Shown: piece after piece, positions 1 through 64,000 of the stretch | Layout: every line of letters begins with the position of its first letter | How positions within the stretch are numbered: the stretch's first letter is position 1 | From: Candidatus Saccharimonadota bacterium | Lineage (GTDB): Bacteria; Patescibacteriota; Saccharimonadia; CAILAD01; BJGX01 | DNA: 64,000 bases | Reading direction: 5' to 3' | NCBI GenBank assembly: GCA_016191105.1 | Contig: JACPPH010000004.1 | Location: 65,230 to 129,229, forward strand | The notes under the pieces: generated by a model | Seen by the model: only the letters and a program-made list of their open reading frames with translations | Told to the model about the DNA's origin: nothing | Databases searched by the model: none | Position numbers and translations under genes: made by a program

Positions 1-20
1 TTCTTATTAACGAGTTAACC

Positions 21-1223
21 ATGCAAAACGACCACGACAATACTTTTCCTTTGCCTAATTCTGGCGGTGCCGATGCTCAGCAAGCAGTGCCGGGTAATGA
101 CTGGCAGAATCAACAGCCAGCCGCTCCCCAGCCGGCGATTGATAATTCTGCGGCCGCTCAGCCAGCACCAGCCGCACCTGAGGTTAATACTCAGCAGCCT
201 GCCGATGTGCCTGCGCCCGGGCAAGTAATAGCCGACCTAGAAGCCCATCAGCTGGCTAGTGCCGATTACTCTGGCGGGGTGGCTCCTAATCCAGCCGCTC
301 CTCAGCCCCTTGGCGTACCGGCTGAGACAGCTCAACAGCCAGCACCTCAAGCTCCGGCTGCCAATACACTTGATCTTTCGAATCAACAGCAAGCAGCCCC
401 GTCATTATCGCCCGAACAACCAGCTGTACCACCGGCAGCCGAACCACCAGCTGCTACCAACCAATATGGCATTACACCCGCTCAGCCCGTGTTAGCTCAG
501 GTGCCTGGTGGAACAGAACCTGTGACAGCCGCGGCTATGCCACCAGGAGCCGAAGTAGCGCCGTCTGGGTTGCCAACTGATCTTAACGATGCCATGCTAG
601 ACCCCAACCTTATGGCAGCTACGGCACCCAAGCCTAAGTTTAGTCCGCTCAAACTAGTTTTAATAATCGCCGGAGTCGTAATCGGGCTATTCGTGCTGCT
701 TAGCTTAATCGTTTACATTACCGGGCGAACCGCCCGCAAGCCAGCCATTGAGCTAAACGATGCAACTTCAACTGGCAGCCAAAGTTCCAGCTCTTCGAAC
801 GAGGCGGTAATGCCCGCCGGCTTTGTTAAGATCGATAAAGATTGTTACAGTTTTGGAGCTTACCAAACCAACACTATCCCAAGCGGTGGCGCTTGCAACT
901 TTAGCGCTACCGAGGGTGGCTACAAAGTAGCTGTCAATCCGATAACCGACAGCTACGATAACCTAGATGTGTTTACCAACAGTGTTAAATCTAGTCTGAG
1001 CTCGCCAAGTGTGAGCAGCCTGATGCTAGATGGCATGAATGCCTCCAAGATTGTCTATAGCCAAAATGGCAACAACCAGGTTAAGTACTTGGTGTTGGTA
1101 AATGGCAAGAACTACAAATTCAACGATAAGGCTGTAACTGGCTTTACTATCGACATGGACTACACTACTCCCAATGCTCAAAATAATGCCAACAATTTGG
1201 TTAACACCTGGCGCTGGAAGTAG
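21..1223 (+). CDS. Membrane-anchored protein; the N-terminal half is a Pro/Ala/Gln-rich low-complexity region, followed by one TM helix (LKLVLIIAGVVIGLFVLLSLIVYI) and a C-terminal globular domain
   Basis: Long ORF with a clear hydrophobic helix mid-protein; composition is typical of disordered surface proteins. No motif recognised. Confidence 0.5.
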   Translation: MQNDHDNTFPLPNSGGADAQQAVPGNDWQNQQPAAPQPAIDNSAAAQPAPAAPEVNTQQPADVPAPGQVIADLEAHQLASADYSGGVAPNPAAPQPLGVPAETAQQPAPQAPAANTLDLSNQQQAAPSLSPEQPAVPPAAEPPAATNQYGITPAQPVLAQVPGGTEPVTAAAMPPGAEVAPSGLPTDLNDAMLDPNLMAATAPKPKFSPLKLVLIIAGVVIGLFVLLSLIVYITGRTARKPAIELNDATSTGSQSSSSSNEAVMPAGFVKIDKDCYSFGAYQTNTIPSGGACNFSATEGGYKVAVNPITDSYDNLDVFTNSVKSSLSSPSVSSLMLDGMNASKIVYSQNGNNQVKYLVLVNGKNYKFNDKAVTGFTIDMDYTTPNAQNNANNLVNTWRWK

Positions 1224-1383
1224 CCAAGCTTAAGAGCTAATTAGCCCTTGCCATAAGCATTTATTAGTGATACCATAAGGAATCTTTACCCAACTGCAGG
1301 ATCAGCAACGGAGCTGAGTAGGGGCAGAGGGTGAGGGTAGATGTACCCCTTTACATTCATCTACACCGAAGAGGAGGATTTCG

Positions 1384-1680
1384 GTGAAACGAGAGAGAGT
1401 ATTCAACGAAGCTGCACACGAACTGGTGTGCAGTGAGGCGGATCTTCGGATCCAAGAATGGCTCGATGGGAGGTCGCGGCGACAGCGACAAGTCGAACGT
1501 GACCCGGGCCTGAACGTACAGCTCACTGTCGAGGTGTACGGCGTGCTCAGGCGGAACTATCTGGTGGGCCAAGGCGTTGCGATCAGCGACACCCAGCTTG
1601 CTCGGTGCTTCCGACGCGCCAAGACACTCTCACACGAGACATTCGACCTCGTTCCTTCGACCGTGCTTGTGCACGCCTGA
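1384..1680 (+). CDS. Hypothetical protein, first ORF of high-GC island A
   Basis: GTG start 9 nt after a GAGGAGG Shine-Dalgarno. High-GC codon usage contrasts with the flanking genes. Confidence 0.4.
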   Translation: MKRERVFNEAAHELVCSEADLRIQEWLDGRSRRQRQVERDPGLNVQLTVEVYGVLRRNYLVGQGVAISDTQLARCFRRAKTLSHETFDLVPSTVLVHA

Positions 1681-1696
1681 GCGGGGGGAGGACGAC

Positions 1697-2263
1697 TTGA
1701 AGACGAGGATAGCAGACCTGAAGCAACTCGCCGTCGAGGCGACTGCCAAGGTCACATCATCACCCGCGGTCAGGAAGGCTCTTGAGGAGCAGTTGCTCGA
1801 GGAGCTGAAGCAGAGGATCGGACGTCGTTCGTTGACGACGGCTCGATCGGAAGCGGCGATCAAAGAGGTTCTCGATCAAGACCGCCTGCTCAGCATGGCG
1901 GCGTGGGCCTTCGTCCAGCTACCAGAACTGGAGCAGAGTCGGGAGGTGGCGCTCAAGGCGCTCAACCTGCTGAGTCAGCCCCACTTCGACGTGCTGCCCG
2001 AACAGCTCAACGACACGATTGAACTCGCCGACTTCTACACCCGCAACGCAACTCGAGTTGTCACGGCCGGTCCGAGGCAGGTGCTCGAAGGTGCGTCGAG
2101 GGCGCTCAAGATGGACGGGCGCTTCGTGGCGCGGCTACTCCAGTCAGGAGTACAGCTGCGTGACACAACGCCAACCTTCAGCAGAGCTCTGCGAACCCGG
2201 GAGGCGCTGCCAGGTGAGATCGGGAGCGTTCGAACGGTTCCGAGGGTGATGCAGCCCGCATAG
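1697..2263 (+). CDS. Hypothetical protein, second ORF of island A; probable TTG start coupled to the upstream stop
   Basis: The TGA of the upstream ORF is followed directly by GGGGGGAGGACGAC-TTG in frame with the 228-aa ORF. The ORF ends just before two consecutive perfect hairpins. Confidence 0.35.
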   Translation: MKTRIADLKQLAVEATAKVTSSPAVRKALEEQLLEELKQRIGRRSLTTARSEAAIKEVLDQDRLLSMAAWAFVQLPELEQSREVALKALNLLSQPHFDVLPEQLNDTIELADFYTRNATRVVTAGPRQVLEGASRALKMDGRFVARLLQSGVQLRDTTPTFSRALRTREALPGEIGSVRTVPRVMQPA

Positions 2264-2290
2264 GCTGAACTTCGCGGCAACAAAGGGGGC

Positions 2291-2355
2291 TCCGGGCCGG
2301 GGTGAGCGATCACTCCGGCCCGGACGGGCGACCACCAAACAGGTGGTCGTTTTCA
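2291..2355 (+). terminator. Tandem hairpins closing island A (tccgggccgg...ccggcccgga, then cgaccacc-aaaca-ggtggtcg-TTTTC)
   Basis: Perfect 10-bp and 8-bp stems; the second is followed by a T-run. Confidence 0.5.
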
Positions 2356-2412
2356 GTTATTATCCAAAACTTGTTTGCATTTTATACGGCTTTGGTGGGT
2401 ATAATAGATTCT

Positions 2413-4164
2413 ATGAACGAGGTCGAAGAGGTAAAAAACAGACTCGATATTGTTGAGGTAATCGGCAGCTACGTGCCGCTCAAGCAAACCGGCCGTAACT
2501 TTAAGGGCTTGAGTCCATTTAAATCCGAGAAAACCCCTAGCTTTATTGTTAGCCCCGAAAAGAGCATTTGGCACGACTTTAGTAGCGATCAAGGCGGCGA
2601 TGTAATTAGCTTTGTTATGCTCATGGAGGGGCTGGAGTTTCGCGACGCTCTGGAGATGCTGGCTCGCCGGGCTGGGGTGACTCTAAAACTGCGCTCGGCT
2701 GCTCAAGCCCGCAATGTTGGCAAAAAAGCCAGGCTGTACGAGGCCTTAGAGCTGGCCATGAAATATTATCACCTTTGCCTGTCACGTAATGAGCATGCCC
2801 GCAGTTATTTTGTGAAAGAAAGAGGCCTTGGTGCCGCAACATTAAAACAATACAAACTAGGCTATAGCCCAGACAGCTGGGATTCTTTGACAAACTTTTT
2901 GGTCAAGCGAGGATTCACTAACGGCGAACTTAAGGAGGCTGGCTTGGTTAGCAGCAAAGCTGGCGGCAAATCTGTATTTGATAGCTTTCGTGGCCGCGTC
3001 ATGTTTCCGGTCTTCGATAGCCAGGGTAGAGTGGTTGGCTTTAGCGCCCGTTTGCTAGGAGAGGCCAAGGCAGCCAAGTACATAAACACACCGCAAACGC
3101 TGGTTTACGATAAATCGACGGCAATTTATGGCCTATACCAGGCCAAAGAATCGATCCGTAACACCGATAGCGTGGTAATTGTAGAGGGTAATGTCGATGT
3201 GCTAGCGCTCGCTAATGCCGGCTATGGCAATGCGGTGGCCAGCAGCGGCACCGCTCTAACTACGCAGCAGCTCAAAACGCTATCTTATCTAACCCACAAT
3301 GTGTACATTTGCTTCGATAGCGATAGTGCTGGGATAGCGGCCACTCAAAGGACGATTGAGTTGGCTCAAGGTATGGATATTCGTTTGCGGGTGATTGAGC
3401 TCAAAGGGGCCAAAGACCCCGACGAGCTAGTGAGTAAGAACAAACAAGCTTGGGCCGAGGCCGTGCAGAAAGCTCTGTACGCACCCGACTATTTGCTCAA
3501 GTGGGCCAAAGCTAACTTTAACTACAAAACCGCACTAGGTAAAAAACAGCTGGCCAAGTTTTTGTTGCCTATGCTTGGTGGTTTTGAAGACGAGGTGGAG
3601 CGTGATCACTACATAAAAACTATTGCCCAAACCCTAGACGTTGGTGAAAATTCGCTGCGGGAACAGCTCAATAAGACCAACAGCGACCCTAAACAGCCCA
3701 AAGCCCAGGTGGGACAAAACACACCCCAGCCAATTCGTGAGCGAAAGCTAACCAGACAAGAAAAGTTGGAGCGAGAGTTGGCTGAGCTTTTGTTGGCTAG
3801 GCCAGAAACCCGTGAAGTCTTAATCGACATAGAGCCTACCAAAATTACTGAGTTGTTTCGGCCTTACTTTGAGGCATTAATTAAAAAACCGAAGCTAACC
3901 AGCGCCGATCTCGAGAAGCAATTGCAAGATAGGGCAAATTATGGTAAAATTCTGATGTTACGGGGAGAACAAACGTATTCCGATCTGTCGGAACATGACG
4001 TAAGGGTTGAAGCCCATTCCCAAGTGTTACGCTTGCAGAATTTACAAACACAACTTAATAAGCGGTCATTGAGCAAGGCTCTAGCCGAAGCTGAAGCCGC
4101 CCACGATCAAACCAAAGCCCAAAAGATCTTAAAGAAATACCAAGCCTTACTCAACGAAGAGTAG
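2413..4164 (+). CDS. dnaG: DNA primase
   Basis: N-terminal zinc-binding region, TOPRIM region (EGNVDVLAL, FDSDSAG), ~580 aa. The start is taken at MNEVEE, ~10 nt after a TATAAT, so the mRNA may be leaderless. Confidence 0.9.
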   Translation: MNEVEEVKNRLDIVEVIGSYVPLKQTGRNFKGLSPFKSEKTPSFIVSPEKSIWHDFSSDQGGDVISFVMLMEGLEFRDALEMLARRAGVTLKLRSAAQARNVGKKARLYEALELAMKYYHLCLSRNEHARSYFVKERGLGAATLKQYKLGYSPDSWDSLTNFLVKRGFTNGELKEAGLVSSKAGGKSVFDSFRGRVMFPVFDSQGRVVGFSARLLGEAKAAKYINTPQTLVYDKSTAIYGLYQAKESIRNTDSVVIVEGNVDVLALANAGYGNAVASSGTALTTQQLKTLSYLTHNVYICFDSDSAGIAATQRTIELAQGMDIRLRVIELKGAKDPDELVSKNKQAWAEAVQKALYAPDYLLKWAKANFNYKTALGKKQLAKFLLPMLGGFEDEVERDHYIKTIAQTLDVGENSLREQLNKTNSDPKQPKAQVGQNTPQPIRERKLTRQEKLERELAELLLARPETREVLIDIEPTKITELFRPYFEALIKKPKLTSADLEKQLQDRANYGKILMLRGEQTYSDLSEHDVRVEAHSQVLRLQNLQTQLNKRSLSKALAEAEAAHDQTKAQKILKKYQALLNEE

Positions 4165-4235
4165 TTTATTAATTTGTCTTAATAATCCACATTTAAGCCT
4201 GGGAGTTTGAAACTAATTATTTGAAAGGAGTACCC

Positions 4236-5432
4236 ATGCCTCAAAAAGCCACGAGAGCTACTAAGCTTAAGGCCAACAAAAAACCTACATCCAAACCTGT
4301 GCCAAAAAAAGCACCAGCCAAAAGGCCAGCAGCCAAGAAGGCCGTTGACGACGAGGTTACAAAAGAACTGTCGCCCGAGGTAGAAAGCCTGCTTGCAAAA
4401 GGCCGCGAGCAGGGGTTTGTTACCCAACAAGAAATTATGGCTACTGTGCCCGATGCCGAGGAGCATGTCGATGCTCTCGATGATCTGTACTCGCTGTTGA
4501 TCGATCAGGGAATCGAAATTACCGATCAAAAAGACAAGCTTATCTGGGCTACCGAACCCGACGAGGACATCGAGAATGCCACTAGTGATGATTATATAAA
4601 AGATATTGCCGACGACTCAGTGCGGCTTTATCTGCGCGAGATTGGCAAGATCCCACTAATTTCGGCCGAAGAAGAGGTTGGGTTAGCCAAACGGATCGAA
4701 AAAGGCGATAAATCGGCCAAAGACGCCTTGGCCGAAGCCAACTTGCGTTTGGTGGTTAGTATTGCCAAAAAATACATTGGTCGCGGGCTCGATCTGTTAG
4801 ATCTTATAGAAGAGGGTAATACTGGCTTGTTGCGGGCAGTTGAAAAGTTCGACTACACCAAGGGCTTTAAGTTTAGCACCTATGCTACTTGGTGGATTCG
4901 CCAAGCTATAACCCGTGCCATTGCCGACCAGGCCCGGGTGATTCGCATACCGGTCCACATGGTCGAAACGATCAATAAACTTATTCGAACTCAGCGTCGA
5001 CTTACTCAAGAGCTGGGTCGCGAGCCGTTGCCCGAAGAAATCGGTACCGAAATGGAAATCGACGTTGAAAAGGTCAACCACATTCTAAAGATCTCTCAAG
5101 ACACCACCAGCTTAGATGCCACCGTAGGTGAGGACGAAGATAGCTCTTTGGGTGACTTTATTCAAGACGAAGACACCGTGAGCCCCGAAGAGGCTGCAAC
5201 TTATGAGTTGCTCAAAGAACATATCGATGACACCTTAGGTTTGCTTACGCCGCGTGAACAAAAGATTCTACGCATGCGCTTTGGGCTCGAAGACGGTCGC
5301 AGCCACACGCTTGAGGAAGTAGGCCAAGAATTTGGTGTCACTCGCGAGCGCATTCGCCAAATAGAAGCCAAAGCTTTAACCAAGCTGCGTAAACACAAAG
5401 ACAGCAAACGACTCAAAGACTACATAAGCTAA
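4236..5432 (+). CDS. rpoD: RNA polymerase primary sigma factor (sigma-70)
   Basis: Regions 1.2, 2 ([17 protein letters not shown]), 3 and 4 ([24 protein letters not shown]) are present. An AAAGGAG Shine-Dalgarno lies upstream. Confidence 0.92.
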
Positions 5433-5473
5433 CACGGAGTGTCGCCCTGAGCATAGTCGAAGGATCTGTATCT

Positions 5474-5501
5474 AAAAAGACCCTCGTATGAGGGTCTTTT
5501 T
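5474..5501. terminator. Bidirectional rho-independent terminator (aaaaagaccctc-gtat-gagggtcttttt)
   Basis: Perfect stem flanked by A-run and T-run, between convergent rpoD and the GNAT gene. Confidence 0.7.
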
Positions 5502-5549
5502 AGATCGGCAAAACCATAAGTTGCTCGGGATCTTTTTCGCCGGGTACGT

Positions 5550-6014
5550 TCATGACCTGTCGCTTTTCGAGCCAGCCTTCTCGAGCACATGCATGGAGCG
5601 AGCGTTATGAATGCTTGGACTAGCCACTATGAATTTAACATCGTGATATTTCTCTAACACCACATCCTTGGTAAACTTTATGGCTATCGCTGGCCCAAGG
5701 CCTTTGCCCAGATAACTTTCGTTGCCAATAAACCAATCCATACCTACGCTATCATTGAGTTTCACAGCTTCTGCATAATCCTTATAATCTTTAACCCAAT
5801 AAGATTGGGTCATACCAATGGGTGTATTATCTGCCACCACCACAAAGCAGCTTGTTGCACTTTTGCCTTCAACTCTAGGTCCGTATTTTTCTTCAATTGC
5901 TTCTGGTGTTGACGGCTCATGCCACCATTTTTTCACTTCGGGTGCATTCAGCCACACAGGAAACCAATCGAAATCAGCTCGAGATAAAGGACGAAAACTT
6001 ATCTTGGTATTCAT
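5550..6014 (-). CDS. GNAT-family N-acetyltransferase, AAC(6')-Ib-like
   Basis: Blocks WWHEP, IGMTQSYWV, DWFIGNESYLGKGLG and ASPSIHNARSMHVLEKAG resemble aminoglycoside 6'-N-acetyltransferase type Ib. Confidence 0.7.
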   Translation of the reverse strand: MNTKISFRPLSRADFDWFPVWLNAPEVKKWWHEPSTPEAIEEKYGPRVEGKSATSCFVVVADNTPIGMTQSYWVKDYKDYAEAVKLNDSVGMDWFIGNESYLGKGLGPAIAIKFTKDVVLEKYHDVKFIVASPSIHNARSMHVLEKAGSKSDRS

Positions 6015-6397
6015 TGATTACTAGCAGGGAGACCTTCTGGATTGGGATTTGGTGGGCGATCTGGCAGGCGTCCACGCTGCCGATCGGCCTGTTCTTGCCT
6101 TTGTCGCGCTGCTGCCAGCTTAGCGCGCGCATCGGCCTTAAGTGTTTCTCTATCAACGGCTTTATTAGTTGTGTCGTTGGCCACAGCTTCGGGATCTTGA
6201 GCCTTGCCTTGCTGGATAGCCTGCTCACTAGGTACTCTCTCGGGTCTCGCTGCAGCTTCCTGAGCTTGTCTAATATTCAACAGATCATTTTTCAGGCGCT
6301 GCTCTTTGGCATCGGGAGTTAACTGATTGCGAGCAGCTGCGCTGGCTTTCTCTGCAGTGTTCGTTTCAAATAAATTGGCTTGAGCTGGATCGTTCAT
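6011..6397 (-). CDS. Hypothetical charged/low-complexity protein
   Basis: ORF whose stop overlaps the downstream start (ATGA). No motif recognised. Confidence 0.35.
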   Translation of the reverse strand: MNDPAQANLFETNTAEKASAAARNQLTPDAKEQRLKNDLLNIRQAQEAAARPERVPSEQAIQQGKAQDPEAVANDTTNKAVDRETLKADARAKLAAARQRQEQADRQRGRLPDRPPNPNPEGLPASNQ

Positions 6398-6453
6398 ACC
6401 ATAATTAAAGCATATGCTATCTGATTATGCTATCCATCGGGTATAATAACTAC

Positions 6454-9237
6454 ATGTCCAAGCGCCCTAAATTTGTAATTTTCGATGGCCATGCCCTGGT
6501 GCATCGTGGCTATCACGCCATTCCGTATTTAACCACCAAAGATGGTACCCCCACCAACGCCGTGTTTGGCTTTGCTACTATGATGCTTTTGGCGCTGCGC
6601 GAGCTCAAGCCCGACTATGTGGCTGTAGCTTGGGATGCGCCAGGGCCCACATTCCGCCACAAACAGTTCAAAGACTACAAAGGCACCCGACAAAAGGCCG
6701 ACCAGGAGCTATACGACCAACTGCCGATTACCAAGGATCTAATTGAGGCCTTTAACATTCCGCTAATCGAGCAGGTTGGCTACGAGGCCGATGACATTAT
6801 TGGTAGCCTGGCCGAAAAGTACCGGGCGCAAGCCGATGTAGTGATTGTAACTGGTGACATGGATGAATTGCAGCTGGTGAGTGATCGCGTGAGTGTTTAT
6901 ACCATGCGCAAGGGCTTTACCGACACTGTGATTTTCGATCCCAAAATGGTGCATGAAAAATATGGTGTTACACCAGAAGAATTCGTGGTCTACAAAGCTC
7001 TCAAGGGTGATAGCAGCGACAACATTCCTGGTGTGGCCGGCATTGGCGATAAAACCGCCACCGAGCTAGTAGCCAAGTATCAATCACTCGATAACATATA
7101 CAAAAATCTCGACAATATTAGGCCAGCTGTAGTCAAAAAGCTCGAGGCCGGGCGGGAAAGCGCCTATTTGAGCCTAGATTTATCACGAATTGTGCGCGAT
7201 ATGAAGCTCGACTTTGATCTTAAGAGGGCGACAACTCACGACTTTGACCGCCAGAAGGTCTACGACCTATTCCAAAAGCTAGAGTTTAAGAGCTTGCTGG
7301 CTAAATTGCCGACACCGCCAGGTGGCAAGGGCTTGGTAGAAACCGAAACCAACAGCGAAAAGCTCGAGCGTTCACACTTGGTAAGTGCTAATTACAAGAT
7401 TGTGCAAACTGAGGCAGATTTAAAAAAATTAGTCGAGCTGCTTTCTAAAGCCAAAGTTATTTCGTTTGATACAGAGACCACCGATACCGATGTAATTAAG
7501 GCCGACTTGGTAGGCCTAAGCTTTGCGGTGCACGAGGGCGAGGCTTACTATGTGCCAGTTGGACATGTACAGACCAAGCCAGACGACATAGACTTTGTGC
7601 TTATGGCCCAAGATGCTCCAGTCGATCTGGCCGGTGGGCAATTGCCTTTGGAGCTGGTAATAAAAGCTCTCAAACCGATCTTGGAAGACCCCAAAATTGG
7701 CAAAGTTGGGCACAATATTAAGTACGACTACCAGATTATGAATCGAGCTGGCGTTAAGCTAACCCCGATTGTGTTCGACACTATGGTGGCGGCTTTTCTA
7801 ATCAACCCAATTGGGCGAGCTCAGAGCCTGACCGAGCTAGCCTATAGTGACCTAGGTATTCGCATGATCGAAATTACTGAGCTAATCGGCTCCAAGGGCA
7901 AAAACCAGCTCCACTTTGGCCAAACCGATGTCTCGCAGGCTGGCCAGTACGCTGCCGAAGACGCCGATATTGCGCTTCGTTTGTACCACAAGCTGCAAGC
8001 CGATCTTAAAAAGCTTGGTAAACTAACCGAGGTAGCTAAGACCTTCGAGTGGCCGCTTATTGAAGTGCTGGGCGATATGGAACTTACGGGCGTGACCCTC
8101 AACGTTAAGTTCTTGGCCAAATTTGCCAAACAAATTGATGGCGATATCGACAAATGCCAGAAAGCCATCTGGAAGTTGGCAGGGCAGCCGTTCAACATCA
8201 ATAGTCCTGGCCAACTTCAAGAGATTTTATTTAACACGCTCAAGATCGAAACCGCAGGACTCAAGAAGACCAAGACCGGCTATTCTACGGCAGCTAGCGA
8301 GCTCGAAAAACTGCGTGGCGTACACGATATTATTGAACATTTATTCGAGTATCGTGAACTAACTAAGCTTAAGAGCACCTATGTCGATGCCTTGCCTAAC
8401 GCTGTAGCCAAAGACGGCAAAATCCACACTAGCTACAACCAGACCATTGCCCAAACCGGCCGGCTTAATAGCACCAATCCCAACCTGCAAAATATCCCGG
8501 TTCGCACCGTCTTAGGTCGTGAAATCCGCAAGGCCTTTGTGGCCGATGAGGGCAATGTGTTGGTAAGTGCCGACTACAATCAGATAGAGCTGCGCTTGGC
8601 GGCCGCTCTAGCCGACGATAAGCCAATGATCAAGACCTTTCGTGAGCACCTGGATATTCACACCGCCACAGCAGCCGAGATGTTTGGTATTAAACCCGAA
8701 GAGGTAACTCCACAGCAACGTTATGGCGCCAAAACCATCAACTTTGGCGTGCTGTACGGCATGAGCCCGCACGGCTTGAGCGTGGCCGCCAAGCTAGATT
8801 ACGATCAAGCCAAGGAGTTTATAGACCGCTACTTTAACCTACGTAAAGGCGTGGCCGACTATATTGAAAGGATAAAGAAGTTGGCTCACAGACAACAGTT
8901 TACCGAAACCTATTTTGGTCGGCGCCGGCCCTGCCCCGATGTTAAGTCGAATAACTTTGTTATCCGCAGTGCCGCCGAGCGCGCAGCCGTGAACATGCCC
9001 TTGCAGGGTACGGCGGCCGATATGATTAAGCTGGCCATGATACGGATCCACAAAGTTTTACCCAACGGTGCCGGTATAATCTTACAGATTCACGACGAAT
9101 TGATAGTAGAATGCAAAAAATCTCAGGCCAAAGAGGTGGGCGAGATTATGAGTAAAGAAATGATAGGAGTGCACAAATTTGCGGTACCAATTGAGGTTGG
9201 GTTAAAGGTCGGCACCAGCTGGGGAGAGCTAGAGTGA
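6454..9237 (+). CDS. polA: DNA polymerase I (5'-3' exonuclease, 3'-5' exonuclease and polymerase domains)
   Basis: ~930 aa; FEN-like N-terminus, pol A motifs (DYSQIELR-like SADYNQIELR, KTINFGVLYG, QIHDELIVE). ATG lies 10 nt after a TATAAT. Confidence 0.93.
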   Translation: MSKRPKFVIFDGHALVHRGYHAIPYLTTKDGTPTNAVFGFATMMLLALRELKPDYVAVAWDAPGPTFRHKQFKDYKGTRQKADQELYDQLPITKDLIEAFNIPLIEQVGYEADDIIGSLAEKYRAQADVVIVTGDMDELQLVSDRVSVYTMRKGFTDTVIFDPKMVHEKYGVTPEEFVVYKALKGDSSDNIPGVAGIGDKTATELVAKYQSLDNIYKNLDNIRPAVVKKLEAGRESAYLSLDLSRIVRDMKLDFDLKRATTHDFDRQKVYDLFQKLEFKSLLAKLPTPPGGKGLVETETNSEKLERSHLVSANYKIVQTEADLKKLVELLSKAKVISFDTETTDTDVIKADLVGLSFAVHEGEAYYVPVGHVQTKPDDIDFVLMAQDAPVDLAGGQLPLELVIKALKPILEDPKIGKVGHNIKYDYQIMNRAGVKLTPIVFDTMVAAFLINPIGRAQSLTELAYSDLGIRMIEITELIGSKGKNQLHFGQTDVSQAGQYAAEDADIALRLYHKLQADLKKLGKLTEVAKTFEWPLIEVLGDMELTGVTLNVKFLAKFAKQIDGDIDKCQKAIWKLAGQPFNINSPGQLQEILFNTLKIETAGLKKTKTGYSTAASELEKLRGVHDIIEHLFEYRELTKLKSTYVDALPNAVAKDGKIHTSYNQTIAQTGRLNSTNPNLQNIPVRTVLGREIRKAFVADEGNVLVSADYNQIELRLAAALADDKPMIKTFREHLDIHTATAAEMFGIKPEEVTPQQRYGAKTINFGVLYGMSPHGLSVAAKLDYDQAKEFIDRYFNLRKGVADYIERIKKLAHRQQFTETYFGRRRPCPDVKSNNFVIRSAAERAAVNMPLQGTAADMIKLAMIRIHKVLPNGAGIILQIHDELIVECKKSQAKEVGEIMSKEMIGVHKFAVPIEVGLKVGTSWGELE

Positions 9238-9665
9238 ACAATGTAAACTTACGGGTTGCTGCCAAGGCTGTAATTGCATACAAAAACAAGGTATTGGTGG
9301 TGCGCGAGGGCGGCAAATATGAAGATGGCAACAATATTGGCCAGTATGGCCTGGTGGGCGGCAGAATAGAACCCGACGAGTCGTTTTACGATGCTCTGGA
9401 CCGTGAGATCTTAGAGGAGACGGGGCTTAAGGTTAAGACTACTAAGCCACTACAAGTAGGTGAGTGGTGGCCAGAGATCAAGGGCGTTAAAAACCACATT
9501 GTGGCTGTATTCATGATCTGTGAAGCCAAGACAGATAGGGTTGTGTTAAGCGATGAGCACGATGATTTTAAGTGGGTTAATCTGAACGAAATACAAAAGC
9601 TGCCGGTCATGGAACCAGATAGATCAGTTGCTATTGAGTTTTTAAGCTCTCTCCCAAAAACCTGA
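9234..9665 (+). CDS. NUDIX hydrolase
   Basis: NUDIX box GGRIEPDESFYDALDREILEETGL. The C-terminal codons LPKT* fall inside the shared island left-end motif. Confidence 0.8.
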   Translation: MNNVNLRVAAKAVIAYKNKVLVVREGGKYEDGNNIGQYGLVGGRIEPDESFYDALDREILEETGLKVKTTKPLQVGEWWPEIKGVKNHIVAVFMICEAKTDRVVLSDEHDDFKWVNLNEIQKLPVMEPDRSVAIEFLSSLPKT

Positions 9666-9730
9666 CATTGTCATCTCGAGCGTAGTCGAGAGATCTCGGA
9701 TCTTAGGGAGAGCGACAATCACGGAGGTTG
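9651..9730. repeat. Left-end junction motif of island B (ctcccaaaaacctRa ... gatcttNgggagaNcgacaaYc)
   Basis: Homologous to 13071-13116. Contains the inverted repeat ctctccc/gggagag. Confidence 0.55.
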
Positions 9731-9741
9731 GCGAAAGCACT

Positions 9742-9960
9742 CTACCGAGCCAGAGGTGGCTCTTCGTGAACACCTCCTTGAGGGTATGGTCGTGGTGAGG
9801 GTGGTTGGGCGGTGCAGCGGTCGAGCAGTACTACGAATACGCTGGCGATGAGGCCTAAGCATATGAGTAGCCAAAAGCCCTTCCATATGCCCCGAAGCAT
9901 GTCTCCAAGGCAGCCCATGTCAGTAGTGGCAGTTGGGGTCGTCGTAGACCACGTTGCCAT
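9742..9960 (-). CDS. Small membrane protein, island B
   Basis: 72 aa with a hydrophobic helix. Its ATG abuts the TAA of the upstream 57-aa ORF. Confidence 0.35.
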   Translation of the reverse strand: MATWSTTTPTATTDMGCLGDMLRGIWKGFWLLICLGLIASVFVVLLDRCTAQPPSPRPYPQGGVHEEPPLAR

Positions 9961-10134
9961 TTACGACTTGGCTAGAGGAGTAGTCGCCTTGCACTCCTTA
10001 ACGCGCTGACGAGCTCCAAGCATCGCCAGAACCATCAGTATTGCACCGATGGTTAAGAAGATGATGATCAAGATTCTGAGTCGCCTGCGATAGATCGCGT
10101 TTAACTCAGCTTCATTATGGGCATGCGCCTCCAT
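9961..10134 (-). CDS. 57-aa single-TM protein (MEAHAHNEAELNAIYRRRLRILIIIFLTIGAILMVLAMLGARQRVKE...), island B
   Basis: Not in the supplied ORF table because it is under 60 aa. GAAGGAG Shine-Dalgarno 7 nt upstream. Homologous to the 48-aa ORF at 13180-13326 (shared AI-RRRL plus an Ile-run TM). Confidence 0.35.
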   Translation of the reverse strand: MEAHAHNEAELNAIYRRRLRILIIIFLTIGAILMVLAMLGARQRVKECKATTPLAKS

Positions 10135-10185
10135 GAATCACTCCTTCTTGGTGATTGTCGGGTTGCGGGATATCGAACTGACATC

Positions 10186-10231
10186 CTCCCAAACAATTTA
10201 ACACGTTAAACTGTTTGGGAGAACGACAACC
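10186..10231. repeat. 17-bp inverted repeat (ctcccaaacaatttaac / gttaaactgtttgggag) followed by aacgacaacc; internal copy of the island junction motif
   Basis: Seen directly. The same tttgggagaacgacaacc string occurs at 13098-13116. Confidence 0.6.
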
Positions 10232-10274
10232 ATACTTTGCATTGCGCTCCCTCCGGGCAGGTGCCGGAATTGTG

Positions 10275-10823
10275 CTACATGCTTGGGCAACGCGGGGGAC
10301 AGCGACCGGGCTCACAACAGCCTTGGTCAGGGTCTTGACTCGCATCTTTGCCAGCAGGCCGGCAGTTGGTACTGTCGCAGGCTCCTGGCTCGGGCACTGA
10401 TCCTGGCGGGACCGTGCCCCGATCAGATACTCCAGGAACCGTGGCGGGTGGGATGCAGGGAGGCGTGGGGTCTTGGATGCAGTAGCGCGGTGGCACCACA
10501 TCGCAGTTGCCTCGTGCCTCGCATACCACCGCCGGGTTGTTGAACACGCTCGAGCATTTGCTACCAGGATCCAGCTTCCTTGGATCGCCCTCGGTCATAG
10601 GCGGGCAGCCTCGCACATCCGGGATGGTGCCACCGAAGTGGGGGGAAACCACTGTCGTCTTCGATGGCGGGCACGGGTCGTTGGGCCCGTAGAACACCAC
10701 ATTGCCGCTGACCTGATCGGGCGGGCAGATGGTCTTGGTAGGGGCGCTGTCGTTCGGACCGGCCTGGCCGGTGCAAGAGGCGGCAGCCAGGATGAACGGG
10801 ATGAGTATCGGTAGGCGCTTCAT
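10275..10823 (-). CDS. Cys/Pro-rich lipoprotein (signal MKRLPILIPFILAAASC)
   Basis: Lipobox-like LAAASC, about 20 Cys and many Pro. An AAAGGGG Shine-Dalgarno precedes the ATG at 10823. High GC. Confidence 0.5.
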   Translation of the reverse strand: MKRLPILIPFILAAASCTGQAGPNDSAPTKTICPPDQVSGNVVFYGPNDPCPPSKTTVVSPHFGGTIPDVRGCPPMTEGDPRKLDPGSKCSSVFNNPAVVCEARGNCDVVPPRYCIQDPTPPCIPPATVPGVSDRGTVPPGSVPEPGACDSTNCRPAGKDASQDPDQGCCEPGRCPPRCPSM

Positions 10824-10956
10824 GTGAGCACCCCTTTCGTGAGTAGTATGGTTGTCGATTGTAAAGGTAGAGGAATGCTCCTCCCCTAAACACTCATTCG
10901 CTGGAGAGCGAATTAAGTACTTGGGGGAGGCCCCATCCACCTTTCGGTGGAAAGGA

Positions 10957-11499
10957 CTACCCTGGAATTTGTGGTGGACCGACTACTTCGTCGTAGGTGT
11001 CGGGCGTGAGCCAGGGCTCCACGATGATGACGCCGCCGGTGTTGCGGTGTCGAGCCAAGTTCATGATCGCAACTTCCAGCTGTTCGGTATCACGCATGTA
11101 GCCGATCGAGCTGAACAGGCATGTCACCACATCGAAGAACGACGGGTTGCGGTCAAGGAAGCCCGGGGTACTCAAGCTGAAGGTGAGCATGTCGGCACAG
11201 ATCAAGTTGACCTCTGGCAGGCGCTTGCGAGCCATCTCGAGCTGTTGGGGAGACAGGTCAATGCCGACCACCTTGCTGAACCAGGCGGCGAGATGCTGCA
11301 GGTGCAGGCCAGTGCCGCAGGCCACGTCGAGCAAGCTCATGTCACGAGGGTGCTTGCCGGTCCTTTGCTCGGCGATTTCGAGCACTCGGCTGGCCTCGAC
11401 GCTGTAGTCCTTGAGGCTCTCATAGAGAGTGTCGTACCAGACCGCCGAGTGGGTGTAGGCAGTCATGTCTTCGGTTGTATCCATATTGGTGTTGGTCAT
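10957..11499 (-). CDS. Class I SAM-dependent methyltransferase
   Basis: Motif I LDVACGTGLH. An acidic loop and motif IV-like region follow. High GC. GGAG Shine-Dalgarno. Confidence 0.7.
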   Translation of the reverse strand: MTNTNMDTTEDMTAYTHSAVWYDTLYESLKDYSVEASRVLEIAEQRTGKHPRDMSLLDVACGTGLHLQHLAAWFSKVVGIDLSPQQLEMARKRLPEVNLICADMLTFSLSTPGFLDRNPSFFDVVTCLFSSIGYMRDTEQLEVAIMNLARHRNTGGVIIVEPWLTPDTYDEVVGPPQIPG

Positions 11500-11551
11500 G
11501 TCAAAACTCCAGGGATCGGGTTGCTAGCCTATGCCAGCAACGTGTAGCAAG

Positions 11552-11580
11552 ATATTATAATAAAAGCTATATAAAGTCAA
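11552..11580 (-). promoter_or_regulatory. Sigma70-type promoter for the leftward island B operon (TTGACT-N17-TAATAT), overlapping a divergent TTGACT on the plus strand
   Basis: Read on the minus strand. Homologous to the island C promoter (TTGACWTWMTATAGCTYTT). Confidence 0.45.
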
Positions 11581-11640
11581 TAGTCTTGACTGGTTCGTTG
11601 TACAGCTAAAAGTAAAGCCCATTTCAGGTATAATGTTGCT

Positions 11641-12522
11641 ATGCCAGAGCTACCAGAGGTCGAAACAGTTCGAACAGGATTACAGCAGTTCTTGGTGGGC
11701 CAGACCATCCAAGCGGTGGCTTTTGATTGGCTTAAAAGCTTCCCAAACGACAAAAACCAAGTTGATAAATTCGTAATAAAAGCTGAAATTACATCTGTAA
11801 AGCGCCGCGCCAAGGTGTTATTGCTCGATTTAAACACAGGCTACACACTCATGGTGCATCTCAAAATGACCGGCCAGATGGTGTATCGGCCCAAAGAGGG
11901 TGAGGGCTTTGGTGGTGGGCATCCGTCAGATAGCCTAATAAGTAAATTACCAGATAAATCTACCCGAGTAACTTTTACGCTAAACCGCGGCAAGTTGTTT
12001 TTTAACGACCAGCGTAAATTTGGCTGGATTAAACTAAAAAAGACCGCCGATCTAGTTAGTGACGAGTTTTTGAGCAAACTTGGCCCAGAACCACTCGAGG
12101 ATAGCTACACATTTGAACAGTTTAAGGCTGCAATACAAAGAAGGCAAAAAACCAGCATAAAAGCTGCCATTTTAGATCAGACAGTTCTGGCCGGGGTGGG
12201 TAATATTTATGCCGATGAGAGCCTATTTGCAGCCCGAATTCACCCAGCCACCCTGGTGAAAGATGTTAGCAGCATAAAGTTAAAGCGGCTCTACAATGCC
12301 ATTCGCGAAGTCATGAACTTAAGCATTCGCTTAGGTGGCAGTAGCGATCGCAATTATGTCGATGCTCAAGGAAAAAAGGGTAGTTACCTTAAATTCGCCA
12401 AGGTTTTCAGAAGAGATGGGCAAGAATGCCCGGAATGTGGGGGCAAGATTGTAAAAATTCGTGTGGCTGGCCGCGGCACGCACATTTGCCCCAAATGCCA
12501 GAAATTGCCGAGGAAAAGGTGA
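11641..12522 (+). CDS. mutM: Formamidopyrimidine-DNA glycosylase
   Basis: N-terminal MPELPEVE, H2TH region, C-terminal zinc finger CPECGGK...CPKCQ. Confidence 0.92.
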   Translation: MPELPEVETVRTGLQQFLVGQTIQAVAFDWLKSFPNDKNQVDKFVIKAEITSVKRRAKVLLLDLNTGYTLMVHLKMTGQMVYRPKEGEGFGGGHPSDSLISKLPDKSTRVTFTLNRGKLFFNDQRKFGWIKLKKTADLVSDEFLSKLGPEPLEDSYTFEQFKAAIQRRQKTSIKAAILDQTVLAGVGNIYADESLFAARIHPATLVKDVSSIKLKRLYNAIREVMNLSIRLGGSSDRNYVDAQGKKGSYLKFAKVFRRDGQECPECGGKIVKIRVAGRGTHICPKCQKLPRKR

Positions 12523-13085
12523 GGTATTACTTCGGTGGCGCCAACGGCAGTGGTAAATCTACGTTAGTGTCGAGAATAGTAAAGCAAAAACAAGAGTTCA
12601 TACCTTTTAAAGGCGCCACCGAACTCATGGAGGCCTTGGGCATACCTGGTGATTACGACAAGCTTAGGGCTATGGATCACTCAGTAACTACCGCCGCGTT
12701 TGGAAAGCTGGTTCAGGAGCAATCAAAAAAACACCGAAACCTAATAATCGACGCACACTACATGAACCTTAAACACGGTAAGTTTTATCCGGTTTGGGGC
12801 GACTGGCTTAGCTCGGTTGATGCTCTGGTGTTGGTAGAAGCACCTGCCAGCGCTATATTGGAGCGAATAGAACTCGATCCAAGTAAAGACAGGGCTCTGT
12901 TCCCGGCCGGGGCTACAGAAAAGCAAAAACTGAGCCTACTAAAAGCTTTGATCAGCACCAGCAAAGATGTGTTTTTGGACTGCGCAAACCAATACAACAA
13001 AAAGAGCTTGATTATTGAAAATACCGACCCAACTAAAGCTCTAGATAAGTTTATTAAATTTGATTTTAATCTCCCAAAAACCTAA
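12495..13085 (+). CDS. P-loop NTPase (Walker A GGANGSGKST), function unclear
   Basis: The start is placed at MPEIAEE, so it overlaps the fpg 3' end. The C-terminal codons NLPKT* lie in the shared island left-end motif. Confidence 0.55.
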   Translation: MPEIAEEKVRYYFGGANGSGKSTLVSRIVKQKQEFIPFKGATELMEALGIPGDYDKLRAMDHSVTTAAFGKLVQEQSKKHRNLIIDAHYMNLKHGKFYPVWGDWLSSVDALVLVEAPASAILERIELDPSKDRALFPAGATEKQKLSLLKALISTSKDVFLDCANQYNKKSLIIENTDPTKALDKFIKFDFNLPKT

Positions 13086-13116
13086 ATTATTTTAGATCTT
13101 TGGGAGAACGACAACC
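13071..13116. repeat. Left-end junction motif of island C (ctcccaaaaacctaa ... gatctttgggagaacgacaacc)
   Basis: Homologous to 9651-9730. Inverted repeat ctcccaaa/tttgggag. Confidence 0.55.
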
Positions 13117-13179
13117 TTCGTCGAAACACCCCCGGCGACGCACTATGGAAGTGCGTATCTTATGGTGCCGGTATGTTGA

Positions 13180-13326
13180 CTATCCGGTGACCCGCTTCTT
13201 CGCGAGTTTGATGACGAACTCGAGAAGCAGGGCGCCGGAGAGGGCGAGGCCGAACGTGGAGACGATGATGATTATGTACTCATCGCTCTCATTCAGCCTC
13301 CGGCGAATCGCACGAACGGGGTTCAT
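13180..13326 (-). CDS. 48-aa single-TM protein (MNPVRAIRRRLNESDEYIIIIVSTFGLALSGALLLEFVIKLAKKRVTG), island C
   Basis: Under 60 aa. A GTGAGGTG Shine-Dalgarno overlaps the stop of the upstream ORF. Homologous to the 9961-10134 ORF. Confidence 0.35.
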   Translation of the reverse strand: MNPVRAIRRRLNESDEYIIIIVSTFGLALSGALLLEFVIKLAKKRVTG

Positions 13327-13335
13327 CGAATCACC

Positions 13336-13641
13336 TCACTTGTGGTAGTTGCGGTGAGGGTTGACAGCAGCGATGAACGGGACGGCGACTGCGGCCAAGA
13401 GCGCCACAATCAGGCCCATCACACGGTCACGTACCTCGAACTGCTGATCGAGTGCCACGTAGGCACCGAGCACGATCGAAGCGACAGAGAGAACGAGAAG
13501 GCCGTAGCACCAGATAATGCGATTGCCAACTTCATCTGTGTCCATCGTGTCGAGGATTCGTGCGCGAATCCTCTGGCTGGTGGCGTCGTCGAGCTCTGGT
13601 CCTCCGCTGCGGAAATCCCGCAGGGGATCCAAATCATCCAT
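13336..13641 (-). CDS. 101-aa membrane protein, island C
   Basis: Two hydrophobic segments. GGAGG Shine-Dalgarno. High GC. Confidence 0.4.
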   Translation of the reverse strand: MDDLDPLRDFRSGGPELDDATSQRIRARILDTMDTDEVGNRIIWCYGLLVLSVASIVLGAYVALDQQFEVRDRVMGLIVALLAAVAVPFIAAVNPHRNYHK

Positions 13642-13729
13642 GGGTTGACCTCCAGGGTCGTGGAATGGTTGTCATTTGGTTGTCGAAGGTCGCTCTGGGC
13701 GGTTGCCCAAAGGACCAGCGAACCTGAAC

Positions 13730-13758
13730 ATAGTACCATAAGAGCTATAGTATGTCAA
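13730..13758 (-). promoter_or_regulatory. Sigma70-type promoter for island C (TTGACA-N17-TACTAT)
   Basis: Read on the minus strand. Shares tatagct spacer sequence with the island B promoter. Confidence 0.45.
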
Positions 13759-13787
13759 GGCGCGCGTTTTAAGCTATAATTAAGGCT

Positions 13788-14720
13788 ATGATTTTCTACT
13801 TTTATGGTGACAACAGTTTTGCCATGCGCCAGCAGATTGAGGCCATTCGAGCCCGATACAGCAAAAAAGCTGGTGGTGAGCTGGAGTTAGAACGCTTGGA
13901 TATGGCAGAGGCCAAGGCCGAAGACCTATTGGATTCGCTGGGTGTTATGCCCATGTTTGCAACTAGTCGATTGGTGATTGCATACAATTTTTCTGCAAAC
14001 CCTACATTGCTCGAAAAGTTTCAAGACGTGGTGGAGGCTGCGGTGGAGCCGACCATTTTGGTGATTGGCGACTCCAAACCCGACAAGCGTTCGCGAGCTT
14101 TTAAAGCGTTATCTAAATTGCCGCAGGCCAAAGAATTTACGGCCATTACACCTGGAGAACTGCAAACTTGGGCCCGGCTTACCGCCAAAAAACTAGGTGC
14201 CGAACTCGATGCGCGCACAGCTAGTTTGCTAATTGAGCGGGTCGGGCATGATCAATGGCAGCTGCACCAAGAGCTCCAAAAACTGGCTAGTTATAACAGC
14301 AAAATCACTCCCGGGTCGATCGATGAGTTGGTAGTGCCGAATCATGAACAAACAATTTTTCAACTCATAGATGCCGTGGCTCAGCACAAAACCGCCAGAG
14401 CACTAGAATTGTACAAGCGCTTGAGCCTAGATGGTGTGGCCGATCAGCAAGTTTTGGCAATGCTGAACTGGCAATATCGAAACTTGGTGATCGCCAAAGA
14501 CAACCAAGGCGGCGAGTTGGCTTGGGCGCGCGACTTTGGCATAGCACCATTTGCGGCCAACAAAGCCGTTGGCCAAGCTCGAGAGCTCGAAATGACTGAC
14601 CTGCGAACGGCCTACGCCCAGATTGTGTCGGCAGATTTTGCCATTAAAACCGGCGCCAAACCATCGGCCCTGGCGCTCGAACAGCTGCTGGTTGAGCTTA
14701 GCTTAGCCGAACAACCCTAA
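13788..14720 (+). CDS. holA: DNA polymerase III delta subunit
   Basis: Size and N-terminal block (FYFYGDNSFAMRQQIEAIRARY) resemble HolA. Replication-gene context. Confidence 0.65.
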   Translation: MIFYFYGDNSFAMRQQIEAIRARYSKKAGGELELERLDMAEAKAEDLLDSLGVMPMFATSRLVIAYNFSANPTLLEKFQDVVEAAVEPTILVIGDSKPDKRSRAFKALSKLPQAKEFTAITPGELQTWARLTAKKLGAELDARTASLLIERVGHDQWQLHQELQKLASYNSKITPGSIDELVVPNHEQTIFQLIDAVAQHKTARALELYKRLSLDGVADQQVLAMLNWQYRNLVIAKDNQGGELAWARDFGIAPFAANKAVGQARELEMTDLRTAYAQIVSADFAIKTGAKPSALALEQLLVELSLAEQP

Positions 14721-14797
14721 AGCTTGTAATTTTTGATTTTGCAGGTATGATTAGCTGGTAATATTCACGTGTCACAACCTTTAAGGAGGTGAGAGCG

Positions 14798-15034
14798 GTG
14801 AGTGAATGGCGTACCAAATATGAGGATCCGACGACCAAGGGCTACCAGCTTCATTTCCTCGGTGAGGAAGGGGATGGGTGGACAGTCATCGAGATGCACA
14901 ATGGCACGAACGCCTGTGTCCCTGGTGGCAGGTGCGACGATCTCTGGCTCGAGTTCGACACGTCTGAGGGGGCGCTAGATCGAGCCAAGCTGGCAGTTCA
15001 GCAAGCAAGACAAGCTCAGGAGGCGGAATCATGA
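14798..15034 (+). CDS. Hypothetical protein, island D ORF1
   Basis: GTG start 8 nt after AAGGAGG. An extended -10 promoter (TGGTAATAT) lies upstream. High GC. Confidence 0.35.
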   Translation: MSEWRTKYEDPTTKGYQLHFLGEEGDGWTVIEMHNGTNACVPGGRCDDLWLEFDTSEGALDRAKLAVQQARQAQEAES

Positions 15035-15258
15035 TTTTGTTTGGATGGCGCACCGAAAGGATCGATAAGGCCGGGATGTGGTTGCACACCAAACCTGGCG
15101 TGGGTCGTGTCGAAGAGAACTACAACGGCACCGGCTGTTATCCAATCAGTGCTACTGGCGGGCCCCTACTGCCGCCAGGTGAGAAGTTGACCGGTGCGTT
15201 TGCTCTGTTGCGCGCCAAGCATATGGTTGAGACCAACGTCAATCAGTTTTACGGCTGA
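15031..15258 (+). CDS. Hypothetical protein, island D ORF2
   Basis: ATGA overlap with ORF1. AGGAGG lies inside the upstream coding sequence. Confidence 0.35.
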   Translation: MILFGWRTERIDKAGMWLHTKPGVGRVEENYNGTGCYPISATGGPLLPPGEKLTGAFALLRAKHMVETNVNQFYG

Positions 15259-15276
15259 GCCGCCACAGTGGCATTT

Positions 15277-15319
15277 AAGCCCGAAGGAAGGAGCTTTCCC
15301 TCGGGCTTCTTCTATTTTT
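15277..15319 (+). terminator. Rho-independent terminator of island D (aagcccga...tcgggctt + T-run)
   Basis: Stem-loop followed by cttctattttt. Confidence 0.6.
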
Positions 15320-15495
15320 AGTAAAAATTTTTAGGCTTTTGAATCTAGCGAGCATTTTCGTATGCTACAATTAATTTGAAATTGGTGGCCAACCTTTAGG
15401 AGGGTGGGCCATCACCGAACCCAAAACAAAAGGAGGTTGCGTAGGGATTACTGGCAAGCGGGAAAGCTGCTTTTAGAGAAAGCAGAGGTGACGGC

Positions 15496-15747
15496 ATGGC
15501 AACATTCGCAATCGAACGAAAGCAAGAAGAGGGCTTCGGGGTTTCGACCCTGACTGTGCTAAAGAGCGGCAGGCCATGGGCACGCATTACCTCGCTGGTG
15601 AGCGGGGAAGTGTGCAGCGTGTTCATTCCGCCAGACTCCGAGACCATGGTCAACGACAAGCCACTCCGGGAGCAGGAGGCCATTGACCTGGCCAAGGCCT
15701 TCAAGTATCCCCGGCAGAAGAAGCGGAAACAGCCAAAGGCGGCGTAA
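15496..15747 (+). CDS. Hypothetical basic protein, island E
   Basis: GAGGTGA Shine-Dalgarno. A promoter TTGAAT...TGCTACAAT (extended -10) sits ~140 nt upstream. High GC. Confidence 0.35.
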   Translation: MATFAIERKQEEGFGVSTLTVLKSGRPWARITSLVSGEVCSVFIPPDSETMVNDKPLREQEAIDLAKAFKYPRQKKRKQPKAA

Positions 15748-15820
15748 CGCATCTCTTCGTTGGCGGACATAAGCGGGTCTGAGGGTGTGGTCCTCTCGGA
15801 CCCACTCTCATTTATAATCA

Positions 15821-15851
15821 AAAACCACTCATGCTTACTCGAGTGGTTTTT
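15821..15851. terminator. Bidirectional terminator (aaaaccactc-N10-gagtggtttt) between island E and rpsT
   Basis: Perfect 10-bp stem with A-run and T-run flanks. Confidence 0.7.
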
Positions 15852-15858
15852 GAGTAAT

Positions 15859-16257
15859 TTACTTGTTTGGTTTAGCGGCTGGCTTCTTAGCCGGGGCTTT
15901 TTTGGCAGTTGTTTTAGCTGCCGGTTTCTTAGCGGTTGCTTTTTTGGCGCCAGGCTTGCCTGTCCGCTGTCCAGCGGATTCGGTGCCGAAGGGCTTGGCA
16001 GCAGCGGCATTGTAAGCCTTAGTTAGGCGAGACTTACGGCGGGCAGCTGTGCCCTTATGGAGCACGCCCTTCTTAACGGCTCGGTCTACCTCGGCAATGG
16101 CAGCAATCAGAGCTTTGCTGTCTTTAGGGCTACCGCTCAAGATTTCGGTGCGCACGACCTTGAATTTCTTCTTTACCGCAACCTTAACCGCCACATTGCG
16201 CTGGTTGCGCTTTTTGGCTTGGCGGTCACGTTTGATTGCTGATTTGATAATAGGCAT
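15859..16257 (-). CDS. rpsT: 30S ribosomal protein S20 with a Lys/Ala-rich C-terminal extension
   Basis: N-terminus MPIIKSAIKRDRQAKKRNQRN is typical of S20. Confidence 0.85.
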   Translation of the reverse strand: MPIIKSAIKRDRQAKKRNQRNVAVKVAVKKKFKVVRTEILSGSPKDSKALIAAIAEVDRAVKKGVLHKGTAARRKSRLTKAYNAAAAKPFGTESAGQRTGKPGAKKATAKKPAAKTTAKKAPAKKPAAKPNK

Positions 16258-16729
16258 AGCGCTCAGTATACCGCATTAAGGCCCATCTGTAAAGAACCGC
16301 GTAGTGGCAAGTGCAAGTATAGAATGCTACTAAGCTTTTGTGCGTCTAGTGCTGGCGGGGAGAGGTGGGGCTAGCGCTCAGTTGAACTCCTCCAAACCAC
16401 CGGCAAAAGTCGAACCACACAACTGCCTGCCCTCTTTGCTTCCGTGGATCGGGAGATGACCCAGGGATAGAGGGGTCCGCATATCAGACGGCCAACAAGG
16501 AGGTGATCCATGACTCGCAATCGTGGATCCACCACTGCTGTCATCTCTTCCGCACAGGAGATCGGCTTCTAGGCCAGCGCCTACTGAAGTCGCAAGACAG
16601 TAATACCAACGGGCATAGCCGCTGCGGTGAACGCCCTGACCGCATCCATCGAGCGCTCAACCATCGCCTGCGTTGAGTGCTTATCACGACGAACTCGAGT
16701 GCCGCACCCCAGCTCTCGAACGGGACTAC

Positions 16730-16766
16730 GCCCCCGGCCGTAAGGCCGGGGGCTACCCATTTTTGT
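16730..16766 (+). terminator. Strong rho-independent terminator (gcccccggcc-gtaa-ggccgggggc + ttttt) closing high-GC segment G
   Basis: 10-bp GC stem plus T-run. Confidence 0.65.
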
Positions 16767-16801
16767 TGAAAATTTTTGACACTCTGGCTTATAATAAAAC
16801 C

Positions 16802-17221
16802 ATGAATCTAGAGCTTGCAGCTCAACTACAAAACATCAGCCTAACCGACAAACAGGCTAGAGTTTACATTGCATCTCTATCTTTGGGGCCAAACAGTGCC
16901 CAAAACATTGCCAAAGCAGCAGATGTAAATCGGGCCACCACCTATGTAATCATTGAAGAACTTATGGGTATGGGCCTTGTGACGCAGAGCGAAAAGAGCA
17001 AGCGCACGGTATTTGTAGCCGCACCACCAAGTGCAATCAAACAGTACCTCGAAGATGTCAAAACAGATTTACAGAATAAGATTGACGAACTAGAGAAGCT
17101 ACAGCCACAACTTGAAAAGTTGTCTACCCCAACGGATCTAGAGCACCTAAAGAGACAAATCATCCAGAGTCTTAACCAGGCTGAGATTGAACGGCTGATA
17201 GCAGAACTCCAGAAGTCCTAA
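16802..17221 (+). CDS. TrmB-like wHTH transcriptional regulator
   Basis: N-terminal HTH LTDKQARVYIASLSLGPNSAQNIAKAADVNRATTYVIIEELMGMGLV and a coiled-coil C-terminus. The start is 10 nt after a TATAAT. Confidence 0.6.
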   Translation: MNLELAAQLQNISLTDKQARVYIASLSLGPNSAQNIAKAADVNRATTYVIIEELMGMGLVTQSEKSKRTVFVAAPPSAIKQYLEDVKTDLQNKIDELEKLQPQLEKLSTPTDLEHLKRQIIQSLNQAEIERLIAELQKS

Positions 17222-17325
17222 GGCAGGCACAAGAGTCACCAAAGAGCTTGACAAAAGTACTTACGTTTGGTATAATTGCACATTGTCTAAATTAGAACCG
17301 TTAAATCAGTTCCAACCAAATCATT

Positions 17326-18429
17326 ATGCAAAACGAATTAACTCCCAAACAACAGGTTACAGAGCTAATCCGCCAGGCCAACAACATATTGTTGGTTACG
17401 GGTCGTGAGCCCAATACCGACCAGTTAAGCTCGGTGGTGGCCATGCAGACTGTTTTAACCCGCCTGGGCAAACAAGCCGAGGTGATTATCTCTGATCAAC
17501 TCCCCAAGAGTGCCGAGCTATTCCACACCGACATTATCAGTCGAGATCTAACTGGTATTCGCGACTTTATCATTAAGCTGCGTATGGGTAAAACCGAGGT
17601 AGAAAAGCTTAAATACCAGGTTAGCGACGATAGCCTAGATATTATAATTACGCCTCACAACGGCAATTTTAGTGCCAAGGACGCCACTTTTGACTATGGT
17701 AGTTTTCAGTTCGACCTAGTAATTGCTATGGGTGTTCCGCAAATCAACAAGCTCGATAAGATTTTGGAACAAAACCCAACCATATTCGACGGTTTGCATC
17801 TGTTAAACATCGACTATCATCGCATTAACGAGAACTACGGTAGTGTGAACCTGGTAGATACGGCTGCTAGCTCGACTGCCGAAATGCTTATTTCGGTGTT
17901 CGAATCACTAGGCCAAGGTATGGTTGACGAATACGTGGCTACTGCTATTTTGGCCGGCATTATGAGCGCAACCAGTAATTTTACAGCACCTTCGACCACT
18001 GCCAAAGCTATGACCATGGCGGCTCAAATGGTAGCCGCTGGTGGTAAACAACAAGAGGTGGTGCGCGTGTTAAAGGGTGGTAAAGCCCGCAGTGATAATC
18101 GCGATAACAACGACAAATCAGGTAGCAACAAGTCTGTACAAGAGGCTAAGCCAACAGATATGAATGCCAAGGGCGAGACTAAGCCATTCGCCAATCCGCA
18201 TGCCGATCCACAGCCAGAGACTAAGGACATTCCAAGCGACAAGCCGTTAAAGCAACCCAAAACTGAAGCCGCGCCAGAAGTGCCAGCTGCCCAGCCATCA
18301 GGTGAGGCCAAGACGACTTCGGTTGAACAAAAACCTGAACCTGCCAAGGTGCAAGAACAACAAAATGGTTCAGCTAATCCTCAGGTCGATGAGCACAACG
18401 CCCCAATAGCTATCAGCCCCTTAGCTTAA
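17326..18429 (+). CDS. DHH/DHHA1-family protein (NrnA-like) with degenerate catalytic motifs and a disordered C-terminal tail
   Basis: Overall NrnA-like layout, but the DHH motif reads DYHR. Long Lys/Pro/Glu-rich C-terminus. Confidence 0.55.
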   Translation: MQNELTPKQQVTELIRQANNILLVTGREPNTDQLSSVVAMQTVLTRLGKQAEVIISDQLPKSAELFHTDIISRDLTGIRDFIIKLRMGKTEVEKLKYQVSDDSLDIIITPHNGNFSAKDATFDYGSFQFDLVIAMGVPQINKLDKILEQNPTIFDGLHLLNIDYHRINENYGSVNLVDTAASSTAEMLISVFESLGQGMVDEYVATAILAGIMSATSNFTAPSTTAKAMTMAAQMVAAGGKQQEVVRVLKGGKARSDNRDNNDKSGSNKSVQEAKPTDMNAKGETKPFANPHADPQPETKDIPSDKPLKQPKTEAAPEVPAAQPSGEAKTTSVEQKPEPAKVQEQQNGSANPQVDEHNAPIAISPLA

Positions 18430-18455
18430 TCTGTTCTCCAATCCGACATTCTCCC

Positions 18456-18845
18456 GGCCGTTGCGGCGATCAGCAAGCAAGATAACAAAATACACTCTTG
18501 TTGCGAGAATTTGGTGTCTACCAAACCGCACAGCAACAGGAAAGTATTTTGCTGTAGAGCGCTGCTTTATCGTAAGCACAGGCCAAAGACTTTTGCTATC
18601 TTTTGGTCTTTCAAAAGATAGTTGCCCGAAGGGTAAAACCCTTTGAATCTTGCGCTGTCCGCACCGGACTTCTTTGTAGCGGAAAGTTGCCAAAGCTTCT
18701 GGCATGGGCTCAATCAAGTAGTATTCAGATAGATTTAACTTCGGGTTCTGCGGAACTCTCCGCTGGCACGCGGATCAAACAGTCCTCGCTTGCAGCACTT
18801 CGAGCTGCGCAAAGCTACGTCCAGCTGTTCGAATGCCAGACACGG
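18456..18845 (+). ncRNA. Copy 1 of a repeated structured non-coding element (5' domain plus 3' domain)
   Basis: Conserved against 22580-22968 and 37478-37675. Hairpin gctatcttttg-N6-caaaagatag and hairpin aaggg-taaaa-ccctt. Strand uncertain. Confidence 0.45.
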
Positions 18846-18863
18846 GGGGCAGACCAGATAGCG

Positions 18864-18893
18864 CTTGACAAGAGCCTAACTTTATAGTATACT
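18864..18893 (+). promoter_or_regulatory. Sigma70 promoter TTGACA-N17-TATACT upstream of island F
   Basis: Consensus -35 and good -10 with 17-nt spacing. Confidence 0.5.
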
Positions 18894-19042
18894 CTACAGA
18901 TTCAATCTTCGCTGTTCGCTAGTCAGCGAAAGCGAATTGTTGAACGCTCCTTGCTATTGCCTGCATTCTTGCGGGCAATCTGATGAGAAATTTTGAAATC
19001 TAAATAGTCAGCCCACCACAACTTCGCCCTTAGGAGGCAATC

Positions 19043-19456
19043 ATGGGTATCAACTATGCTGTCAGCGATCTGGGTGATGCCGACGGGTTGGCCGGAGAAC
19101 CGATCGATCAGCGCGCACTCGATCTAGCCGAGGCGCTCGAGATGTTCGTCGGCCTCACACATGATGCGGGTGCGAACTTCACGGTTCAGATCACCCTCGT
19201 CGACGAGACCAAGGTGGTCGTCTACTACACCCACTACCTGGGTTTGGTACCGTCGTCCAACCCGGAGAGGCTGTACAACAGCAGCAACTACGGGTTCTTC
19301 TACGCGTTCGAGAAGGATCCCGAGGATCATCTCGACACCTTCGACCAGTTCCTGTTCACCGTGGGGTGCATCGTCAAGGCGGCGCCCTGGATCTGCACCG
19401 AGCGGGTGCTGCGCCGCATCGTCGCCGGCGACGATGCTGGCCAACCAGCAGCATGA
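19043..19456 (+). CDS. Hypothetical acidic protein F1 (island F)
   Basis: AGGAGG Shine-Dalgarno 6 nt upstream. High GC. Confidence 0.4.
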   Translation: MGINYAVSDLGDADGLAGEPIDQRALDLAEALEMFVGLTHDAGANFTVQITLVDETKVVVYYTHYLGLVPSSNPERLYNSSNYGFFYAFEKDPEDHLDTFDQFLFTVGCIVKAAPWICTERVLRRIVAGDDAGQPAA

Positions 19457-19570
19457 TCATCGTTGTGGTGGAATGTGGGGGCCCTTCGGGGCCCCTGCCA
19501 CCACCAGGCTGACTATTTAGATATTCTCGTTAGCTTGCCCGTAAGGAACTGCAAACGATTGGAGATAATC

Positions 19571-19717
19571 ATGGATAAGAATGCGCAGATCATCAAGCTG
19601 GGGGTCTACTCCGAGCTCAACCTGACCTACGCCACCCGCAACGTCTGGTTCGACGACATCCTCATCGGCCATGTGCCGGCGGAGGATCTCGTGGAGCCCG
19701 AAGAGATCAGCAGCTGA
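19571..19717 (+). CDS. 48-aa hypothetical protein F2
   Basis: GGAG Shine-Dalgarno. Trimmed from the 84-aa table ORF to the internal ATG that has an RBS. Confidence 0.3.
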   Translation: MDKNAQIIKLGVYSELNLTYATRNVWFDDILIGHVPAEDLVEPEEISS

Positions 19718-19795
19718 ACCCCCAACGCAGGCAACAACGAAGCAAGGAGCTCCCGAGAACCGTTCTCCGCCAGCCGGCGGAACGCGGTGCTCGGG

Positions 19796-19849
19796 CCAGC
19801 TCCCGAGTTCTGATCCGCTGTCCAACGGAATTCAGGATTCAGGAGCTGG
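19796..19849 (+). repeat. 54-nt imperfect palindrome (ccagctcc...ggagctgg), copy 1, downstream of F2
   Basis: Near-identical copy at 20341-20394 downstream of F3. Confidence 0.6.
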
Positions 19850-19887
19850 AGTGTTACTCTAGCAAAAGTTCCTTGCAGTATCCGTAA

Positions 19888-19908
19888 CTTGTAGCAGTAT
19901 GCTACAAG
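19888..19908. promoter_or_regulatory. Perfect palindrome cttgtagca-gta-tgctacaag (operator-like) overlapping an extended -10 TGCTACAAG upstream of F3
   Basis: Seen directly. 9-bp arms. Confidence 0.45.
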
Positions 19909-19929
19909 TTCAATCGATTGGAGTGACTC

Positions 19930-20295
19930 ATGGAAGTGAAACACGAGAGAGGCGTCGTCGTGGCGTTCTATCCCGGGAGCGATTCCGGTGTTCTCGGCGT
20001 CTACGACGACAGGCTCATGCTGACCGACGAGGAGATCCTGTTCCATCTCGGTGATGGAACGATGATCAAGATCATCGATGACGACGCTGTCTTCGGTGAG
20101 CCGTTCGGCGATGACCAGAGCCCAGATGCGTCGTTGTTGCGGTGCCCCCGGGTTGGAGAGCTCGTCGTCTTCGAGAGGACCGAGCAGGACGGCGAGAACG
20201 TGAAGGCACGGCCATGGACGTACGGCTTCCTCTACGACAACTTCACGGGGGACATGAGGCCACCCTCCGGGGTGAGCAAGCGGCAGCCTGCCTGA
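19930..20295 (+). CDS. Hypothetical acidic protein F3
   Basis: GGAG Shine-Dalgarno. High GC. Asp/Glu-rich. Confidence 0.4.
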   Translation: MEVKHERGVVVAFYPGSDSGVLGVYDDRLMLTDEEILFHLGDGTMIKIIDDDAVFGEPFGDDQSPDASLLRCPRVGELVVFERTEQDGENVKARPWTYGFLYDNFTGDMRPPSGVSKRQPA

Positions 20296-20340
20296 AGCCC
20301 AACCCCAACAAGCAAGGAGCAACGGGCCGACTAGTTCGGC

Positions 20341-20394
20341 CCAGCTCCCGAGTTCTGATCCGCTATCCAGCGGAATTCAGGATTCAGGAGCTGG
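20341..20394 (+). repeat. 54-nt imperfect palindrome, copy 2
   Basis: See 19796-19849. Confidence 0.6.
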
Positions 20395-20494
20395 AACGCT
20401 TTAGTTCGAGCAAATCGCTCTTTGTTTTTGCAATACCTGGCCACGAGGTTCGTGGCAAGCAACCGACGGAAACAGACTACGAAAGGAAACCGTC

Positions 20495-21106
20495 ATGACA
20501 ACACACCTCTCCGAAGAGGCCCGCAAGATGATCGAGGACTTCACCACCGCCACCGTGAGCGCGTGGATGGATGCTGGCATCATCAAGACCAACTCCTGGG
20601 GCGTATGGCTCGAGGCCGACGACCCCAACGGCGACTTCGAGAACGCCGTCGATCACCGGTTCGGCTTCGACCACCCCGAGGGCAAGCACGACGCCGAGTG
20701 GTACATCGCCAACGCCAAGGGCAAGTGCGAAGCCTGCTTCGCCACCGGCAAGGACAGCCACGAGGCTGTTCGAACCTGGCAAGGCATGCTCAACGGCGTG
20801 GACGGCATCTTCCCTTGGGGCGGCGCGATCATCGACACCGACTATGGAATCTGCGTCGGCGTCAGCGGCTTCCGCGAGGACGAAGATCTGATGGTGGCCC
20901 GTGCCATCCGCAACTTCATCGTCATGCTGTTGGATCGCAAGGGGCAGAACTACATCGACGAGACCCGCGCACGCGGCAAGGACGATGCCCCCGATCCCAG
21001 CGACAGGTTCACCAGGGCCTCGAAGCCCGACGACTACGAGGACTTCGGCGAGGGTCCGATCGGCCGGGAGTTTTCGAAGACCACCCATCCGAACCTGACC
21101 ACCTAG
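20495..21106 (+). CDS. Hypothetical acidic protein F4 (203 aa)
   Basis: AAAGGAAA Shine-Dalgarno. High GC. Followed by the perfect hairpin gagcatccgcc-tca-ggcggatgctc (21129-21153). Confidence 0.45.
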   Translation: MTTHLSEEARKMIEDFTTATVSAWMDAGIIKTNSWGVWLEADDPNGDFENAVDHRFGFDHPEGKHDAEWYIANAKGKCEACFATGKDSHEAVRTWQGMLNGVDGIFPWGGAIIDTDYGICVGVSGFREDEDLMVARAIRNFIVMLLDRKGQNYIDETRARGKDDAPDPSDRFTRASKPDDYEDFGEGPIGREFSKTTHPNLTT

Positions 21107-21236
21107 TCGACAAGCAATGCAAAGAGCCGAGCATCCGCCTCAGGCGGATGCTCACAGCTCTCAAGCTAATCAGTTATGATTGGTTTAAGAGCTGAATCCA
21201 TAAGTCATTCTGAACTTGTTGCAGAATCTCAAAATT

Positions 21237-21530
21237 ATGAGCAAACAATATTACGTATACCTGCTGACTAATAAGACAAATCAAGTTTTGTATACTGGTG
21301 TAACTAGTGATTTAGTCAGACGAGTTAATGAACACAAAAATCATCTCGTTGAGGGGTACTCTGATAAATACAATGTAGATAAACTTGTATACTTTGAAGT
21401 GCTTGACGATCCCGAAAATGCAATTAAAAGGGAGAAGCAAATAAAAAATTGGCATAGAGACTGGAAGCTAAGCCAAATAAAGAAAAGTAATCCCAATATG
21501 AAGGACTTGTATGAGAAGATCCTGAAATAA
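21237..21530 (+). CDS. GIY-YIG nuclease family protein
   Basis: YVYLL...LYTGVT...RRVNEHK motifs. 8 nt upstream of truB. Confidence 0.8.
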   Translation: MSKQYYVYLLTNKTNQVLYTGVTSDLVRRVNEHKNHLVEGYSDKYNVDKLVYFEVLDDPENAIKREKQIKNWHRDWKLSQIKKSNPNMKDLYEKILK

Positions 21531-21537
21531 ATTCAGG

Positions 21538-22185
21538 ATGACAAGAACTATGCAAATAAAAGAAGGCATTCTACTCATAAACAAACCGCGCGGGCGGAGT
21601 AGTTTTAGTATGGTTGCCCAAGTGCGTCGAATTAGTGGTGTCAAACGGGTTGGCCATGCCGGCACCCTCGACCCGGAGGCCGAAGGCCTGCTGATAGTAC
21701 TAGTGGGTAAGGAGTACACCAAAAAGTCAGATAGCTTTCTTAAACTCGATAAAACTTATGAATTCACTATCAGGTTGGGCCAATCTAGCACAACAGGAGA
21801 TAAGGAAGGCGAGAAAACAGCTATCTCGAGCGATAAACCAACCGAAAAGGCCATTTTGAACGTTTTACAGGGCCTGCAGGGCGAGCTTAAGCAGGTTCCG
21901 CCTATTTATAGCGCTATCAAAGTAAACGGCCAGCGGGCCTATAAATTGGCCGCCAAGGGCCAAAAACCGGATTTAGAAGCTCGTGAGATAACCATTTACA
22001 GCTTAGAATTGCTCGATTACACCTATCCACAGCTAAAACTACGTGCCGAGGTTAGTAGTGGTACATATATACGGGTATTAGGTGAAACTATTGGGATGCA
22101 GCTTGGAACCGGGGCCTATTGCACCGAGATTATTCGTACCAAAATTGGCAAATATGACCTGAAAAATGCTATTATCTTAGATTAA
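21538..22185 (+). CDS. truB: tRNA pseudouridine(55) synthase
   Basis: Catalytic GHAGTLDPEAEGLL motif. Size fits TruB. Confidence 0.9.
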   Translation: MTRTMQIKEGILLINKPRGRSSFSMVAQVRRISGVKRVGHAGTLDPEAEGLLIVLVGKEYTKKSDSFLKLDKTYEFTIRLGQSSTTGDKEGEKTAISSDKPTEKAILNVLQGLQGELKQVPPIYSAIKVNGQRAYKLAAKGQKPDLEAREITIYSLELLDYTYPQLKLRAEVSSGTYIRVLGETIGMQLGTGAYCTEIIRTKIGKYDLKNAIILD

Positions 22186-22199
22186 TTTTTCCATCTACC

Positions 22200-22557
22200 T
22201 CCTAGTCATTCCCGCGTAGGCGGGAATCTAAACAATTTCTTGGTACAAGTCATTCCATTCGGGATTAGAAGATTCTATTTTGCGAATCTTCCAAGATCGA
22301 TTCCACTTCTTCATCTGGTTCTCTCTGACAATTGCCTCGTTGATATCGTCATATTGAGCGAACCAAACGAGCTTAGTAACGTTGTACTTTTTGGTGAACC
22401 CAGCTACTAAGTGATTTTTATGCTCGTAAACTCGTTTAGCCAGATTACTGGTAACACCAATATATAGAGTTCCATTGCGATCACTTGCCAATATATAAAC
22501 ATACCCAACTTTCATGAGCAGATATTATACTGGATTCCCGCCTATAAGCGGGAATGA
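22200..22557. mobile_element. Hairpin-flanked mini-element carrying a GIY-YIG gene
   Basis: Near-identical palindromic hairpins (stem ATTCCCGC/GCGGGAAT) at 22203-22224 and 22531-22555 bracket the gene. Confidence 0.4.
22228..22515 (-). CDS. GIY-YIG nuclease family protein (paralog of 21237-21530, ~55% identical)
   Basis: GYVYIL...LYIGVT...KRVYEHK. Confidence 0.8.
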   Translation of the reverse strand: MKVGYVYILASDRNGTLYIGVTSNLAKRVYEHKNHLVAGFTKKYNVTKLVWFAQYDDINEAIVRENQMKKWNRSWKIRKIESSNPEWNDLYQEIV

Positions 22558-22579
22558 CGGGTAGAGGGTGTTGTTCAAC

Positions 22580-22968
22580 GGCCGTTGCTACGATCAGCAA
22601 GCGAAGCCGCCAAGCAACGCTCCTGATTGCGAGAATTCGCTGGCTAGCGAACCGCACAGCAACAGGAAGTTGCGACTGGCTAAGTACTGCTAGATCGTAA
22701 GCACAGGCCAAACGGTTTTGCTATCTTTTGCCAAGACAAAAGATAGTTGCCCGAAGGGTAAAAACCCTTCAAACCTATGGCTTTAAGCAGCCGGCACTTC
22801 TTTGAGACCCAAAGAAGCAAAGCCTCCGACATGGGCTCACACCTGGTGGCTGCTTGCTCGCTCGCAAGCTGAAGCTGCGGAACTCGTCCGCCAGCTGGCG
22901 ACTCAGACAGTCCTCGCTTGCAGCGTTTCGTGCTTAGCATGCTGTGTCCAGCTGTTCGAATGTCGGCA
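22580..22968 (+). ncRNA. Copy 2 of the repeated structured non-coding element
   Basis: Aligns with copies 1 and 3. Carries the ttcgc/gcgaa hairpin where the other copies have tttgg/ccaaa (a compensatory change). Confidence 0.45.
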
Positions 22969-23029
22969 AGAAGGCTAATACCTTTGGGGGCTTGATTAAT
23001 TACCTGAAATCTGCTAATATTTAAAGTCT

Positions 23030-23296
23030 ATGATAGCTCAAACCACCAAGAAAAAGCTCATAAAAGACTACTCAACCCACGGCAAAGACACTGGTTCGGC
23101 CGAGGTTCAGATTGCTCTTTTTACCACCAAGATCAACGAGCTAACCAGCCATCTTAAGACCCACAAAAAAGATAATCACTCCAGGCGCGGATTGCTAGCT
23201 ATGGTAAGCAAACGCCGACGCCTGCTGGATTACTTGCAAAAGAAGAGTCCTGATCGATACTCAAAGCTCATCAAAAAACTGAAACTTCGCCGCTAG
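23030..23296 (+). CDS. rpsO: 30S ribosomal protein S15
   Basis: Typical S15 sequence ([35 protein letters not shown]). Confidence 0.9.
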
Positions 23297-23596
23297 TCGA
23301 CGAGTTTATTTGACAAGCTTCAGCGTTGCAATTTCCGTTGCTCGCTACACGTAGGCTTACTACGCTTTGCTGCACTACTCAATTGCGCCTTGAATCTTGT
23401 ACAAATATTCCTCGTCTTAAGGATTGCAGGCCTTCCAATTTAGCAATTTTGTGCTATATTGTAAGCGTACATTAAGTAACACATTTACTCTGCCGGTTAG
23501 TGATAGGATTAAGTGATCATCGCCTAAAAAACGATACTGATCAATTGCTTCTAGCACTAACTTAACAAAACCAGCGCAGAGTATATTAGGAGATAC

Positions 23597-25738
23597 ATGG
23601 ATATAATTCATCCATTTGGGGGTAAACAGGTAGAACTCGAAACCGAGTTTGCCGGCAAAAAACTAAAAATGACTACAGGCGACATGGCTTTTCGGGCCGA
23701 TGGCGAAGTTCGGGTTGCATATGGCGACACCGTGGTGTTGGCCACAGCTGTGGTAGCACCCGAGGTCAAAGCTGACACCGACTTCTTTCCGCTATTAATC
23801 GATTACGAGGAGCGGCTCTACGCCAGCGGTAAAATCAGCGGCAGTCGATTCATGAAGCGCGAAGGCCGACCGAGCGATCAGGCGGTGCTGACCTCACGAC
23901 TAATTGATCGACCATTGCGCCCACTCTTTCCCAAAGGTTACCGTAACGACGTGCAAGTTGTGGTAACGGTCTTGAGTGCTGATCTCGAGCACGAACCAGA
24001 TGTTATTGCTATAATTGCTGCCAGTACAGCACTAATGCTAACCGGCGCACCTTTTGATGGTCCGGTGGGTGCAGCTCGGATTGGTTTAATCGATGATAAG
24101 CTGGTGGCCAACCCAACTACCACCGAGCAAGAAGCTAGCAAGCTAAACCTGACAGTTGCTGGCACCAAAGATGCCGTGATGATGGTAGAGGCCAGTGCCA
24201 ACGAGGTGAGCGAAAAGACTCTGGTCGAAGCCCTGGAGCTAGCCGTTAAAACCTGGCAGCCGGTGATTAAGGCTCAGCAAGAGCTGGTGGAAAAACTCAA
24301 GGTTGAACCACGTGAATACCAGCTCTTTACCCCGAGCGAAGAAGCCCAGACCAAAATCGCAGAATTTCTAAAAGACCGCCTGGGCGAGACCATTCGCAAC
24401 GAAAATAAGCAAATGCGCCACGAAGCCTTGCAGACGCTCGAAGCCGAAGTCTTAAACGAATTTGGCACGCTCTCCGATGAGCTCAAGCCAGATAGCAAAG
24501 AACGCTTTGGTCACCCAGATGTATTGGCTGCATTCGAAAAGATTATTGATCGCGAGATTCGTCGCTCGATCTTAGAAGAGGGCAAGCGACCCGATAACCG
24601 TAAGACCACTGAGATCCGACCAATCAGCGGGCAAGTTGGCCTACTGCCACGCACCCATGGAAGTGCCGTGTTTACTCGTGGCACCACCCAAGCCTTAACC
24701 CTAACCACACTTGGGTCGACCTCGGCTGCACAGCTAATCGACACCATGGAAGAAGATCGCGAAAAACGCTACATACACCACTACAACTTTCCGCCGTTTA
24801 GCACTGGCGAGGCTAGACCCATGCGCTCAACAGGGCGCCGCGAGGTTGGCCACGGCTACCTGGCTGAACGAGCTTTGCTGCCAGTTATTCCAGTAGTCGA
24901 AGATTTTCCCTATACCATTCGAGTGGTTTCAGAAATGCTTAGTAGCGCTGGCTCAACCTCGATGGCTAGTGTTTGTGGCAGCACCATGAGCCTCATGGAT
25001 GCTGGTGTGCCAATCAGTAAACCGGTTAGCGGCATAGCCATGGGCCTAATGATTGATCACGACAATCCTAAAAAGTATGTAATCTTGAGCGACCTTCAAG
25101 ACGCCGAAGACTTTGCTGGTGACATGGACTTTAAGGTAGCTGGCACCGATGCTGGCATTACGGCGCTACAGATGGACATTAAAGTAAAGGGCATTACTCT
25201 AGAAATCATGAGCGCTGCCCTCAAGCAGGCCAGCCAGGGCCGAGCTCACATACTATCGAAGATGCTTGAGGTAATTGCTGAGCCCCGAGCCGAAACCAGC
25301 CAATATGCGCCACGCATTACCAAACTGCAGATTAGCCCAGATAAAATTCGCGAGGTGATTGGCAAAGGCGGTGAGACTATTCAAAAGATTATTGCCGAAA
25401 CCGGTGTGGAGATCGACATCGAAGACTCTGGTCTAGTAATGATTGCCAGTACCGACCAAAAAGCTGCCAAGGCCGCTACCGAATGGATTGAATCGATCGT
25501 GGTGGAGCCCGAGATTGGCAAGGTTTACGACGGCACTGTAGTTAAGGTCTTAGATTTCGGCGCTTTTGTAGAGATCTTGCCCGGCAAAGAGGGCATGGTG
25601 CACATTTCTCAAATCCGTGACGAGCGAGTTGAGGACATTCACAAGGAGCTCAAAGAGGGTGATAAAGTAACAGTTAAGTTACTCGAAATAGATTCTCAAG
25701 GACGACTCAACCTGTCTATAAAGGCTGCTAAAAAATAG
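23597..25738 (+). CDS. pnp: Polyribonucleotide nucleotidyltransferase (PNPase)
   Basis: Two RNase PH domains, KH and S1 domains. ~300-nt structured leader upstream. Confidence 0.95.
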   Translation: MDIIHPFGGKQVELETEFAGKKLKMTTGDMAFRADGEVRVAYGDTVVLATAVVAPEVKADTDFFPLLIDYEERLYASGKISGSRFMKREGRPSDQAVLTSRLIDRPLRPLFPKGYRNDVQVVVTVLSADLEHEPDVIAIIAASTALMLTGAPFDGPVGAARIGLIDDKLVANPTTTEQEASKLNLTVAGTKDAVMMVEASANEVSEKTLVEALELAVKTWQPVIKAQQELVEKLKVEPREYQLFTPSEEAQTKIAEFLKDRLGETIRNENKQMRHEALQTLEAEVLNEFGTLSDELKPDSKERFGHPDVLAAFEKIIDREIRRSILEEGKRPDNRKTTEIRPISGQVGLLPRTHGSAVFTRGTTQALTLTTLGSTSAAQLIDTMEEDREKRYIHHYNFPPFSTGEARPMRSTGRREVGHGYLAERALLPVIPVVEDFPYTIRVVSEMLSSAGSTSMASVCGSTMSLMDAGVPISKPVSGIAMGLMIDHDNPKKYVILSDLQDAEDFAGDMDFKVAGTDAGITALQMDIKVKGITLEIMSAALKQASQGRAHILSKMLEVIAEPRAETSQYAPRITKLQISPDKIREVIGKGGETIQKIIAETGVEIDIEDSGLVMIASTDQKAAKAATEWIESIVVEPEIGKVYDGTVVKVLDFGAFVEILPGKEGMVHISQIRDERVEDIHKELKEGDKVTVKLLEIDSQGRLNLSIKAAKK

Positions 25739-25790
25739 CTGCCCAAGTTCGTGTTCGCAGACTGCTGCGGGCGTCACTGGGGCAACTCGT

Positions 25791-26372
25791 ATGACCAAAG
25801 CTGAAAAACAGGCCAAATTAGACGAAATTGCCAAACCGATCTTGGATCGCAGCCTTGAGCTTGAGATCGCCAAGTCTTGTCTTAACCCGGTGCCGGGTGA
25901 GGGTAACCCAGCTGCCGAGATTATGTTTGTGGGCGAGGCGCCAGGCGCCGAAGAAGACAAGCAGAGCCGGCCATTCGTGGGGGCCAGCGGTAAGTTTCTA
26001 GAGAGCATGCTCGAAACAATTGATCGCAGCCGGCAAGACGTATTTATAACCAACATTGTAAAGTTCCGACCACCCAACAACCGCGATCCCTCCCGCGAAG
26101 AAATCCAAGCTTGCCTGCCGTACCTACTAGCTCAAATTAAAGTCATCGACCCCAAACTAATCGTGTTTCTGGGCCGCCACTCTATGAACGTATTTTTTCC
26201 GGAGCTGCGGATAAGCCAAGCTCATGGCCAGCCAGTTAAGCGTTCTGGGCGGGTGTTCTTGCCGCTTTATCACCCTGCGGCCGCACTCTATAACGGTTCC
26301 ATGCGCGCTATTTTGCAAGAAGATTTTGGCCGCATTCCAGCGATCTTACGCAAAGTTGAACAACAAAGCTGA
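25791..26372 (+). CDS. Uracil-DNA glycosylase, family 4
   Basis: GEAPGAEEDKQSRPFVGASGKFL and C-terminal HPAAAL motifs. Confidence 0.8.
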   Translation: MTKAEKQAKLDEIAKPILDRSLELEIAKSCLNPVPGEGNPAAEIMFVGEAPGAEEDKQSRPFVGASGKFLESMLETIDRSRQDVFITNIVKFRPPNNRDPSREEIQACLPYLLAQIKVIDPKLIVFLGRHSMNVFFPELRISQAHGQPVKRSGRVFLPLYHPAAALYNGSMRAILQEDFGRIPAILRKVEQQS

Positions 26373-26517
26373 CATAAAAGTGTCATCCTGAGCGAAGCCG
26401 AATTAGTAAACATTCGACCCCGGTCAAGATGACAATAAAGTCATACTCTAAACAATTAAACATGCTCACTGACATGTTGAGCAACAGATAGAAAGGAGCT
26501 TTAAAAAGCTTATAACT

Positions 26518-28596
26518 ATGAAAGAAGACAAACTAAAAAGCCGTCCGTTGACGGCTCAAGATTTGGGAGCCGCTACACAAGCTAAGGCTAAGAAGCCAAC
26601 AGCGTCTGCCAGCTCACCAAACAAACGAACACAAAATAATAACACTAAACCCGCCCAGAACAGGTCGAACAATTCGAGCAAACCAAGCAACCACCCTCGC
26701 GGCGGTAAGACCCAAAACGACAACCGACCAAACGATGGCGGCAAGCCAAATGGCAACCGACCCAATGGTGGTGGTAAACCACGCTCTGGCGGCGGTGGTG
26801 GTCAACGCCGGCGTTTCGACAAACGTCCTAGTGAGTACATGACCGGTACTTTTAACAAACTCGATCAAAGCAAGACCGCAGCCAAGGCGGTGGGGCTATC
26901 TAGGGCCGATGCCGGTAAGCTCAAAATCATTCCTTTGGGTGGTTTGGGCCAAATCGGCAAGAACGTTATGGCCTTAGAGTACGAAAATGACATGATTGTA
27001 ATGGATCTAGGCTTTATGTTCCCCGGCCCCGAACTACCTGGAATTGATTACATTATTCCTGATATTAGCTACCTCGAGGAGCGCAAGCACAAGATCCGTG
27101 GGCACTTTATTACCCATGCTCACTTAGACCACATAGGCGGCATTCCATTTATGTTGCCCAAGATGCCGGCGCCAATTTATGGTGCCAAATTCACTGTAAA
27201 GTTTATTGAGCGCCAACTAGAGGAGTATAAGCTGCCATTTAAGCCCGAGATGCATATTGTCGATCAAGATAACGGCCAGAAGATCCAAGCTGGTGTCTTT
27301 AGTATTGAATTTGTGCGAGTTAATCACTCCATTCCCGATGCCTGCGCCCTTGTGATCCGCACCCCGGCCGGCACCATCTTTAACACTGGTGACTGGCGGT
27401 TCGACCCCGATCCATACGACGGCAAGCCAACTGATCTAGCCAGGCTCAAGCAGATTGGCGATGAAGGTATATTACTATTGATGTGCGACTCCACCAGCTG
27501 TGAAACCATGGGTCGAAGCCCACGTGAGCAAGAAATTACCGAGACCCTCGATGAGATCTTTGCCCGCAATTACAACAAGCGGGTGATTATATCGTCGTTT
27601 TCATCACAGATTAGCCGTATGCAAATGATTATAGATGCTGTTGCCCGAGCTAAGCGCAAGATGGTGATTACTGGTCGCAGCATGCTCAGCAATGTCGAGC
27701 TAGCTGTAAAGATGGGCTACATTAAGATCCCGGCCAACACCATAATTCGTTCCCAAGACGTCAACAAATATCAAGATGGACAGGTAGCGATCTTGGCTAC
27801 CGGCTCGCAGGGTGAGGAGTTTGCAGTGCTAAACCGCATGGGTCGAGGTGAGGTCAAAGACATTAAGATTCGCAAAAACGATGTCGTGGTCTTGAGTTCG
27901 TCGATTATTCCAGGCAACGAAAAACCAATTTGGGGCATGATCGATAACATTTTGCGTTGGGGGCCGTATGTATACAGCAACGATCTGCGTCGCTTTGACG
28001 ATCTAGATATTATGCATATTTCTGGCCACGCCTACTACGAAGAGGTGGAGCAGATGATTAAGCTGATTCGACCTAAATACTATCTGCCAATTCACGGTGA
28101 GTTGCACCACTTGGTGCACAACAAACAGATCTGTATTCGCAGCAAAGTGGTATCAGAAGACAAGATTTTTGTAATCGAGAACGGCCAAACTCTAGTGGCC
28201 GAAAAGGGTACCGTTAAGTTGGGAGCTAAGATACCCGTGCCAGACGTGCTGATCGATGGCGCAGGTATTGGCGACGTTCAAGAGATTGTACTCAAGGACC
28301 GTATAGCCATGTCCGAAGAAGGCGTGTTTACGGTGATTGCCACGGTGCAACGCAAAACCGGCAAACTGCTCACCAGCCCCGATATTATTAGCCGCGGCTT
28401 CATCTACATGAAAGATAACGAAGAGCTAGTTAACGGTGCCCGCCAGATCGTTAAAAATATCTTCGCGGGTCGACAAGGCAATGTGCCGCCTAGCTCACCA
28501 ATTATCAAAACTCGTATTCGCGACGAAGTCAGCAACTATCTCTATAAGGTAACCAAGCGCAACCCGATTGTATTACCAGTGGTGATAGAGGTTTAA
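26518..28596 (+). CDS. rnj: Ribonuclease J (metallo-beta-lactamase/beta-CASP) with an N-terminal Arg/Gly/Asn-rich disordered extension
   Basis: HxHxDH motif (HAHLDHIGG), beta-CASP region, ~550-aa core after a ~130-aa low-complexity N-terminus. Confidence 0.9.
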   Translation: MKEDKLKSRPLTAQDLGAATQAKAKKPTASASSPNKRTQNNNTKPAQNRSNNSSKPSNHPRGGKTQNDNRPNDGGKPNGNRPNGGGKPRSGGGGGQRRRFDKRPSEYMTGTFNKLDQSKTAAKAVGLSRADAGKLKIIPLGGLGQIGKNVMALEYENDMIVMDLGFMFPGPELPGIDYIIPDISYLEERKHKIRGHFITHAHLDHIGGIPFMLPKMPAPIYGAKFTVKFIERQLEEYKLPFKPEMHIVDQDNGQKIQAGVFSIEFVRVNHSIPDACALVIRTPAGTIFNTGDWRFDPDPYDGKPTDLARLKQIGDEGILLLMCDSTSCETMGRSPREQEITETLDEIFARNYNKRVIISSFSSQISRMQMIIDAVARAKRKMVITGRSMLSNVELAVKMGYIKIPANTIIRSQDVNKYQDGQVAILATGSQGEEFAVLNRMGRGEVKDIKIRKNDVVVLSSSIIPGNEKPIWGMIDNILRWGPYVYSNDLRRFDDLDIMHISGHAYYEEVEQMIKLIRPKYYLPIHGELHHLVHNKQICIRSKVVSEDKIFVIENGQTLVAEKGTVKLGAKIPVPDVLIDGAGIGDVQEIVLKDRIAMSEEGVFTVIATVQRKTGKLLTSPDIISRGFIYMKDNEELVNGARQIVKNIFAGRQGNVPPSSPIIKTRIRDEVSNYLYKVTKRNPIVLPVVIEV

Positions 28597-29276
28597 TCTA
28601 AGGGTCGTACCCTTAGATTAAACCTCGCCTGGGTCAATGGCCAGTTCGTGCTTAATCTTATCGAGCTCATCTCGTGTCGGCTTGTATTCATCCACGAACT
28701 CGAGATAGTCTTGGTTCTCGAAAAGGTTTAAGATCCGATGGGGAAGTAACCAATCTGAGCTACATAGACCGGTATAATATGACAAGCTTGACCACTGCCA
28801 GTGCTGGTAGTCGTTGGGATTAAGATGAATATAGCGCGATATGTGGAGCAAATAACTGTCCGAGCTAATTCTAGAAGCCCGGTAACGTTGTTGAAAAACT
28901 GGCCCAATCCGTTTATAGCGATCGTTGAAATACATACCATAGGCCACACCAACGCTTTTCATTAATAACTTCATGGCATCAACGGTCTGTTGATACAGAA
29001 GGAGATGAAAATGATTAGGCATCAAGCAAAATGCCAAAAGCTCTACGGTGCCAAAGTATGTGGGGTATTGTACGCCAGCCGAATTTTTTGCTGGGGTACT
29101 GCTCAAATAGCGCTTTAGAAGCCCCACAAACACAGCATAATCTCTATCATCATTGAAAATGACTTGACGATTCACCCCACGATTATAGACGTGGTAAAAA
29201 CTCTGAGGAGCGTATTGTTTGTAAATATTCCTACCAGGCATGACGCTCATTCTAAGGGTACGACCCTTAGAATACA
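28591..29276 (-). mobile_element. IS200/IS605-family insertion sequence (tnpA only) with subterminal hairpins at both ends
   Basis: Right end has the palindrome gtttaatctaagggtcgtacccttagattaaac directly after the rnj stop. Left end has the hairpin attctaagggtacgacccttagaat at 29249-29273. Confidence 0.7.
28618..29250 (-). CDS. tnpA: IS200-like Y1 (HUH) transposase TnpA / REP-associated tyrosine transposase-like
   Basis: HFHLLL (HuH) motif, conserved Y in YKRIGPVFQQRY, and N-terminus MPGRNIYKQYAPQSFYHVYNRG. The 310-aa table ORF is trimmed to the start after the left-end hairpin. Confidence 0.75.
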   Translation of the reverse strand: MSVMPGRNIYKQYAPQSFYHVYNRGVNRQVIFNDDRDYAVFVGLLKRYLSSTPAKNSAGVQYPTYFGTVELLAFCLMPNHFHLLLYQQTVDAMKLLMKSVGVAYGMYFNDRYKRIGPVFQQRYRASRISSDSYLLHISRYIHLNPNDYQHWQWSSLSYYTGLCSSDWLLPHRILNLFENQDYLEFVDEYKPTRDELDKIKHELAIDPGEV

Positions 29277-29476
29277 AGCATGATAGTTTTGGTTGAGAAT
29301 AATAGGTGTTCTCTAGCCAATAATTAGCCGGCGCGGCTTGACAAGCCATATTAGTTATGGTAAGTTCCAATTGACAGGAAGGCCAAAATCTAGCCTTCGT
29401 GCCGTAGCTTGCAGGTTGATAGAAGGGAGTTAGCACTGACGAGATAGCGACAAAAGCGAAACGAAAGGACGATCCC

Positions 29477-29680
29477 ATGGAGGTTAACTGGAGAAACACC
29501 AGCGGAAGCCGCCGCGAACACGACAGGGTTGCCAGTCTGAGTACCGACAAGATCGAGGGGCGACTGTCCCGACTTCACAGCCCCGACGGGCGTAGGTCAC
29601 CGTACGGCATTACAACTGCCGACGAAGAAGAGGCGCTCCTGTCTGAGCTCGACGCTCGCAGGTACCCCAACGTCGAGTGA
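29477..29680 (+). CDS. Hypothetical 67-aa protein in small high-GC island J
   Basis: High-GC ORF between the IS and the ABC transporter. Followed by terminator gggcagctc-aacgac-gagctgccc-TTTGCGTTTT (29743-29776). Confidence 0.3.
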   Translation: MEVNWRNTSGSRREHDRVASLSTDKIEGRLSRLHSPDGRRSPYGITTADEEEALLSELDARRYPNVE

Positions 29681-29774
29681 CACAAACCCTCACACCAACA
29701 CCAACCTCAAAAAGCAAAAAAGGCGATCAATGACGATCGCTTGGGCAGCTCAACGACGAGCTGCCCTTTGCGTT

Positions 29775-31532
29775 TTAGAGCTCGATTTTACCCGTGGCCG
29801 ACTGCATATCGAATAGCTTTTTGTACAAGCCATCATTTTTCATGAGTTCTTCATGGGTACCACGCTCTTCTATTTTGCCCTTCTCGAGCACCAAAATCTC
29901 ATCGGCGTGCCGCACAGTACTCAGGCGGTGGGCGATTATGAGCGCCATCCGACCCCTCATAAGCTTTTTAAGACCATCTTGAACTAGTCGCTCACTTTCG
30001 CTATCCAATGCACTGGTAGCCTCGTCTAGGATTACTAGCTGTGGGTCTTTAAGTATAGCCCTGGCAATGGCCACTCGCTGCTTCTGTCCACCACTAAGCT
30101 TTATGCCGCGTTCGCCGACTAGCGTGTCGTAGCCACTTGGTAATTCAGATATAAATTCTTTGGCATGGGCTTGTTCAGCCGCTGTATAAATAGCTTCTTT
30201 CTTTGCGTGTGGGTTACCAATTGCCAGATTATCTTTCAGCGATGTGTTGAATAGGGTTACGTCTTGCATGACCATGCCCATATGTTTTCGGATTGATTCT
30301 TGGGTAAAGCTATCAATATTGCCACCATTTATTTCTATCTGGCCAGAGGTAGGTTCATAGAACCGAAGCAGCAATTTGGTAATCGTACTCTTACCAACGC
30401 CCGATGGGCCGACTAAGGCTACAGTTTTTCCAGGAGCAATAGAGAAGTTTAGATTCTTAACGGCACCCTTCTTGCCCTTTTTGTAGTCGAAACTAACATT
30501 TTTGAACTCGATGGAATCTAGGCTCTCTAGGTCTTTGGCATTGGCTTTGTCTTCTAGGGTTGGCTTGGTTTCAAATATATCCATTAGTCGACTCACATTT
30601 ACCTCAATACGGACATTGTTGTCGAAGAACCGACCAACACTTAGGGCAACACCACTTAGCTGAAGAAGATATAGTGCCACTAGAGCTACATCGCCCGGGC
30701 TATAGGCTTTGTGCAAGGCGCCAAAACCGACAATAATAATACTAATACTCATGCCAACATTGAATATGATGTCTCTAAAGAATATGTGGCGAGCCCATAT
30801 TGTTAGATACGTCTTATATTTACCCTCAGCCCTAGTGAGTTCTCGCTCATATTTTTGGTACTGCGATCCGGCCGCATTAAAAGATTTAATTACGCCGAAT
30901 TGAGAAAAAGTCTCTAACAAAATCCCACTGGCTTCTTCCTCGGCTTTTCTACCGGCCTTTTGCAGGTGTCTGGTTTTCTTTGCATTACGGATAAAGAGTA
31001 GTGTTTGAGCCGAAATGGCTAGTAGCATTACACCCACAATCGGCGGTGAGACGAAAAAGATAAACAAGAGATTGATAACGGTTTGGCTAACTCCTCCCAA
31101 TAAACCCCAGCTAAAGTTCCCAATCCAACTGATAATACCGTTAACACCGGAGATTATCTTGTTAGAAAGTGCCCCGCTCTTTTCCTGCTCAAAAAAGTCT
31201 AGTGAAAGAGATGACAGTTTTTGAAAAACCTGTCTACCAAGTATTTTCTCGAGCCGATAGTACAATCCTTCGTTTACTCTCCATTGGACAGTCTCGAAGA
31301 AACTAGAAAAAACACTTATTAATATCAGTAAAATGCCTAAAAATATTAATGCCTGGAGGGTGGAGACATTCGGCGCAAGACCAGATAGGCCAGCAACTCG
31401 ATTTATTATTAACTTAAGAACCTGTGGACGCAGAGCGTTGAGAATAGATGCAATAACACTTAAAGTAATCAGCACTGCCATGTAGCGCCGTAAATAAGGG
31501 ATTAGCTTCAGTCCTTTTCGGATGTTTTTCAT
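29775..31532 (-). CDS. ABC transporter, fused permease/ATP-binding exporter (MsbA-like)
   Basis: Six TM segments in the N-terminus, Walker A GPSGVGKST, signature LSGGQKQR, Walker B ILDEATSALD. Confidence 0.88.
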   Translation of the reverse strand: MKNIRKGLKLIPYLRRYMAVLITLSVIASILNALRPQVLKLIINRVAGLSGLAPNVSTLQALIFLGILLILISVFSSFFETVQWRVNEGLYYRLEKILGRQVFQKLSSLSLDFFEQEKSGALSNKIISGVNGIISWIGNFSWGLLGGVSQTVINLLFIFFVSPPIVGVMLLAISAQTLLFIRNAKKTRHLQKAGRKAEEEASGILLETFSQFGVIKSFNAAGSQYQKYERELTRAEGKYKTYLTIWARHIFFRDIIFNVGMSISIIIVGFGALHKAYSPGDVALVALYLLQLSGVALSVGRFFDNNVRIEVNVSRLMDIFETKPTLEDKANAKDLESLDSIEFKNVSFDYKKGKKGAVKNLNFSIAPGKTVALVGPSGVGKSTITKLLLRFYEPTSGQIEINGGNIDSFTQESIRKHMGMVMQDVTLFNTSLKDNLAIGNPHAKKEAIYTAAEQAHAKEFISELPSGYDTLVGERGIKLSGGQKQRVAIARAILKDPQLVILDEATSALDSESERLVQDGLKKLMRGRMALIIAHRLSTVRHADEILVLEKGKIEERGTHEELMKNDGLYKKLFDMQSATGKIEL

Positions 31533-31809
31533 AAGAGGTTTATTGTATCTGGAAAACTAATATTTGACAAGGCTATTTTTTATGTTTTGGTTGTGCTATA
31601 ATAGACAGCAACAAGTACAGTTTTGTTGTTCGAGGCTAGTGCCAACAACTACAACAAGCCAAAGTTCTCATTTCATTCGAACCATAGGGCCTAAAACCAC
31701 TAGCATTATTTAGCCAAGTGTGGTATAATATACATCATGCTCAAGTAATTGAGTATTTTAATCAGGTTAGTATCTGTTACGTCAGCGACCAGGAGGGTAT
31801 AATAGCGCT

Positions 31810-33969
31810 ATGGTGCGAAAGAAGCACAAAAAGAAACCAGCTAAGCTCCAAAAAGGCAAAAAGCTTAACAAAAAAGAGCAGCAAGAAAAGGCTGAAGCTC
31901 AAGCTGAGCTTAAGCGCTCGATAGTACGCGAGATAGTTGCCATTATTTTGATTGCTTTGGCAGTCTTTTTACTGCTGGCCAGCTTTGGTTTGGCGGCCAC
32001 TGCAGGCGCTTGGATTCTGGGAGCTATTAAGGTGGTGATTGGCTTAAGTGCCTATGTCTTGCCGCTCACATTATTATTGACGGCCTGGGTGCTGTTCTTG
32101 CCCGAAAAGTATCAGCTCAGGGGCTATAACATATTGGGTCAAATGGCGTTTTATGTGTTTTTGAGTAGCATATTTGCCTTTATATTTAAATCGAACAGTC
32201 CGGACATAACTGTTTTGGCCAACCAGGGTGGCTTGGTGGGCTATGGTTTGTACGCGCTAATGTCACCAGTGCTAAACCAGTGGGTGGCGATCTTTATCCT
32301 CAGCGCATTATTAACTATCAGCATTGTGATTGCCGCTAATGCCCGACTCAAGGACATAATTATCAAGACTTTGTCGCTATTTGGCTTGCGTCGCAAGGAT
32401 GGCGAAGATGGCAACGAAGAAACCGAACCAAAATTCCAAATTAATACCAAACTACCCATAAAGGGCACGATTGGCAACGAAGACCAAGACCAGCCCAAAG
32501 AGAAAGAGGAGGCCTTAACTGGTGCGCTTGACAAAGACTGGAAATACCCAAGCTTGGATTTACTAGAAGAGGGTGGTAGCAAGGCCGACGCCGGCGACGT
32601 TAAGGCCAATGCCAAGCTTATACAAGACACCTTGGCTCACTTTGGTATCGATGTATCGATGGCCGATGTAAATATTGGCCCCACGGTTGCTCAATACAGT
32701 CTTAAGCCACCAACCGGTGTTAAGTTGAACAAGATTACTACCCTAGACCGAGACCTAGCCCTAGCCCTAGCTCAGCACCCAATCCGCATTGAGGCACCAA
32801 TTCCAGGCAAGAGCTTGGTCGGCATAGAGGTTCCAAACAAGAAGGTGGCCATGGTGCGCCTGCGCGACATTTTGGCTAGCAAAGATATGGATCAATACAA
32901 GTCCAGACTGGATTTTGTGTTGGGTCGTGATGTATCGGGCGAGATTGTGGTGGCCGATCTCAACAAGATGCCACACTTGCTGATAGCTGGTGCTACCGGC
33001 GCCGGTAAGAGCGTTACCATAAGTGCGCTAATTGCCAGCCTGCTGTATCGCAATAGTCCGAGTGAGCTTAAGCTCATATTGGTCGACCCTAAGCGCGTCG
33101 AGATGACCCCTTACAACGATATCCCGCACTTATTAACACCGGTAATAACTGAGCCCGATAAAACTATCAGCTCACTCAAGTGGGCGGTTGCCGAGATGGA
33201 GCGCCGTTATAAATTATTCTCAGAAACCGCCAACAAGAACATCTCTGAATACAACTCTAGTAATCGTGAAGATGCCATGCCATTCATTGTAATTTTAATT
33301 GATGAGTTGGCCGACCTAATGATGGTGGCTGCCAAAGAGGTTGAGGGTTTGATTGTGCGCTTGGCTCAGATGGGCCGGGCGGCTGGTATGCACTTGGTGC
33401 TGGCCACCCAGCGCCCGGATGTCAATGTGATTACGGGTATAATTAAGGCCAACATACCAAGCCGAATTGCTTTGCGCACCGCCAGCCAGATAGACTCACG
33501 CACCATTCTAGACCAAGCTGGAGCCGAGAAGCTGATTGGCAATGGTGACATGTTGTTTGTGAATGCCGAACTCACTAAGCCTAAGCGTATTCAAGGCGTC
33601 TATATAGCCAATAAAGAAACTGAGAATCTAGCCAAATTCTTACGCGAACAGCGAGCTGCTGAATACAACGAAGAGGTGACTGCTCAAGCTGTAAAGATGC
33701 CGGGTAGCCCTGGCAGCCTAGAGAGTGCCGATGATGACATGTTTGAGCAGGCCGCAGAGGTGGTGATACAGAATAGCAAGGCCAGCGCTAGCTTATTGCA
33801 GCGACGCCTGAGGGTAGGGTATGCCCGTGCCGCTCGGCTAATAGACTTACTTGAAGAACGGGGTGTTGTTGGTCCACCCGATGGCGCTAGGCCACGCGAA
33901 GTTTTGGTTTCAGATATTTCTGATCTTATGGGCGGAAGCTTGGGCGGAGGCGAGGAACAGCCTAAGTGA
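31810..33969 (+). CDS. ftsK: DNA translocase FtsK
   Basis: N-terminal TM segments, motor domain (GATGAGKSV, Walker B VILIDELADL), C-terminal gamma wHTH. Confidence 0.9.
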   Translation: MVRKKHKKKPAKLQKGKKLNKKEQQEKAEAQAELKRSIVREIVAIILIALAVFLLLASFGLAATAGAWILGAIKVVIGLSAYVLPLTLLLTAWVLFLPEKYQLRGYNILGQMAFYVFLSSIFAFIFKSNSPDITVLANQGGLVGYGLYALMSPVLNQWVAIFILSALLTISIVIAANARLKDIIIKTLSLFGLRRKDGEDGNEETEPKFQINTKLPIKGTIGNEDQDQPKEKEEALTGALDKDWKYPSLDLLEEGGSKADAGDVKANAKLIQDTLAHFGIDVSMADVNIGPTVAQYSLKPPTGVKLNKITTLDRDLALALAQHPIRIEAPIPGKSLVGIEVPNKKVAMVRLRDILASKDMDQYKSRLDFVLGRDVSGEIVVADLNKMPHLLIAGATGAGKSVTISALIASLLYRNSPSELKLILVDPKRVEMTPYNDIPHLLTPVITEPDKTISSLKWAVAEMERRYKLFSETANKNISEYNSSNREDAMPFIVILIDELADLMMVAAKEVEGLIVRLAQMGRAAGMHLVLATQRPDVNVITGIIKANIPSRIALRTASQIDSRTILDQAGAEKLIGNGDMLFVNAELTKPKRIQGVYIANKETENLAKFLREQRAAEYNEEVTAQAVKMPGSPGSLESADDDMFEQAAEVVIQNSKASASLLQRRLRVGYARAARLIDLLEERGVVGPPDGARPREVLVSDISDLMGGSLGGGEEQPK

Positions 33970-35009
33970 GCGATGAACAGCTTAAAGAATCGGCGAAAGG
34001 CACCGACTCGCCGGCCAAGATTTCATTACATGTGGCTTTGCCGGAGCTACTGCAAAAACGCCGCAATGAGCTGGGCTATAGCTTAAAAGACGTCGAAAAA
34101 GCCATAAATGTTCGCGAGATTTACCTGGGTCAAATTGAAGCCGGTGATTACGACAAACTACCCGACGATGTCTACGCCAAGGGATACGTTAAAAACTATG
34201 CTGACTACTTAGGATTCGATACTAAGCCGATCATGCAGCTTTACACAAATGAACGTGTGGCTCACAAACAAGCCTCGGCCGACTCGCATAGCCGGCAAAA
34301 GTCATCGGGCTTTAACCTTAAGCCAATTGGTAGCGGGGCGGTTGTAGTTACTCCCAAGGCCATCGCTATACTGATAGGCGTGGCTACCTTTGTTATTGCT
34401 GCTGGCTATATATTGTGGCAGTTTGTGCTATTGGCGGCGCCACCCAAGATTAACCTAAATTCACAGATCCCAGGCACGGTTAACACCAGCTATATAATTG
34501 TCAGTGGCCAGATCGATGCTGGCAGTGATTTATTTATCAATAGCTCGCCGGTTCAAATTAGCCCCGACGGTAGCTTCTCGGAACGTATTGCGGTTGAGGA
34601 TGGTGATAACACCATAACTCTGATGGCGCGCAACAAGCTGGGTAAAACCAGCACTATGTCGAAAAATATTGTGGCTCGCCTGCCAAACTCAGCCAACGCC
34701 GATCTCGCGAGTCAGTTACCAGCCAACCCAGTCGACGGGGTGCAGATTGTTATAAAGGTAAATAAGCAAGCCACCTGGATTGTGGCTAAGGCTGACGGGC
34801 AAGATGCTTTTCACGGCACCATGCTACCGGGCTCCCAGCAGCTTATAAAAGCCAAGCAGAGCATAACTCTTACTACCGGTAATGGCGGCGCCACCAGTGT
34901 GGTTATCACCAACTCATCGGTAGCCCGCAAGAACCTTGGCCAACTTGGCAGAGATGGTGAGGCCAAGATTGATTTAACATTTAACAAAGACACCCAGTTT
35001 AGCCAGTAG
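33966..35009 (+). CDS. RodZ-like cytoskeleton protein (HTH, TM, DUF4115-like C-terminus)
   Basis: N-terminal Cro/C1-type HTH, one TM helix, beta-rich C-terminal domain. Confidence 0.6.
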   Translation: MSDEQLKESAKGTDSPAKISLHVALPELLQKRRNELGYSLKDVEKAINVREIYLGQIEAGDYDKLPDDVYAKGYVKNYADYLGFDTKPIMQLYTNERVAHKQASADSHSRQKSSGFNLKPIGSGAVVVTPKAIAILIGVATFVIAAGYILWQFVLLAAPPKINLNSQIPGTVNTSYIIVSGQIDAGSDLFINSSPVQISPDGSFSERIAVEDGDNTITLMARNKLGKTSTMSKNIVARLPNSANADLASQLPANPVDGVQIVIKVNKQATWIVAKADGQDAFHGTMLPGSQQLIKAKQSITLTTGNGGATSVVITNSSVARKNLGQLGRDGEAKIDLTFNKDTQFSQ

Positions 35010-35079
35010 TGCTTTACAGTATAGTTTTGAGCTGGTTAAATACCAATTAGGCTTTGTTCGTCGAAAACCTGGAGGAACC

Positions 35080-35400
35080 ATGGACAACAGCACTGCATCA
35101 GACCGGGTCCGTAGCTCGAGAGACCAACTGGTCAGATATCTTGAGGAACTTGGTGGCTATTCGGAGCAGCAACTAATCCAACTGATTGGGACCTGTGGAA
35201 CCAATCACCAACATCGAGCTAGCTGTGATAGGCACTTCTATCTGATCAAGCACCTCATCCACTGGCTTAAGTTTGGGCCCGTCTGGGTTCGAATCGACAG
35301 CCCGACCGGCCTAAGGTTCGCGCTGCCCGGGCCGAAGTACGAGATGTCGTGGTGGCAGATGGACTGGCCCGAGGGCATTCGGGTTTACTGCGAGGGCTAG
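35080..35400 (+). CDS. Hypothetical protein, high-GC island H
   Basis: GGAGG Shine-Dalgarno 5 nt upstream. Followed by a perfect 13-bp hairpin gcgtccgctgggg-aa-ccccagcggacgc (35413-35440). Confidence 0.35.
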   Translation: MDNSTASDRVRSSRDQLVRYLEELGGYSEQQLIQLIGTCGTNHQHRASCDRHFYLIKHLIHWLKFGPVWVRIDSPTGLRFALPGPKYEMSWWQMDWPEGIRVYCEG

Positions 35401-35594
35401 ACGTGCAAGGCCGCGTCCGCTGGGGAACCCCAGCGGACGCAGGCATGTTATTTACAGTGTAATATTTTTGCTTTACGCCCTCATTCAAACCTGATTAAAT
35501 AAGAGTACTAAAAATTTGCGAGAAAAAGTGTTGACATGTACGTTTCTTGTTCGGTACACTATCATTGAACATAATACGAACAAGGAGAAAGCCA

Positions 35595-36671
35595 ATGCCA
35601 ACAGCAACACCAGTAAAACAAGAAGGAAAGACCGAAATTATGGACAAGCCAAAAGCCAGTAGGAGTAGCTCAGATTCAGTCAGCAGCTCGGAACGAAAAT
35701 CTCGAATTAAAGCTGTAGATCTGGCTGTTGAACAAATCGAGCGCCAATTTGGCAAAGGCTCAATCATGAAGTTGGGTGAGGGGATGCAGGTTGCGGTTGA
35801 GACAATCCCAACTGGCAGCTTATCACTAGACCTTGCCTTGGGGGGAGGCATACCGCAGGGTCGAATTGTAGAAATTTATGGTCCAGAATCGAGCGGTAAA
35901 ACCACGTTGGCCTTGCACTCTGTTGCTGAGGTTCAAAACAGGGGTGGCTTGGCAGCTTTTATCGATGCCGAACATGCCTTGGATCCTGAATATGCCGCCA
36001 AAATCGGCGTTAATCTAGACGACTTATTAATATCGCAACCCGACACGGGCGAACAGGCCTTGGAGATTTGTGAGACCTTAGTGCGTTCTAGTGCTGTCGA
36101 CGTGGTAGTGGTTGACTCTGTCGCAGCCCTAGTGCCACGAGCCGAAATAGAGGGCGAGATGGGCGACAGCCACATGGGCTTACAGGCTCGTTTAATGAGC
36201 CAAGCTTTGCGCAAACTTACTGGTGTTATCGCCAAATCTAACACCACCGTTATCTTCATCAACCAGCTACGCATGAAGATTGGTGTGATGTTTGGTAATC
36301 CAGAGGTAACAGCTGGCGGTAATGCTCTTAAGTACTACTCGTCGGTGCGTCTCGACATTCGTCGTACAGAGCAAATTAAAGATGGTGATAACATTATTGG
36401 TAACCATGTAAAAGTAAAGGTTGTTAAGAATAAGATTGCTGCGCCATTTAGAATTGCCGAGTTTGATATTATGTACAACCAAGGCATTAGCAAGGCCGGC
36501 GACATGGTAGATCTAGCCGTCAAACACGGCTTAGTCGAAAAGGCCGGTGCCTGGTATGCCTACAAGGGTGAGAAGATTGGCCAGGGCCGTGAAGCTGCCA
36601 AGCAGTTTTTGAGCGACAATCCCAAAGTTATGAAAGAACTCGAGAAAGAGATCCGCTCTCAAGCAACTTAG
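35595..36671 (+). CDS. recA: Recombinase A
   Basis: Walker [11 protein letters not shown]1/L2 loops. AAGGAG Shine-Dalgarno 6 nt before the ATG chosen at MPTATPV. Confidence 0.95.
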
Positions 36672-36700
36672 AGCCAGTATTTAGCCACCTGCGAGTTGTT

Positions 36701-37315
36701 ATGCCTACTGTCACCGACATTACTCAACAAAAAAAACGTACTCAACTCTACAATATCTTTGTAGACGGTGCGTTTTTTTGTTCGCTTAGCGATCTACAAC
36801 TTAGTTTATCTGGCATTGGCATAGGGGACGAAGTTGAGCCAGATAAGCTAGCCGAGCTCAAACACTCTTCATTGTATTCTAAAACCTATGACCGAGCCTT
36901 GTATTACATAAGTTTTCGGCCACGTAGTACACACGAAGTACGCAAATACTTACAAGAGAAAATTGAAGATAGTGATCAAATAGAGCCTGTAGTTCAAAAA
37001 CTTTCTGAGCAACAATTGCTAGACGATCAGCAGTTTGCTCGCAACTGGATAGAAAACCGCAACCTGCTCAAGCCTCGTTCAAAACGACAATTGCAGCAAG
37101 AACTGCGACAAAAGGGTGTAGGCAGTGAGATCATTGAAGCTGTTTTGGCTGAGCAAAACCACGATCAAGAACTACAAAACATTCAAAAACTAATTGCTAA
37201 AAAAAGAAAAGCCAGCCGCAAGACTGATGATATGACTCTTATTTCGCACATGAGCGCACGCGGCTTTCGCTACGCCGACATCAAAGCCGTACTAGGGGCC
37301 GAGAGTGCCGGCTAG
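36701..37315 (+). CDS. recX: Regulatory protein RecX
   Basis: Position right after recA; repeated helical RecX-like modules. Confidence 0.75.
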   Translation: MPTVTDITQQKKRTQLYNIFVDGAFFCSLSDLQLSLSGIGIGDEVEPDKLAELKHSSLYSKTYDRALYYISFRPRSTHEVRKYLQEKIEDSDQIEPVVQKLSEQQLLDDQQFARNWIENRNLLKPRSKRQLQQELRQKGVGSEIIEAVLAEQNHDQELQNIQKLIAKKRKASRKTDDMTLISHMSARGFRYADIKAVLGAESAG

Positions 37316-37477
37316 CTACGCTTGAGTACGAATCTAAAAATCACGGCCGCCAGTACAACCCACAAAGCAATTACAACCACTTCACACTCCTCATTGCTAG
37401 GTATTATATTTGTTAAGCTATAATACTTCAATAGAAAAAACTTTTGTTTTTACAATCTCTGACACTCGATCTTCTTC

Positions 37478-37675
37478 GGCCGTTGCCAACGATCGGCAAG
37501 CGAAGCCATTAAGCAACGCTCTTGTTTGCGAGAATTTGGTTGTTACCAAACCGCGCTAGCCTCCAAGAAGTTTCGACTGGCTGAGCACTGCTAGACTGTA
37601 AGCATAGGCCAGGCGGTTTTGCTATCTTTTGCCAAGACAAAAGATAGTCGCCCGAAAGGGTGAAAGAATTTCAGC
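37478..37675 (+). ncRNA. Copy 3 (5' domain only) of the repeated structured non-coding element
   Basis: Aligns with copies 1 and 2 up to the gctatcttttg...caaaagatag hairpin. Confidence 0.4.
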
Positions 37676-38225
37676 TTTTGGCCGGCAACACGCTTGGGCT
37701 AGTTTTTTGCAGTTTTATGGTGCTGTCTTTAACTACAATGGTTTTGTTATCATCTTTTACATCGACAACCATATTACGATCAATAATATGAGAGGCGTAA
37801 AAAAACTGCCAAATAGAACGTGATTTTAAGTAAAGCTTAGTTGCTGTGAAATCATTAGTGCTTAAGCTAAAGTCGTTAACCCGGCCTAGTTTTTTGCTGC
37901 TTTGGGTAACTACATTGGCACCACACAACAAAAAAGGCTGCTTTATATATGGCTTGAGTCGCACTAAATCCTCGTCTTCGGCTAGATCATTTGCAGATTC
38001 TATAATTAGTTTATTGTTATCGACCAGCTTTATGTCGTGCGGCAATAGGTAGCGTGGCCTAAATTTGGTCTGCAAATGAACTTGTAACATAACGATTTTA
38101 AAGTCATCGGGGTTAACAATGAGTTTTTGCACCCGACCCAGAATACCACCGTCCTGCACGCTAAAAACAGGCAGTTGAATAATATGACTAGCTAAGTGTG
38201 GCATGCTTACAGTATACCTGGCCAA
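37671..38225 (-). CDS. PRC-barrel domain protein (two tandem PRC barrels)
   Basis: Two repeats with PRC-like beta-barrel sequence features (VQDGGILGRVQKLIVNPDD; GANVVTQSSKKLGRVNDFSLS). Confidence 0.55.
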   Translation of the reverse strand: MARYTVSMPHLASHIIQLPVFSVQDGGILGRVQKLIVNPDDFKIVMLQVHLQTKFRPRYLLPHDIKLVDNNKLIIESANDLAEDEDLVRLKPYIKQPFLLCGANVVTQSSKKLGRVNDFSLSTNDFTATKLYLKSRSIWQFFYASHIIDRNMVVDVKDDNKTIVVKDSTIKLQKTSPSVLPAKS

Positions 38226-38369
38226 CTATTTCTTTTCGAACTCTTGCGCTATCTCAAGGTAACAGCAACGCAAATGTGAAACTTCTTTACCGTGTTATTT
38301 GAATCTGGTGGGCTAAACAAAATCGCACCAAACTCGGTTAACTCCTTGCCGCACTTGTCGCAAACCGGC

Positions 38370-38792
38370 TTAATTGCCATCGTTATTTACCATATCTAAG
38401 TTTAGATTTTCATCTAAGCTAATGCCACTGAGCTTATTTATACCAACGATCGCTATAGTCGGCTGCAGCAGCTTTATCAAGGCTAATATGTTGACCTCGT
38501 GCGAAACTATTAAAGCTTGACCGTTAGCCGGCAGTTGACCGAGCAGCTTTTTGGCCAAATCTAACAAACTTTTGGCGCCGGCTGGGTCGGACGACAGCAT
38601 TAACACCGGCTCGATGGCTGGTTTTTGGCCGGTCAAAAGCCCGGCCGTAGTTTGTGTGCGTTTGGCCGGAGAGGCTACCACAATATCAAAATGGGGGAGC
38701 TTTTGCGCCAACTCCTTACAAGCACCAACACCTTGCGGTGTGAGCTCATCGCCCTCACGATCGGCATGCCGCAGTATTATTACTCGTTTCAT
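38370..38792 (-). CDS. Histidine phosphatase (SixA/PGAM family)
   Basis: N-terminal RHADRE motif, ~140 aa. Confidence 0.65.
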   Translation of the reverse strand: MKRVIILRHADREGDELTPQGVGACKELAQKLPHFDIVVASPAKRTQTTAGLLTGQKPAIEPVLMLSSDPAGAKSLLDLAKKLLGQLPANGQALIVSHEVNILALIKLLQPTIAIVGINKLSGISLDENLNLDMVNNDGN

Positions 38793-39358
38793 AGCGCTTT
38801 TATAATGACATTAGCCATCTTGCTGGTGGGCCATTCTCCGTTGACAACAATGTCTGCCAGTTTGCTTTGTGGCTGAACATAGTTTCTGTGTCCGGGGATT
38901 AGCCTTTTATTGATGTACTCAGGCAGATCCCACCGGCTAACACCGTCTGATCTGTCAAGCCTTCGTTGAACAATCTGCTCTTCTGGCAAATCAATAAACA
39001 CTTTTTTGTCAAAGAGCTTTACAGCGGCCGGATCGTAGAAGATTAAAAAGCCTTCTATAAAAGTGAATTTATTTGGATCAAGCTGTTTACTGGTTACCCC
39101 AGAGGCAGTGCTCTCCCTAGATTTGGTCCGCAGATGTATAGTCTTTCCTTGCCTTAGACTTTTTAGGTCGGTTATAAATTCATCGTAACGATAGAGAGAG
39201 GGATTTTCCCAATCTTCAACAACTTCTGGTAAGTTTTCTTCACCAACGAAGTAATCATCAAACGACAGGCCGGAGAATTCATCGCCGAGTCGCTTTTGAA
39301 TTTCTTCAATTAGTGTAGTTTTGCCACTACAGCTGCCACCAGCAATTCCGATAATCAT
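38789..39358 (-). CDS. Uridine kinase-like P-loop nucleoside kinase
   Basis: N-terminal IIGIAGGSCSGKTTL Walker A. Udk-like length. Confidence 0.65.
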   Translation of the reverse strand: MIIGIAGGSCSGKTTLIEEIQKRLGDEFSGLSFDDYFVGEENLPEVVEDWENPSLYRYDEFITDLKSLRQGKTIHLRTKSRESTASGVTSKQLDPNKFTFIEGFLIFYDPAAVKLFDKKVFIDLPEEQIVQRRLDRSDGVSRWDLPEYINKRLIPGHRNYVQPQSKLADIVVNGEWPTSKMANVIIKAL

Positions 39359-39918
39359 TTGCCTAGTTTCTGTTTTAGCACTCTTAGCAACTCTGGAAAT
39401 TCTTTTTTATCCTTGTCATAACCAAAGTGTCCTTGATCACTAAACTCGTGATATTCAGAGCCGAGTCTGTCTTTTATGAATCTAGCTTCTTCGATCGGTA
39501 TCCAAGGGTCGTCGGTAGAGGCGAATACTACAGCCCACTTTTGATTATCTTTAATTGCTTTCCAGCCCCAAGGCTGATCAAAGTAGCCACTCTTCTTCTC
39601 GGTCTCATCGCCCAGATCGGTGTAGTAGCCACCAACTAATATTGATCCTAACAGCTTGCTGTTTTCGGCATACTTCAGAGCCGCTATTGCTCCAGTTGAA
39701 TGACCAACTAGTATGGTATTTTCATCTGCACTAAGCTTATCTTTTAAATATGGAATCCAGTATTTAGCTCTGCCCAGTTCAGAATCAGGCATATCTGGGG
39801 CTAAGCATTTAACATTTAGCTTTTCTAGCTCGCCTTTAAGCCATGGCAGCCAATTGTCTGAGCCTTTGCCGCCACCATTGCCGTGCAGCAGAATCACTTT
39901 TACGTCTTTCATGTTCAC
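39355..39918 (-). CDS. Alpha/beta hydrolase (YdeN/RBBP9-like serine hydrolase)
   Basis: GHSTG nucleophile elbow. ~190 aa. Confidence 0.65.
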   Translation of the reverse strand: MNMKDVKVILLHGNGGGKGSDNWLPWLKGELEKLNVKCLAPDMPDSELGRAKYWIPYLKDKLSADENTILVGHSTGAIAALKYAENSKLLGSILVGGYYTDLGDETEKKSGYFDQPWGWKAIKDNQKWAVVFASTDDPWIPIEEARFIKDRLGSEYHEFSDQGHFGYDKDKKEFPELLRVLKQKLGK

Positions 39919-40045
39919 AATTATACCAAACCTGGTGATACAATAAAATTATGGAAATAAGATTGGCCGACAGCTCAGACACAAAACAACTAGGTGAAAT
40001 GCGTTGGGATTTTCAGATCGAAGAGCCAACTGAAACTGTTTCTAG

Positions 40046-40128
40046 TGGTAAAAACCCTTAGGGGCGTATTGTTTGTAAATGTTCCTACCAGGCATGAAGC
40101 CCATTCTAAGGGTACGACCCTTAGAATA
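40046..40128 (-). mobile_element. Solo left-end remnant of the IS200/IS605-like element (includes the first ~17 codons of tnpA and the LE hairpin)
   Basis: ~85% identical to 29181-29276. The reading frame is broken after MGFMPGRNIYKQYAPKGFYH*. Confidence 0.6.
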
Positions 40129-40457
40129 CAAATTGGTTCGGCGCAATTGTAGCGCTTGGATTGGTGTACATACCACCGTACCAAACTACAGGCTACTCAC
40201 CTTGCTGTTGGGGCATAGGGTGATTTAGTATATGACATAGGTGTCTTGTCTCCCTGTTTATTAGTCATTTACAAGTCTGATAGACACCCGTTTTTGTTGC
40301 TAAGCTAGTGAACCCATTACAGTAGTGTTGACCCGGACCTGATTACCAAGTATAATTACATGGTTTTAAAAGCTAATTGACCTTTTTACTAAAGCATAAA
40401 TACAAACAGACTTTAGTGAAGCTCGCAACAAGCGAGGGATCCAAAGAAAGGAAATAA

Positions 40458-40850
40458 ATGAGACAATACGAAGTAGCAATTTTGCTACACCCCGATCTAG
40501 AGATCGACATAGAGTCGGCCACCTCTAAGATCGAAAAGATCCTGACTGCCAATGGTGGCAAGATCGTAAAAAAAGACAACTGGGGCAAGCGTAAGCTAGC
40601 CTATAAGATCAAAAAACAGGAGTGGGGAATTTATGTGTTCTACACTGTAGAACTACCGACCGAGGCTCCACAAAAGATCACCAACACCCTGCGAATTACC
40701 GAAGAGGTAATGCGCTATCTTGTGGTAAGTTTAGAGCGAATTCGCTACGTAAATAAGCCAACCGAGGGTGCTAAAAAAGAAGCTCCCAAGGATAAAACCG
40801 AAAAGGCTGCGGCTGAAGAAGGCGAAAAAGAAGAGAAAGGGGAAGAGTAA
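40458..40850 (+). CDS. rpsF: 30S ribosomal protein S6 (acidic C-terminal tail)
   Basis: MRQYEVAILLHPDL is a typical S6 N-terminus. A stem-loop (gctcgc-aacaa-gcgagg) sits in the leader. Confidence 0.9.
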   Translation: MRQYEVAILLHPDLEIDIESATSKIEKILTANGGKIVKKDNWGKRKLAYKIKKQEWGIYVFYTVELPTEAPQKITNTLRITEEVMRYLVVSLERIRYVNKPTEGAKKEAPKDKTEKAAAEEGEKEEKGEE

Positions 40851-41329
40851 TGGCCAAAGATTTTAACCAAGCAATTGTAATGGGCAATTTAACCCGTGAC
40901 CCGGAACTGCGCACCACACCGAGCGGACAATCTGTCGCTAGTTTTGCTGTAGCCACCAACCGTAGTTGGCAAGACCCCAGCGGTGAACGTAAAGATGCTG
41001 TGGAGTATCACGACATTGTAGCCTGGGGTAAATTAGGTGAACTGGCTAGCAGCTACCTACAAAAGGGCCGCAAAGTGCTGGTAGTAGGCCGCTTGCAAAC
41101 CCGCAGCTGGGAAGGCAACGACGGTGTTAAGCGCCAAAAAACTGAGATTGTTGCAACTGATATCAACTTTGTGGATCGCATGAACGCTGGTGGCGACGCC
41201 GGTAGCGATGCTGGTTTTAACCAAGACCCAGATGCTCAAGCACCAGCAAAACCAGCTACCAAAAAAGACGGCGTAAAAATCGAAGACATGGGTGACGGCG
41301 ATATTAACCTAGACGACATTCCGTTTTAA
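40850..41329 (+). CDS. ssb: Single-stranded DNA-binding protein
   Basis: OB-fold N-terminus; C-terminal acidic tail DDIPF. Confidence 0.9.
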   Translation: MAKDFNQAIVMGNLTRDPELRTTPSGQSVASFAVATNRSWQDPSGERKDAVEYHDIVAWGKLGELASSYLQKGRKVLVVGRLQTRSWEGNDGVKRQKTEIVATDINFVDRMNAGGDAGSDAGFNQDPDAQAPAKPATKKDGVKIEDMGDGDINLDDIPF

Positions 41330-41335
41330 GGACTT

Positions 41336-41557
41336 ATGATGGCAGAATTCTACAAAAGCAAGCAAAATAAGTTTTACGCCGAAAAGCTCGAATACATCGA
41401 CTACAAAGATGTTAAGACTTTGCAGCGCTATCTAAATAGTGTTGGCAAAATCGAAGGTCGCAAGCGCACTGGTGCTAGCATGAAGCACCAACGACAGTTG
41501 GCAAAAGCACTCAAGCGGGCAAGACATATGGCTCTTTTACCGTTCGTGGTACGCTAG
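41336..41557 (+). CDS. rpsR: 30S ribosomal protein S18
   Basis: Typical S18 sequence in the rpsF-ssb-rpsR arrangement. Confidence 0.9.
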
Positions 41558-41636
41558 CATGCATACTGTTCGAACAGAGTGAGAACTATAGTTCTCGGCA
41601 AGCCTCGAACAATAAAGCTTACGGAGACAATTTACT

Positions 41637-42197
41637 ATGTATGGCCCAACTGACCTACGAAAAGAAACCTTAATTGAACTCGATGGCGCGCCCTACCGGG
41701 TGGTTGAATATGCTCAAAAACAGATGGGCCGCGGTGGTTCGACCGTTAACACTAAGATCAAAAATCTCATTACTGGCCAGGTTTTGGATCGCACATTCAA
41801 GAATGATGAACGCGTTAAACCAGCAGAAATCGATCACAAAACCGTACAGTATTTGTACCGCAGCGGTGATAAATTGAACTTTATGGATATGAGCAGTTAC
41901 GAAACGCTTGAGATTGAACAACAAATTGACTCTAATATCCCCAAGTACTTAAATGAAGGCTCAGAAATAGAAGCCCTGATTTTCAACGGCCAAACCATTG
42001 GTTTTGATTGGCCCAAGAACGTAGTGCTCAAAGTTGTATCAGCTCCAGGTGGTGATAAAGGCAATAGCGCCAGCGCCACCACCAAAGAGGTGGAGTTAGA
42101 AACAGGGCTAAAAGTACAGGCTCCACAGTTTATAAGGGTTGGTGACACGGTAAAAGTCGACACCCGCACTGGTCAATACCTAGAGCGCGCTAAATAG
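41637..42197 (+). CDS. efp: Elongation factor P
   Basis: 186 aa; KPGKG-like loop region (GRGGSTVNTKIKNLITGQ) and three OB domains. Confidence 0.9.
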   Translation: MYGPTDLRKETLIELDGAPYRVVEYAQKQMGRGGSTVNTKIKNLITGQVLDRTFKNDERVKPAEIDHKTVQYLYRSGDKLNFMDMSSYETLEIEQQIDSNIPKYLNEGSEIEALIFNGQTIGFDWPKNVVLKVVSAPGGDKGNSASATTKEVELETGLKVQAPQFIRVGDTVKVDTRTGQYLERAK

Positions 42198-42199
42198 TC

Positions 42200-42928
42200 T
42201 TATACGGCCGGCAAAAAACCAGCCCTACTCCAGTTCCACAATACGGGGTGCATCTGCACAGGCGTAACGTCACTGTCTTTCAATAGCTCCCTCCATGCCG
42301 CAATTACTTCCTCTTGATTTGCACCCTCTGGCACCAAGCCAAGCTCAATACTCGACTGGATTATGTGTGTATCTGGAATAATCGAAATCTCATACGGGTT
42401 TAACCACTTAACGTCTGTGTATTGCGAAAGTATGTATGGCCAATAGTTTGAGAGTTTTGGGCCAGACAGGTATGGAAATGATTTCTTCTTAGTAACTTGA
42501 AGTATTTCTAGAAGTTTCAAAATATCATTTTGTGCTTGCCCAATTATCATTCTTGGGTCATCATCGAACTCGCCGTGAAGAGTTGCGGCAATCGTGGTCC
42601 AAATGAGAGTGTGCTTGTTAGGCTGGAGCGCAAGTCGATGCTTGCCTAGGTCAGCCTGAATTTTTTTGTAAGTAGTTTTTGCTAACTTCTCGGGGAAATA
42701 TAGATAATTAGTGGTTGGATCATCCCAGGTAGCGAGGGCCGACTTCCACATCGCAGGACTATTGCGCTGAAAGTTAATGCAGGCAGGAAGGGTAAAGTAT
42801 AGGTAGTTTTCTCGACTCCCACGACCCAACCTGGGATTAACCTCATGCTGGGCCAGAGTAGGGATGTCTCCTTCGGTATAATGCTGTAGAAGCCTCTTAA
42901 CTCGTTTTAGTTGCTCAGCAGCATCCAT
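42200..42928 (-). CDS. Hypothetical protein (242 aa)
   Basis: ORF only. No confident motif. Confidence 0.4.
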   Translation of the reverse strand: MDAAEQLKRVKRLLQHYTEGDIPTLAQHEVNPRLGRGSRENYLYFTLPACINFQRNSPAMWKSALATWDDPTTNYLYFPEKLAKTTYKKIQADLGKHRLALQPNKHTLIWTTIAATLHGEFDDDPRMIIGQAQNDILKLLEILQVTKKKSFPYLSGPKLSNYWPYILSQYTDVKWLNPYEISIIPDTHIIQSSIELGLVPEGANQEEVIAAWRELLKDSDVTPVQMHPVLWNWSRAGFLPAV

Positions 42929-44014
42929 TTAACTATGCCTAATTACTACAATATCACCATCTTGCATGGTGTAGTCCTTGCCTTCTAAACGGACTTTGCC
43001 AGATTCCTTGGCGCCGGCCCAACCACGGCCAGCCACAAAATCTTCATAGGTTACAACCTCGGCTTTAATAAAGTTTTTCTCGAAATCACCATGAATTACT
43101 CCAGCCGCCTGTGGCGCCGTGTAGCCAGCTCGCATAACCCAACCACGGGTTTCTTTGGGCCCAGTGGTAAAGAATGTTTCGAAGCCTAGAGTTTGGTAGC
43201 CGAGACGAATTAGGCTTTCTAGGCCCGACTCGGTTTGACCTAAACCGGCGAGCAGTTCTTTGGCTTCAATTTCTGATAAATCTTGCAGTTCAGCTTCAAC
43301 CTTGGCACACAAAAACACTGCAGGGCAGGGGCTAACAATTGCTTCCAGCTCTTTTTTGAGTTGCTCGTTACCAAGTTGTGTTTCATCTAAATTAAAGACG
43401 ATTATGAATGGCTTGGCGGTTAAAAGCTGCATGTCGTGTAAATCATGCATTTCTTCAGCAGACAAGAATGATCCGGCGAGCTTAGCTTCATCTAACCCGG
43501 CCTTAGTTTTTTCGAGTAAGGCCTTGAGTGGTGCCAGCTTTGGGTCGGCTTTGAGCTCGGACTTTATTCGCTCTAGGCGACTTTCGACAGTAGTCAAATC
43601 TGCCAAAATTAACTCAGCATTTATAGTTTCGATGTCAGCCTTAGGGTCAGTCTTATTTTCGACATGAGTTATTAGAGGGTCTTCAAAAGCTCTCACAACC
43701 TGCACAATGGCGTTGCATTCTCGTATATGGCTTAAGAATTTGTTGCCCAGGCCTTCACCCCGGCTGGCGCCACTAACAATGCCAGCGATGTCTACAAACG
43801 TACAGCTAGCAGGAATAGTTTGGGCTGAGCTTGAAATCTCGGCTAGCTTTTGCAAACGCGTATCTGGCACATTAACCACGCCTACGTTCGGCTCAATAGT
43901 GGCAAAAGGGTAGTTCGCGGCCAATACTTGGTTTTTGGTGAGGGCATTAAAGAGAGTGGATTTACCCACATTGGGCAGGCCCACAATGCCAATCGAAAGA
44001 CTCATAAGTTGCAA
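42929..44014 (-). CDS. ychF: Ribosome-binding ATPase YchF
   Basis: G1 GLPNVGKST, TGS-like C-terminus, 361 aa. Confidence 0.9.
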   Translation of the reverse strand: MQLMSLSIGIVGLPNVGKSTLFNALTKNQVLAANYPFATIEPNVGVVNVPDTRLQKLAEISSSAQTIPASCTFVDIAGIVSGASRGEGLGNKFLSHIRECNAIVQVVRAFEDPLITHVENKTDPKADIETINAELILADLTTVESRLERIKSELKADPKLAPLKALLEKTKAGLDEAKLAGSFLSAEEMHDLHDMQLLTAKPFIIVFNLDETQLGNEQLKKELEAIVSPCPAVFLCAKVEAELQDLSEIEAKELLAGLGQTESGLESLIRLGYQTLGFETFFTTGPKETRGWVMRAGYTAPQAAGVIHGDFEKNFIKAEVVTYEDFVAGRGWAGAKESGKVRLEGKDYTMQDGDIVVIRHS

Positions 44015-44190
44015 TTATAACAAATTAACAGGCATAATTCCAGATACAGCAGTCGACAAATAGCATACAAATATGTTATTATCTATTTCTCTTTGTTCCT
44101 ACTAGATCGGGGGATGCGTATGAAGAAGACGCTATTGTTAGTGGGTGCTTCAGTTGTGATCATGACTGGTGGTGTGGCAGCCGCCAGTTC
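43985..44190 (+). repeat. Copy A of a ~210-bp duplicated module (ychF 5' end, promoter, RBS, signal-peptide codons)
   Basis: Nearly identical to 45955-46170. Confidence 0.8.
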
Positions 44191-44374
44191 AAGTCTCGAT
44201 GCAAATACTGATATCGCAAAAGTCTTTCTCTTTAAAATTCTACCAAAAAAGATAGTGGATGATGACGATCGATGGCCAGAGTTGAAAGAAGCAGTGGATG
44301 CTTTAAGTCCATTAATAATTGGTTTGTATGATGTTTATATGAATGAGTTTGACAAATATCATTTGGCAACTTAA
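44120..44374 (+). CDS. Small secreted protein (signal peptide MKKTLLLVGASVVIMTGGVAAASS) with an AT-rich payload
   Basis: Start placed at the MKKT ATG after GGGGGATGCGT. Shares the first 27 residues with the 46101-46712 protein. Confidence 0.4.
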   Translation: MKKTLLLVGASVVIMTGGVAAASSSLDANTDIAKVFLFKILPKKIVDDDDRWPELKEAVDALSPLIIGLYDVYMNEFDKYHLAT

Positions 44375-44645
44375 AGAAAGTCTAATAATGAATCCTCTAG
44401 ATAACTTAGAAGAAAAACGACATGATCAGTTTAATATACAAACAAATCAGCTACTTGGTCAGATTGAAGAGTACCTTGTTAATGAAGGTGTAGAGCAGTA
44501 TGAACCTCGCTATACTAGTATCCGCAAAAAACCAAATGCAAAGATGCTAGGAATATGCCTAACGAGCAAGTGTTGGAATTAATAAACCAGTTGCGAGAAT
44601 TGGCTTGCTTTTTATACGATCGTTACCAAGCTAGTAAGCTAAAAA

Positions 44646-45692
44646 CTAGGTAGTCTCGGTTCGATCTACCATAAACTTTACTGCTTCGTTCATATTGATC
44701 GGAACTATCTCGATATCGGGATGCTTGGCGTGAAAAACTCTAAATATCTCATCAGAAAAAGCTTGTCCAACGGTTGGGACATGCTTAAAGTCTAAGATTA
44801 TACGCCTAAACTTATTTAGACCAGCTAGCAGACGCCTTGCTTGCGAACGAGAAACATATATTGTCCGCATAGTGTAAAGCTTAATTTTGATTTCTGTTTG
44901 GTCGAAAGCTGGCTCCTCAGGGTCTACTTGGTAATTAGAGAATACACTACTTAAGTGTAACTTTGTTTTTACATTTATATTAAACATAACTTCAGTTCCT
45001 CGGAGATCTGGCTTAGATTCCTCCACAAAAACATCCTGAATTCTATTATCTATTCTTAATTTGTAACCAAAACTTTCCAGAGTAAATAAATCTCCAATCT
45101 TTGATGTAAAGAATATGCCTTCTCCAGAATGAGCCTTGGGAGCAGTAGTTGTTTTTCCTTTCAATAAGTCTTGTATCGCCTCAATCTCAGACTTTAAGTT
45201 TCTTTTCTTCATTACATTGCGAAAAACACCTATACCAAAGTCACGTACAACAAACGTAAGAATATCTTTTTCCTGGCTAATTTCAATCTCAATATACTTA
45301 GTTTTCGAGTGCTCAATAGCATTATTTAGCATTTCTGAAAATGCATAAGCAAAAATGCTCTGTACATTTTCTAGGAGATTATTTAAGAATGGTTTTTCTT
45401 TTTTAATCCCATCTAGTACTTCGTATTCTTCCAGCTCTTTATTCACCAGTCTTTTTTTAATTCGTTTGCCCAATGCATCGGCATACTGAGGAAGCGCATA
45501 GACCGACCACCTGCCACTTCCTTCTCTTACTAGAGTACCGTCTTTAACCATGCTATTCACGACTGTACTTACATAAGATCTCGCATAGGGTTTTTGTGTA
45601 TGTTCGCGCAACGCTTTAATGACATCAACTGTCTTAAATTGCTTCTTCTCCCTGGCTATTTTTAAAATGGTTTCTTTAATCATAATGCTCAT
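44646..45692 (-). CDS. wHTH, GHKL-type ATPase (HATPase_c), STAS-like three-domain protein
   Basis: N-box EMLNNAIEHS, G1 VRDFGIGV, G2-like HSGEGIFF, C-terminal STAS/DUF4325-like region. Located in an AT-rich island. Confidence 0.65.
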   Translation of the reverse strand: MSIMIKETILKIAREKKQFKTVDVIKALREHTQKPYARSYVSTVVNSMVKDGTLVREGSGRWSVYALPQYADALGKRIKKRLVNKELEEYEVLDGIKKEKPFLNNLLENVQSIFAYAFSEMLNNAIEHSKTKYIEIEISQEKDILTFVVRDFGIGVFRNVMKKRNLKSEIEAIQDLLKGKTTTAPKAHSGEGIFFTSKIGDLFTLESFGYKLRIDNRIQDVFVEESKPDLRGTEVMFNINVKTKLHLSSVFSNYQVDPEEPAFDQTEIKIKLYTMRTIYVSRSQARRLLAGLNKFRRIILDFKHVPTVGQAFSDEIFRVFHAKHPDIEIVPINMNEAVKFMVDRTETT

Positions 45693-45719
45693 CTTAATTT
45701 ATATGTTAGGTACTATATC

Positions 45720-45835
45720 ACTCTATGTCAGGCTGTATGTCAAGTACTTTATAATTCTATGTTATATTATCTGTTAAACACTAGTTTTATGGCTATGTTA
45801 GTAAGTAAAAGTGCTATGTAAGATTCTATGTCAAG
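45720..45835. repeat. Array of six CTATGT(C/T)A direct repeats upstream of the GHKL-ATPase gene
   Basis: Copies at 45723, 45734 (GTATGT), 45757, 45792, 45813 and 45826. Confidence 0.6.
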
Positions 45836-45954
45836 TTTTAGTTAGATAAATGACTATATCAATTAAAGGAGTATTTTTTAATAAATTCGTTGGAATATCC
45901 ACGCTTACCTTGATCGGGGAGTGGCATCTTGAATGTCAGCTTGAATGGTATGGT

Positions 45955-46170
45955 TACAGCCTGACTATGCCAATCGAAAGACTCATAAGTTGCAATTATA
46001 ACAAATTAACAGGCATAATTCCAGATACAGCAGTTGACAGATAGCATACAAATATGTTATTATCTATTTCTCTTTGTTCCTACTAGATCGGGGGATGCGT
46101 ATGAAGAAGACGCTATTGTTAGTGGGTGCTGCAGCTGTGATCATGACTGGTGGTGTGGCAGCCGCCAGTT
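45955..46170 (+). repeat. Copy B of the duplicated promoter/signal-peptide module
   Basis: See 43985-44190. Confidence 0.8.
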
Positions 46171-46712
46171 CGCAGGTTCCATACCCGCAGCCGCCAGACT
46201 TCCCAACGCCGCTCGGCTGCTACGACACCACCCAAGGGCCCGATGGGCCTCAAGTGGGGTCTACCTGGGTGGCAACCATCACCACATCGCCAGCTCAACC
46301 GCCTTTCGATACCCACATCACCGTCGTGGCGGGCCAGGGGTACTGGCTGATGCAGGTCAGGGGCGGTTGGTTCAACCCGGATCAGACGGCTGGTGGCTTC
46401 GTCTGGAACAACCCGGATGGCTTCAACAACACCACGTACGAAACCAACGGCTATGGTGCTGGTTTCGGGGTGGTGGCTGTGGCTTGTCCATGGCCGTGCC
46501 TGGGGGCGCCACCATTGCCCACCACCAGCACGTTGCCAGAGCCGTACTGCGCGGCTCCGCCAACCACGCACCTGAGCTTGCCGTCGGCATCGGTCAGTCT
46601 GGCCACTACCAGCACGACCACCACCACAGTGAGCTTAGCCAGCACCGAATCATCCACCACAGCTCAGCCGGCCACGCAGGCCGTGGTGGCAACGCCACGC
46701 TTTACCGGCTGA
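46101..46712 (+). CDS. Chimeric secreted protein: low-GC signal peptide fused at ~46170 to a high-GC Pro/Thr/Gly-rich payload
   Basis: The composition switch coincides exactly with the end of the duplicated module. A perfect terminator hairpin lies at 46725-46770. Confidence 0.5.
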   Translation: MKKTLLLVGAAAVIMTGGVAAASSQVPYPQPPDFPTPLGCYDTTQGPDGPQVGSTWVATITTSPAQPPFDTHITVVAGQGYWLMQVRGGWFNPDQTAGGFVWNNPDGFNNTTYETNGYGAGFGVVAVACPWPCLGAPPLPTTSTLPEPYCAAPPTTHLSLPSASVSLATTSTTTTTVSLASTESSTTAQPATQAVVATPRFTG

Positions 46713-46820
46713 AGCACCATATTGCTCCACGGGAAGGGGGTTTGCCCCTTCCCGTGGAGCCGTTTTGTTTATTGACTTGTTATCTTCAGCCGATCGCCTA
46801 TAATAAAAAGCGTAACTATT

Positions 46821-47333
46821 ATGGGTGAAATTTCTAAATCCCACAGCGAGGTAGAGAAGAAAAAATCTACAAACAAAAAATTTTTGATTGTAGTAATCGT
46901 TTTAATTTTGCTTGTATTGCTGACTGCACTTGGCGGCTGGTATTGGTATACGCAAAATAAAAACCAAGCTTCTGGGCAAGGCTGTTCTAGCACAGCCAGT
47001 AAAAGTCTATTGCAGCAAGCTATTAGTGATATCGGCAATGGCCAAGGCTTAAAGCCCCTAGCAGACAAGATTACCCAGCTCAAAAATTTCCAGAATGATC
47101 CGAACTGCGTGTACATACTTGTGGCCTACTATAGCCAGAATAACGATGCCGCCAATACCCAGAAATACGCTCAAATACTGCATAGTTTTCCGTCAAATAA
47201 ACAGCCCTCAGATTTATTAGTAAAAAGCACCAACGATAAATTACAGGCATTAAAATCTAATATCGACTTTTTGATAAATTTTAACACTCAGTCTGTCAAG
47301 AATTTTGTTGGCACAGGGACTCCGCAGAAATGA
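46821..47333 (+). CDS. Single-pass membrane protein (170 aa)
   Basis: One TM helix (FLIVVIVLILLVLLTALGGWYWY). Stop overlaps the start of the downstream gene. Confidence 0.5.
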   Translation: MGEISKSHSEVEKKKSTNKKFLIVVIVLILLVLLTALGGWYWYTQNKNQASGQGCSSTASKSLLQQAISDIGNGQGLKPLADKITQLKNFQNDPNCVYILVAYYSQNNDAANTQKYAQILHSFPSNKQPSDLLVKSTNDKLQALKSNIDFLINFNTQSVKNFVGTGTPQK

Positions 47334-49735
47334 GTAGATTTAAACAGATATTAATATCGGGGATTGCGGTTTTGGCTACAACCAGTCTTGTATGGCTTTC
47401 ACAATCTGCCAGTGCTCATGCCGCAACCTACACAACGGCCAATCTTAACCAGGTGCCCTGGAGCATTTCTTTCCCGAATTTATTCACAAAGTTTAATGGA
47501 CGATGCTCCGACAACAACGATCCTGCGAATCCAAGATACTATGGGGTTGGCCAATGGTCGTGGCTTTCCACTCGAAACGATAATAATTTCTCTCAAACGT
47601 CGCTTACGGCCACCGCCGGCCAAACCGTTGATTTATACATTGTTTATGGTAATATTTACTGCGAATCTGGCACCGGCGTTATCGGTACCTGGAACTATAT
47701 TAGCAGCTCTTCGGTAGACAATAATGCTACGCTTAACGGCGTGCCCACCAACCCGATCTTTACCAACTATACAGACTCCTACGATGGCTCAACCTTTGCT
47801 ATAACTGCTGTGCCAATTACTATAACCATACCCAAAGATGCCCCGGTTGGAAATAATACCTATACTGTGTCATACAATGCCCAGAGGATTAACCTTTTTG
47901 ATAATGGCACACCAAATACTTGCGTAGGTAGTGGTGATCCTCCACCAAAACCAAATCCGCCTAATGATCCAAATAGCGCCTCCTCGTATGGTGATTGCCA
48001 GCTTGCCATTTCAAACTTATCTATCAATGTTAATGTAACGGCTACACCGAGGGGAAACCTAAGCGCCTCTTGCACTCCGCCTGGAGTAACAGGCAAAGCC
48101 ACCGATCCGGCTCAACCCAATAAGCCCATTAATGTTGATCTTTATTACGACAGCCGTGACGATAGTAAGTTGGTGAATACTGTGGCCTACAACCGTGTTA
48201 CGACCGATAGTAACGGCAATTTTTCTACCGGCATACCAGATATATATTTAGATGGGCGCGACCATAAGGTTTACGCTTATGCAATAGGCAAAAACCAAAA
48301 TGCTGAACTGAGTGGCAGCCCGGCATCATTTAAGTGTCCGGTAGCGCCACAGTTCCGCCCATGGCTGCAGACCAAGAACGGCGACGTAACTGCAACTGGC
48401 AGTATAACTGGGCAAGACTTCTTTAGGCCGGGCAGTCGAAACAACTATGATTACGCCGAGGCCACTATCTATACGGCCAACGGTGCGGCTGGTACTCAGA
48501 CATTTACAGCCGCTGGCTCCAGCGCTGTTGTACCGCGAGACGGCTCGTTGAACCCACCAGGCAGTAAGTTTTCTAGAGTATTGACCGAAAATGGCTCCCA
48601 GGCTGTGGTAGAGGACTACACTGGCGTGCTGTCTGGTGTTAGCGCCTATGTGGGTGGTGAAAATTACTTTGATCCTCAGCGCAAGAACGACAATCCAGCA
48701 CCCCACTACAAACTATCTGTAGTAAACAAAATCACTGGCAAACAAGTAGCCAGCACCGAAGGCTATGCCGCAAACTTTCAGTACATTAATGCCAGGGTGA
48801 CCGAAAACATGGCCGATGCCAGCAAGGCTATTTCTGGCAGCTATAAGATAACCATAACGTTCGACAACGACGCTTATGGCGATCTGGCCAATAACCCAAC
48901 GGCCGACCGCAATCTGTTAGTTGATCAGATTAAGGTATATGGCAATAGTGTTAGCGGTCCGGAGGCTTCTTATGTTCGCGCGTCGCAAAAAGTGAACGGC
49001 AACAATCCGTCGGCTAACTTTTGCAGTCTAAACTTTTACTACCTCAGTGCATTAGTAGATAACGGTGACTTTTCGTGTCGTGCAGCTGGCACATTGGGCT
49101 ATGTCTTTGGTGACAACCTTAACAACAGTTTTAGCCAGATTACAAACGCTGCGTCTCAAGCTTGGTCGAATGCTCAGAGTAACCCCAAGCTATTTTGTGC
49201 CACCACCAGCTTGCCGCTAAATTGCGACCCCAGTAAATCCGAGATTGTTCAGCTAACCGGCGACAGCGTAATTAACGGCCTAACTATTCCGCCGGGTAGG
49301 CATACCATTTGGGTAAAAGGTGGTTCACTTAGAATAGCTGGCAATATTGTGCCCGCGGTAGCTAACAATCGGCTACCGCAAGAGCAGCCGGTGTTGGGCA
49401 TAATAGTGGATAGTGGCGACGTAAATGTTGCACCTGGGGTTACCCAGGTAAACGCCATGGTGTATGCTGCTGGCAAGTTTAACACCTGCACTGGTTACCC
49501 GTCGGTAGCTTGCGCCAAACAACTGACTGTTAATGGTCAGATTATAACTGCCAATGGTTATACCTTTGGGCGGAACTATTTTGATCGATACTCCTCCAAT
49601 CAAAACCCCGCCGAACTGTTTGTGCTTAATCCACTTGGTGTTAGTTTTGCGCCCCCGGGTTTTGATAAAAATTCTTGGAATCTAGATAGCCAGCTTAACT
49701 ACGGCAGCTTAGAATTACAGCCCAGATTACGATAG
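47330..49735 (+). CDS. Large secreted Asn/Gly/Thr-rich protein (801 aa), candidate surface adhesin or pilus-associated protein
   Basis: Sec signal peptide (ILISGIAVLATTSLVWLSQSASAHA). Sits directly upstream of the pil cluster. Confidence 0.55.
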   Translation: MSRFKQILISGIAVLATTSLVWLSQSASAHAATYTTANLNQVPWSISFPNLFTKFNGRCSDNNDPANPRYYGVGQWSWLSTRNDNNFSQTSLTATAGQTVDLYIVYGNIYCESGTGVIGTWNYISSSSVDNNATLNGVPTNPIFTNYTDSYDGSTFAITAVPITITIPKDAPVGNNTYTVSYNAQRINLFDNGTPNTCVGSGDPPPKPNPPNDPNSASSYGDCQLAISNLSINVNVTATPRGNLSASCTPPGVTGKATDPAQPNKPINVDLYYDSRDDSKLVNTVAYNRVTTDSNGNFSTGIPDIYLDGRDHKVYAYAIGKNQNAELSGSPASFKCPVAPQFRPWLQTKNGDVTATGSITGQDFFRPGSRNNYDYAEATIYTANGAAGTQTFTAAGSSAVVPRDGSLNPPGSKFSRVLTENGSQAVVEDYTGVLSGVSAYVGGENYFDPQRKNDNPAPHYKLSVVNKITGKQVASTEGYAANFQYINARVTENMADASKAISGSYKITITFDNDAYGDLANNPTADRNLLVDQIKVYGNSVSGPEASYVRASQKVNGNNPSANFCSLNFYYLSALVDNGDFSCRAAGTLGYVFGDNLNNSFSQITNAASQAWSNAQSNPKLFCATTSLPLNCDPSKSEIVQLTGDSVINGLTIPPGRHTIWVKGGSLRIAGNIVPAVANNRLPQEQPVLGIIVDSGDVNVAPGVTQVNAMVYAAGKFNTCTGYPSVACAKQLTVNGQIITANGYTFGRNYFDRYSSNQNPAELFVLNPLGVSFAPPGFDKNSWNLDSQLNYGSLELQPRLR

Positions 49736-49788
49736 CAAAGGCAAAAAACTTTATTACCGCATAGTTCTTATGCTAAAATAGCACTATT

Positions 49789-50832
49789 ATGGCGTTATTT
49801 ACTCCAGATGAGAATTATTTTGGTTTAGATCTGGGAACAAACAGTATTAAACTAGCTCAAGTCCGCGAGCTGCATGGTAGCCCAAGCCTAATTACTTATG
49901 GCGATATCGAAGTGCCAGCTAATTTATTGGCATCTGATTCCGATGTCGATCAACAGCGGGTGGCAGATTTGGTAAAGCAGCTGGCCGAAGATGCTAAGGT
50001 AACCACCAAAAATGTTGTTGCGGCCTTGCCCGGCGGTACTTCTTATACTGCCATTGTTCAAGTGCCCAAGCTAAATCACGATGAGCTTGCCCAGAGCATA
50101 AAATTCCAAGCCGACAAGTACATACCAATGGCTATTGATCAGGTCAAATTGGATTGGGCAGTGGTCGGCGATGTGCCCAACAGTGCCGACCAAGAAGTTT
50201 TGTTGGTGGCTGCCCCCAATAATGTTGCCGAAAAGTATCTTAATATTGTTCAAAAGGCTGGCTTAGAACTAATGGCGCTCGAGATCAACTCGATAGCCGA
50301 AGCTCGTTCGCTCATAAACCGTAAAACACCAGATGTTTGTGCCATGATTCTCGACATTGGTGTGAATGCTACAGATTTGGCGATTGTAGATCACCAGGCA
50401 CCACGCTTAGTCCGATCTATAAGTGTTGGTTCGTTGGCTATGCAGCGAGTTGTTGGCCAGAATTTAGGTTTAGACAAGGTTCAGGCCGATCAGTTCTTGA
50501 AGAAATTTGGCTTAATGCAAGACAAGCTCGAGGGTCAAATATATAGAACTCTAAAGCCGTTGATGGACAACTTGGTTGAGGAGATTAAAAAGTCGACTGC
50601 GTTCTTTCGCGAAAAGAACCCCAGCACTAAGCTTGAAAAAATAGTCTTAACCGGAGGTACGTCGGCTCTGCCAGAGCTGCCAATGTATCTAGCCAATGCT
50701 ACTGGTATGACTGTAGAAATCGGCAATCCCTGGCAGAATGTTAGTTACCCTAGTGAAATCCAGTCATCTTTGGCGAGCTTATCACTTAATTATGCTACCG
50801 CTATTGGGCTTGCGCTTAGGAATTTTGGCTAA
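49789..50832 (+). CDS. pilM: Type IV pilus assembly protein PilM
   Basis: Actin-like ATPase fold; N-terminus FGLDLGTNSIKLAQV. Confidence 0.85.
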   Translation: MALFTPDENYFGLDLGTNSIKLAQVRELHGSPSLITYGDIEVPANLLASDSDVDQQRVADLVKQLAEDAKVTTKNVVAALPGGTSYTAIVQVPKLNHDELAQSIKFQADKYIPMAIDQVKLDWAVVGDVPNSADQEVLLVAAPNNVAEKYLNIVQKAGLELMALEINSIAEARSLINRKTPDVCAMILDIGVNATDLAIVDHQAPRLVRSISVGSLAMQRVVGQNLGLDKVQADQFLKKFGLMQDKLEGQIYRTLKPLMDNLVEEIKKSTAFFREKNPSTKLEKIVLTGGTSALPELPMYLANATGMTVEIGNPWQNVSYPSEIQSSLASLSLNYATAIGLALRNFG

Positions 50833-51437
50833 TGAGCGTTTTAGTAAACCTACTGCCAGAAGCTCGCATATTAAAGCTAAAAGCTGTGTCGCAGCGTCGA
50901 TTTATGACAACTTTAACTATTGTGGTCGGAGTAGTTGTTGGTACTATTTTGATAACTTTGTTGCTGCTGCTGGGCTACACCTTTTCGACCCAAAAGCTTA
51001 ATCAGGCAAAAATCAGTAGCTTGCAGAGTGATGTCGACAAATCTAAAGATCTTGAACAGAAAGCCTCGACTCTTCAGGAGCATCTGGCATCTTTCGCGCA
51101 ATTACAGGGCAGCCGGTTGTATGTTAGTGAAATATTTAGAAATCTAAGTAATGTGGTTCCGAGTGGCGTAAGTGTTACTAGCTTCGAGATAAGCGATGCC
51201 TATGTAATTACAATCTCAGGTACAGCAGCAAATTATGCCCAGGTAGCAACCTTTGCCCAGACCCTTAAAGATTACAATGTAAACTACAAGCCTCAACAAG
51301 GATTAGACAGAAAGGCTCTTTTTTCGGAAGTAAATATTACAACTGTTAGCAAGGAGTCTGGTAGTGAAAAGGTGAACTTTACCATGAGCTTTAAGGTCGA
51401 CCCAACAATATTTAAGAAAGCTGGGGGTGGCCAGTAA
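50832..51437 (+). CDS. pilN: Type IV pilus assembly protein PilN
   Basis: Single TM helix plus a coiled-coil periplasmic domain, downstream of pilM. Confidence 0.7.
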   Translation: MSVLVNLLPEARILKLKAVSQRRFMTTLTIVVGVVVGTILITLLLLLGYTFSTQKLNQAKISSLQSDVDKSKDLEQKASTLQEHLASFAQLQGSRLYVSEIFRNLSNVVPSGVSVTSFEISDAYVITISGTAANYAQVATFAQTLKDYNVNYKPQQGLDRKALFSEVNITTVSKESGSEKVNFTMSFKVDPTIFKKAGGGQ

Positions 51438-52147
51438 TGGCGGTAGATATACCCAAAACTAAGCCAGCCAAGAAAGCGCCAATCCAAACTCCAAAGACAG
51501 ACACTTCGCTAGCCGAGAAGAAAACAAATCAACGTTTTATGATTTGGATGGGATTATTAATTGGTGCTATCGTACTGGTGGGTGGCTACCTTATATATCG
51601 GCTAGGCTCGGCCTATGTTACTCAAGCTAACAAAATTAAAGCTCAGGATATGTTGATTTCGGCTCTTGATCAGAAACAAAAGAATTTAAATGAACTCAAG
51701 CCAAATTATGCGACTATTATCGCCAAAGGCAGCAACGGTGTTTCTGACTCAGACCTAATCTTGCGCGCTCTACCCACAGACAACAACTATCAAGGTCTGA
51801 TCGCAATGACCGAGAAGATGGCTCAAGAAAGCGGCGTAAAGGTTACCTCTGTTTCTCAGGGTGGAGAAACTGGCAACGCTAGCGGTACAGACACCACCAA
51901 TGCCCCAACAGCTGACCAACCAGCTAGTGGCTCCTCGCCGCAGCCATTTACCTTTACGGTTGGACTAGAGGGAACTTACCAGGGAATATTGGAATTTTTG
52001 TCGAAAACCCAACAGGCATCTAGGGTTATGAATTTCTCTAGCATGACAATTACAGGCGGCACCGGCAATACTATTCAGGCCAATATAACCATGCAAACCT
52101 ATATGCAGCCAGCAGCTAATATTGAACCAACCACGAGGCCGCTCTAG
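51437..52147 (+). CDS. pilO: Type IV pilus assembly protein PilO-like
   Basis: Bitopic membrane protein in the pilMNO position. Confidence 0.55.
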   Translation: MAVDIPKTKPAKKAPIQTPKTDTSLAEKKTNQRFMIWMGLLIGAIVLVGGYLIYRLGSAYVTQANKIKAQDMLISALDQKQKNLNELKPNYATIIAKGSNGVSDSDLILRALPTDNNYQGLIAMTEKMAQESGVKVTSVSQGGETGNASGTDTTNAPTADQPASGSSPQPFTFTVGLEGTYQGILEFLSKTQQASRVMNFSSMTITGGTGNTIQANITMQTYMQPAANIEPTTRPL

Positions 52148-52155
52148 TGCAAGGT

Positions 52156-52395
52156 ATGAAGAAAAAAGACATAATTACACTAATAATTGCAGTAGTTATA
52201 TTCATTATTGCCCTGGCTTTGTTGTATCGCTACATTGTGCCGCCACCCAAGAACAGCGGTGTTATGGTTGAGGTTCCACACCCGGTAGAGCCGACATTTA
52301 ATCAGGGGCAGTTAAATACCCTCAAAAAAGATACCACTGACTTCACTCAAGATTTGACACCAAAAGGTTCGAGTAATCAGCCGTTAATCCAATAG
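52156..52395 (+). CDS. Small membrane protein in the pilus operon
   Basis: One TM helix. Start placed at the internal ATG (MKKKD). Confidence 0.4.
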   Translation: MKKKDIITLIIAVVIFIIALALLYRYIVPPPKNSGVMVEVPHPVEPTFNQGQLNTLKKDTTDFTQDLTPKGSSNQPLIQ

Positions 52396-52410
52396 GGGTC
52401 TAAAAAACAT

Positions 52411-54204
52411 ATGCTCTCGAACGAGACAGAACGCAAGATAGAAGAGCTGGTTACGGCTGGCAAATATGTTACCCGGGACCGGCTTGATCAAATAAAGCTG
52501 GATGCTGCAAAATCTGGTAAAGGCTTGATTCAGCGGCTAGTGGAATTAAGGCTACTTACTGATGAGCAGGCCACCATGTTGGTGGCCCAGGCTTCTGGCA
52601 TTCCCTATGTAGATCTATCCAAGATATCTATACCCGATAATGTATTGGCTCTGATACCACGCGATTCGGCCGAGGCTAATGCCGTGGTAGCCTTTGGGCT
52701 AAAAGACGGCAAGCTAGATGTTGCCATGGTTGATCCCGAAAACTTGCAGACCATAGATTTTATATCGCGTAAAACCGGCTACCCGGTGAGCGCCTATATG
52801 GCCACCAAACCGCAAATAGAAAGCTGGATTAGGCGCTACACGAGTGACTTGGGACAGGAGGTGTCGGAGGCTCTTGGTAATGAGCCAGGGCCAGAGGCCA
52901 ACCTGCAAAATGAGGCCGCCAAGAAGTTCGATGCCAAAGACTCCAAGAAACTAGCAACAATCGTGCAAGACGCACCCATTACCAGGGCGCTTAATACAAT
53001 ATTGGAATACGCTATAAATGCTCATGCTTCAGATATTCACATTGAACCACGCGAAAAAGATTTAAAGATCCGCTTTCGTATAGATGGGATTTTGCGCGAA
53101 GTTATGAGTCTGCCCAAATCGACCGAACCAGCTCTCATATCGCGAATAAAAATATTGTCCAATTTAAAAATCGATGAGCATCGCATACCCCAAGATGGCC
53201 AGGCCGAATTTCGTAAAGGCGGCAAAGAAGTTGATATGCGTATTGCGATTGCGCCGATTAGTTTTGGCGAGCAGGTAGTTATTCGCTTGCTCGATAAGAC
53301 CGATTCACTGCTAAAACTAGAGGGTCTGGGCTTTAAGGGTCGGTCTTTTAGGATGATTAAACGGGGTATTGAGCGCCCGCACGGCATGATACTCTCAACT
53401 GGCCCGACCGGATCTGGCAAGTCGACCACACTATATGCTGTAATCCAGGAGATCAAATCAGAAAAAATTAACATTGTAACGCTCGAAGACCCAGTTGAAT
53501 ACCATGTAGCTGGGGTTAACCAAATGCAGGTTAACAATGCCGTCGGGCTAACTTTTGCTAATGGTCTGCGTTCAATTTTGCGCCAAGATCCAAACGTAAT
53601 TATGGTAGGTGAAATTCGTGACCACGAAACAGCCGACTTGGCTGTACAATCGGCTCTAACGGGTCACCTGGTGCTGTCTACATTGCACACCAACTCAGCC
53701 GCCGGTGTTTTGCCAAGGCTTCTGGATATGGGCATAGAGCCATATTTGATAGCGTCGACAGTTAATACGGTAATTGGCCAGCGCTTGGTGCGAAAGATCT
53801 GCAACAAATGCCGCAAGGCCTATCAAGCCTCGCCAGCAGCCGTACAGCTGATAAACAAGATACTAGGGCCGCTTTTGCCACAAGATCAGGCTCAACAGCT
53901 TAAATTAGCCGGCGACCTGGGCTATGAGCATTTGCCAATGCACAGTCAAACCGCTTATACTTTATACAAGGGCGAAGGCTGTACCGAATGCCAAGACGGC
54001 TACAAAGGCCGCACTGGCATTTATGAGGTTTTTGAAATTAATCAGAGCATTGAACACCTCTTGCTAAATCGGGCCACCACAGTTGAAATTCAAAAACAGG
54101 CGGTCAAAGACGGCATGGTAACCATGCAGCAAGATGGCTTACTAAAAGCTCTAAGCGGTGCTACAACACTAGAAGAAGTTGCCAGGGTCGCAACTGACCA
54201 TTAA
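52411..54204 (+). CDS. pilB: Type IV pilus extension ATPase PilB/GspE
   Basis: Walker A GPTGSGKSTT; tetracysteine motif CNKC...CTEC. Confidence 0.92.
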   Translation: MLSNETERKIEELVTAGKYVTRDRLDQIKLDAAKSGKGLIQRLVELRLLTDEQATMLVAQASGIPYVDLSKISIPDNVLALIPRDSAEANAVVAFGLKDGKLDVAMVDPENLQTIDFISRKTGYPVSAYMATKPQIESWIRRYTSDLGQEVSEALGNEPGPEANLQNEAAKKFDAKDSKKLATIVQDAPITRALNTILEYAINAHASDIHIEPREKDLKIRFRIDGILREVMSLPKSTEPALISRIKILSNLKIDEHRIPQDGQAEFRKGGKEVDMRIAIAPISFGEQVVIRLLDKTDSLLKLEGLGFKGRSFRMIKRGIERPHGMILSTGPTGSGKSTTLYAVIQEIKSEKINIVTLEDPVEYHVAGVNQMQVNNAVGLTFANGLRSILRQDPNVIMVGEIRDHETADLAVQSALTGHLVLSTLHTNSAAGVLPRLLDMGIEPYLIASTVNTVIGQRLVRKICNKCRKAYQASPAAVQLINKILGPLLPQDQAQQLKLAGDLGYEHLPMHSQTAYTLYKGEGCTECQDGYKGRTGIYEVFEINQSIEHLLLNRATTVEIQKQAVKDGMVTMQQDGLLKALSGATTLEEVARVATDH

Positions 54205-54219
54205 ATCAAAAAGGAGATT

Positions 54220-55290
54220 ATGGAGACCAAAACCATAAAAATCGAGCCACTCTTAGATGAAGTTATACGCCGTAATGGCTCAGATATACACTTGCAAGTT
54301 GGTTTACCACCAGTGCTGCGTATCGATGGGGCTCTAAAGCCGATTGCTGATACCCCGAATCTCACCGAAAAAGATGTCGAGGCTTTGGTTTATTCACTGG
54401 TCGACGAACAACAGAAGAACACAATAGTTCAGGAGAAAGAGTTAGATTTTTCATTTGCTTATGGCGATGTTGCTCGGTTTCGCGTAAATGCTTTTCATGA
54501 AAAAGGGTTTTTAGCAGCAGCGCTGCGTCTAATACCTACCAAGATTCGTACTTTGGCCGAACTCGGTTTACCCAAGGTGCTGTCTGATTTTACCAAACTC
54601 CCGCGTGGCTTGGTGCTTTCAACCGGCCCGACTGGATCTGGCAAGTCGACTACCCAAGCGGCCATGATTGACATGATTAACGCCAACCAGCGTCAGCACA
54701 TTATAACCATCGAAGACCCAATTGAGTATCAGCATCACCACAAGAGCTCAATTGTGGTTCAGCGTGAGGTTCACTTTGATACCGATAGTTTTGGTGCAGC
54801 TTTGCGCTCAGCCTTGCGCGAAGATCCCGATGTGGTGTTAATTGGTGAAATGCGTGATCTAGAAACAATCGCCACCGCGATTACGGTGGCCGAGACTGGG
54901 CACCTGGTGCTAGCAACCTTGCACACCAACGGCGCCGCTCAGTCAATTGATCGTATGATCGATGTGTTTCCGCCCCACCAGCAACAGCAAATTCGGATTC
55001 AACTTTCAAGCGTTCTTCAGGGCATAGTTAGCCAGCGCCTTATACCTATGATAGGTGGCGGTCGAATTGCCGCCGCCGAAGTCTTGGTGGTTACGCCGGC
55101 GGTGCGCAACATAGTTCGCGAGGCCAAAACTCACCAGCTCGACGCCGTAATCCAGACCGGCGCCGAGTACGGCATGCAATCTATGGACAAAACGCTTGTA
55201 GGGCTTATTCACGAGGGTAAAATTAGCTACGAGGAAGCTCGCAACTACGCCTTCGACGCTCAAGAATTTGAACGGCTAATGAGAAAGTAG
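54220..55290 (+). CDS. pilT: Type IV pilus retraction ATPase PilT
   Basis: Walker A GPTGSGKSTT, AIRNLIRE-like motif (AVRNIVREAK), ~356 aa. Confidence 0.9.
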   Translation: METKTIKIEPLLDEVIRRNGSDIHLQVGLPPVLRIDGALKPIADTPNLTEKDVEALVYSLVDEQQKNTIVQEKELDFSFAYGDVARFRVNAFHEKGFLAAALRLIPTKIRTLAELGLPKVLSDFTKLPRGLVLSTGPTGSGKSTTQAAMIDMINANQRQHIITIEDPIEYQHHHKSSIVVQREVHFDTDSFGAALRSALREDPDVVLIGEMRDLETIATAITVAETGHLVLATLHTNGAAQSIDRMIDVFPPHQQQQIRIQLSSVLQGIVSQRLIPMIGGGRIAAAEVLVVTPAVRNIVREAKTHQLDAVIQTGAEYGMQSMDKTLVGLIHEGKISYEEARNYAFDAQEFERLMRK

Positions 55291-55306
55291 CTAGGGAACC
55301 AAAGCG

Positions 55307-56557
55307 GTGGTAGATTACATATACACGGCCAAAGATAAGTCGACCGATAAGGTTATGAGGGGTAAAATCCAGGCCGATAATGAGCTGGCGGCAGCCGATA
55401 TACTGGGCAAGAAAGGTCTTTACCCGATCAAAATTGAGCCGGCCGCAGAGGGTGGTTTTAGCAAAGAAATCAAAATTGGCAGCGGTGTAAGTGGCAAAGA
55501 TAGGGTTATTTTTACCCGGCAGCTGGCGACTTTGGTTAAGGCCGGCTTGCCGATCACTCAGGCTCTCAATACTGCAATCGAGCAAATTACCAACAAAACC
55601 TTTCATGCCATGCTCGAGAAGATCGCTGCCTCGGTGGAGGGCGGTACTAGCTTAGCCAATTCATTTGCCCAGCACCCCGAGACTTTTAACCATGTTTACG
55701 TAAGCCTGGTGCATGCTGGCGAAGAGTCGGGCACGCTCGACGACGCCCTAGAGCGCCTGGCCGATCAGCAAGAAAAAGAGCAGCAGATAATATCGAAGGT
55801 TCGCGGGGCTCTAATTTACCCTGCGTTGGTACTAGCTGTAATTGTAGTTGTACTGGTATTTATGTTGGTATCGGTTTTGCCACAGATAGCCAGTTTGTAC
55901 AAAGACCTGGGCAAAGACCTACCCATATTAACCAAGATCACCTTTGCGACATCAGAATTTTTGGTGCGTTACTGGTGGCTAACCTTAATAGTACTTATTG
56001 CGATAGTATTTGGCTTGCGAGCCTACTTTAGAACCCCACAAGGACGCCGTAACTGGGACAGATTTAAGCTCAATGCTCCAGTCTTTGGCGGTCTGTTCAA
56101 AAAGGTTTATATGGCCCGCTTTGCTCGCACTATGGCCAGTTTGGTTAACAGCGGTGTGCCCATACTCGAAGCGCTTAATATTTCCTCTGAGGCTGTGAAC
56201 AATGTAATTCTAAAGGCCGAGATCGATGAGGCAACCCTAAAAGTTAGAAGTGGTAAGGCTTTAAGTTCGGCTCTTATGGACAAAGAGCATTTTCTTAAGC
56301 TGGTGCCACAGATGATCAAGGTGGGCGAGCAATCTGGTACCTTGGGGGCTATGCTCGACAAGGTCGCCAGCTTTTATGAAGACGAAGTGGATCAGACGGT
56401 GAAAAACCTGTCGACAACTATTGAGCCAGTTATGATGATCATACTCGGCCTATTGGTGGGCGTTATAATAGTGGCCATTCTTTACCCGGTTTATAGCTTA
56501 GTAGGTGGCGGCATTAACCTTAACCCATCTGCCGGAGCTCCAACAGTTCAGCAATAG
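55307..56557 (+). CDS. pilC: Type IV pilus platform protein PilC/GspF
   Basis: Two GspF domains; three TM regions. Confidence 0.9.
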   Translation: MVDYIYTAKDKSTDKVMRGKIQADNELAAADILGKKGLYPIKIEPAAEGGFSKEIKIGSGVSGKDRVIFTRQLATLVKAGLPITQALNTAIEQITNKTFHAMLEKIAASVEGGTSLANSFAQHPETFNHVYVSLVHAGEESGTLDDALERLADQQEKEQQIISKVRGALIYPALVLAVIVVVLVFMLVSVLPQIASLYKDLGKDLPILTKITFATSEFLVRYWWLTLIVLIAIVFGLRAYFRTPQGRRNWDRFKLNAPVFGGLFKKVYMARFARTMASLVNSGVPILEALNISSEAVNNVILKAEIDEATLKVRSGKALSSALMDKEHFLKLVPQMIKVGEQSGTLGAMLDKVASFYEDEVDQTVKNLSTTIEPVMMIILGLLVGVIIVAILYPVYSLVGGGINLNPSAGAPTVQQ

Positions 56558-56669
56558 TACGTTTACGGGTTCTTGACGTCATTATGCTTATGCTTCACAA
56601 TTAAGTTTGCAGATCAAATCACGTGATTGATTTGCCAACAAAATACATTCGAAAGGAGGTGCAAACAAA

Positions 56670-57095
56670 ATGACAAAAGCCAAAAAAGGTTTTACATTGA
56701 TCGAAATCGTGATTGTGCTAGCTATCGCCGCTTTGATTTTAGTTATCGTATTCTTAGCAGTTGCTGGCGCTAACCGGGCACAACGTGATAACCAGCGCAA
56801 GGCCGATGCGGGTCGCGTACTAGCAGCAGCTCAGCAGTATGCAGGCAACAATAGTGGTAATAACCCGACCAGCACGGATTTTATTGGCACTTACAAGGCG
56901 CCTACAACAGGACCGGGGAACACTGCCTATAATGCAGCATTTGGAACTGGCGCAGCCAGCTCATCCAGGCTAATGGTTGTCGGGCCAGGCACCTGCGGAG
57001 CAAATGGTGCCATCCAGGCGCTCGCTGCTGGCCAGGCTGGATTTGCCGTATCTGTATATCAAGAAAACGGTGGGGCAGCTTGTGTTCAGACATAG
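56670..57095 (+). CDS. pilA: Type IV major pilin
   Basis: Class III signal KKG|FTLIEIVIVLAIAALILVIV with Glu at +5. A 12-bp palindrome aatcacgtgatt sits in the promoter region. Confidence 0.85.
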   Translation: MTKAKKGFTLIEIVIVLAIAALILVIVFLAVAGANRAQRDNQRKADAGRVLAAAQQYAGNNSGNNPTSTDFIGTYKAPTTGPGNTAYNAAFGTGAASSSRLMVVGPGTCGANGAIQALAAGQAGFAVSVYQENGGAACVQT

Positions 57096-57175
57096 TAACA
57101 CGATGGTTACGCTAAAAAGACCCGGAAGGGTCTTTTTAGATTGCTCTTATACAGCGATTTATACATAATAAGCAT

Positions 57176-57952
57176 ATGCTAACTTACATTATTCTATTTG
57201 GCTTGCTAGGGCTCGTTTTGGGCAGTTTTGTAAATGCCTGGTTGTACCGAACTCACGAGCACAAAAGCATTGTTAAGGGCCGTTCTGAGTGCCCACACTG
57301 CCACAAACAGATTGCTTGGTACGATAATATACCAGTTTTGAGCTACCTCTTGCTCAAGGCCAAGTGCCGATATTGCCATAAACTAATTTCAGCTCAATAT
57401 CCGCTGGTCGAGGCAGCCACGGGTATCTTGTTTGCGTCTTTGTGGCTGTATTTTAGGCCTACTACCGAAGTCGGCTGGTATGAGTTATTGCTATGGCTAC
57501 TGGTAACAGTCTTTATGGCGGCGGCATTTGTGTACGATCTGCGCTACATGATACTGCCCGATCGGTTTATGTTGCCAGCGCTAAGTTTTGCGCTTATATA
57601 TGTGTTCTTTTTAACCATAAAAGTTGATCAGGTTGCAGTTTGGCGGCTGGTAGATGCTGCCGTGTTTGCTGGTATTTACTTCTTGGTGTGGCTGTTCTCA
57701 AAAGGCAAGTGGATAGGCGATGGCGATATTCGCCTAGCGGCTATTATTGGCTTAATGCTTAGCTTACCGCAATTACTAATCGGCGTTTTTGCCGGTTATT
57801 TGATAGGTTCGGCTATAGGCATGTATTTGCTAGTAAGTGGCCGAGCCAAGCGGGGCAGTGTAATTGCTCTGGGTCCGTTTCTGATTGTTGGGCTGTACAT
57901 AGGCTTGTTTTGGGGCCAGCAGATTGCCAACTGGTACTTACAGCTCATATAA
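57176..57952 (+). CDS. pilD: Prepilin peptidase (A24)
   Basis: Zinc-finger N-terminus (CPHC...CRYC), polytopic, catalytic Asp residues. Confidence 0.85.
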   Translation: MLTYIILFGLLGLVLGSFVNAWLYRTHEHKSIVKGRSECPHCHKQIAWYDNIPVLSYLLLKAKCRYCHKLISAQYPLVEAATGILFASLWLYFRPTTEVGWYELLLWLLVTVFMAAAFVYDLRYMILPDRFMLPALSFALIYVFFLTIKVDQVAVWRLVDAAVFAGIYFLVWLFSKGKWIGDGDIRLAAIIGLMLSLPQLLIGVFAGYLIGSAIGMYLLVSGRAKRGSVIALGPFLIVGLYIGLFWGQQIANWYLQLI

Positions 57953-57982
57953 TCAGAGCATAAGTGGTATAATTATCGGGTA

Positions 57983-58741
57983 ATGAAGCTTACGAGTAAA
58001 ACAAAATGCTCCGGTATGAGTTTGATCGAGGTTGTGATGGTTTTGGCCATCTCGGCGCTATTAATTACCATTGCTTTTGCAACTTTTGGCCAACGCCGAG
58101 GGGTGGCTGTAGACGACGAAGTCAATCAAATCGTAGCTCAGATCAATAAAATTCGAAACGAGGCTCAAAAGGGCAGTGGCCCCCCATCTGATAGCCCGGC
58201 ATTAACGGCTGGTGAAACTTTGTTTGGCCAGGCCATTGAATTTGATGCCCGCTGCTCAAGTAACGGCGGTAACTCCTGTATGCACATTTATAGGCTCAAG
58301 CGCGGATTTAGTACTATTTCCAATCAGCCTACCAATCAAATAAGTCCTTACGAGTCCTCGACAGATATACCTGTTACAGAGAATTTACTTTTTCAATTAG
58401 CCACCAAAAGCGGCTGTAACAACCAGTTTTACCTAGGCTACAAGCAACCTGGTAGCAGCAAGTTTTGCGACCCTTCTTTGTTTATGGGGGCCAGTCAGGC
58501 TAATCCGATGATAGTAATCGAAACCGGCTCTGGCAGAATGTCTTTCTTTAGCACCGGCCAAGCCCAAGGGTTTAATCCTAGTAAAGCCGCAAATCTAAAT
58601 AACTATACTGCTGACCGCCAGGGTGTACTACGATTGCCGATTTACCAAAAGCAAGGCGGAACCCCGGCGTCTTCGCAATACAAATATAACATCGATATTA
58701 ACCTAGCTGGCGGCAACGAAATCACAACTACAAAGCTATGA
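57983..58741 (+). CDS. Minor pilin / pseudopilin (G|MSLIEVV)
   Basis: Class III prepilin N-terminus. Confidence 0.7.
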   Translation: MKLTSKTKCSGMSLIEVVMVLAISALLITIAFATFGQRRGVAVDDEVNQIVAQINKIRNEAQKGSGPPSDSPALTAGETLFGQAIEFDARCSSNGGNSCMHIYRLKRGFSTISNQPTNQISPYESSTDIPVTENLLFQLATKSGCNNQFYLGYKQPGSSKFCDPSLFMGASQANPMIVIETGSGRMSFFSTGQAQGFNPSKAANLNNYTADRQGVLRLPIYQKQGGTPASSQYKYNIDINLAGGNEITTTKL

Positions 58742-59304
58742 CCAAGCTGAATTTAAAAACGTCAAAAGGCGATACCCTTATAGAAGTGCTGTTTGCATTT
58801 GCCATATTGGGCGCGTTAATTGGCCTAGCGTTTACTGGCATAATTAGTGCTCACAAAACAGCTGTTTCGGCCTTGCAGCGAACCCAGGCATTGGAGACCG
58901 CTCAGTACCAAGCTGAGGGCTTAAAGATGTATAGAGCATCGTTGCCTTGGGATGATAACCAAGGCACGCCAAGTTTTTTGGGCACAGTACTTAGCTCAGG
59001 GAGCGAGCAGCCCTTTTGCATGGCTACCACAAGTGGTGCAACCACTAATTGGAAGGTTCAGTCGGGCGATCTCTCGCCCTGCTGGTCAACTAGCATAAAT
59101 AAAGCCTTGAATTCACTGCCCGCTCCACCGGCTGGCGATAAGGTTGAGATAAAAGCTAAGTGTATACAGGGCATAGCTCAAACCGTTTTGCCCAGCTGCG
59201 CTAATGCCAACGCTATGCAGGCCACGATTACCGTTAGTTGGACCGACACCAGTGGTGTGCAAAGTAGTGTAAAAAACGTTGTGGTGGTAACCAGAAGCCA
59301 ATGA
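58738..59304 (+). CDS. Minor pilin / pseudopilin (G|DTLIEVL)
   Basis: Class III prepilin N-terminus. Overlapping stop and start with the upstream gene. Confidence 0.7.
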   Translation: MTKLNLKTSKGDTLIEVLFAFAILGALIGLAFTGIISAHKTAVSALQRTQALETAQYQAEGLKMYRASLPWDDNQGTPSFLGTVLSSGSEQPFCMATTSGATTNWKVQSGDLSPCWSTSINKALNSLPAPPAGDKVEIKAKCIQGIAQTVLPSCANANAMQATITVSWTDTSGVQSSVKNVVVVTRSQ

Positions 59305-59939
59305 GCAAGCCCAGCCAAAAAACCAATAATCGTGGCTTTACTTTGGTTGAATTGATATTTGCAACTGTACTAATTGGCATAATGGTAACGCTGGCCATGC
59401 AGACATTTATTGCCCTAATGCGCTTTTACACCTGGTCGCGCTACACGCAGGCCAATCAGGCTGCGGCTCGACAAACTCTAGATGATCTAACGCGCAGGAT
59501 TTCTAATAATGTAATTAGCACAACTGGCGGCGTTGGCCCTGACTCTATCTGTGTTGTCACCAACACAGGGGGCTCGCCCAAATCTACGCTGTATTTATTG
59601 GATCCAGCAGCCCATAGAATAATTGAGCGAGGTGACTATGCCACAAGTGGCTGCAAGGTGAACTTTCTAGACTACCCGAGCAAACCAGATATCTATATAT
59701 CACCAGCCAACGAAAAAATAAGCAAGCTAACATTTAACATAACCCGTGGCTCGGTTAGTGCCCCGGCCCAACCGCCCTACAACAAGGTGGGTGGTGTAGT
59801 TATTAACCTCACCATGCTAAATGTGCTCGACAGCAAAGATCCTATAACAGGAGAAGTAAAGGGATGCCAGCCAGCTGCCACTTTTTGCTCTACAGCAACT
59901 ATGACCACGGCCGTACAGGCTCAGAACGGGCTTAAGTAA
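59301..59939 (+). CDS. Minor pilin / pseudopilin (G|FTLVELI)
   Basis: Class III prepilin N-terminus. Confidence 0.7.
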   Translation: MSKPSQKTNNRGFTLVELIFATVLIGIMVTLAMQTFIALMRFYTWSRYTQANQAAARQTLDDLTRRISNNVISTTGGVGPDSICVVTNTGGSPKSTLYLLDPAAHRIIERGDYATSGCKVNFLDYPSKPDIYISPANEKISKLTFNITRGSVSAPAQPPYNKVGGVVINLTMLNVLDSKDPITGEVKGCQPAATFCSTATMTTAVQAQNGLK

Positions 59940-59954
59940 TATGATACAATTAGC

Positions 59955-61094
59955 ATGACCATTAAGAGAAAAAGATTGATTAGCAAACCAAAATTTAGTC
60001 TCAAAGAACTTTCGAAGCAGCGCGGCGTTACATCTCTATTGGTGGTGGTGGCCTTATCGCTGATCTTTATTGTAATGGTTTCGGGGTTAACTATTATTGC
60101 TATTCGCGAACAACAACAGGCCTCAACTACAGATCTAAGTAACCGTGCCTTACAAGCTGCCCAATCGGCAATTCGTGATGCCGCCCAGAAGCTGGTCGAC
60201 GCACCAAACGAAGAATATCCAAACTGTGACGGCACCGGTGCCAGCAACTTGCCTCTAGGTACCAACATCGACAATCTAATTAGGCCGCCATTGGATTTGG
60301 GTAGCAACATTACTATAGTCTGCCGCACAGTTGCCAGAACTACCGAGGTTGTAAAGGCGCCAATTGGCCAGGATAGTAGTCTACAGATCAATGCTTTTCA
60401 GCCAGCTGGCGCAAACCCTACCAAGCTAGATATTCAGTGGGACATCTCGACAGTCAAGGCGCCGGCGGCATACAACCCTAGGCCGCCGTTTCAGAATAAG
60501 CAGTTTTACATACCCAGCGATGCCTACAACTTTGCGGCTGCGCTGGAGCTAACTATTGTGTATTGGCCACGAGTTGACAACAATGGCACGGTGCCAAGTT
60601 TAAGCCAGGTGAAGACTGTTTCTACGCTGGTGCTGCCTGATCAATTCGACAAATCAACCTTGCGCCCAAGGTTTTCAGCGGCCAACCCCGACTACATTAT
60701 TGGCTCAATCTGTGACAATGGAGTCACATCGCCGTATCGTTGCAGCTTAAAAAGCAGTGATGGTGAAAAGCTTAACTTATCGAGGGTGATTGGCGCCGAT
60801 GCTGCCACATACAACATTATTCTAAAAATCGAGCCTCGTTATGCCAACACCGATGTTATGGTTCAGTTCTTTACCGATTCTGGTGGCAAAGTTAAGGTTC
60901 AGAGCGATCAAGCCACAATCGATGTCACAGCTCAGGCTGGCAACGTTTATCGCCGCCTAACTGCTACCAAACCGATTGGTAACAGCGCCGCAATAGATAG
61001 TGTTTTGCTTACCAATGGTAAGATCTGTAAGAATTTGGCCGTTGATGATAATAATGACTCAATTGGTACTAACAACTGTGGCGGGTCAGAGTAG
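59955..61094 (+). CDS. Pilus-associated membrane-anchored protein (PilX-like, lacks Glu+5)
   Basis: N-terminal hydrophobic anchor and a large C-terminal domain, at the end of the pilin operon. Confidence 0.5.
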   Translation: MTIKRKRLISKPKFSLKELSKQRGVTSLLVVVALSLIFIVMVSGLTIIAIREQQQASTTDLSNRALQAAQSAIRDAAQKLVDAPNEEYPNCDGTGASNLPLGTNIDNLIRPPLDLGSNITIVCRTVARTTEVVKAPIGQDSSLQINAFQPAGANPTKLDIQWDISTVKAPAAYNPRPPFQNKQFYIPSDAYNFAAALELTIVYWPRVDNNGTVPSLSQVKTVSTLVLPDQFDKSTLRPRFSAANPDYIIGSICDNGVTSPYRCSLKSSDGEKLNLSRVIGADAATYNIILKIEPRYANTDVMVQFFTDSGGKVKVQSDQATIDVTAQAGNVYRRLTATKPIGNSAAIDSVLLTNGKICKNLAVDDNNDSIGTNNCGGSE

Positions 61095-62006
61095 CTATTT
61101 GTTGCCGGAGTGAAACTGTTGGTGGGTTTTGCGCAACTGAGGATCGGTTACGTGGGTATAGACCTGCGTGGTAGCAATATTGGCATGGCCCAGCAGGCTC
61201 TGTACGCTACGCAGATCGGCGCCATTGCTCAATAAATCAGTTGCAAAGCTGTGTCGTAATGTGTGGGGCGTAACGTGCTTGGTGATGCCGGCTTGCTTGG
61301 CGTAGCGCTCCACCAAGCGCTGCACACTGCGCACACTGAGCCTAGTGTATTCACCGCTCTCGAGCTCGGATTTACTGCCTGAATAGTGAATGAATAGCGG
61401 CTCAAATCCGTCTTTTCGAGCCTCTAGGTAAGTTTTAATGGCTTTGTTGGCGGTTTGACTGACATAAACTGGCCTATCCTTTTGACCCTTGCCTCGCACC
61501 GAGAACTCGCCGCGGCCTAAGTGAACATCTTTGCGGTTTAAGCCAACCAGCTCCGATACGCGCAGTCCGGTGGAGAATAGTAGCTCTATAATCGCCCGAT
61601 CGCGCAGACCGGTGAGCTCAGTAGTATCAATCGTTTCTAGCAATCTACCAATCTCTTCTTCGTTCAAAAAGCTAACCTGGGGGCGTTTGGCCTGAGCTAA
61701 CTCAATTTTGTCGGCCGGCAGGCTGTTGATATCGCGTCTGGCCAAGTACTTTAGAAACGAACGCAGGGCAATCAGATGATAATTTTGGGTAACCCGAGAG
61801 ATACCTCGGCCATCTTCACCTTTATAGCGGTTGAGCCATTGGCGCCACTTACTTACGGTGTCAACGCTGATTTTGCTAACTTTTAGGTCGTTGGTAAATT
61901 CTAAAAACCGATTGAGGTAAAGCGAATAGTTTTCGATGGTTTTGAGACTCCGACCACGCTCAACCTCGAGATAGTCCAAGAAATCACTCATATACTGCGA
62001 GAACAT
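61095..62006 (-). CDS. xerD: Tyrosine recombinase XerC/XerD
   Basis: R...HxxR...Y catalytic residues ([24 protein letters not shown]). Confidence 0.85.
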
Positions 62007-62087
62007 AGCTTTAGCGTAAGCTTAAAAGTCCAGACATGCAAGTCTATTGAAGCAAGCTGGGTTTCCAGGTATAATCGAGGGCTAATC

Positions 62088-63926
62088 ATGAGCAAAATAA
62101 AACAAGAATACGATGTTGTGGTGGTTGGGGCTGGCCATGCTGGCTGTGAGGCTGCCATTGCCGCGGCCAAACTAGGCGCCCGAACACTTTTGGTGTCTAA
62201 AGACCTTAATAAGGTTGCAACCCTACCCTGCAACCCATCAGTTGGCGGTCCAGGCAAAGGGCACTTGGTGCGTGAGATAGATGCGCTGGGGGGCATAATG
62301 GCAAAAGTGGTCGATGCTAGCGCCATTCAAATTAAAGAGCTCAACACCAGCAAAGGCCCCGCCGTACGGGCTTACCGCGCCCAGCTCGACAAGACTCTTT
62401 ATAACCAGAACATGCTAGCCGAGCTAGAGTCGGCTCTAAACCTTAATTTGCTTGAAGATGAAGTTAAGGCTGTAGAATCTAAAGGTGCTAAGATCCAGGC
62501 GGTGGTGACAAGCCAAAACGGACCTATTAAGGCCAGCTCGGTAGTTATCTGTGGCGGCACCTTTTTAAACGGCGAGATTATCTTGGGCGATAAAGTAGTC
62601 AAAAAAGGCGGCCGTATGGACGAAGACTCATCGGTCGGCTTAACCGATTCGCTAATAGCGCTCGGACTCAAGCACGGCCGGCTCAAAACCGGCACGCCGC
62701 CGCGCATTCATCGTAACAGCATAGACTATTCCAAATTAGCGCTGGCACCTGGTAGCCCGGGTAAAATCAGTTTTTCGACTCCCGAGCGTGAACTTATGCC
62801 AATGGGCCAGCAAGAAACTTGTTATCTGACCTACACCAACCCCGAAACTCACCAACTGATTCTCGACAATTTTGCCGAATCAGGCAATGTATCGGGTTTG
62901 ATTACCGAAACCGGACCGCGTAGCTGTCCCAGCCTCGATCTAAAAGTTAAAAACTTTCCCCACAAACAGCGCCACCCAATATTTATCGAGCCAGAGGGTC
63001 GACCAAGCGATCCAAAATGTGGCCAGCGCATGTACTTGCAAGGTTGTAGTACGGCCTTTAGCTCCGGATGGCAAGAAAGAATCTTCCGTACTATAAAGGG
63101 GTTAGAGAGGGCGGAATTCCTAAGCTATGGTTACGCCGTACGCTACGATTTCTTTTTGCCCCACCAGCTTAAGAACACGCTCGAAACCAAGGTTTGTAAC
63201 GGACTTTACTTGGCTGGCCAAATGAACGGCACCACTGGCTATGAGGAGGCTGCCGCTCAAGGCCTGATAGCTGGCATAAATGCTGCTCTAAGGCTGCAAA
63301 ACAAACCCGAATTTATACTCGACCGGGCTGAGGCTTACATTGGAGTGTTAATCGAAGATTTGGTTACCAAGGTGCATGTTGAGCCCTACAGAATGTTTAC
63401 CAGCCGTGCTGAGTACCGGCTATTACTACGCAACGACAACGCCGATGCCCGCTTGAGCCAAAAGGGCTATGAGCTAGGTCTAATTAGCAAAAACCGCTTC
63501 GATGCCGTAAAAGTTAGACAGGTCCAGATAGAACTGGCCATATTAGGGCTCAAAAAGGCCAAGCGAAAGGCTGGCGGCAAAACTATAAGCGCCTATGAAT
63601 ATTTGCGTCGGCCCCAGATCACATTGGCAGAAACTATGAGCCAATTTGGAGTTAGTGTAGCCGATGCGATTGCCTATAATGTCGAAGTTGAAGTTAAATA
63701 CCAAGGGTACTTCGATAAACAGCGGCGCGAAGCTACAAAATTGCAAGCTCAGCAAGCCTTTAAGTTGCCAAAACTGGATTATTCTAGCATCAAGGGCTTA
63801 CGCAATGAGGCCAAAGCCCGATTAGCGGAGGTGCAACCTACATCACTAGCCCAAGCTTCGTTGATCCAAGGGGTAACCCCGGCCGACCTAAGTATTGTAA
63901 TGGTTATGGCTCACCGACAGCATTGA
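62088..63926 (+). CDS. mnmG: tRNA uridine 5-carboxymethylaminomethyl modification enzyme MnmG (GidA)
   Basis: FAD-binding [31 protein letters not shown] block, ~610 aa. Confidence 0.92.
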
Positions 63927-64000
63927 GCCAATGCGATGCGCTAATTCTCAAGGCCACACGGGCGTGCTAAACTAAGTGTAAGACCGTAACTCTTCAAGGA

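Follow-up and report, generated by a model that had tools for sequence, protein, structure and literature searches.

Whether a repeated intergenic sequence with the hallmarks of conserved base pairing is an RNA or a mobile DNA is difficult to decide when both strands fold equally well. The question is raised here by a repeat found three times among the housekeeping genes of a Candidatus Saccharibacteria (TM7) chromosome, within an analyzed stretch of 64,000 nucleotides (the window). A preliminary description had proposed three non-coding copies and had classed them as a structured RNA or a structured mobile DNA. The repeat is most readily read as mobile DNA in decay, non-autonomous and of the bacterial structured intergenic repeat kind.

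Copies and modular anatomy

All three proposed copies are recovered by blastn, on the + strand at 18455-18839, 22579-22966, and 37477-37661, and the window holds no others. Their lengths are 185-388 nt and their pairwise identities 73-84%: 73% over 390 nt for copies 1 and 2 (E 4e-49), 84% over 189 nt for copies 2 and 3 (E 1e-49), and 73% over 190 nt for copies 1 and 3 (E 1e-18). The flanks have no homology in common, and similarity does not extend beyond the terminal rods. All copies share one orientation, on the G-rich strand, and a weak 5' flank, TTC(W)(W), although with n=3 the bias in orientation does not reach significance, nor does the flank motif.

The 3' domain previously assigned to copies 1 and 2 does contain blocks, CAGTCCTCGCTTGCAGC and GTCCAGCTGTTCGAATG, that are limited to those copies, but it is not an independent domain. 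It is instead a second version (M') of the 5' module (M, ~190 nt), inverted and diverged in sequence. The full element is a ~385-nt pseudo-palindrome that opens with rod A, continues through the invariant 11-bp hairpin to a small hairpin, and then runs as a mirror image to its end in rod B; copy 3 is a partly decayed lone M. The parts are as follows.

18455..18839, + strand: copy 1, full-length element (M then inverted M'), between the stop codon of a DHH-family gene (18429) and a promoter, TTGACA-17-TATACT (18865-18893)
18455..18585, + strand: copy 1 rod A, a ~130-nt irregular hairpin closed by GGCC/GGCC
18503-18530, + strand: copy 1 rod A apical motif, GCGAGAATT-hairpin-AACCGCA
18595..18622, + strand: copy 1 invariant 11-bp hairpin, GCTATCTTTTG-GTCTTT-CAAAAGATAGT
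18624..18643, + strand: copy 1 central pair of overlapping small hairpins, GCCC-GAA-GGG(T) and AAGGGT-AAA-ACCCTT
About 18668-18688: copy 1 M', degenerate counterpart of the invariant hairpin
18699..18839, - strand: copy 1 rod B of M', the inverted homologue of rod A, closed by CUGGCAU/AUGCCAG
18749-18789, - strand: copy 1 rod B motif, GCGAGGACT...CCGCA
22579..22966, + strand: copy 2, full-length element, between a GIY-YIG mini-element (ends 22560) and the rpsO promoter, TTGATT-17-TAATAT
22579..22709, + strand: copy 2 rod A, with its apical motif at 22629-22656
22720..22747, + strand: copy 2 invariant 11-bp hairpin, loop CCAAGA
22749..22769, + strand: copy 2 central small hairpins, GCCC-GAA-GGG(T) and AAGGGT-AAAA-ACCCTT
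22797..22817, - strand: copy 2 M' counterpart of the invariant hairpin, CTTCTTTG-AGACC-CAAAGAAG
22826..22966, - strand: copy 2 rod B of M', closed by CCGACAU/AUGUCGG
22876-22917, - strand: copy 2 rod B motif, GCGAGGACT...CCGCA
37477..37661, + strand: copy 3, solo module M, no M', ending ~10 nt from the stop codon (37671-37673) of a convergent PRC-barrel gene
37477-37610, + strand: copy 3 rod A
37621-37648, + strand: copy 3 invariant hairpin
37650-37661, + strand: copy 3 small hairpin, GCCC-GAAA-GGGT

The inverted homology of the two ends spans about 170 nt. Comparison of M2 with the reverse complement of M' gives scores of 56-70, above every one of 1500 random window segments (maximum 50), with forward-orientation controls at 19-36. 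Likewise, cmsearch places the covariance model of M at 22775-22965 on the - strand. The motif GCGAGRAYT-N10-40-CCGCA occurs at exactly four sites in the window (M1+, M2+, M'1-, and M'2-) where 0.05 would be expected by chance, being retained on the + strand in M and on the - strand in M'. The conserved blocks of the original account (CGGCCGTTGC, TTGCGAGAATT, GTAAGCA.AGGCC, TTTTGCTATCTTTTG-N6-CAAAAGATAGT, and GCCCGAA) are invariant in the alignment, and the 11-bp stem is unchanged, as had been proposed, around a variable loop (GTCTTT in copy 1, CCAAGA in copies 2 and 3).

The neighbors named earlier are also in place, with a GC-rich island to the right of copy 1 and a GIY-YIG gene to the left of copy 2 (Pfam E 2.9e-17). 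The region around the copies is an insertion hotspot, containing two GIY-YIG mini-elements and a cassette-like ORF array. A proposed link between the repeat and the ends of the GIY-YIG element (GTCATTC... versus GACATTC...) was set aside, the likeness being a degenerate heptamer inside the rod B stem. Neither the GIY-YIG protein nor the S15 protein has an exact match on record on another contig.

Folding, covariation, and the RNA alternative

The copies fold more stably than shuffled sequences (z -2.5 to -5.5), and DNA parameters predict the rods as well (z -3.6 and -5.6); in the minimum-free-energy folds each rod pairs with itself and M is not paired with M'. Pairs changed on both sides number 6 in the three-copy alignment of the 5' module (A2), a count reached by 4 of 500 shuffles, and 12 in the two-copy alignment of the full element (A3), reached by 1 of 500, both counts coming from two or three sequences and from a structure derived from those same sequences. 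The covariation support, from just three copies, is modest. In both rods pairing is preserved through compensatory changes, in agreement with the structured nature first claimed for the repeat. The double change described at the outset, TTTGG/CCAAA to TTCGC/GCGAA, is found in helix 3, two compensatory changes distinguish the rod B closing stem of copy 2 from that of copy 1, and in the variable mid-rod the sequence has been exchanged wholesale between copies with pairing retained. The apical rod helix of copy 3 carries pair-breaking substitutions at three pairs.

These observations do not by themselves discriminate between mechanisms, because co-evolving inverted protein-binding arms can mimic RNA-type covariation. 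Of the two classes offered in the preliminary description, the structure common to both stands, and the arrangement of M with an inverted M' favors structured mobile DNA, inverted ends being a transposon feature; tests of strand show no clear bias.

A family of structured non-coding RNAs is a possible but doubtful alternative. The copies could act in cis as 3'-UTR structures, protecting or terminating the mRNAs upstream of them (those of the DHH gene, truB, and recX), or could give rise to paralogous small RNAs by processing of the same transcripts, M being read from the + strand. All three lie downstream of + strand genes in the same orientation, and copies 1 and 2 begin ~25-30 nt past a stop codon if the GIY-YIG insertion is discounted; fold stability above that of shuffles, compensatory changes, and invariant internal-loop sequence blocks are in keeping with either version. 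One-sided stem changes also lean slightly toward a + strand RNA, with 12 G-U cells against 3 A-C cells, but the G-U count is equally high for the structure predicted on the - strand, giving no clear strand bias in G-U versus A-C, and folding energy is equal on the two strands. Retention of the motif on the opposite strand in M' is unexplained by a + strand RNA function. Moreover, neither a promoter nor an intrinsic terminator was found for the element itself, and none is consistently placed across copies.

Database searches also weigh against an RNA family. There is no Rfam match: the whole window gave none at gathering thresholds, the copies gave only noise at E values up to 10, and the families without a match include 6S, SRP, tmRNA, RNase P, group I/II introns, HEARO, ROOL, GOLLD, and OLE. 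A tRNA/tmRNA scan of the window found none. Exact-pattern queries with the invariant hairpin, the apical motif, and the 3' blocks returned zero relatives from GTDB genomes, IMG/VR, and JGI metagenomes (five JGI matches have the hairpin alone in common and are otherwise unrelated), and blastn against phages and plasmids gave no match. The covariance-model search of related genomes that had been suggested was run, with model R1, over ~140 kb of related Saccharibacteria loci and the window flanks; it yielded no further copies. The element is also missing from the two orthologous loci compared in relatives.

A putative mobile repeat and its possible relatives

One orthologous locus, L003, whose PNPase is 77% identical, runs from DHH through a promoter, a small ORF, and truB to rpsO, with the element absent; at the other (L001, PNPase 89% identical) a small ORF and leader precede rpsO and copy 2 is absent. 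In this comparison, which covers two loci in distant relatives (77-89% PNPase protein identity), the copies appear as insertions relative to the related genomes, with loss in those relatives as the alternative. The repeat resembles a MITE in being short, non-coding, multi-copy, and absent from orthologous sites in relatives, albeit distant ones.

The best explanation, at about an even chance of being correct, is a non-autonomous mobile repeat that is old, specific to this lineage, and MITE/REPIN/ERIC-like in its working. Its supports are dispersed copies, no shared flank homology, empty orthologous sites, and inverted homologous ends with a motif common to both, together with maintained hairpins, equal folding of the strands, no promoter or terminator of its own, the decay of solo copy 3, and a setting in an insertion hotspot. 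Each end module has a long hairpin-forming rod, a short strong hairpin, and the shared subterminal motif GCGAGRAYT-hairpin-CCGCA. Under this explanation the motif and hairpin would be recognized alike at both ends by a transposase or nuclease acting in trans, with two-fold symmetry and probably on single-stranded or extruded DNA, and this enzyme would formerly have copied the unit into intergenic gaps. The conserved blocks may represent cis-requirements for mobility. The present-day copies are probably immobile passengers which, if transcribed as 3' tails of upstream genes, would fold into stable RNA rods. Copy 3 would be a half-element in decay, its pair-breaking substitutions matching the REP singlets of P. 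fluorescens, which are decaying remnants (PMC3116915).

With three copies in about 78 kb and 16-27% divergence among them, there is no sign of recent activity, and as relatives occur in no collection searched, mobility between genomes is unsupported. Neither an autonomous parent nor a cognate transposase was found in ~78 kb of the genome (the window with L011, L012, and L016), and there is no DDE transposase in it. The repeat is not a simple MITE, a reading that would have refuted the preliminary description, with neither clean terminal inverted repeats nor target-site duplications observed. The termini are weakly inverted (GGCCGTTG versus GGCATTCG, 6 of the 8 outermost positions matching), M/M' similarity peaks internally, and no direct repeat flanks any copy, although old insertions could have lost one.

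The element has parallels among known repeats. ERIC/IRU, Correia/NEMIS, and RUP are MITEs that form RNA or DNA rods, 100-400 bp long and without an ORF, with inverted end symmetry and intergenic positions near gene ends, where they are co-transcribed as stable stem-loops. The present element resembles them in size, lack of an ORF, inverted ends, intergenic insertion near gene ends, and differing presence between related genomes. It differs in the internal rather than terminal peak of end similarity, in each end being itself a long palindrome, and in that no target-site duplication or parent IS was found (~78 kb). The PATEs derived from IS200/IS605 have no terminal inverted repeats or target-site duplication, and their subterminal hairpins are recognized as single-stranded DNA. 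The element likewise has no clean terminal inverted repeats and no observed target-site duplication, and its subterminal hairpins would be recognized in the same form; it also has a uniform orientation and a weak TTC(W)(W) 5' flank (n=3, neither significant). In PATEs, however, a single strand carries both the left- and the right-end hairpin, whereas those of the element lie in inverted modules, and no cognate TnpA with matching hairpins was found.

Another reading, and an unlikely one, is that M is an undescribed structured RNA or single-stranded DNA module specific to the Saccharibacteria lineage, with the invariant hairpin of M and the GCGAGRAYT/CCGCA internal loop of M bound by a dedicated protein and with spread by neither a classical DDE-MITE nor a REP/RAYT route. 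One possibility is propagation by a hairpin-guided nuclease, for example the neighboring mini GIY-YIG enzymes.

The sole transposase in the window offers a more specific candidate.

28618-29241, - strand: RAYT (REP-associated Y1 transposase), with an HUH motif (HFH) and catalytic-Tyr region

REPINs and BIMEs are REP doublets that form hairpins and are mobilized by RAYT (Bertels and Rainey 2011, PMC3116915). Like them, the element is extragenic and non-coding, has two conserved units in inverted orientation, is predicted to form long hairpins in single-stranded DNA or mRNA with compensatory changes, includes a solo unit resembling decaying remnants in a doublet-plus-singlet layout, and shares its genome with a RAYT gene (PMC3116915). 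The sequence AAGGGT-N2-6-ACCCTT has, moreover, 5 sites in the window (chance expectation 0.03), of which three are in RAYT REPs and the other two are the centers of copies 1 and 2. That the element is of REPIN/BIME type and mobilized by this RAYT is nevertheless very unlikely. The hairpins flanking the RAYT (TCTAAGGGT-CGT/ACG-ACCCTTAGA) differ from those of the element, and the REP core, GGGT-CGT/ACG-ACCC, is invariant in this genome and three other Saccharibacteria loci; the link was set aside because the CGT/ACG loop of this family-wide core is missing from the element, whose central hairpin has the loop AAA(A) and is absent in copy 3. No M sequences flank the RAYT, RAYT-bearing loci of other genomes are without M-like sequence, the modules measure ~190 nt rather than 20-40 nt, and there are three copies only. 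REPIN membership was likewise rejected, as the repeat is not near-identical to the REPs of the genome's RAYT, and the inverted M and M', folding separately in the minimum-free-energy predictions, do not jointly form one hairpin.

It is equally improbable that a dimeric DNA-binding protein or a site-specific recombinase uses the copies as double-stranded DNA sites, with the perfect 11-6-11 palindrome as a core laid out like a Xer/dif site or operator and the rods as accessory arms. The 11-bp arms are invariant in all three copies and the 6-bp spacer is variable, as for contacted arms and an uncontacted spacer, the two-fold symmetry of M/M' suits a dimeric complex, and a tyrosine recombinase gene is present at 61095-62006, but the half-site is no commoner elsewhere in the window than chance, the palindrome is not known to resemble the XerD arm, and the wholesale compensatory replacement in the rods is unexplained. 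In addition, copies 2 and 3 have the same spacer in direct orientation, so that a recombinase joining the two would remove 15 kb that carries essential genes (pnp, ftsK, recA, and the gene for RNase J). A coding function, finally, is rejected, as the preliminary description had judged, since stop codons interrupt every reading frame in at least one copy, the alignment carries many 1-nt indels, and no ORF is conserved between copies; a translated ORF of the element, compared with 5.8 billion protein sequences as a test for spurious annotation elsewhere, had no match.

Implications for ultra-small genomes

In the tightly packed genomes of Saccharibacteria, about 1 Mb in size, a persistent, selectively constrained repeat of ~385 nt is unexpected. 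If the element is or was mobile, it would represent an unrecognized transposition system in the candidate phyla radiation (CPR), and it would also account for short-read assemblies of the strain breaking exactly at these hairpins. Should M be a protein-bound module spread by a route of its own, ultra-small CPR genomes would harbor a selfish structured element of a new type; if the element acts as RNA, it would constitute a new CPR-specific RNA class. Either way, its architecture of nested palindromes shows that protein-binding ends, when inverted, can mimic the covariation of RNA.

Copies and their genomic setting

By gene content the window is ordinary chromosome, with dnaG, rpoD, polA, a DHH gene, truB, rpsO, pnp, an RNase J gene, ftsK, recA, recX, ssb, efp, type IV pilus genes and mnmG. 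Pairwise alignment bears out the three homologous copies of a hairpin-rich element, all on the plus strand, that a preliminary description had proposed; M denotes the 5' module of about 190 nt.

Copies of the element and a reference gene
18455-18839, plus strand: copy 1, full element, between the DHH gene stop codon and the strong promoter that lies at 18865 (TTGACA-17-TATACT)
22579-22966, plus strand: copy 2, full element, flanked by a GIY-YIG mini-gene and by the rpsO promoter
37477-37661, plus strand: copy 3, solo M, with recX on one side and, on the other, a convergent PRC-barrel gene's stop codon
23597-25738: the PNPase gene (pnp)

Copies 1 and 2 align over 390 nt at 73% identity (E 4e-49), copies 2 and 3 over 189 nt at 84% (E 1e-49), and copies 1 and 3 over 190 nt at 73% (E 1e-18); no further copy was found within the 64-kb window or in about 14 kb outside it. 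The alignment contains every invariant block quoted in that description, the constant 11-bp stem with its variable 6-nt loop, and the double compensatory change from TTTGG/CCAAA to TTCGC/GCGAA, and the adjacency of copy 2 to a GIY-YIG mini-element also stands. The view that the element is not coding is upheld by stop codons, which interrupt every reading frame in at least one copy, and by many single-base indels in the alignment. Its lack of a match to known RNA families likewise persists in a cmscan-type check against Rfam 15, which gave zero matches for the whole window at gathering thresholds and only noise for the copies alone at E up to 10; an ARAGORN scan found nothing.

Comparison with relatives locates these copies more closely. 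In the Saccharibacteria locus L003 (GCA_029781735.1; PNPase 77% identical), a promoter lies within 6 nt after the DHH stop codon, and truB continues into the rpsO promoter, the element and the GIY-YIG gene both being absent. In the closer relative, L001 (PNPase 89% identical), a small GC-rich ORF and leader precede rpsO, and the window keeps a matching stub, GGCAAGAAGGC, directly after 22966. Because the L003 and L001 sites are without the element, the copies behave as insertions, and because the stub starts immediately after 22966, the right boundary of copy 2 is the end of its terminal hairpin, rod B. The end of copy 3 and the adjoining gene's stop codon are about 10 nt apart. Short-read (Logan) contigs from the same strain break at the element's hairpins, one ending at window 18598 and another spanning 22776 to about 37644. 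No relatives emerged from pattern scans of GTDB, IMG/VR and JGI metagenomes, from blastn against phages and plasmids, or from a search of Saccharibacteria loci with R1, a covariance model built from the three M modules. Three metagenome contigs (L006 420-650, L008 5830-6060, L010 1150-1380) have in common a conserved, apparently non-coding region of about 200 nt, without an Rfam match, that ends in a GCTATCTTTTG...CAAAAGATAGC hairpin as in the element and is otherwise unrelated.

Inverted halves and conserved folding

R1 unexpectedly matched copy 2 on the minus strand, within its 3' half. When the 5' module of this copy is aligned to the 3' halves in reverse complement, the scores are 56-70, compared with a maximum of 50 for 1500 random window segments and 19-36 in the forward orientation. 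The motif GCGAGRAYT-N10-40-CCGCA occurs exactly 4 times in the window (chance expectation 0.05), on the plus strand in the M modules of copies 1 and 2 and on the minus strand in their 3' halves, and the order of parts in the 3' half is the mirror image of that in the 5' half. Scores, motif and mirrored order agree and confirm that the 3' half is an inverted homologue of the 5' module. Of the 5' and 3' domains described earlier, the conserved blocks therefore remain and the separate 3' domain does not, and the full element reads as rod A and hairpins, followed by a mirrored half that ends in rod B.

Parts of the full element, in order
Part 1: rod A, an irregular hairpin of about 130 nt with closing stem GGCC/GGCC
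Part 2: invariant hairpin GCTATCTTTTG-N6-CAAAAGATAGT
Part 3: small central hairpin GCCC-GAAR-GGG
Part 4: degenerate counterpart hairpin, in copy 2 CTTCTTTG-N5-CAAAGAAG
Part 5: rod B, about 140 nt, with closing stem CUGGCAU/AUGCCAG (copy 1) or CCGACAU/AUGUCGG (copy 2)

The structure proposed earlier, with its compensatory changes, is supported by folding. Each copy folds more stably than its shuffles, with z of -2.5 to -5.5 under RNA parameters, and DNA parameters give z of -3.6 and -5.6. Six pairs changed on both sides in the M alignment (three sequences; equalled by 4 of 500 shuffles) and 12 in the full-length alignment (two copies; 1 of 500), numbers that appear supportive, not conclusive, as they come from two or three sequences and from structures derived from those very sequences. 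Pairing drops to about 35-40% in slid controls. Two compensatory changes set the rod B closing stem of copy 1 apart from that of copy 2, and in the middle of rod A copy 1 has a wholly different sequence from copies 2 and 3, with pairing kept; in copy 3, three pairs of the apical rod helix are broken. The invariant-hairpin loop of copy 1, GTCTTT (18606-18611), resembles, with a 1-nt offset, the loop of copies 2 and 3 (22731-22736 in copy 2) when that loop is read in reverse complement, as TCTTGG, which could reflect loop inversion across a perfect palindrome, or chance.

Other repeats in the window

Two hairpin-flanked GIY-YIG mini-elements lie within one 2-kb stretch and have only a degenerate heptamer in common with the element. 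Their genes (21206-21543, 104 aa, plus strand; 22197-22560, 95 aa, minus strand) are each bounded by GTCAT-hairpin ... hairpin-ATGAC; the 95-aa protein was assigned by Pfam scan (E 2.9e-17) and the 104-aa protein by its N-terminal sequence only. Both mini-elements are missing at matching sites in relatives, and one of them separates the truB leader from its start codon.

A GC-rich island (19000-21200; 58-61% GC versus about 47% elsewhere) contains four small ORFs (19043-19456, 19571-19717, 19930-20295, 20495-21106) without a Pfam match. After each of the last three comes a conserved structured repeat of about 90 nt (19743-19850, 20310-20395, 21113-21195) of the form AAGGAGC-hairpin-CAGCTCCC...CAGGAGCTGG, and this motif is also found ahead of truB in one relative (L003 8826-8925) and ahead of rpsO in another (L001 270-360). 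Here AGGAGCUG resembles the Shine-Dalgarno sequence of the next gene, with CAGCUCC as anti-SD and AAGGAGC as anti-anti-SD, which suggests a putative translational-coupling switch that recurs through a cassette-like array.

Two 215-nt direct repeats with 96% identity (43976-44190 and 45957-46171) bracket a 2-kb low-GC (34-37%) insert with a HATPase/DUF4325 gene (44646-45692, minus strand); the arrangement resembles that of an integrated element whose attachment region has been duplicated. A hairpin, CTCCCAAA...TTTGGGAG with shared tail AACGACAACC, occurs twice between genes (10179-10231 and 13071-13116) and might represent a terminator or a further family of small repeats.

Interpretation of the element

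The earlier choice between structured RNA and structured mobile DNA stands as to structure and now leans to mobile DNA. At roughly even odds, the element is a unit with the likeness of a mobile repeat, working like a MITE or REPIN but falling short of formal membership in either class. This reading rests on inverted homologous ends, a shared subterminal motif on opposite strands, equal foldability of the strands and the lack of transcription signals of its own, which together resemble the paired ends of a transposable unit; the empty orthologous sites and a seemingly decaying solo half add to it. Because the hairpins are maintained, recognition as single-stranded or extruded DNA is suggested, which would liken the element to IS200/IS605 ends, whose hairpins are recognised as single-stranded DNA. 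It would also resemble REPINs, which bear hairpins recognised in single-stranded or extruded form (PMC3116915). Inverted binding arms that co-evolve could also imitate covariation. As had been anticipated, the element is not a simple MITE: a target-site duplication is absent, the termini are weak and no parent was found in the window or the 14 kb or so outside it.

A function in RNA, as 3'-UTR structures or sRNAs, is a distinctly weaker candidate, about half as probable; the structure itself would suit it, but no promoter or intrinsic terminator associated with the copies was found, and the plus and minus strands do not differ in folding energy or G-U count. A site for duplex-DNA binding or recombination is improbable.

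The window also encodes a transposase of the REP-associated Y1 type (RAYT).

28618-29241, minus strand: RAYT-type Y1 (HUH) transposase, with REP hairpins on both sides

With its inverted REPs (TCTAAGGGT-CGT/ACG-ACCCTTAGA) it spans 28588-29275, and a third REP, a copy of the 5' REP, lies with the first 60 nt or so of the RAYT gene at 40045-40131, 10.8 kb away. RAYT homologues in other Saccharibacteria have flanking REPs with an identical GGGT-CGT/ACG-ACCC core, loop included (loci L013, L014 and L015, with extra REPs scattered in L014 at 2552 and 2615). That the RAYT directly mobilised the element is similarly unlikely: copies 1 and 2 have at their centre AAGGGT-AAA(A)-ACCCTT, which shares a 6-bp stem with the REPs, but the element's central hairpin is without the CGT/ACG loop, M does not flank the RAYT in the window, and none was found in the RAYT loci of other Saccharibacteria, so the element is not filed as a REPIN.

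The repeat is genuine, structured and non-coding, is confined to its lineage, and has an unusual nested-palindrome architecture and no database relatives.

Follow-up and report, generated by a model that had tools for sequence, protein, structure and literature searches.

A variable array of small accessory genes with structured spacers at the DHH-truB locus of a Saccharibacteria subclade

What kind of genetic unit places four short, acidic open reading frames (ORFs) in a row between housekeeping genes of a Candidatus Saccharimonadota genome, each followed by elaborate inverted repeats? The question is raised by island F (positions 18865-21194, + strand; all features of the island given below lie on this strand), part of a 64,000-nucleotide stretch of DNA that was analyzed as a whole and is referred to here as the window. 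A sequence-only reading had described the island as a cassette-like array of four acidic ORFs behind a TTGACA-N17-TATACT promoter. The ORFs, F1 to F4, were confirmed, as were their acidity (pI 4.2-4.7) and the near-consensus promoter (18865-18893), which matches 11 of the 12 consensus positions. In the window, the array is flanked by a DHH-family (NrnA-like) gene on one side and by a GIY-YIG gene and truB on the other, and the same flanks are found at related loci. Seven related Saccharibacteria contigs carry such arrays, with 1 to 4 genes each, between the DHH-family gene and truB, and both the gene sets and their order vary from contig to contig at this locus (seven contig families), in keeping with the proposed cassette-like organization. 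In five more distant relatives, DHH and truB are directly adjacent, with no array in between. The differing cassette sets at one locus, together with the empty site in the distant relatives, indicate that the array is variable and derived. The architecture recurs in NCBI, ENA, JGI, and Logan assemblies and is thus not an assembly artefact; the arrays of relatives surveyed here are those at loci reached through protein homologues. Comparison of the loci shows island F to be one allele of an accessory-gene array that is variable, specific to this lineage, and inserted between DHH and truB in one Saccharibacteria subclade. Literature searches found neither such arrays nor integrons described for Patescibacteria.

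The cassettes share a common order of parts: a 5′ motif (IR-L), which reads GYTCYTTGY or takes a form particular to the family, a leader hairpin, an SD, an ORF with G/C-ending codons, a complementary 3′ motif, GCAARGRRC (IR-R), a variable hairpin (HP1), and a further hairpin (HP2). The 2 motifs are predicted to bracket the cistron as a long-range stem. The IR-L of the F2 cassette, GCTCCTTGCTATTGCCTGC (18946-18964), belongs to a leader also present in contigs L010 and L012 and is complementary to the region past F2 (19727-19750), where the IR-R reads GCAGGCAAC...GCAAGGAGC. The F3 cassette is bracketed by GTTCCTTGC (19868-19876) and GCAAGGAGC (20312-20320), and the F4 cassette by GCTCTTTGT (20417-20425) and GCAAAGAGC (21119-21127). 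The F4 bracket covaries, with GCTCTTTGT/GCAAAGAGC in the window, GCTCTTTGC/GCAAAGAGC in L010, and GTTCCTTGC/GCAAGGAAC in L002, and the F4 homologue in L143 is bracketed by GCTCCTTGC/GCAAGGAGC. Overall, the predicted bracket stems span 9-25 bp, with covariation, and the hairpins 16-25 bp. For the untranslated regions (UTRs) of F1, cognate duplexes reach −31 to −39 kcal/mol, compared with approximately −9 kcal/mol for non-cognate ones. The 3′ motif of one cassette could pair almost equally well with its counterpart at the 5′ side of the following cassette, so that either stem may form. Generic scoring of 5′ UTR × 3′ UTR duplexes on the other GC-rich and the housekeeping genes of the window was too noisy to reveal whether bracketing is a general feature.

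The leader hairpins lie between the 5′ motif and the SD, where a stem-loop was found in 8 of the 10 other cassettes tested. The F4 leader hairpin maps to 20439-20456, whereas that of the F2 type is split in the window: its left half, CTTGCGGGCAATCTGATGAGAA (18968-18989), pairs with a right half (19524-19545) on the far side of the F1 unit, and the 2 halves are contiguous in L002, L010, and L012. The F3 leader hairpin (19888-19908) had been described as a perfect 21-bp palindrome, resembling an operator and overlapping an extended −10 element. The palindrome is real, but it consists of two 9-bp arms and a 3-nt loop (CTTGTAGCA-GTA-TGCTACAAG) rather than a fully symmetric 21-mer; by our own estimate, approximately 0.24 hairpins of this type would be expected by chance in 64 kb. 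Given that its position equals that of the leader stem-loop in the other cassettes, an RNA hairpin is a simpler reading than an operator, and a scan for sigma-70-like sites gave none that could correspond to the extended −10 before F3. Within the leader, CTGATGAG looked hammerhead-like but was discarded, since L002 reads CCGATGAG and Rfam gave no match. More generally, Rfam searches of the whole window at the gathering threshold, and of positions 18300-23200 by E-value, returned nothing relevant.

Directly after every stop codon stand 2 stable tandem hairpins, HP1 and HP2. HP1 is variable and G+C-rich after F2 (19750-19795), reads GGGCCGA-CTAGT-TCGGCCC after F3 (20324-20342), and forms a perfect 12-bp stem after F4 (21129-21153). 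HP2 corresponds to the 54-nt repeat reported earlier after F2 and after F3. Both copies (19796-19849 and 20341-20394) are present and agree at 52 of 54 bases; there are exactly 2 of them, with none in 100 shuffles, and they fold as hairpins of −31.9 and −36.5 kcal/mol (z −6.6 and −7.7). A third, diverged copy, absent from the earlier description, follows F4 (21155-21194), with the base CAGCTCT/AGAGCTG produced by a compensatory change. The 54-nt element is one hairpin within a larger unit repeated around every gene. In HP2, a 7-bp invariant base (CAGCTCC/GGAGCTG) and a fixed C/A mismatch support a top that varies between 10 and 38 nt and contains 8 covarying pairs. All 17 copies, from eight contigs, end in CAG(C/T)TC(C/T) ... 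(A/G)GAGCTG, the C/A mismatch being kept in 16 of them and a conserved G.U pair in 15. Across these 17 copies, 98.5% of cells are paired, compared with 81% in shuffles (0/500), double-change cells number 56 against 22 expected, and slid controls pair at 20-50%. Hairpin folding and strong covariation thus substantiate the view that the element is structured. Moreover, one multibranch fold is common to all 14 spacers (z −5.5 to −8.7 for the seven with shuffle controls), and some are mosaic, joining the HP1 of one upstream family to the HP2 of another downstream family.

With respect to strand, wobbles are more frequent and mismatches rarer in the sense version of HP2 than in the antisense (35 versus 19 G.U pairs in the 17-copy alignment). 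Assignment by total folding energy was abandoned because it does not separate the strands, the sense version folding more stably in 8 of 14 full spacers and 13 of 17 IR-R-to-HP2 cores; only the HP2 pair-type counts lean towards sense. Identical covariation would also be expected of a site that acts as DNA on the top strand. The sequence-only reading had itself named an objection, namely that the element might be a common terminator found after many unrelated genes. This is not what we observed: in 294 kb of Saccharibacteria sequence, HP2 is confined to the arrays. A pattern scan of metagenome DNA for IR-R plus HP2 gave 120 matches, all of them chance occurrences in high-GC coding DNA.

How is such an array transcribed? 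A TTGACA-17-TAnnnT promoter heads the arrays in seven other contigs, including L002, L008, L010, L011, and L012 as well as the lone L143 cassette, although the number of promoter-like sites in the region is at chance level (2 found, 1.5 expected). No sigma-70-like site was detected ahead of F2, F3, or F4 or in any internal spacer of the window. Neither HP1 nor any HP2 is followed by a T-run, so that the combination of G+C-rich hairpin and U-tract typical of intrinsic terminators is lacking, whereas canonical U-tract terminators are used elsewhere in the window (5470-5527, 46699-46770, and 57081-57139); the earlier statement that the 54-nt palindrome differs from a classic terminator therefore holds. 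In L008, the gap between the last cassette and truB consists of IR-R, HP1, and HP2 only (115 nt), and truB starts 2 nt after HP2. We consider it unlikely that each cassette is a transcription unit of its own, with HP1 and HP2 as atypical (U-less or factor-dependent) terminators and a non-consensus promoter in each spacer. Such units would fit the 2 tandem hairpins after every stop codon, the neighboring GC3-rich genes of L148, each with its own TTGAT(T/A)-type promoter, and the lone cassette of L143, which ends in the same kind of hairpins; they are difficult to reconcile with the missing T-runs in a genome that has classical terminators, with internal spacers devoid of a promoter-like hexamer pair, with the mere 10-25 nt from HP2 to the next 5′ motif, and with the start of truB in L008. 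In that contig, the HP2 loop contains TACAAT, a possible internal −10, and internal promoters may accordingly exist in places.

F1 departs from the other cassettes in that its flanking repeats are its own. Its unit is a 534-bp insert (18990-19523) with inverted ends, ATCTAAATAGTCAGCC (18998-19013) and GGCTGACTATTTAGAT (19507-19522), that form a perfect 16-nt repeat. The insert falls exactly within the loop of the leader hairpin of the F2 type, with no target duplication at the insertion points (18989/18990 and 19523/19524). The same ends flank F1 homologues at other array positions in L002, L011, L012, and L014, and those in the window show a compensatory A>G / T>C change; the unit occupies four different array contexts, and its inverted ends measure 16-25 nt. 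There is one copy of the unit per contig. Past the gene (19043-19456; 137 aa, pI 4.25, GC3 0.79) lies a 3′ hairpin, GTTGTGGTGG...CCACCACC (19462-19505); CCACCACAAC in the F1 5′ UTR (19014-19022) is complementary to the 5′ arm of this hairpin as well. A 22-mer of the F1 end matching three IMG/VR contigs was dismissed as a coincidence, as it encodes there an integrase C-terminus (WWADYLD). Correia/NEMIS elements of Neisseria and MITEs are small, non-autonomous elements bounded by terminal inverted repeats and transcribed into RNase III-sensitive hairpins. The F1 unit resembles them in having inverted ends without a transposase and a context that varies by genome, once inside the hairpin of another element; it differs from them in carrying a conserved 137-aa gene, in being single-copy per genome as far as seen and free of target duplication, and in always lying within an array.

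The varying contexts of F1 and the shape of HP2 bring to mind integrons. As in attC arrays, a single promoter heads mostly one-gene units, each unit has an imperfect palindrome in which the ends are conserved, the center varies, and one base is always unpaired, and content and order vary among related genomes. HP2, the brackets, or both could accordingly fold in single-stranded DNA as sites for a recombinase or an HUH/Y1 enzyme that moves the cassettes, a possibility which the F1 unit in its several contexts would suit, and an IS200-like Y1 transposase gene (28618-29240) and a Xer-like recombinase gene (61095-62006) do lie 7.5 kb and 40 kb away, respectively. We nevertheless regard this account, the main rival of the polycistronic reading given below, as doubtful. 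No IntI or attI accompanies the array, the arrays are without any flanking integrase, and the Xer-like protein is the sole tyrosine recombinase in the window; HP2 ends in CAGCTCC/GGAGCTG rather than in RYYYAAC/GTTRRRY boxes. Its wobbles and conserved G.U pairs favor the sense, transcribed strand, whereas attC sites act via the bottom strand, and the cassette junctions are mosaic instead of falling at one fixed point. A long 5′ leader is moreover conserved in every unit, which also has a second hairpin and a 5′/3′ bracket that covaries, and no target duplication is seen where F1 is inserted. A relationship of the kind seen between REP/BIME elements and RAYT (Y1) proteins is countered by the restriction of HP2 to the arrays within the 294 kb and by the Y1_Tnp gene being flanked by its own, unrelated hairpins (TCTAAGGGT...ACCCTTAGA). 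A further and decidedly unlikely proposal is that the array constitutes a platform for cassette capture and shuffling in CPR bacteria, with an origin independent of integrons, in which units with a covarying bracket and a strand-marked HP2 would be moved by a putative enzyme acting on folded single strands. The uniform use of G/C-ending codons would then have been selected for in the cargo, perhaps because it makes for very stable stored messages.

Codon usage sets the array genes apart. Their GC3 is approximately 0.80 (0.79-0.88), compared with 0.49 in the neighboring genes and in the genome, and their codon choice is like that of high-GC bacteria (ATC 27/27, TTC 96%, AAG 95%). The spacers, with a GC of 0.52, do not share this bias. 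The dN/dS of the array genes, 0.36-0.6 compared with approximately 0.1 for truB and DHH, indicates that they are real and fast-evolving; for F1, the range is 0.36-0.58. A recent import from a high-GC donor, be it an actinobacterial host or its phages, with the cassettes encoding anti-restriction or DNA-mimic proteins, would explain the GC3, the codon choice, the fast evolution, and the acidity of four proteins out of four. The comparative evidence makes such an import highly improbable. Searches of 5.8e9 and 1.84e9 proteins recovered no homologues outside Saccharibacteria-like contexts, and IMG/VR, INPHARED, and BFVD yielded no phage or viral relatives of the F proteins. The cassettes have diverged at least as much as the flanking housekeeping genes, the synonymous divergence of F1 between L002 and L011 even exceeding that of the adjacent DHH gene, and the GC3 excess is kept across deep divergence with no donor found. 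In addition, spacers, promoter, and SDs look native and are common to several genomes. The earlier suggestion of independently acquired cassettes is, if recent foreign import is meant, not supported. An argument against foreign origin from GC1 and GC2 was dropped because the values (0.63 and 0.41) fit a donor of approximately 60% GC. Remoter still is the idea that the codons of the array suit a message used in the high-GC actinobacterial host.

None of the four proteins matches a Pfam, PHROG, PADLOC, or NCBIfam family. The earlier remark that recognizable domains are absent does not extend to the fold of F4. F4 (20495-21106; 203 aa, pI 4.66, GC3 0.88) shares the fold of the HbpS/GlcG/DUF336/UPF0303 superfamily (PF03928) and, when aligned to Ybr137w, its GG-x-V...(V/I)SG-x-x-x-(E/D)ED motif, while staying below every Pfam and NCBIfam threshold; it has no PF03928 match, and P0040, a distant family member, scores 14 bits where 25 would be required. 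Features of its own are an FPWGGAV motif specific to the family of F4 and an additional C-terminal tail that is acidic and disordered. F4 is best explained as a divergent HbpS/GlcG-type protein, a putative binder of a small ligand. With this fold, F4 is not a DNA mimic of the Ocr or ArdA kind, and for all four proteins the searches gave neither a family match nor a phage relative. A pI of 4.2-4.7 is common among cytoplasmic proteins and not specific to mimics. F1 has five homologues (59-71% identity), all in arrays adjoining truB, but no family match and no confident structural model (pLDDT 45). F3 (19930-20295; 121 aa, pI 4.41, GC3 0.80) is an orphan, and neither F1 nor F3 has sequence relatives in the PDB. 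F2 (19571-19717; 48 aa, pI 4.2, GC3 0.88) may descend by internal deletion from a relative of the 119- to 134-aa proteins encoded by cassettes of L012 and L014: it shares a homologous leader and SD region with the 119-aa cassette of L012, whereas the similarity at the protein level is weak (E 0.004).

The account that we put forward, and to which we give an even chance, is that of a polycistronic accessory operon whose spacers would act in RNA, in processing, stability, and insulation, and would in addition supply homology for cassette shuffling. A single long transcript would start at the near-consensus promoter, cross the entire array, and continue in the direction of truB, with HP1 and HP2, which are without U-tracts, letting transcription pass; the absence of internal sigma-70-like sites, the use of U-tract terminators elsewhere, and the 115-nt spacer of L008 support a single transcript. 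Bracket stems and hairpins would insulate each cistron within the RNA, and the double-stranded stems are candidate processing sites that may also protect 5′ and 3′ ends against RNase J and PNPase, both encoded just downstream. Small proteins that evolve rapidly would in this way be made from separate messages of long life, and the invariant pieces of the spacers (the bracket motifs and the HP2 base) could serve as short homologies for exchanging and reordering cassettes between genomes. The GC3 of approximately 0.8 in the ORFs, without a counterpart in the spacers, is left unexplained by this polycistronic RNA model.

Intercistronic stem-loops that process or stabilize polycistronic mRNA are known from the RNase III sites of the phage T7 early operon and from REP/BIME stabilizers such as that of malE-malF. 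The arrays resemble these systems in having stable hairpins without U-tracts between the cistrons of what would be a strongly transcribed operon, in an orientation fixed relative to the genes, and, as in RNase III operons, predicted long stems bracket single cistrons or lie between cistrons. They differ in that a conserved three-part module of bracket, HP1, and HP2 travels with mobile, variable genes and is restricted to the arrays instead of being spread genome-wide.

The tiny genomes of Saccharibacteria are those of obligate epibionts, and, to our knowledge, accessory-gene variation among them is poorly understood. The DHH-truB locus provides a defined hotspot at which small, rapidly evolving and probably strongly expressed proteins are swapped between lineages. 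F4 adds to the HbpS/GlcG superfamily a divergent and apparently Saccharibacteria-specific branch. The GC3 bias, limited to one gene class in a genome of 48% GC and without a donor, is a clean, testable anomaly that bears on how codon usage is maintained. Finally, the structured spacer, with its clear covariation, is a concrete candidate either for a non-integron cassette system or for a new element that governs the processing or stability of RNA.

Island F, in a Candidatus Saccharibacteria bacterium (locus tags HYX70_02275-02290; GC 48%), is a derived array of gene cassettes that varies between genomes and is headed by a strong, conserved promoter. The TTGACA-17-TATACT promoter lies at 18865-18893 (11/12 matches), and the four ORFs, F1 (137 aa), F2 (48 aa), F3 (121 aa) and F4 (203 aa), were found where the sequence-only reading had placed them, all encoding acidic proteins (pI 4.2-4.7) as it had stated. 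Upstream are genes for a TrmB-like regulator (16673-17221) and a DHH-family protein (17326-18429); downstream are a small GIY-YIG gene (21216-21530, plus strand), truB (21538-22185) and a second small GIY-YIG gene (22228-22515, minus strand). Synteny with two related contigs, L011 and L012, gives the order after truB as rpsO, pnp, a UDG gene and RNase J. The nuclease genes bracketing truB are stand-alone and low in GC (33-38%), another such gene lies just upstream of the array on contig L010 (38-301), and these small GIY-YIG nucleases might contribute to turnover at the hotspot. A structured repeat of about 395 nt is present in two full copies and a partial one (18455-18850, 22579-22975 and 37489-37700). 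One copy separates the DHH gene from the island promoter, and rpsO has another copy upstream of it; the repeat includes several hairpins (z -3.7), has no Rfam match and is not present in related loci.

Searches identified five homologues each of F4 (49-59% identity) and F1 (59-71%) and none of F3, and all homologues with readable context lie between a DHH-family gene and truB. The array reads F1, F2, F3, F4 in the window; 83-aa, ICMT-like methyltransferase, F4, F1 in L002; 88-aa, F4 in L008; 133-aa, 195-aa, F4 in L010; 84-aa, ICMT-like, F1 in L011; 87-aa, 119-aa, F1 in L012; and three other genes followed by F1 in L014. In five more distant Saccharibacteria (L016-L020), the DHH gene and truB are adjacent, without an array, indicating that the array is a derived insertion. 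In L016-L019, the reading frame switches at an A9 tract towards the 3' end of the DHH-family gene (one frame reads GSKKKI*, another runs on as KKDLIWSKG...); this may reflect programmed frameshifting or else the same homopolymer error in all four assemblies. The first cassette of four arrays encodes an 83-88-aa protein (L002 8749-9000, L008 9501-9767, L011 8803-9057, L012 1913-2176) that is absent from the window. Its helix-turn-helix likeness is faint (HTH_67, E 0.019), and it might regulate the array.

The 54-nt element was confirmed in two copies (19796-19849 and 20341-20394; no further matches, 0 in 100 shuffles), the two forming long hairpins (z -6.6 and -7.7) with no T-run behind them. 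Read beside the spacers of related loci, it is part of a larger repeated module: after every stop codon come, in fixed order, the 3' bracket motif IR-R (GCAAGGAGC or a near variant), a G+C-rich hairpin of variable sequence (HP1), the hairpin of the 54-nt element (HP2; base CAGCTCC/GGAGCTG, variable top), 10-25 nt often including AATCTAGC, the 5' bracket motif IR-L (GYTCYTTGY, complement of IR-R) and a leader hairpin, then the SD and start codon. MFE folds gave the same multibranch structure in 14/14 spacers, with z -5.5 to -8.7 in the seven folded with shuffle controls. A third, diverged HP2 lies 3' of F4 (21155-21194), its base, CAGCTCT/AGAGCTG, carrying a compensatory change. Across 17 copies from eight contig families, the consensus HP2 hairpin has 16 pairs, with 98.5% of alignment cells paired (81% when shuffled; 0/500) and 56 cells changed on both sides (22 expected; 0/500), and the score collapses once the partners are slid. 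Fixed features are a C facing an A above the 7-bp base and, three positions further in, a G.U (15/17 copies), with a frequent U.G two positions beyond (10/17). The sense strand has 35 G.U cells, which would become A/C mismatches on the other strand, whereas the antisense strand would gain only about 19 wobbles; the HP2 structure thus favours the transcribed strand. Total folding energies did not decide between the strands. A TCCGCT-RTMCAR-CGGA sub-hairpin occurs at the HP2 tip (window 19814-19829 and 20359-20374; L008 9826-9843), in the HP1s of L011 and L012, and a single time in the presumed rpsT region of the window (15963-15978). A distinct hairpin family with conserved base and variable top (CTCCCAAA...TTTGGGAG then AACGACAACC) is found at 10186-10231 and 13071-13116, near other GC-rich stretches.

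Each gene has both a covarying hairpin and a bracket around it, and IR-L and IR-R change together. Around F4 they read GCTCTTTGT / GCAAAGAGC in the window, GCTCTTTGC / GCAAAGAGC in L010, GTTCCTTGC / GCAAGGAAC in L002 and GTTCCTTGC / GCAAGGGAC in L008. F2-type cassettes have longer complementarity (GCTCCTTGCTATTGCCTGC against GCAGGCAAC...GCAAGGAGC), the 83-88-aa family is bracketed by GGCTCTC / GAGAGCC, and F1 by a 25-nt pair (ATCTAAATARTCAGCC-CACCACAAC against GTTGTGGTGG ... GGCTGAYTRTTTAGAT) with an A>G / T>C double change in the window and cognate duplex energies of -31 to -39 kcal/mol, compared with about -9 for non-cognate partners. Within an array, IR-R has a second possible partner in the IR-L of the following cassette; the resulting stem, an alternative to the one around the ORF, would enclose HP1 and HP2 and is that shown in the MFE folds. 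One distant F4 homologue stands alone, as a single cassette upstream of gltX in a different genome (L143) and at another locus, with the same TTGACA-17-TATAAT promoter, GCTCCTTGC in its leader, GCAAGGAGC downstream of the stop codon and a pair of hairpins. Since it keeps the bracket, the bracket belongs to the cassette and not to the array.

The 9+3+9 palindrome (19888-19908), previously described as operator-like and overlapping an extended -10, lies between IR-L and the SD of F3, and the scan found no promoter-like hexamers there. With a stem-loop at the equivalent position in 8/10 other cassettes tested, the economical reading is that it would be the F3 leader hairpin; it may instead be an operator. 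The scan likewise found no sigma-70-like site before F2, F3 or F4. No U-tract was ever seen at HP1 or HP2, neither of which passes as an intrinsic terminator, and classical U-tract terminators end other genes of the same genome (5470-5527, 46699-46770 and 57081-57139). In L008, the 115 nt from the last cassette to truB comprise IR-R, HP1 and HP2 and nothing else. The lack of internal promoters and U-tracts, together with this spacer content, suggests read-through from the array promoter. However, TACAAT in the HP2 loop of that L008 spacer could be a -10, and the cassettes might be separate transcription units, which we regard as quite improbable.

At least one cassette has moved. The F2 cassette leader in the window is broken exactly in its hairpin loop (CTTGCGGGCAATCTGATGAGAA | TTCTCGTTAGCTTGCCCG) by a unit of 534 bp (18990-19523) that holds F1 and has perfect inverted ends of 16 nt, and the F2-type leader hairpin is unbroken in L002, L010 and L012. 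In four other genomes, the F1 unit is last in the array, adjoining truB. The F1 unit is the clearest indication that single cassettes move. Furthermore, the spacers are mosaic: in L008, an F4-typical HP2 follows an HP1 of the kind seen in the 83-88-aa family, and near-identical HP1s precede F1 in L011 and L012 though the upstream genes differ, which points to exchange via short conserved segments rather than one fixed crossover point. The leader and SD of F2 recur in the 119-aa L012 cassette, and its termini are both weakly similar to that family; F2 may be an internally deleted copy. A 22-mer of the F1 inverted end, ATCTAAATARTCAGCCCACCAC, is exact in three IMG/VR contigs (L144 674-695, L145 41-62, L146 1185-1206), where, read in reverse, it codes for WWADYLD at the C-terminus of an integrase-like ORF; the match is probably coincidence.

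HP2 and the bracket could be recombination sites, a reading we consider unlikely. Function of the spacers at the RNA level, to which we give about an even chance, is inferred from the better sense-strand pairing, the fixed orientation, the lack of terminator tails and internal promoters, and the RNA-turnover gene neighbourhood; RNA and DNA roles are not exclusive. The array resembles an integron array in outline, but the defining features (IntI/attI, R boxes) are missing, and an RNase III/REP-punctuated operon in its spacers, but HP2 does not behave as a REP/RAYT element. An IS200-like Y1 transposase ORF (28618 to about 29240, minus strand, within 28588-29275) is flanked by TCTAAGGGT-NNN-ACCCTTAGA hairpins, and a third copy of the hairpin is found at 40045-40131 together with 87 nt of flanking repeat; this is apparently an element of the IS200/RAYT type whose palindromes are its own and have no relation to HP2. 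No description of such an array was found in the searchable literature.

The earlier statement that F1-F4 lack recognisable domains holds for Pfam, PHROG, NCBIfam and PADLOC, which gave no match, but not for F4, a divergent branch of the PF03928 superfamily. This assignment follows from the F4 family profile (31 sequences), whose best PDB sequence hits, Ybr137w and 2a2l, are not significant (E 0.6-1) and align on GGAV...(V/I)SG-x-K-x-EED, and from a below-threshold match of one distant member to PF03928. The F4 model (pLDDT 71, pTM 0.66) has an acidic disordered tail from residue 168 and yielded no viral structural match; that of F1 was too poor for use. About 40 representatives of the F4 branch are known, all from uncultured sources, the two named to organism (query cluster HYX70; JNJ66) being Saccharibacteria. 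By eye, no N-terminal hydrophobic segment was seen in F1-F4. No homologues were found outside Saccharibacteria-like contigs, nor in IMG/VR or sequenced phages, and the suggestion of a foreign anti-restriction island appears very unlikely.

Array genes (n=23, eight contigs) have GC1/GC2/GC3 of 0.63/0.41/0.80, compared with 0.57/0.39/0.49 in flanking housekeeping genes (n=27), and spacers have a GC of 0.52. In the window cassettes, Ile is ATC in 27/27 codons, Phe TTC in 96%, Lys AAG in 95% and Glu GAG in 84%, third bases being C 54, G 30, T 10 and A 6%. The S15 genes beside arrays have GC3 of 0.49-0.54, so the excess is not the kind that goes with high expression. Members of the F4 family located elsewhere retain it at protein identities down to 37-45% (L143 0.85 against about 0.5; L147 0.74 against 0.32-0.49; L148 0.90 against 0.63-0.69), a very distant member showing only a mild excess. 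Synonymous differences are saturated in truB and DHH (pS 0.66-0.86); F1 and F4 have pS of 0.35-0.52, about the value we calculated from third-base frequencies for saturated sites at such skew. Between the closely related L002 and L011, F1 has diverged further (pS 0.34) than DHH has (0.20), and the cassettes are thus not simply young imports. The dN/dS of cassette genes, 0.36-0.6 against about 0.1 in neighbours, indicates real, fast-evolving proteins. Elsewhere in the window are a GC-rich mini-gene (29478-29681, 67 aa, within 29338-29771) with a TTGACA-17-TAAGTT promoter, the AATCTAGC leader motif and tandem 3' hairpins, and further GC3-rich ORFs at 10957-11499 (minus strand; a methyltransferase) and 15496-15747, so this class is not confined to island F. 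The G/C third-position bias of the array genes looks maintained and could raise the importance of the array.

Follow-up and report, generated by a model that had tools for sequence, protein, structure and literature searches.

A 1.8-kb AT-rich island between two copies of a divergent promoter segment beside ychF in a Saccharibacteria genome

Some integrative elements bring with them a duplicate of the end of the gene into which they insert; examples are e14 and phage 21, which reside at icd of E. coli, and the islands that target tRNA and tmRNA genes. Campbell-type integration, as seen with suicide plasmids and lambda-dgal-type excision products, predicts exactly the order homology, insert, homology, with a few strain-level mismatches between the two homologous segments and with one illegitimate junction that truncates genes of the element. 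Insertion sequences and transposons likewise leave a direct repeat at each end of the insert, and known target-site duplications span a few base pairs to tens of base pairs. To our knowledge, the mobile elements of CPR/Saccharibacteria are poorly described.

Here, we describe a locus beside ychF in a Candidatus Saccharimonadota genome, within a stretch of 64,000 nucleotides that was analysed as a whole (the window). As with elements of the e14 and phage 21 type, a long near-identical direct repeat duplicates a gene end and flanks a compositionally foreign insert, the interrupted genes stay intact, an orphan gene fragment lies at the other end and the same junction is found in a second genome. 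In contrast to those elements, a divergent promoter and the 5' ends of two genes are duplicated rather than a 3' end, the 1.8-kb insert has no integrase and the host is a Saccharibacteria (CPR) genome. The Campbell-type junction would correspond to 44190/44191; unlike in the Campbell-type cases, the circular form was not observed here and we infer the origin of the captured 205 bp. Flanking direct repeats (attL/attR-like), deviant composition and an empty site in two related genomes (L001 and L003) are the integrative-element features present. A transposon or insertion sequence was rejected, given that a transposase gene and terminal inverted ends are both absent and a repeat of 205 bp is far too long.

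The duplicated 205-bp segment

A repeat search of the window returned a direct repeat at 43976-44190 and 45957-46171 (96%), and self-blastn aligned the pair at 97.6% over 208 nt (E=2e-97). Comparing the copies base by base pins the breakpoints to a clean block of 205 nt, 43986-44190 (copy A) and 45967-46171 (copy B), with 201 of 205 positions identical and similarity ending sharply at either side. The four mismatches (copy A/copy B) are C/T at 44054, A/G at 44059, T/G at 44150 and T/C at 44154. The original prediction of a segment of about 210 bp present twice, in which a module of promoter, RBS and signal peptide runs into differing downstream DNA, is borne out, with its limits adjusted: copy B had been started at 45955, about 12 nt too far left, and the ychF part is 20 nt rather than 18.

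Each copy comprises the first 20 nt of ychF, the 114-nt promoter region between the divergent genes and the opening 24 codons of a gene for a predicted secreted protein. The coding part common to both is 23 codons plus 2 nt, with codon 24 specifying Ser in either copy, and it differs by two substitutions, S11A and V12A. The gene ychF itself (42929-44005, reverse strand), whose orthologs begin MSLSIGIVGLPNVGKST, encodes an intact GTPase (Pfam YchF-GTPase_C 1.6e-33, MMR_HSR1 7.5e-23), and its first 20 nt (43986-44005) lie in copy A; copy B holds an orphan 20-nt fragment of the ychF 5' end, followed by the intergenic region and the 5' end of the resident secreted-protein gene, here called gene B. 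A sigma-70-like promoter is present on the forward strand of each copy, at 46034-46063 in copy B (TTGACA-18-TATTAT, 11/12, with an extended -10 TG) and at 44053-44082 in copy A (TCGACA-18-TATTAT, 10/12), where the mismatch at 44054 weakens the -35 element.

Since the two copies are not identical, they are no trivial assembly duplicate, and copies matching to the base, the case named beforehand as one that would undo the duplication, were rejected on the four differing sites. In run SRR12113392, three independent Logan contigs match the window at 100% identity over 37619-44015, 44161-45996 and from 46142 onward. They reproduce three of the four junctions at that identity, and each ends exactly 30 nt inside a repeat end. 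The Logan assembly graph is built at k=31, and breaks 30 nt into a repeat are what it should give where the reads contain the repeat together with its junctions.

The AT-rich island and its cargo gene

Between the copies lies, as first noted, an AT-rich island (44191-45966, 1776 bp). At 35.2% GC it is the lowest part of the window (48.1%), and every 540-bp interval below 36% GC in the 64 kb falls within it (interval starts 44201-45641). Its cargo gene (44646-45692, reverse strand) encodes 348 aa, in which a winged helix at the N-terminus is followed by a GHKL/HATPase_c domain and, at the C-terminus, a STAS-like DUF4325 domain. Three Pfam families score above their gathering thresholds: PF14213 (2.5e-13; 50.0 bits against a cut-off of 23), PF13581 (1e-06; 29.2 against 27.4) and PF02518 (8.5e-06; 26.6 against 26.4). 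The protein shares its architecture with other combinations of PF14213, GHKL/HATPase_c and a winged helix, and is 57-96% identical to thousands of them in Patescibacteria; more than 7000 homologs were found, mostly in that group, the best match being 96%. The family is widespread and sporadically placed in Patescibacteria, sits in unrelated contexts (L085, L086, L089, L090, L093) and has homologs of 36-38% identity on viral contigs. PADLOC gave only a weak AbiEi-type winged-helix match (8e-05), and a literature search found no member with a tested function, the name being mentioned in passing only.

Upstream of the cargo gene, at 45700-45850, about seven (C)TATGT(T/C)A motifs form an array that contains a 34-nt tandem unit; five of the 17 CTATGT hexamers of the window fall in the 274 bp upstream of the gene. 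Arrays of AACATAG/CTATGTT likewise precede cargo homologs in L084, L085 and L089. These motifs are likely operator sites for the protein's own winged helix, and this very widespread, uncharacterised wHTH-GHKL-STAS gene with its conserved putative operator array merits follow-up.

The remainder of the island holds little else. On the forward strand are an orphan ORF of 64 aa without a family match (44388-44582) and an ORF remnant of 32 aa (44555-44653; MPNEQVLELINQLRELACFLYDRYQASKLKTR), which is convergent with the DUF4325 gene and has a 53-aa counterpart in L084. No relative of the left end, 44191-44555, was found anywhere, so the original element cannot be reconstructed. Scans with Pfam, NCBIfam, PHROGs and PADLOC identified no integrase, transposase or recombinase in any island ORF, nor a recombinase in the additional ORFs of L084, whose island is 800 bp longer, or of L089; the element would hence be a remnant or mobilised in trans. 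A repeat search showed no terminal inverted repeats at the island ends, and known plasmids and phages gave no nucleotide match.

The locus in other genomes and a proposed origin

In L001 and L003 the ortholog of gene B lies 123-124 nt from a divergent ychF, without the island and without the duplication. The flanking order is the same in both genomes and in the window, with rpsF-ssb-rpsR-efp-x-ychF on one side and gene B-TM protein-large protein-pilMNO-ATPases on the other. A more divergent genome from another sample, L084, carries the island (88.7% nucleotide identity over 44608-46007, 96% amino acid identity for the cargo protein) and joins it to the 20-nt ychF fragment at the same base (...GGTAT/AGACAGG against ...GGCAT/AGTCAGG, junction at the slash), the one junction visible in this one extra genome. 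Past that fragment, the intergenic region of L084 has diverged far more and another gene lies downstream. The island is therefore better conserved than the DNA at its sides, a sign of mobility. In L089 a 68% identical cargo homolog likewise sits between ychF and the TM/large-protein genes, with no ychF duplication. This placement suggests that the ychF neighbourhood may be an insertion hot spot, and ychF as a possible recurrent insertion site is a subject for follow-up. Read against these relatives, the AT-rich island is the foreign DNA and the newcomer at the ychF locus, and the locus is a clear and datable case of a gene acquired by a CPR/Saccharibacteria genome.

We consider it probable that the 1.8-kb island was inserted beside ychF through recombination of a circular element with a 205-bp copy of its own. 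In the ancestor, ychF and the lineage-specific gene B would have stood back to back across a common 114-nt divergent promoter region, as they still do in related Saccharibacteria. A 1.8-kb AT-rich mobile segment, with the self-contained wHTH-GHKL ATPase-STAS (DUF4325) gene and its operator array as the sole recognisable gene, would then have entered. The incoming DNA may have been a circle already bearing the 205 bp, for example from imprecise excision in a sister strain, an origin that would explain the 2% mismatch between the copies. Circle and chromosomal copy would have recombined either through one homologous crossover of the Campbell type or through a site-specific recombinase supplied in trans and acting near the ychF start, the junction also seen in L084. 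From then on ychF would be served by copy A and gene B by copy B. Given that the duplication brackets the insert, neither resident gene loses its 5' end or its promoter; the locus illustrates how duplication of a divergent promoter, together with the starts of both genes, can spare them the damage of an insertion there. The leftover promoter and signal peptide of copy A read in frame into 60 island codons, giving an orphan fusion ORF. Cassette shuffling at a surface-protein locus had been proposed, but we found no evidence of repeated shuffling: there is one insertion, and an ordinary island insertion at that. Against the circle model stand the length of the repeat, unusual at 205 bp for an identity block of an att site, the lack of a recombinase, of terminal inverted repeats and, in L089, of a ychF duplication, and a left island end without relatives.

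A bolder version, which we hold to be unlikely, is that the element homes to the ychF start by carrying a captured host divergent promoter and gene 5' ends, so that a recombinase-less DUF4325 mini-element inserts without damage and creates secreted fusions; separately, and just as tentatively, the GC3 of gene B may have been held 20-25 points above that of the genome over a long divergence.

The integrated form could also be an artefact of assembly mis-threading, in which a single-copy chromosome and a separate circular episome of 1981 bp (the island plus its own 205 bp) were joined. A circle and an empty site yield the same four junctions as the integrated form, contigs built at k=31 break at the repeat ends and cannot decide between them, and iteron-like repeats lie next to a DNA-binding protein gene in the island. 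However, the four differing sites are at most 96 nt apart, close enough for the copies to be phased by 150-nt reads or by assemblies with k from about 100 upwards, and the deposited NCBI contig of 133.7 kb shows the integrated form. These repeat arrays also occur ahead of chromosomal homologs, on contigs that range from 16 kb to about 1 Mb, and so resemble operators more than an origin, the island of L084 is contiguous with a flank of chromosomal type, and known plasmids and phages offer no nucleotide counterpart. We therefore regard an episome as quite improbable.

Less credible still is a long target-site duplication made in situ, in which a transposition-like or replication-repair event made cuts staggered by 205 bp, the gaps were closed and a divergence of 2% between the copies arose afterwards. 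It has the merit that the direct repeat borders the insert exactly and that the donor needs no prior copy of the 205 bp, but there is neither a transposase nor terminal inverted repeats, known duplications of this kind are much shorter, and a right junction that is the same to the base in L084, a different genome, argues for a defined recombination site or a travelling ychF fragment.

Two reading frames with a predicted signal peptide

As predicted, the signal peptide of copy A continues into an AT-rich payload. The resulting ORF (44120-44374, forward strand; NCBI hypothetical protein HYX70_02410) encodes 84 aa, made up of 24 residues of the gene B signal peptide and 60 island-derived residues, for which no homolog was found apart from the ORF itself. 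Judged from the sequence comparison, the recombinant junction, and with it the true chimera, is at copy A (44190/44191) and not at copy B. The left junction lies one or two codons at most from the predicted signal-peptidase site, the hydropathy profile matches that of gene B and the fusion frame is open for 60 codons, whereas 60 or more open codons follow only 2.3% of forward-strand island positions. Such order is a little more than one would expect of a chance by-product, which counts against recombination of a circle as proposed above. Together with the intact promoter, RBS and start codon of copy A, this order would suit a functional capture, by which the element brings its own small gene, the 60-aa payload, under the resident promoter and in line with the resident signal peptide, leaves a spare copy for the resident gene and makes the fusion a real product. 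Such a capture seems to us very improbable, given that the payload is without relatives, the -35 of copy A bears the weakening mismatch, the equivalent part of the island in L084 is unrelated in sequence and the instance is single.

Gene B (46101-46712, forward strand) encodes a predicted secreted protein of 203 aa at 62.6% GC. A predicted signal peptide leads into a beta-sandwich domain that contains Cys (residues ~30-133); then come a Pro/Thr/Ser tail and, conserved at the C-terminus, the motif ATPxFTG. Past the repeat, copy B does enter a high-GC region, of 179 residues at 64.1% GC and GC3 0.73, against the window mean of 48.1% GC. The original prediction took this step for a native low-GC export signal recombined onto foreign high-GC cargo. 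The orthologs say otherwise: gene B is colinear with P0001-P0005 through the junction of signal peptide and mature protein, including four conserved Cys and the conserved C-terminus, and the supposed breakpoint reads GGVAAASS/QVPYPQPP in the window and CGVAGAxSQVPYPxPP in the orthologs. In L001, L003 and L009 (35-39% identical in the last) the gene sits in the corresponding position, pointing away from ychF and ahead of the TM-protein/large-protein/pilMNO cluster. On the evidence of orthologs, synteny and profile search, gene B is a native and intact resident gene and no newly built chimeric surface protein.

Its composition does not mark it as foreign either. The orthologs have 61.7%, 61.5% and 58.1% GC against backgrounds of 46%, their GC3 is 0.58-0.71 against 0.40-0.46 in neighbouring genes, and the high GC persists in lineages with ychF only 65-74% identical; high GC is, by these comparisons, a trait of the family. 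Neither a profile search of 1.84 billion representative proteins, nor a search of 5.8 billion sequence clusters, nor a pattern search of GTDB species genomes found a gene B homolog outside a small Saccharibacteria family, and no actinobacterial donor of the payload was visible. That family numbers five plus two members, those placed on contigs having a Saccharibacteria-type context.

A native low-GC promoter and signal peptide joined to a horizontally acquired high-GC domain, for example from the Actinobacteria on which Saccharibacteria live, with copy B as the chimera and payloads shuffled, draws on the abrupt rise in GC near 46171, from about 50% to 63-70%, the GC3 of 0.71 in a genome of 0.45-0.55 and other high-GC patches in the window, but we give it hardly any credence, since orthologs show the same step, colinear over the junction and in the same slot without duplication, and those searches returned no homolog from elsewhere, while an ancient fusion in the clade ancestor, though conceivable, would be unrelated to the present duplication. 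The GC step at the duplication boundary is a tempting misreading, in that relatives show the GC-rich gene to be resident and the AT-rich DNA to be the newcomer. As orphan secreted proteins that head a type IV pilus cluster and are GC-rich in AT-leaning genomes, the gene B family also deserves follow-up.

The dip to about 50% GC over the signal peptide recurs in the orthologs, whose N-termini have the same signal-peptide layout. In both ORFs of the window this region, a candidate Sec-type signal peptide, reads MKK + TLLLVGA(A/S)(A/V)VIMTGGVAAA + SS, with Kyte-Doolittle means over 11 residues of up to 2.6. Downstream, the predicted terminator of gene B at 46725-46770 is real: the intrinsic terminator (46724-46770, forward strand) has a 16-bp stem (46724-46760) with 12 GC pairs, a loop of 5 and a T-tail.

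Structure of the duplicated segment

The genes of the locus run rpsF-ssb-rpsR-efp-(242 aa)-ychF (minus strand), then copy A, the island, copy B with gene B, a 170 aa TM protein, an 801 aa protein and pilM onward. A repeat-finding scan of the window pairs 43976-44190 with 45957-46171, self-blastn aligns the copies at 97.6% over 208 nt (E=2e-97, far above chance), and base-by-base comparison delimits a clean block of 205 nt (43986-44190 = 45967-46171), with similarity lost abruptly at either end. The duplicated promoter and signal-peptide segment of the original prediction is therefore real, and its coordinates were correct to within about 12 nt, if not exact. Within the block lie the first 20 nt of ychF (minus strand), an intergenic region of 114 nt and, on the plus strand, 71 nt of an ORF beginning MKKTLLLVGA(S/A)(V/A)VIMTGGVAAASS. 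Copies A and B differ at four sites (44054 C/T, 44059 A/G, 44150 T/G and 44154 T/C), and hence are neither a simple duplicated contig end nor the assembly duplicate, identical to the base, that had been considered beforehand. Both carry a sigma-70-like promoter, with TTGACA in copy B (11/12) and, because of the mismatch at 44054, TCGACA in copy A (10/12). As predicted, they run into different payloads: DNA of 35.2% GC downstream of copy A, and 541 nt of 64.1% GC downstream of copy B, up to the expected terminator (46724-46760, a 16-bp stem with a T-tail) at the end of the high-GC stretch of gene B.

The window's ychF is closest to that of Candidatus Saccharibacteria MAGs (60-71% aa), and the NCBI entry for the copy-A ORF (44120-44374, plus strand) is a hypothetical protein, HYX70_02410, encoded on a 133.7-kb contig of a Candidatus Saccharibacteria bacterium. 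The next ychF matches are all from Actinomycetota at 57-60% (Agromyces, Microbacterium, Jiangella, Bifidobacterium), which may deserve a phylogenetic look given the epibiont-host relationship. The ychF ATG has a TATAAT just 8 nt upstream (44005-44022, minus strand; reverse complement of GCAATTATA), and a ~40-nt stretch at the ychF start is kept across diverged Saccharibacteria (the window and contigs L001, L003 and L084 from other genomes), which together suggest a leaderless or near-leaderless ychF mRNA.

Gene B and its orthologs

Gene B (46101-46712, 203 aa) had been read as a chimera of a native signal peptide and a foreign high-GC payload. Among 5.8 billion sequence clusters it has only five homologs, at 54-69% identity. 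A profile search of 1.84 billion representatives added two more distant members and no other credible match, the giant protein P0129 from that search being rejected as a relative (hhalign probability 0.6%, no Pfam), and a scan of GTDB genomes gave pattern matches only, with no relatives. Homologs that can be placed on contigs occupy exactly the slot of gene B. On L001 and L003 a gap of 123-124 nt separates the start of the ortholog from the divergent ychF, and downstream come genes for proteins of ~320 and ~900 aa, pilMNO and the secretion ATPases; on contig L009 a 35-39% identical homolog lies in the same slot; neither island nor duplication is present at these three loci. The alignment is colinear over the supposed breakpoint (GGVAAASS-QVPYPQPP in the window, CGVAG(A)xS-QVPYPxPP in the orthologs) and on through four conserved cysteines to the C-terminal AVVATPxFTG. 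Judged by this colinearity and by the same slot in relatives, copy B is an ordinary, intact ortholog, and it is at the end of copy A (44190/44191) that the recombinant junction lies.

Orthologs of gene B have 61.7% (L001), 61.5% (L003) and 58.1% (L009) GC in loci of 46% GC, with GC3 of 0.67, 0.71 and 0.58, respectively, against 0.40-0.46 in their neighbours, and this excess persists even though ychF of these lineages is only 65-67% identical to that of the window. The first 60 nt of the gene, which encode the signal peptide, lie at about 50-52% GC in all orthologs, so the step in GC at the signal-peptide boundary belongs to the gene family and does not mark a breakpoint. A high-GC donor appears in none of the sequence clusters, GTDB genomes or profile search results, and the locus does not qualify as a recent HGT fusion. 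The high GC is thus of no recent foreign origin. The original prediction holds for the duplication and for the existence of two payloads, but it took the wrong payload for foreign and the wrong protein for the chimera, given that the orthologs are colinear, syntenic without duplication and GC-rich. A Pro/Gly/Ala/Thr-rich composition explains the GC of gene B at codon positions 1 and 2, but not GC3. GC-rich genes are not unique to this locus: further patches of 60-65% GC lie at 1384-2263 and 10100-11500 in this 48% GC genome, and include a 228-aa ORF of no family, a Pro/Cys-rich lipoprotein-like ORF (MKRLPILIPFILAAASC...; 10275-10940, minus strand) and a SAM methyltransferase (10957-11499, minus strand, GC3 0.78).

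Between L001 and L003, ychF is 95% identical and gene B 62%, and the loci have about 78% nucleotide identity throughout, gene B included. This points to weak constraint rather than allele swapping, and hypervariability of gene B between close relatives was rejected. The AlphaFold model has a beta-sandwich core (residues ~30-133, pLDDT 70-81) and a disordered Pro/Thr tail, with no significant neighbours in the PDB. All family members (46101-46712, the homologs P0001-P0005 and the further members P0127 and P0128) end in A-(V/I)-x-A-T-P-x-F-T-G, placed after the disordered tail with no transmembrane segment beyond it; the motif, encoded at the head of the type IV pilus cluster, may serve as a so far unrecognised signal for sorting or attachment.

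Content, probable integration and possible history of the island

The island measures 1776 bp (44191-45966) and holds every 540-bp window of the 64 kb that is under 36% GC. Its one solid gene (44646-45692, minus strand) encodes 348 aa, with a winged helix at the N-terminus, then a GHKL/HATPase_c domain, and at the C-terminus the STAS-like DUF4325, all three above Pfam cut-offs; apart from this gene there are only an orphan ORF of 64 aa and the final 32 codons of a small ORF whose L084 version has 53 aa. The DUF4325 gene family has >7000 matches, mostly in Patescibacteria at 57-75% identity, with homologs in unrelated neighbourhoods (L085, L086-88, L090-92, L093-94) and distant ones (36-38%) on viral contigs. 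About seven (C)TATGT(T/C)A motifs stand upstream of the gene (45700-45850) in an array with a 34-nt tandem unit, and 274 bp here contain 5 of the 17 CTATGT hexamers of the window. Such CTATGTYA / TRACATAG arrays precede DUF4325 genes in four genomes (window 45700-45850, L084 490-640, L085 5854-5991 and L089 7860-7990) and are probably the protein's own autoregulatory operator, not a replication origin.

The island contains no recombinase, transposase or inverted ends, has no terminal inverted repeats or short target duplications at its ends and does not qualify as an IS or transposon. No tRNA or tmRNA usable as an att site was found, Rfam gave no match on the whole window or, at permissive E-values, on 43900-46900, and neither phage and plasmid collections, searched with the island's nucleotide sequence, nor JGI metagenome contigs, scanned for exact patterns of the repeat and of the island's right end, returned a match. 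A P-loop-like PDQGKRG in the island prompted comparison with ychF, and decayed ychF-like sequence past 20 nt was rejected, local alignment being no better than shuffles (p=0.87). Short direct repeats flanking the DUF4325 gene in L090 were rejected as a cassette border, being members of a five-copy intergenic family: this REP-like 38-nt element (...GGCTCCGGGTCGTGGTCGATGTTAGAACTA) occupies five successive intergenic regions of the Patescibacteria contig (720-757, 1935-1972, 2484-2521, 3219-3256 and 4700-4737). A 79% identical flanking pair in L085 was not taken as a border either, and may be of the same kind.

A second occurrence was found on L084, a 2.5-kb contig from another run (ERR1898439) with 88.7% nucleotide identity to window 44608-46007 and a 96% identical DUF4325 protein. 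In window orientation it carries the small ORF, the DUF4325 gene, the TATGT array and then a junction that is the same to the base, island ...GGTTGCAACCTGTCT joined to ATACCAATAGACAGACTCAT, the reverse complement of ATGAGTCTGTCTATTGGTAT (MSLSIGI, the ychF start). Past about 40 nt the intergenic region is far more diverged than the island; the next gene encodes a different small TM protein, and gene B is absent. In two different genomes, then, the island lies at the same place with respect to the start of ychF, and it has diverged less than the DNA around it. This speaks either for mobility with a fixed point of joining or for an element that takes a fragment of ychF along with it. On L089, a 68% identical DUF4325 homolog lies between ychF and the TM/large-protein pair in the opposite orientation, within a larger insert and without ychF duplication, which a hot spot would explain better than strict site specificity.

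Window positions 37619-44015, 44161-45996 and 46142 onward are reproduced at 100% identity by three Logan contigs of run SRR12113392, each of which ends exactly 30 nt inside the repeat, and the island contig has the size predicted beforehand (1836 bp). The junctions from ychF to repeat, repeat to island, island to repeat and repeat to gene B therefore exist in the raw data. A 1981-bp circle alongside an unoccupied chromosome gives the same four junctions, and so fits these contigs as well as an integrated island does. Such a pair of molecules is nevertheless improbable: the repeat SNPs are no more than 96 nt apart and thus phaseable, the contig as deposited contains the island in integrated form, homologs preceded by the same putative operator arrays are chromosomal, and the L084 island is contiguous with a chromosomal-type flank. 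We are accordingly confident that the island is integrated in the chromosome.

A single reciprocal crossover between the chromosome and a circle bearing its own 205 bp would give this homology-insert-homology product. Of the two junctions, the right one (island | ychF nt 20) recurs in L084 and resembles an original site of attachment. The left one (signal-peptide codon 24 | island) is unique to the window, cuts off island content as compared with L084, and has the look of an illegitimate join. The product is consistent with a history that begins in a sister strain, where the element would have integrated at the start of ychF. Imprecise excision would have removed the intergenic region and the gene-B signal-peptide codons along with it, at the cost of its own left part, and the 205-bp homology, or else a recombinase acting in trans, would have given it entry to the window's genome. 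On this view the copies differ by 2% through strain divergence. The closest analogues may be e14 and phage 21 at icd and tRNA-targeting islands, which bring with them an almost identical copy of the end of the gene they target, so that integration leaves the target intact and strands an orphan fragment. In contrast to these, the island in the window duplicates a divergent promoter with two 5' ends, has no integrase and resides in a CPR bacterium.

Both resident genes keep their starts: ychF retains its start codon and TATAAT, and gene B the better promoter, the RBS and the signal peptide. The spare promoter and signal peptide of copy A would, as read from the sequence, drive an 84-aa fusion ORF of 24 signal-peptide and 60 island residues. 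The 60-residue tail has no homologs. It is in frame and open for 60 codons, as only 2.3% of plus-strand island positions allow, and the junction adjoins the predicted cleavage site; on these grounds a fusion in actual use, as opposed to debris, retains a small probability.

Other repeats in the window

A three-copy intergenic repeat (18455-18835, 22579-22962 and 37477-37665; 73-84% identical, with a core of ~190 nt common to the three and 390 nt for the first two copies) has an invariant 11-bp hairpin, GCTATCTTTTG-N6-CAAAAGATAG, followed by GCCCGAAGGG. RNAalifold gives 59 pairs, 5 with compensatory changes, from only 3 sequences, and Rfam has no match; the repeat is possibly an undescribed structured RNA or a mobile-element end. 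Its first two copies bracket 3.7 kb (18835-22579) that look like a second island flanked by direct repeats, with a high-GC patch (19043-21106) containing an ORF of 63% GC and GC3 0.88 (20495-21106), a 60-nt internal repeat (19791-19850 and 20336-20395, 95%) and, at 21216-21530, a GIY-YIG ORF. A further repeat of 87 nt pairs 29191-29277 with 40045-40131 at 93% identity.
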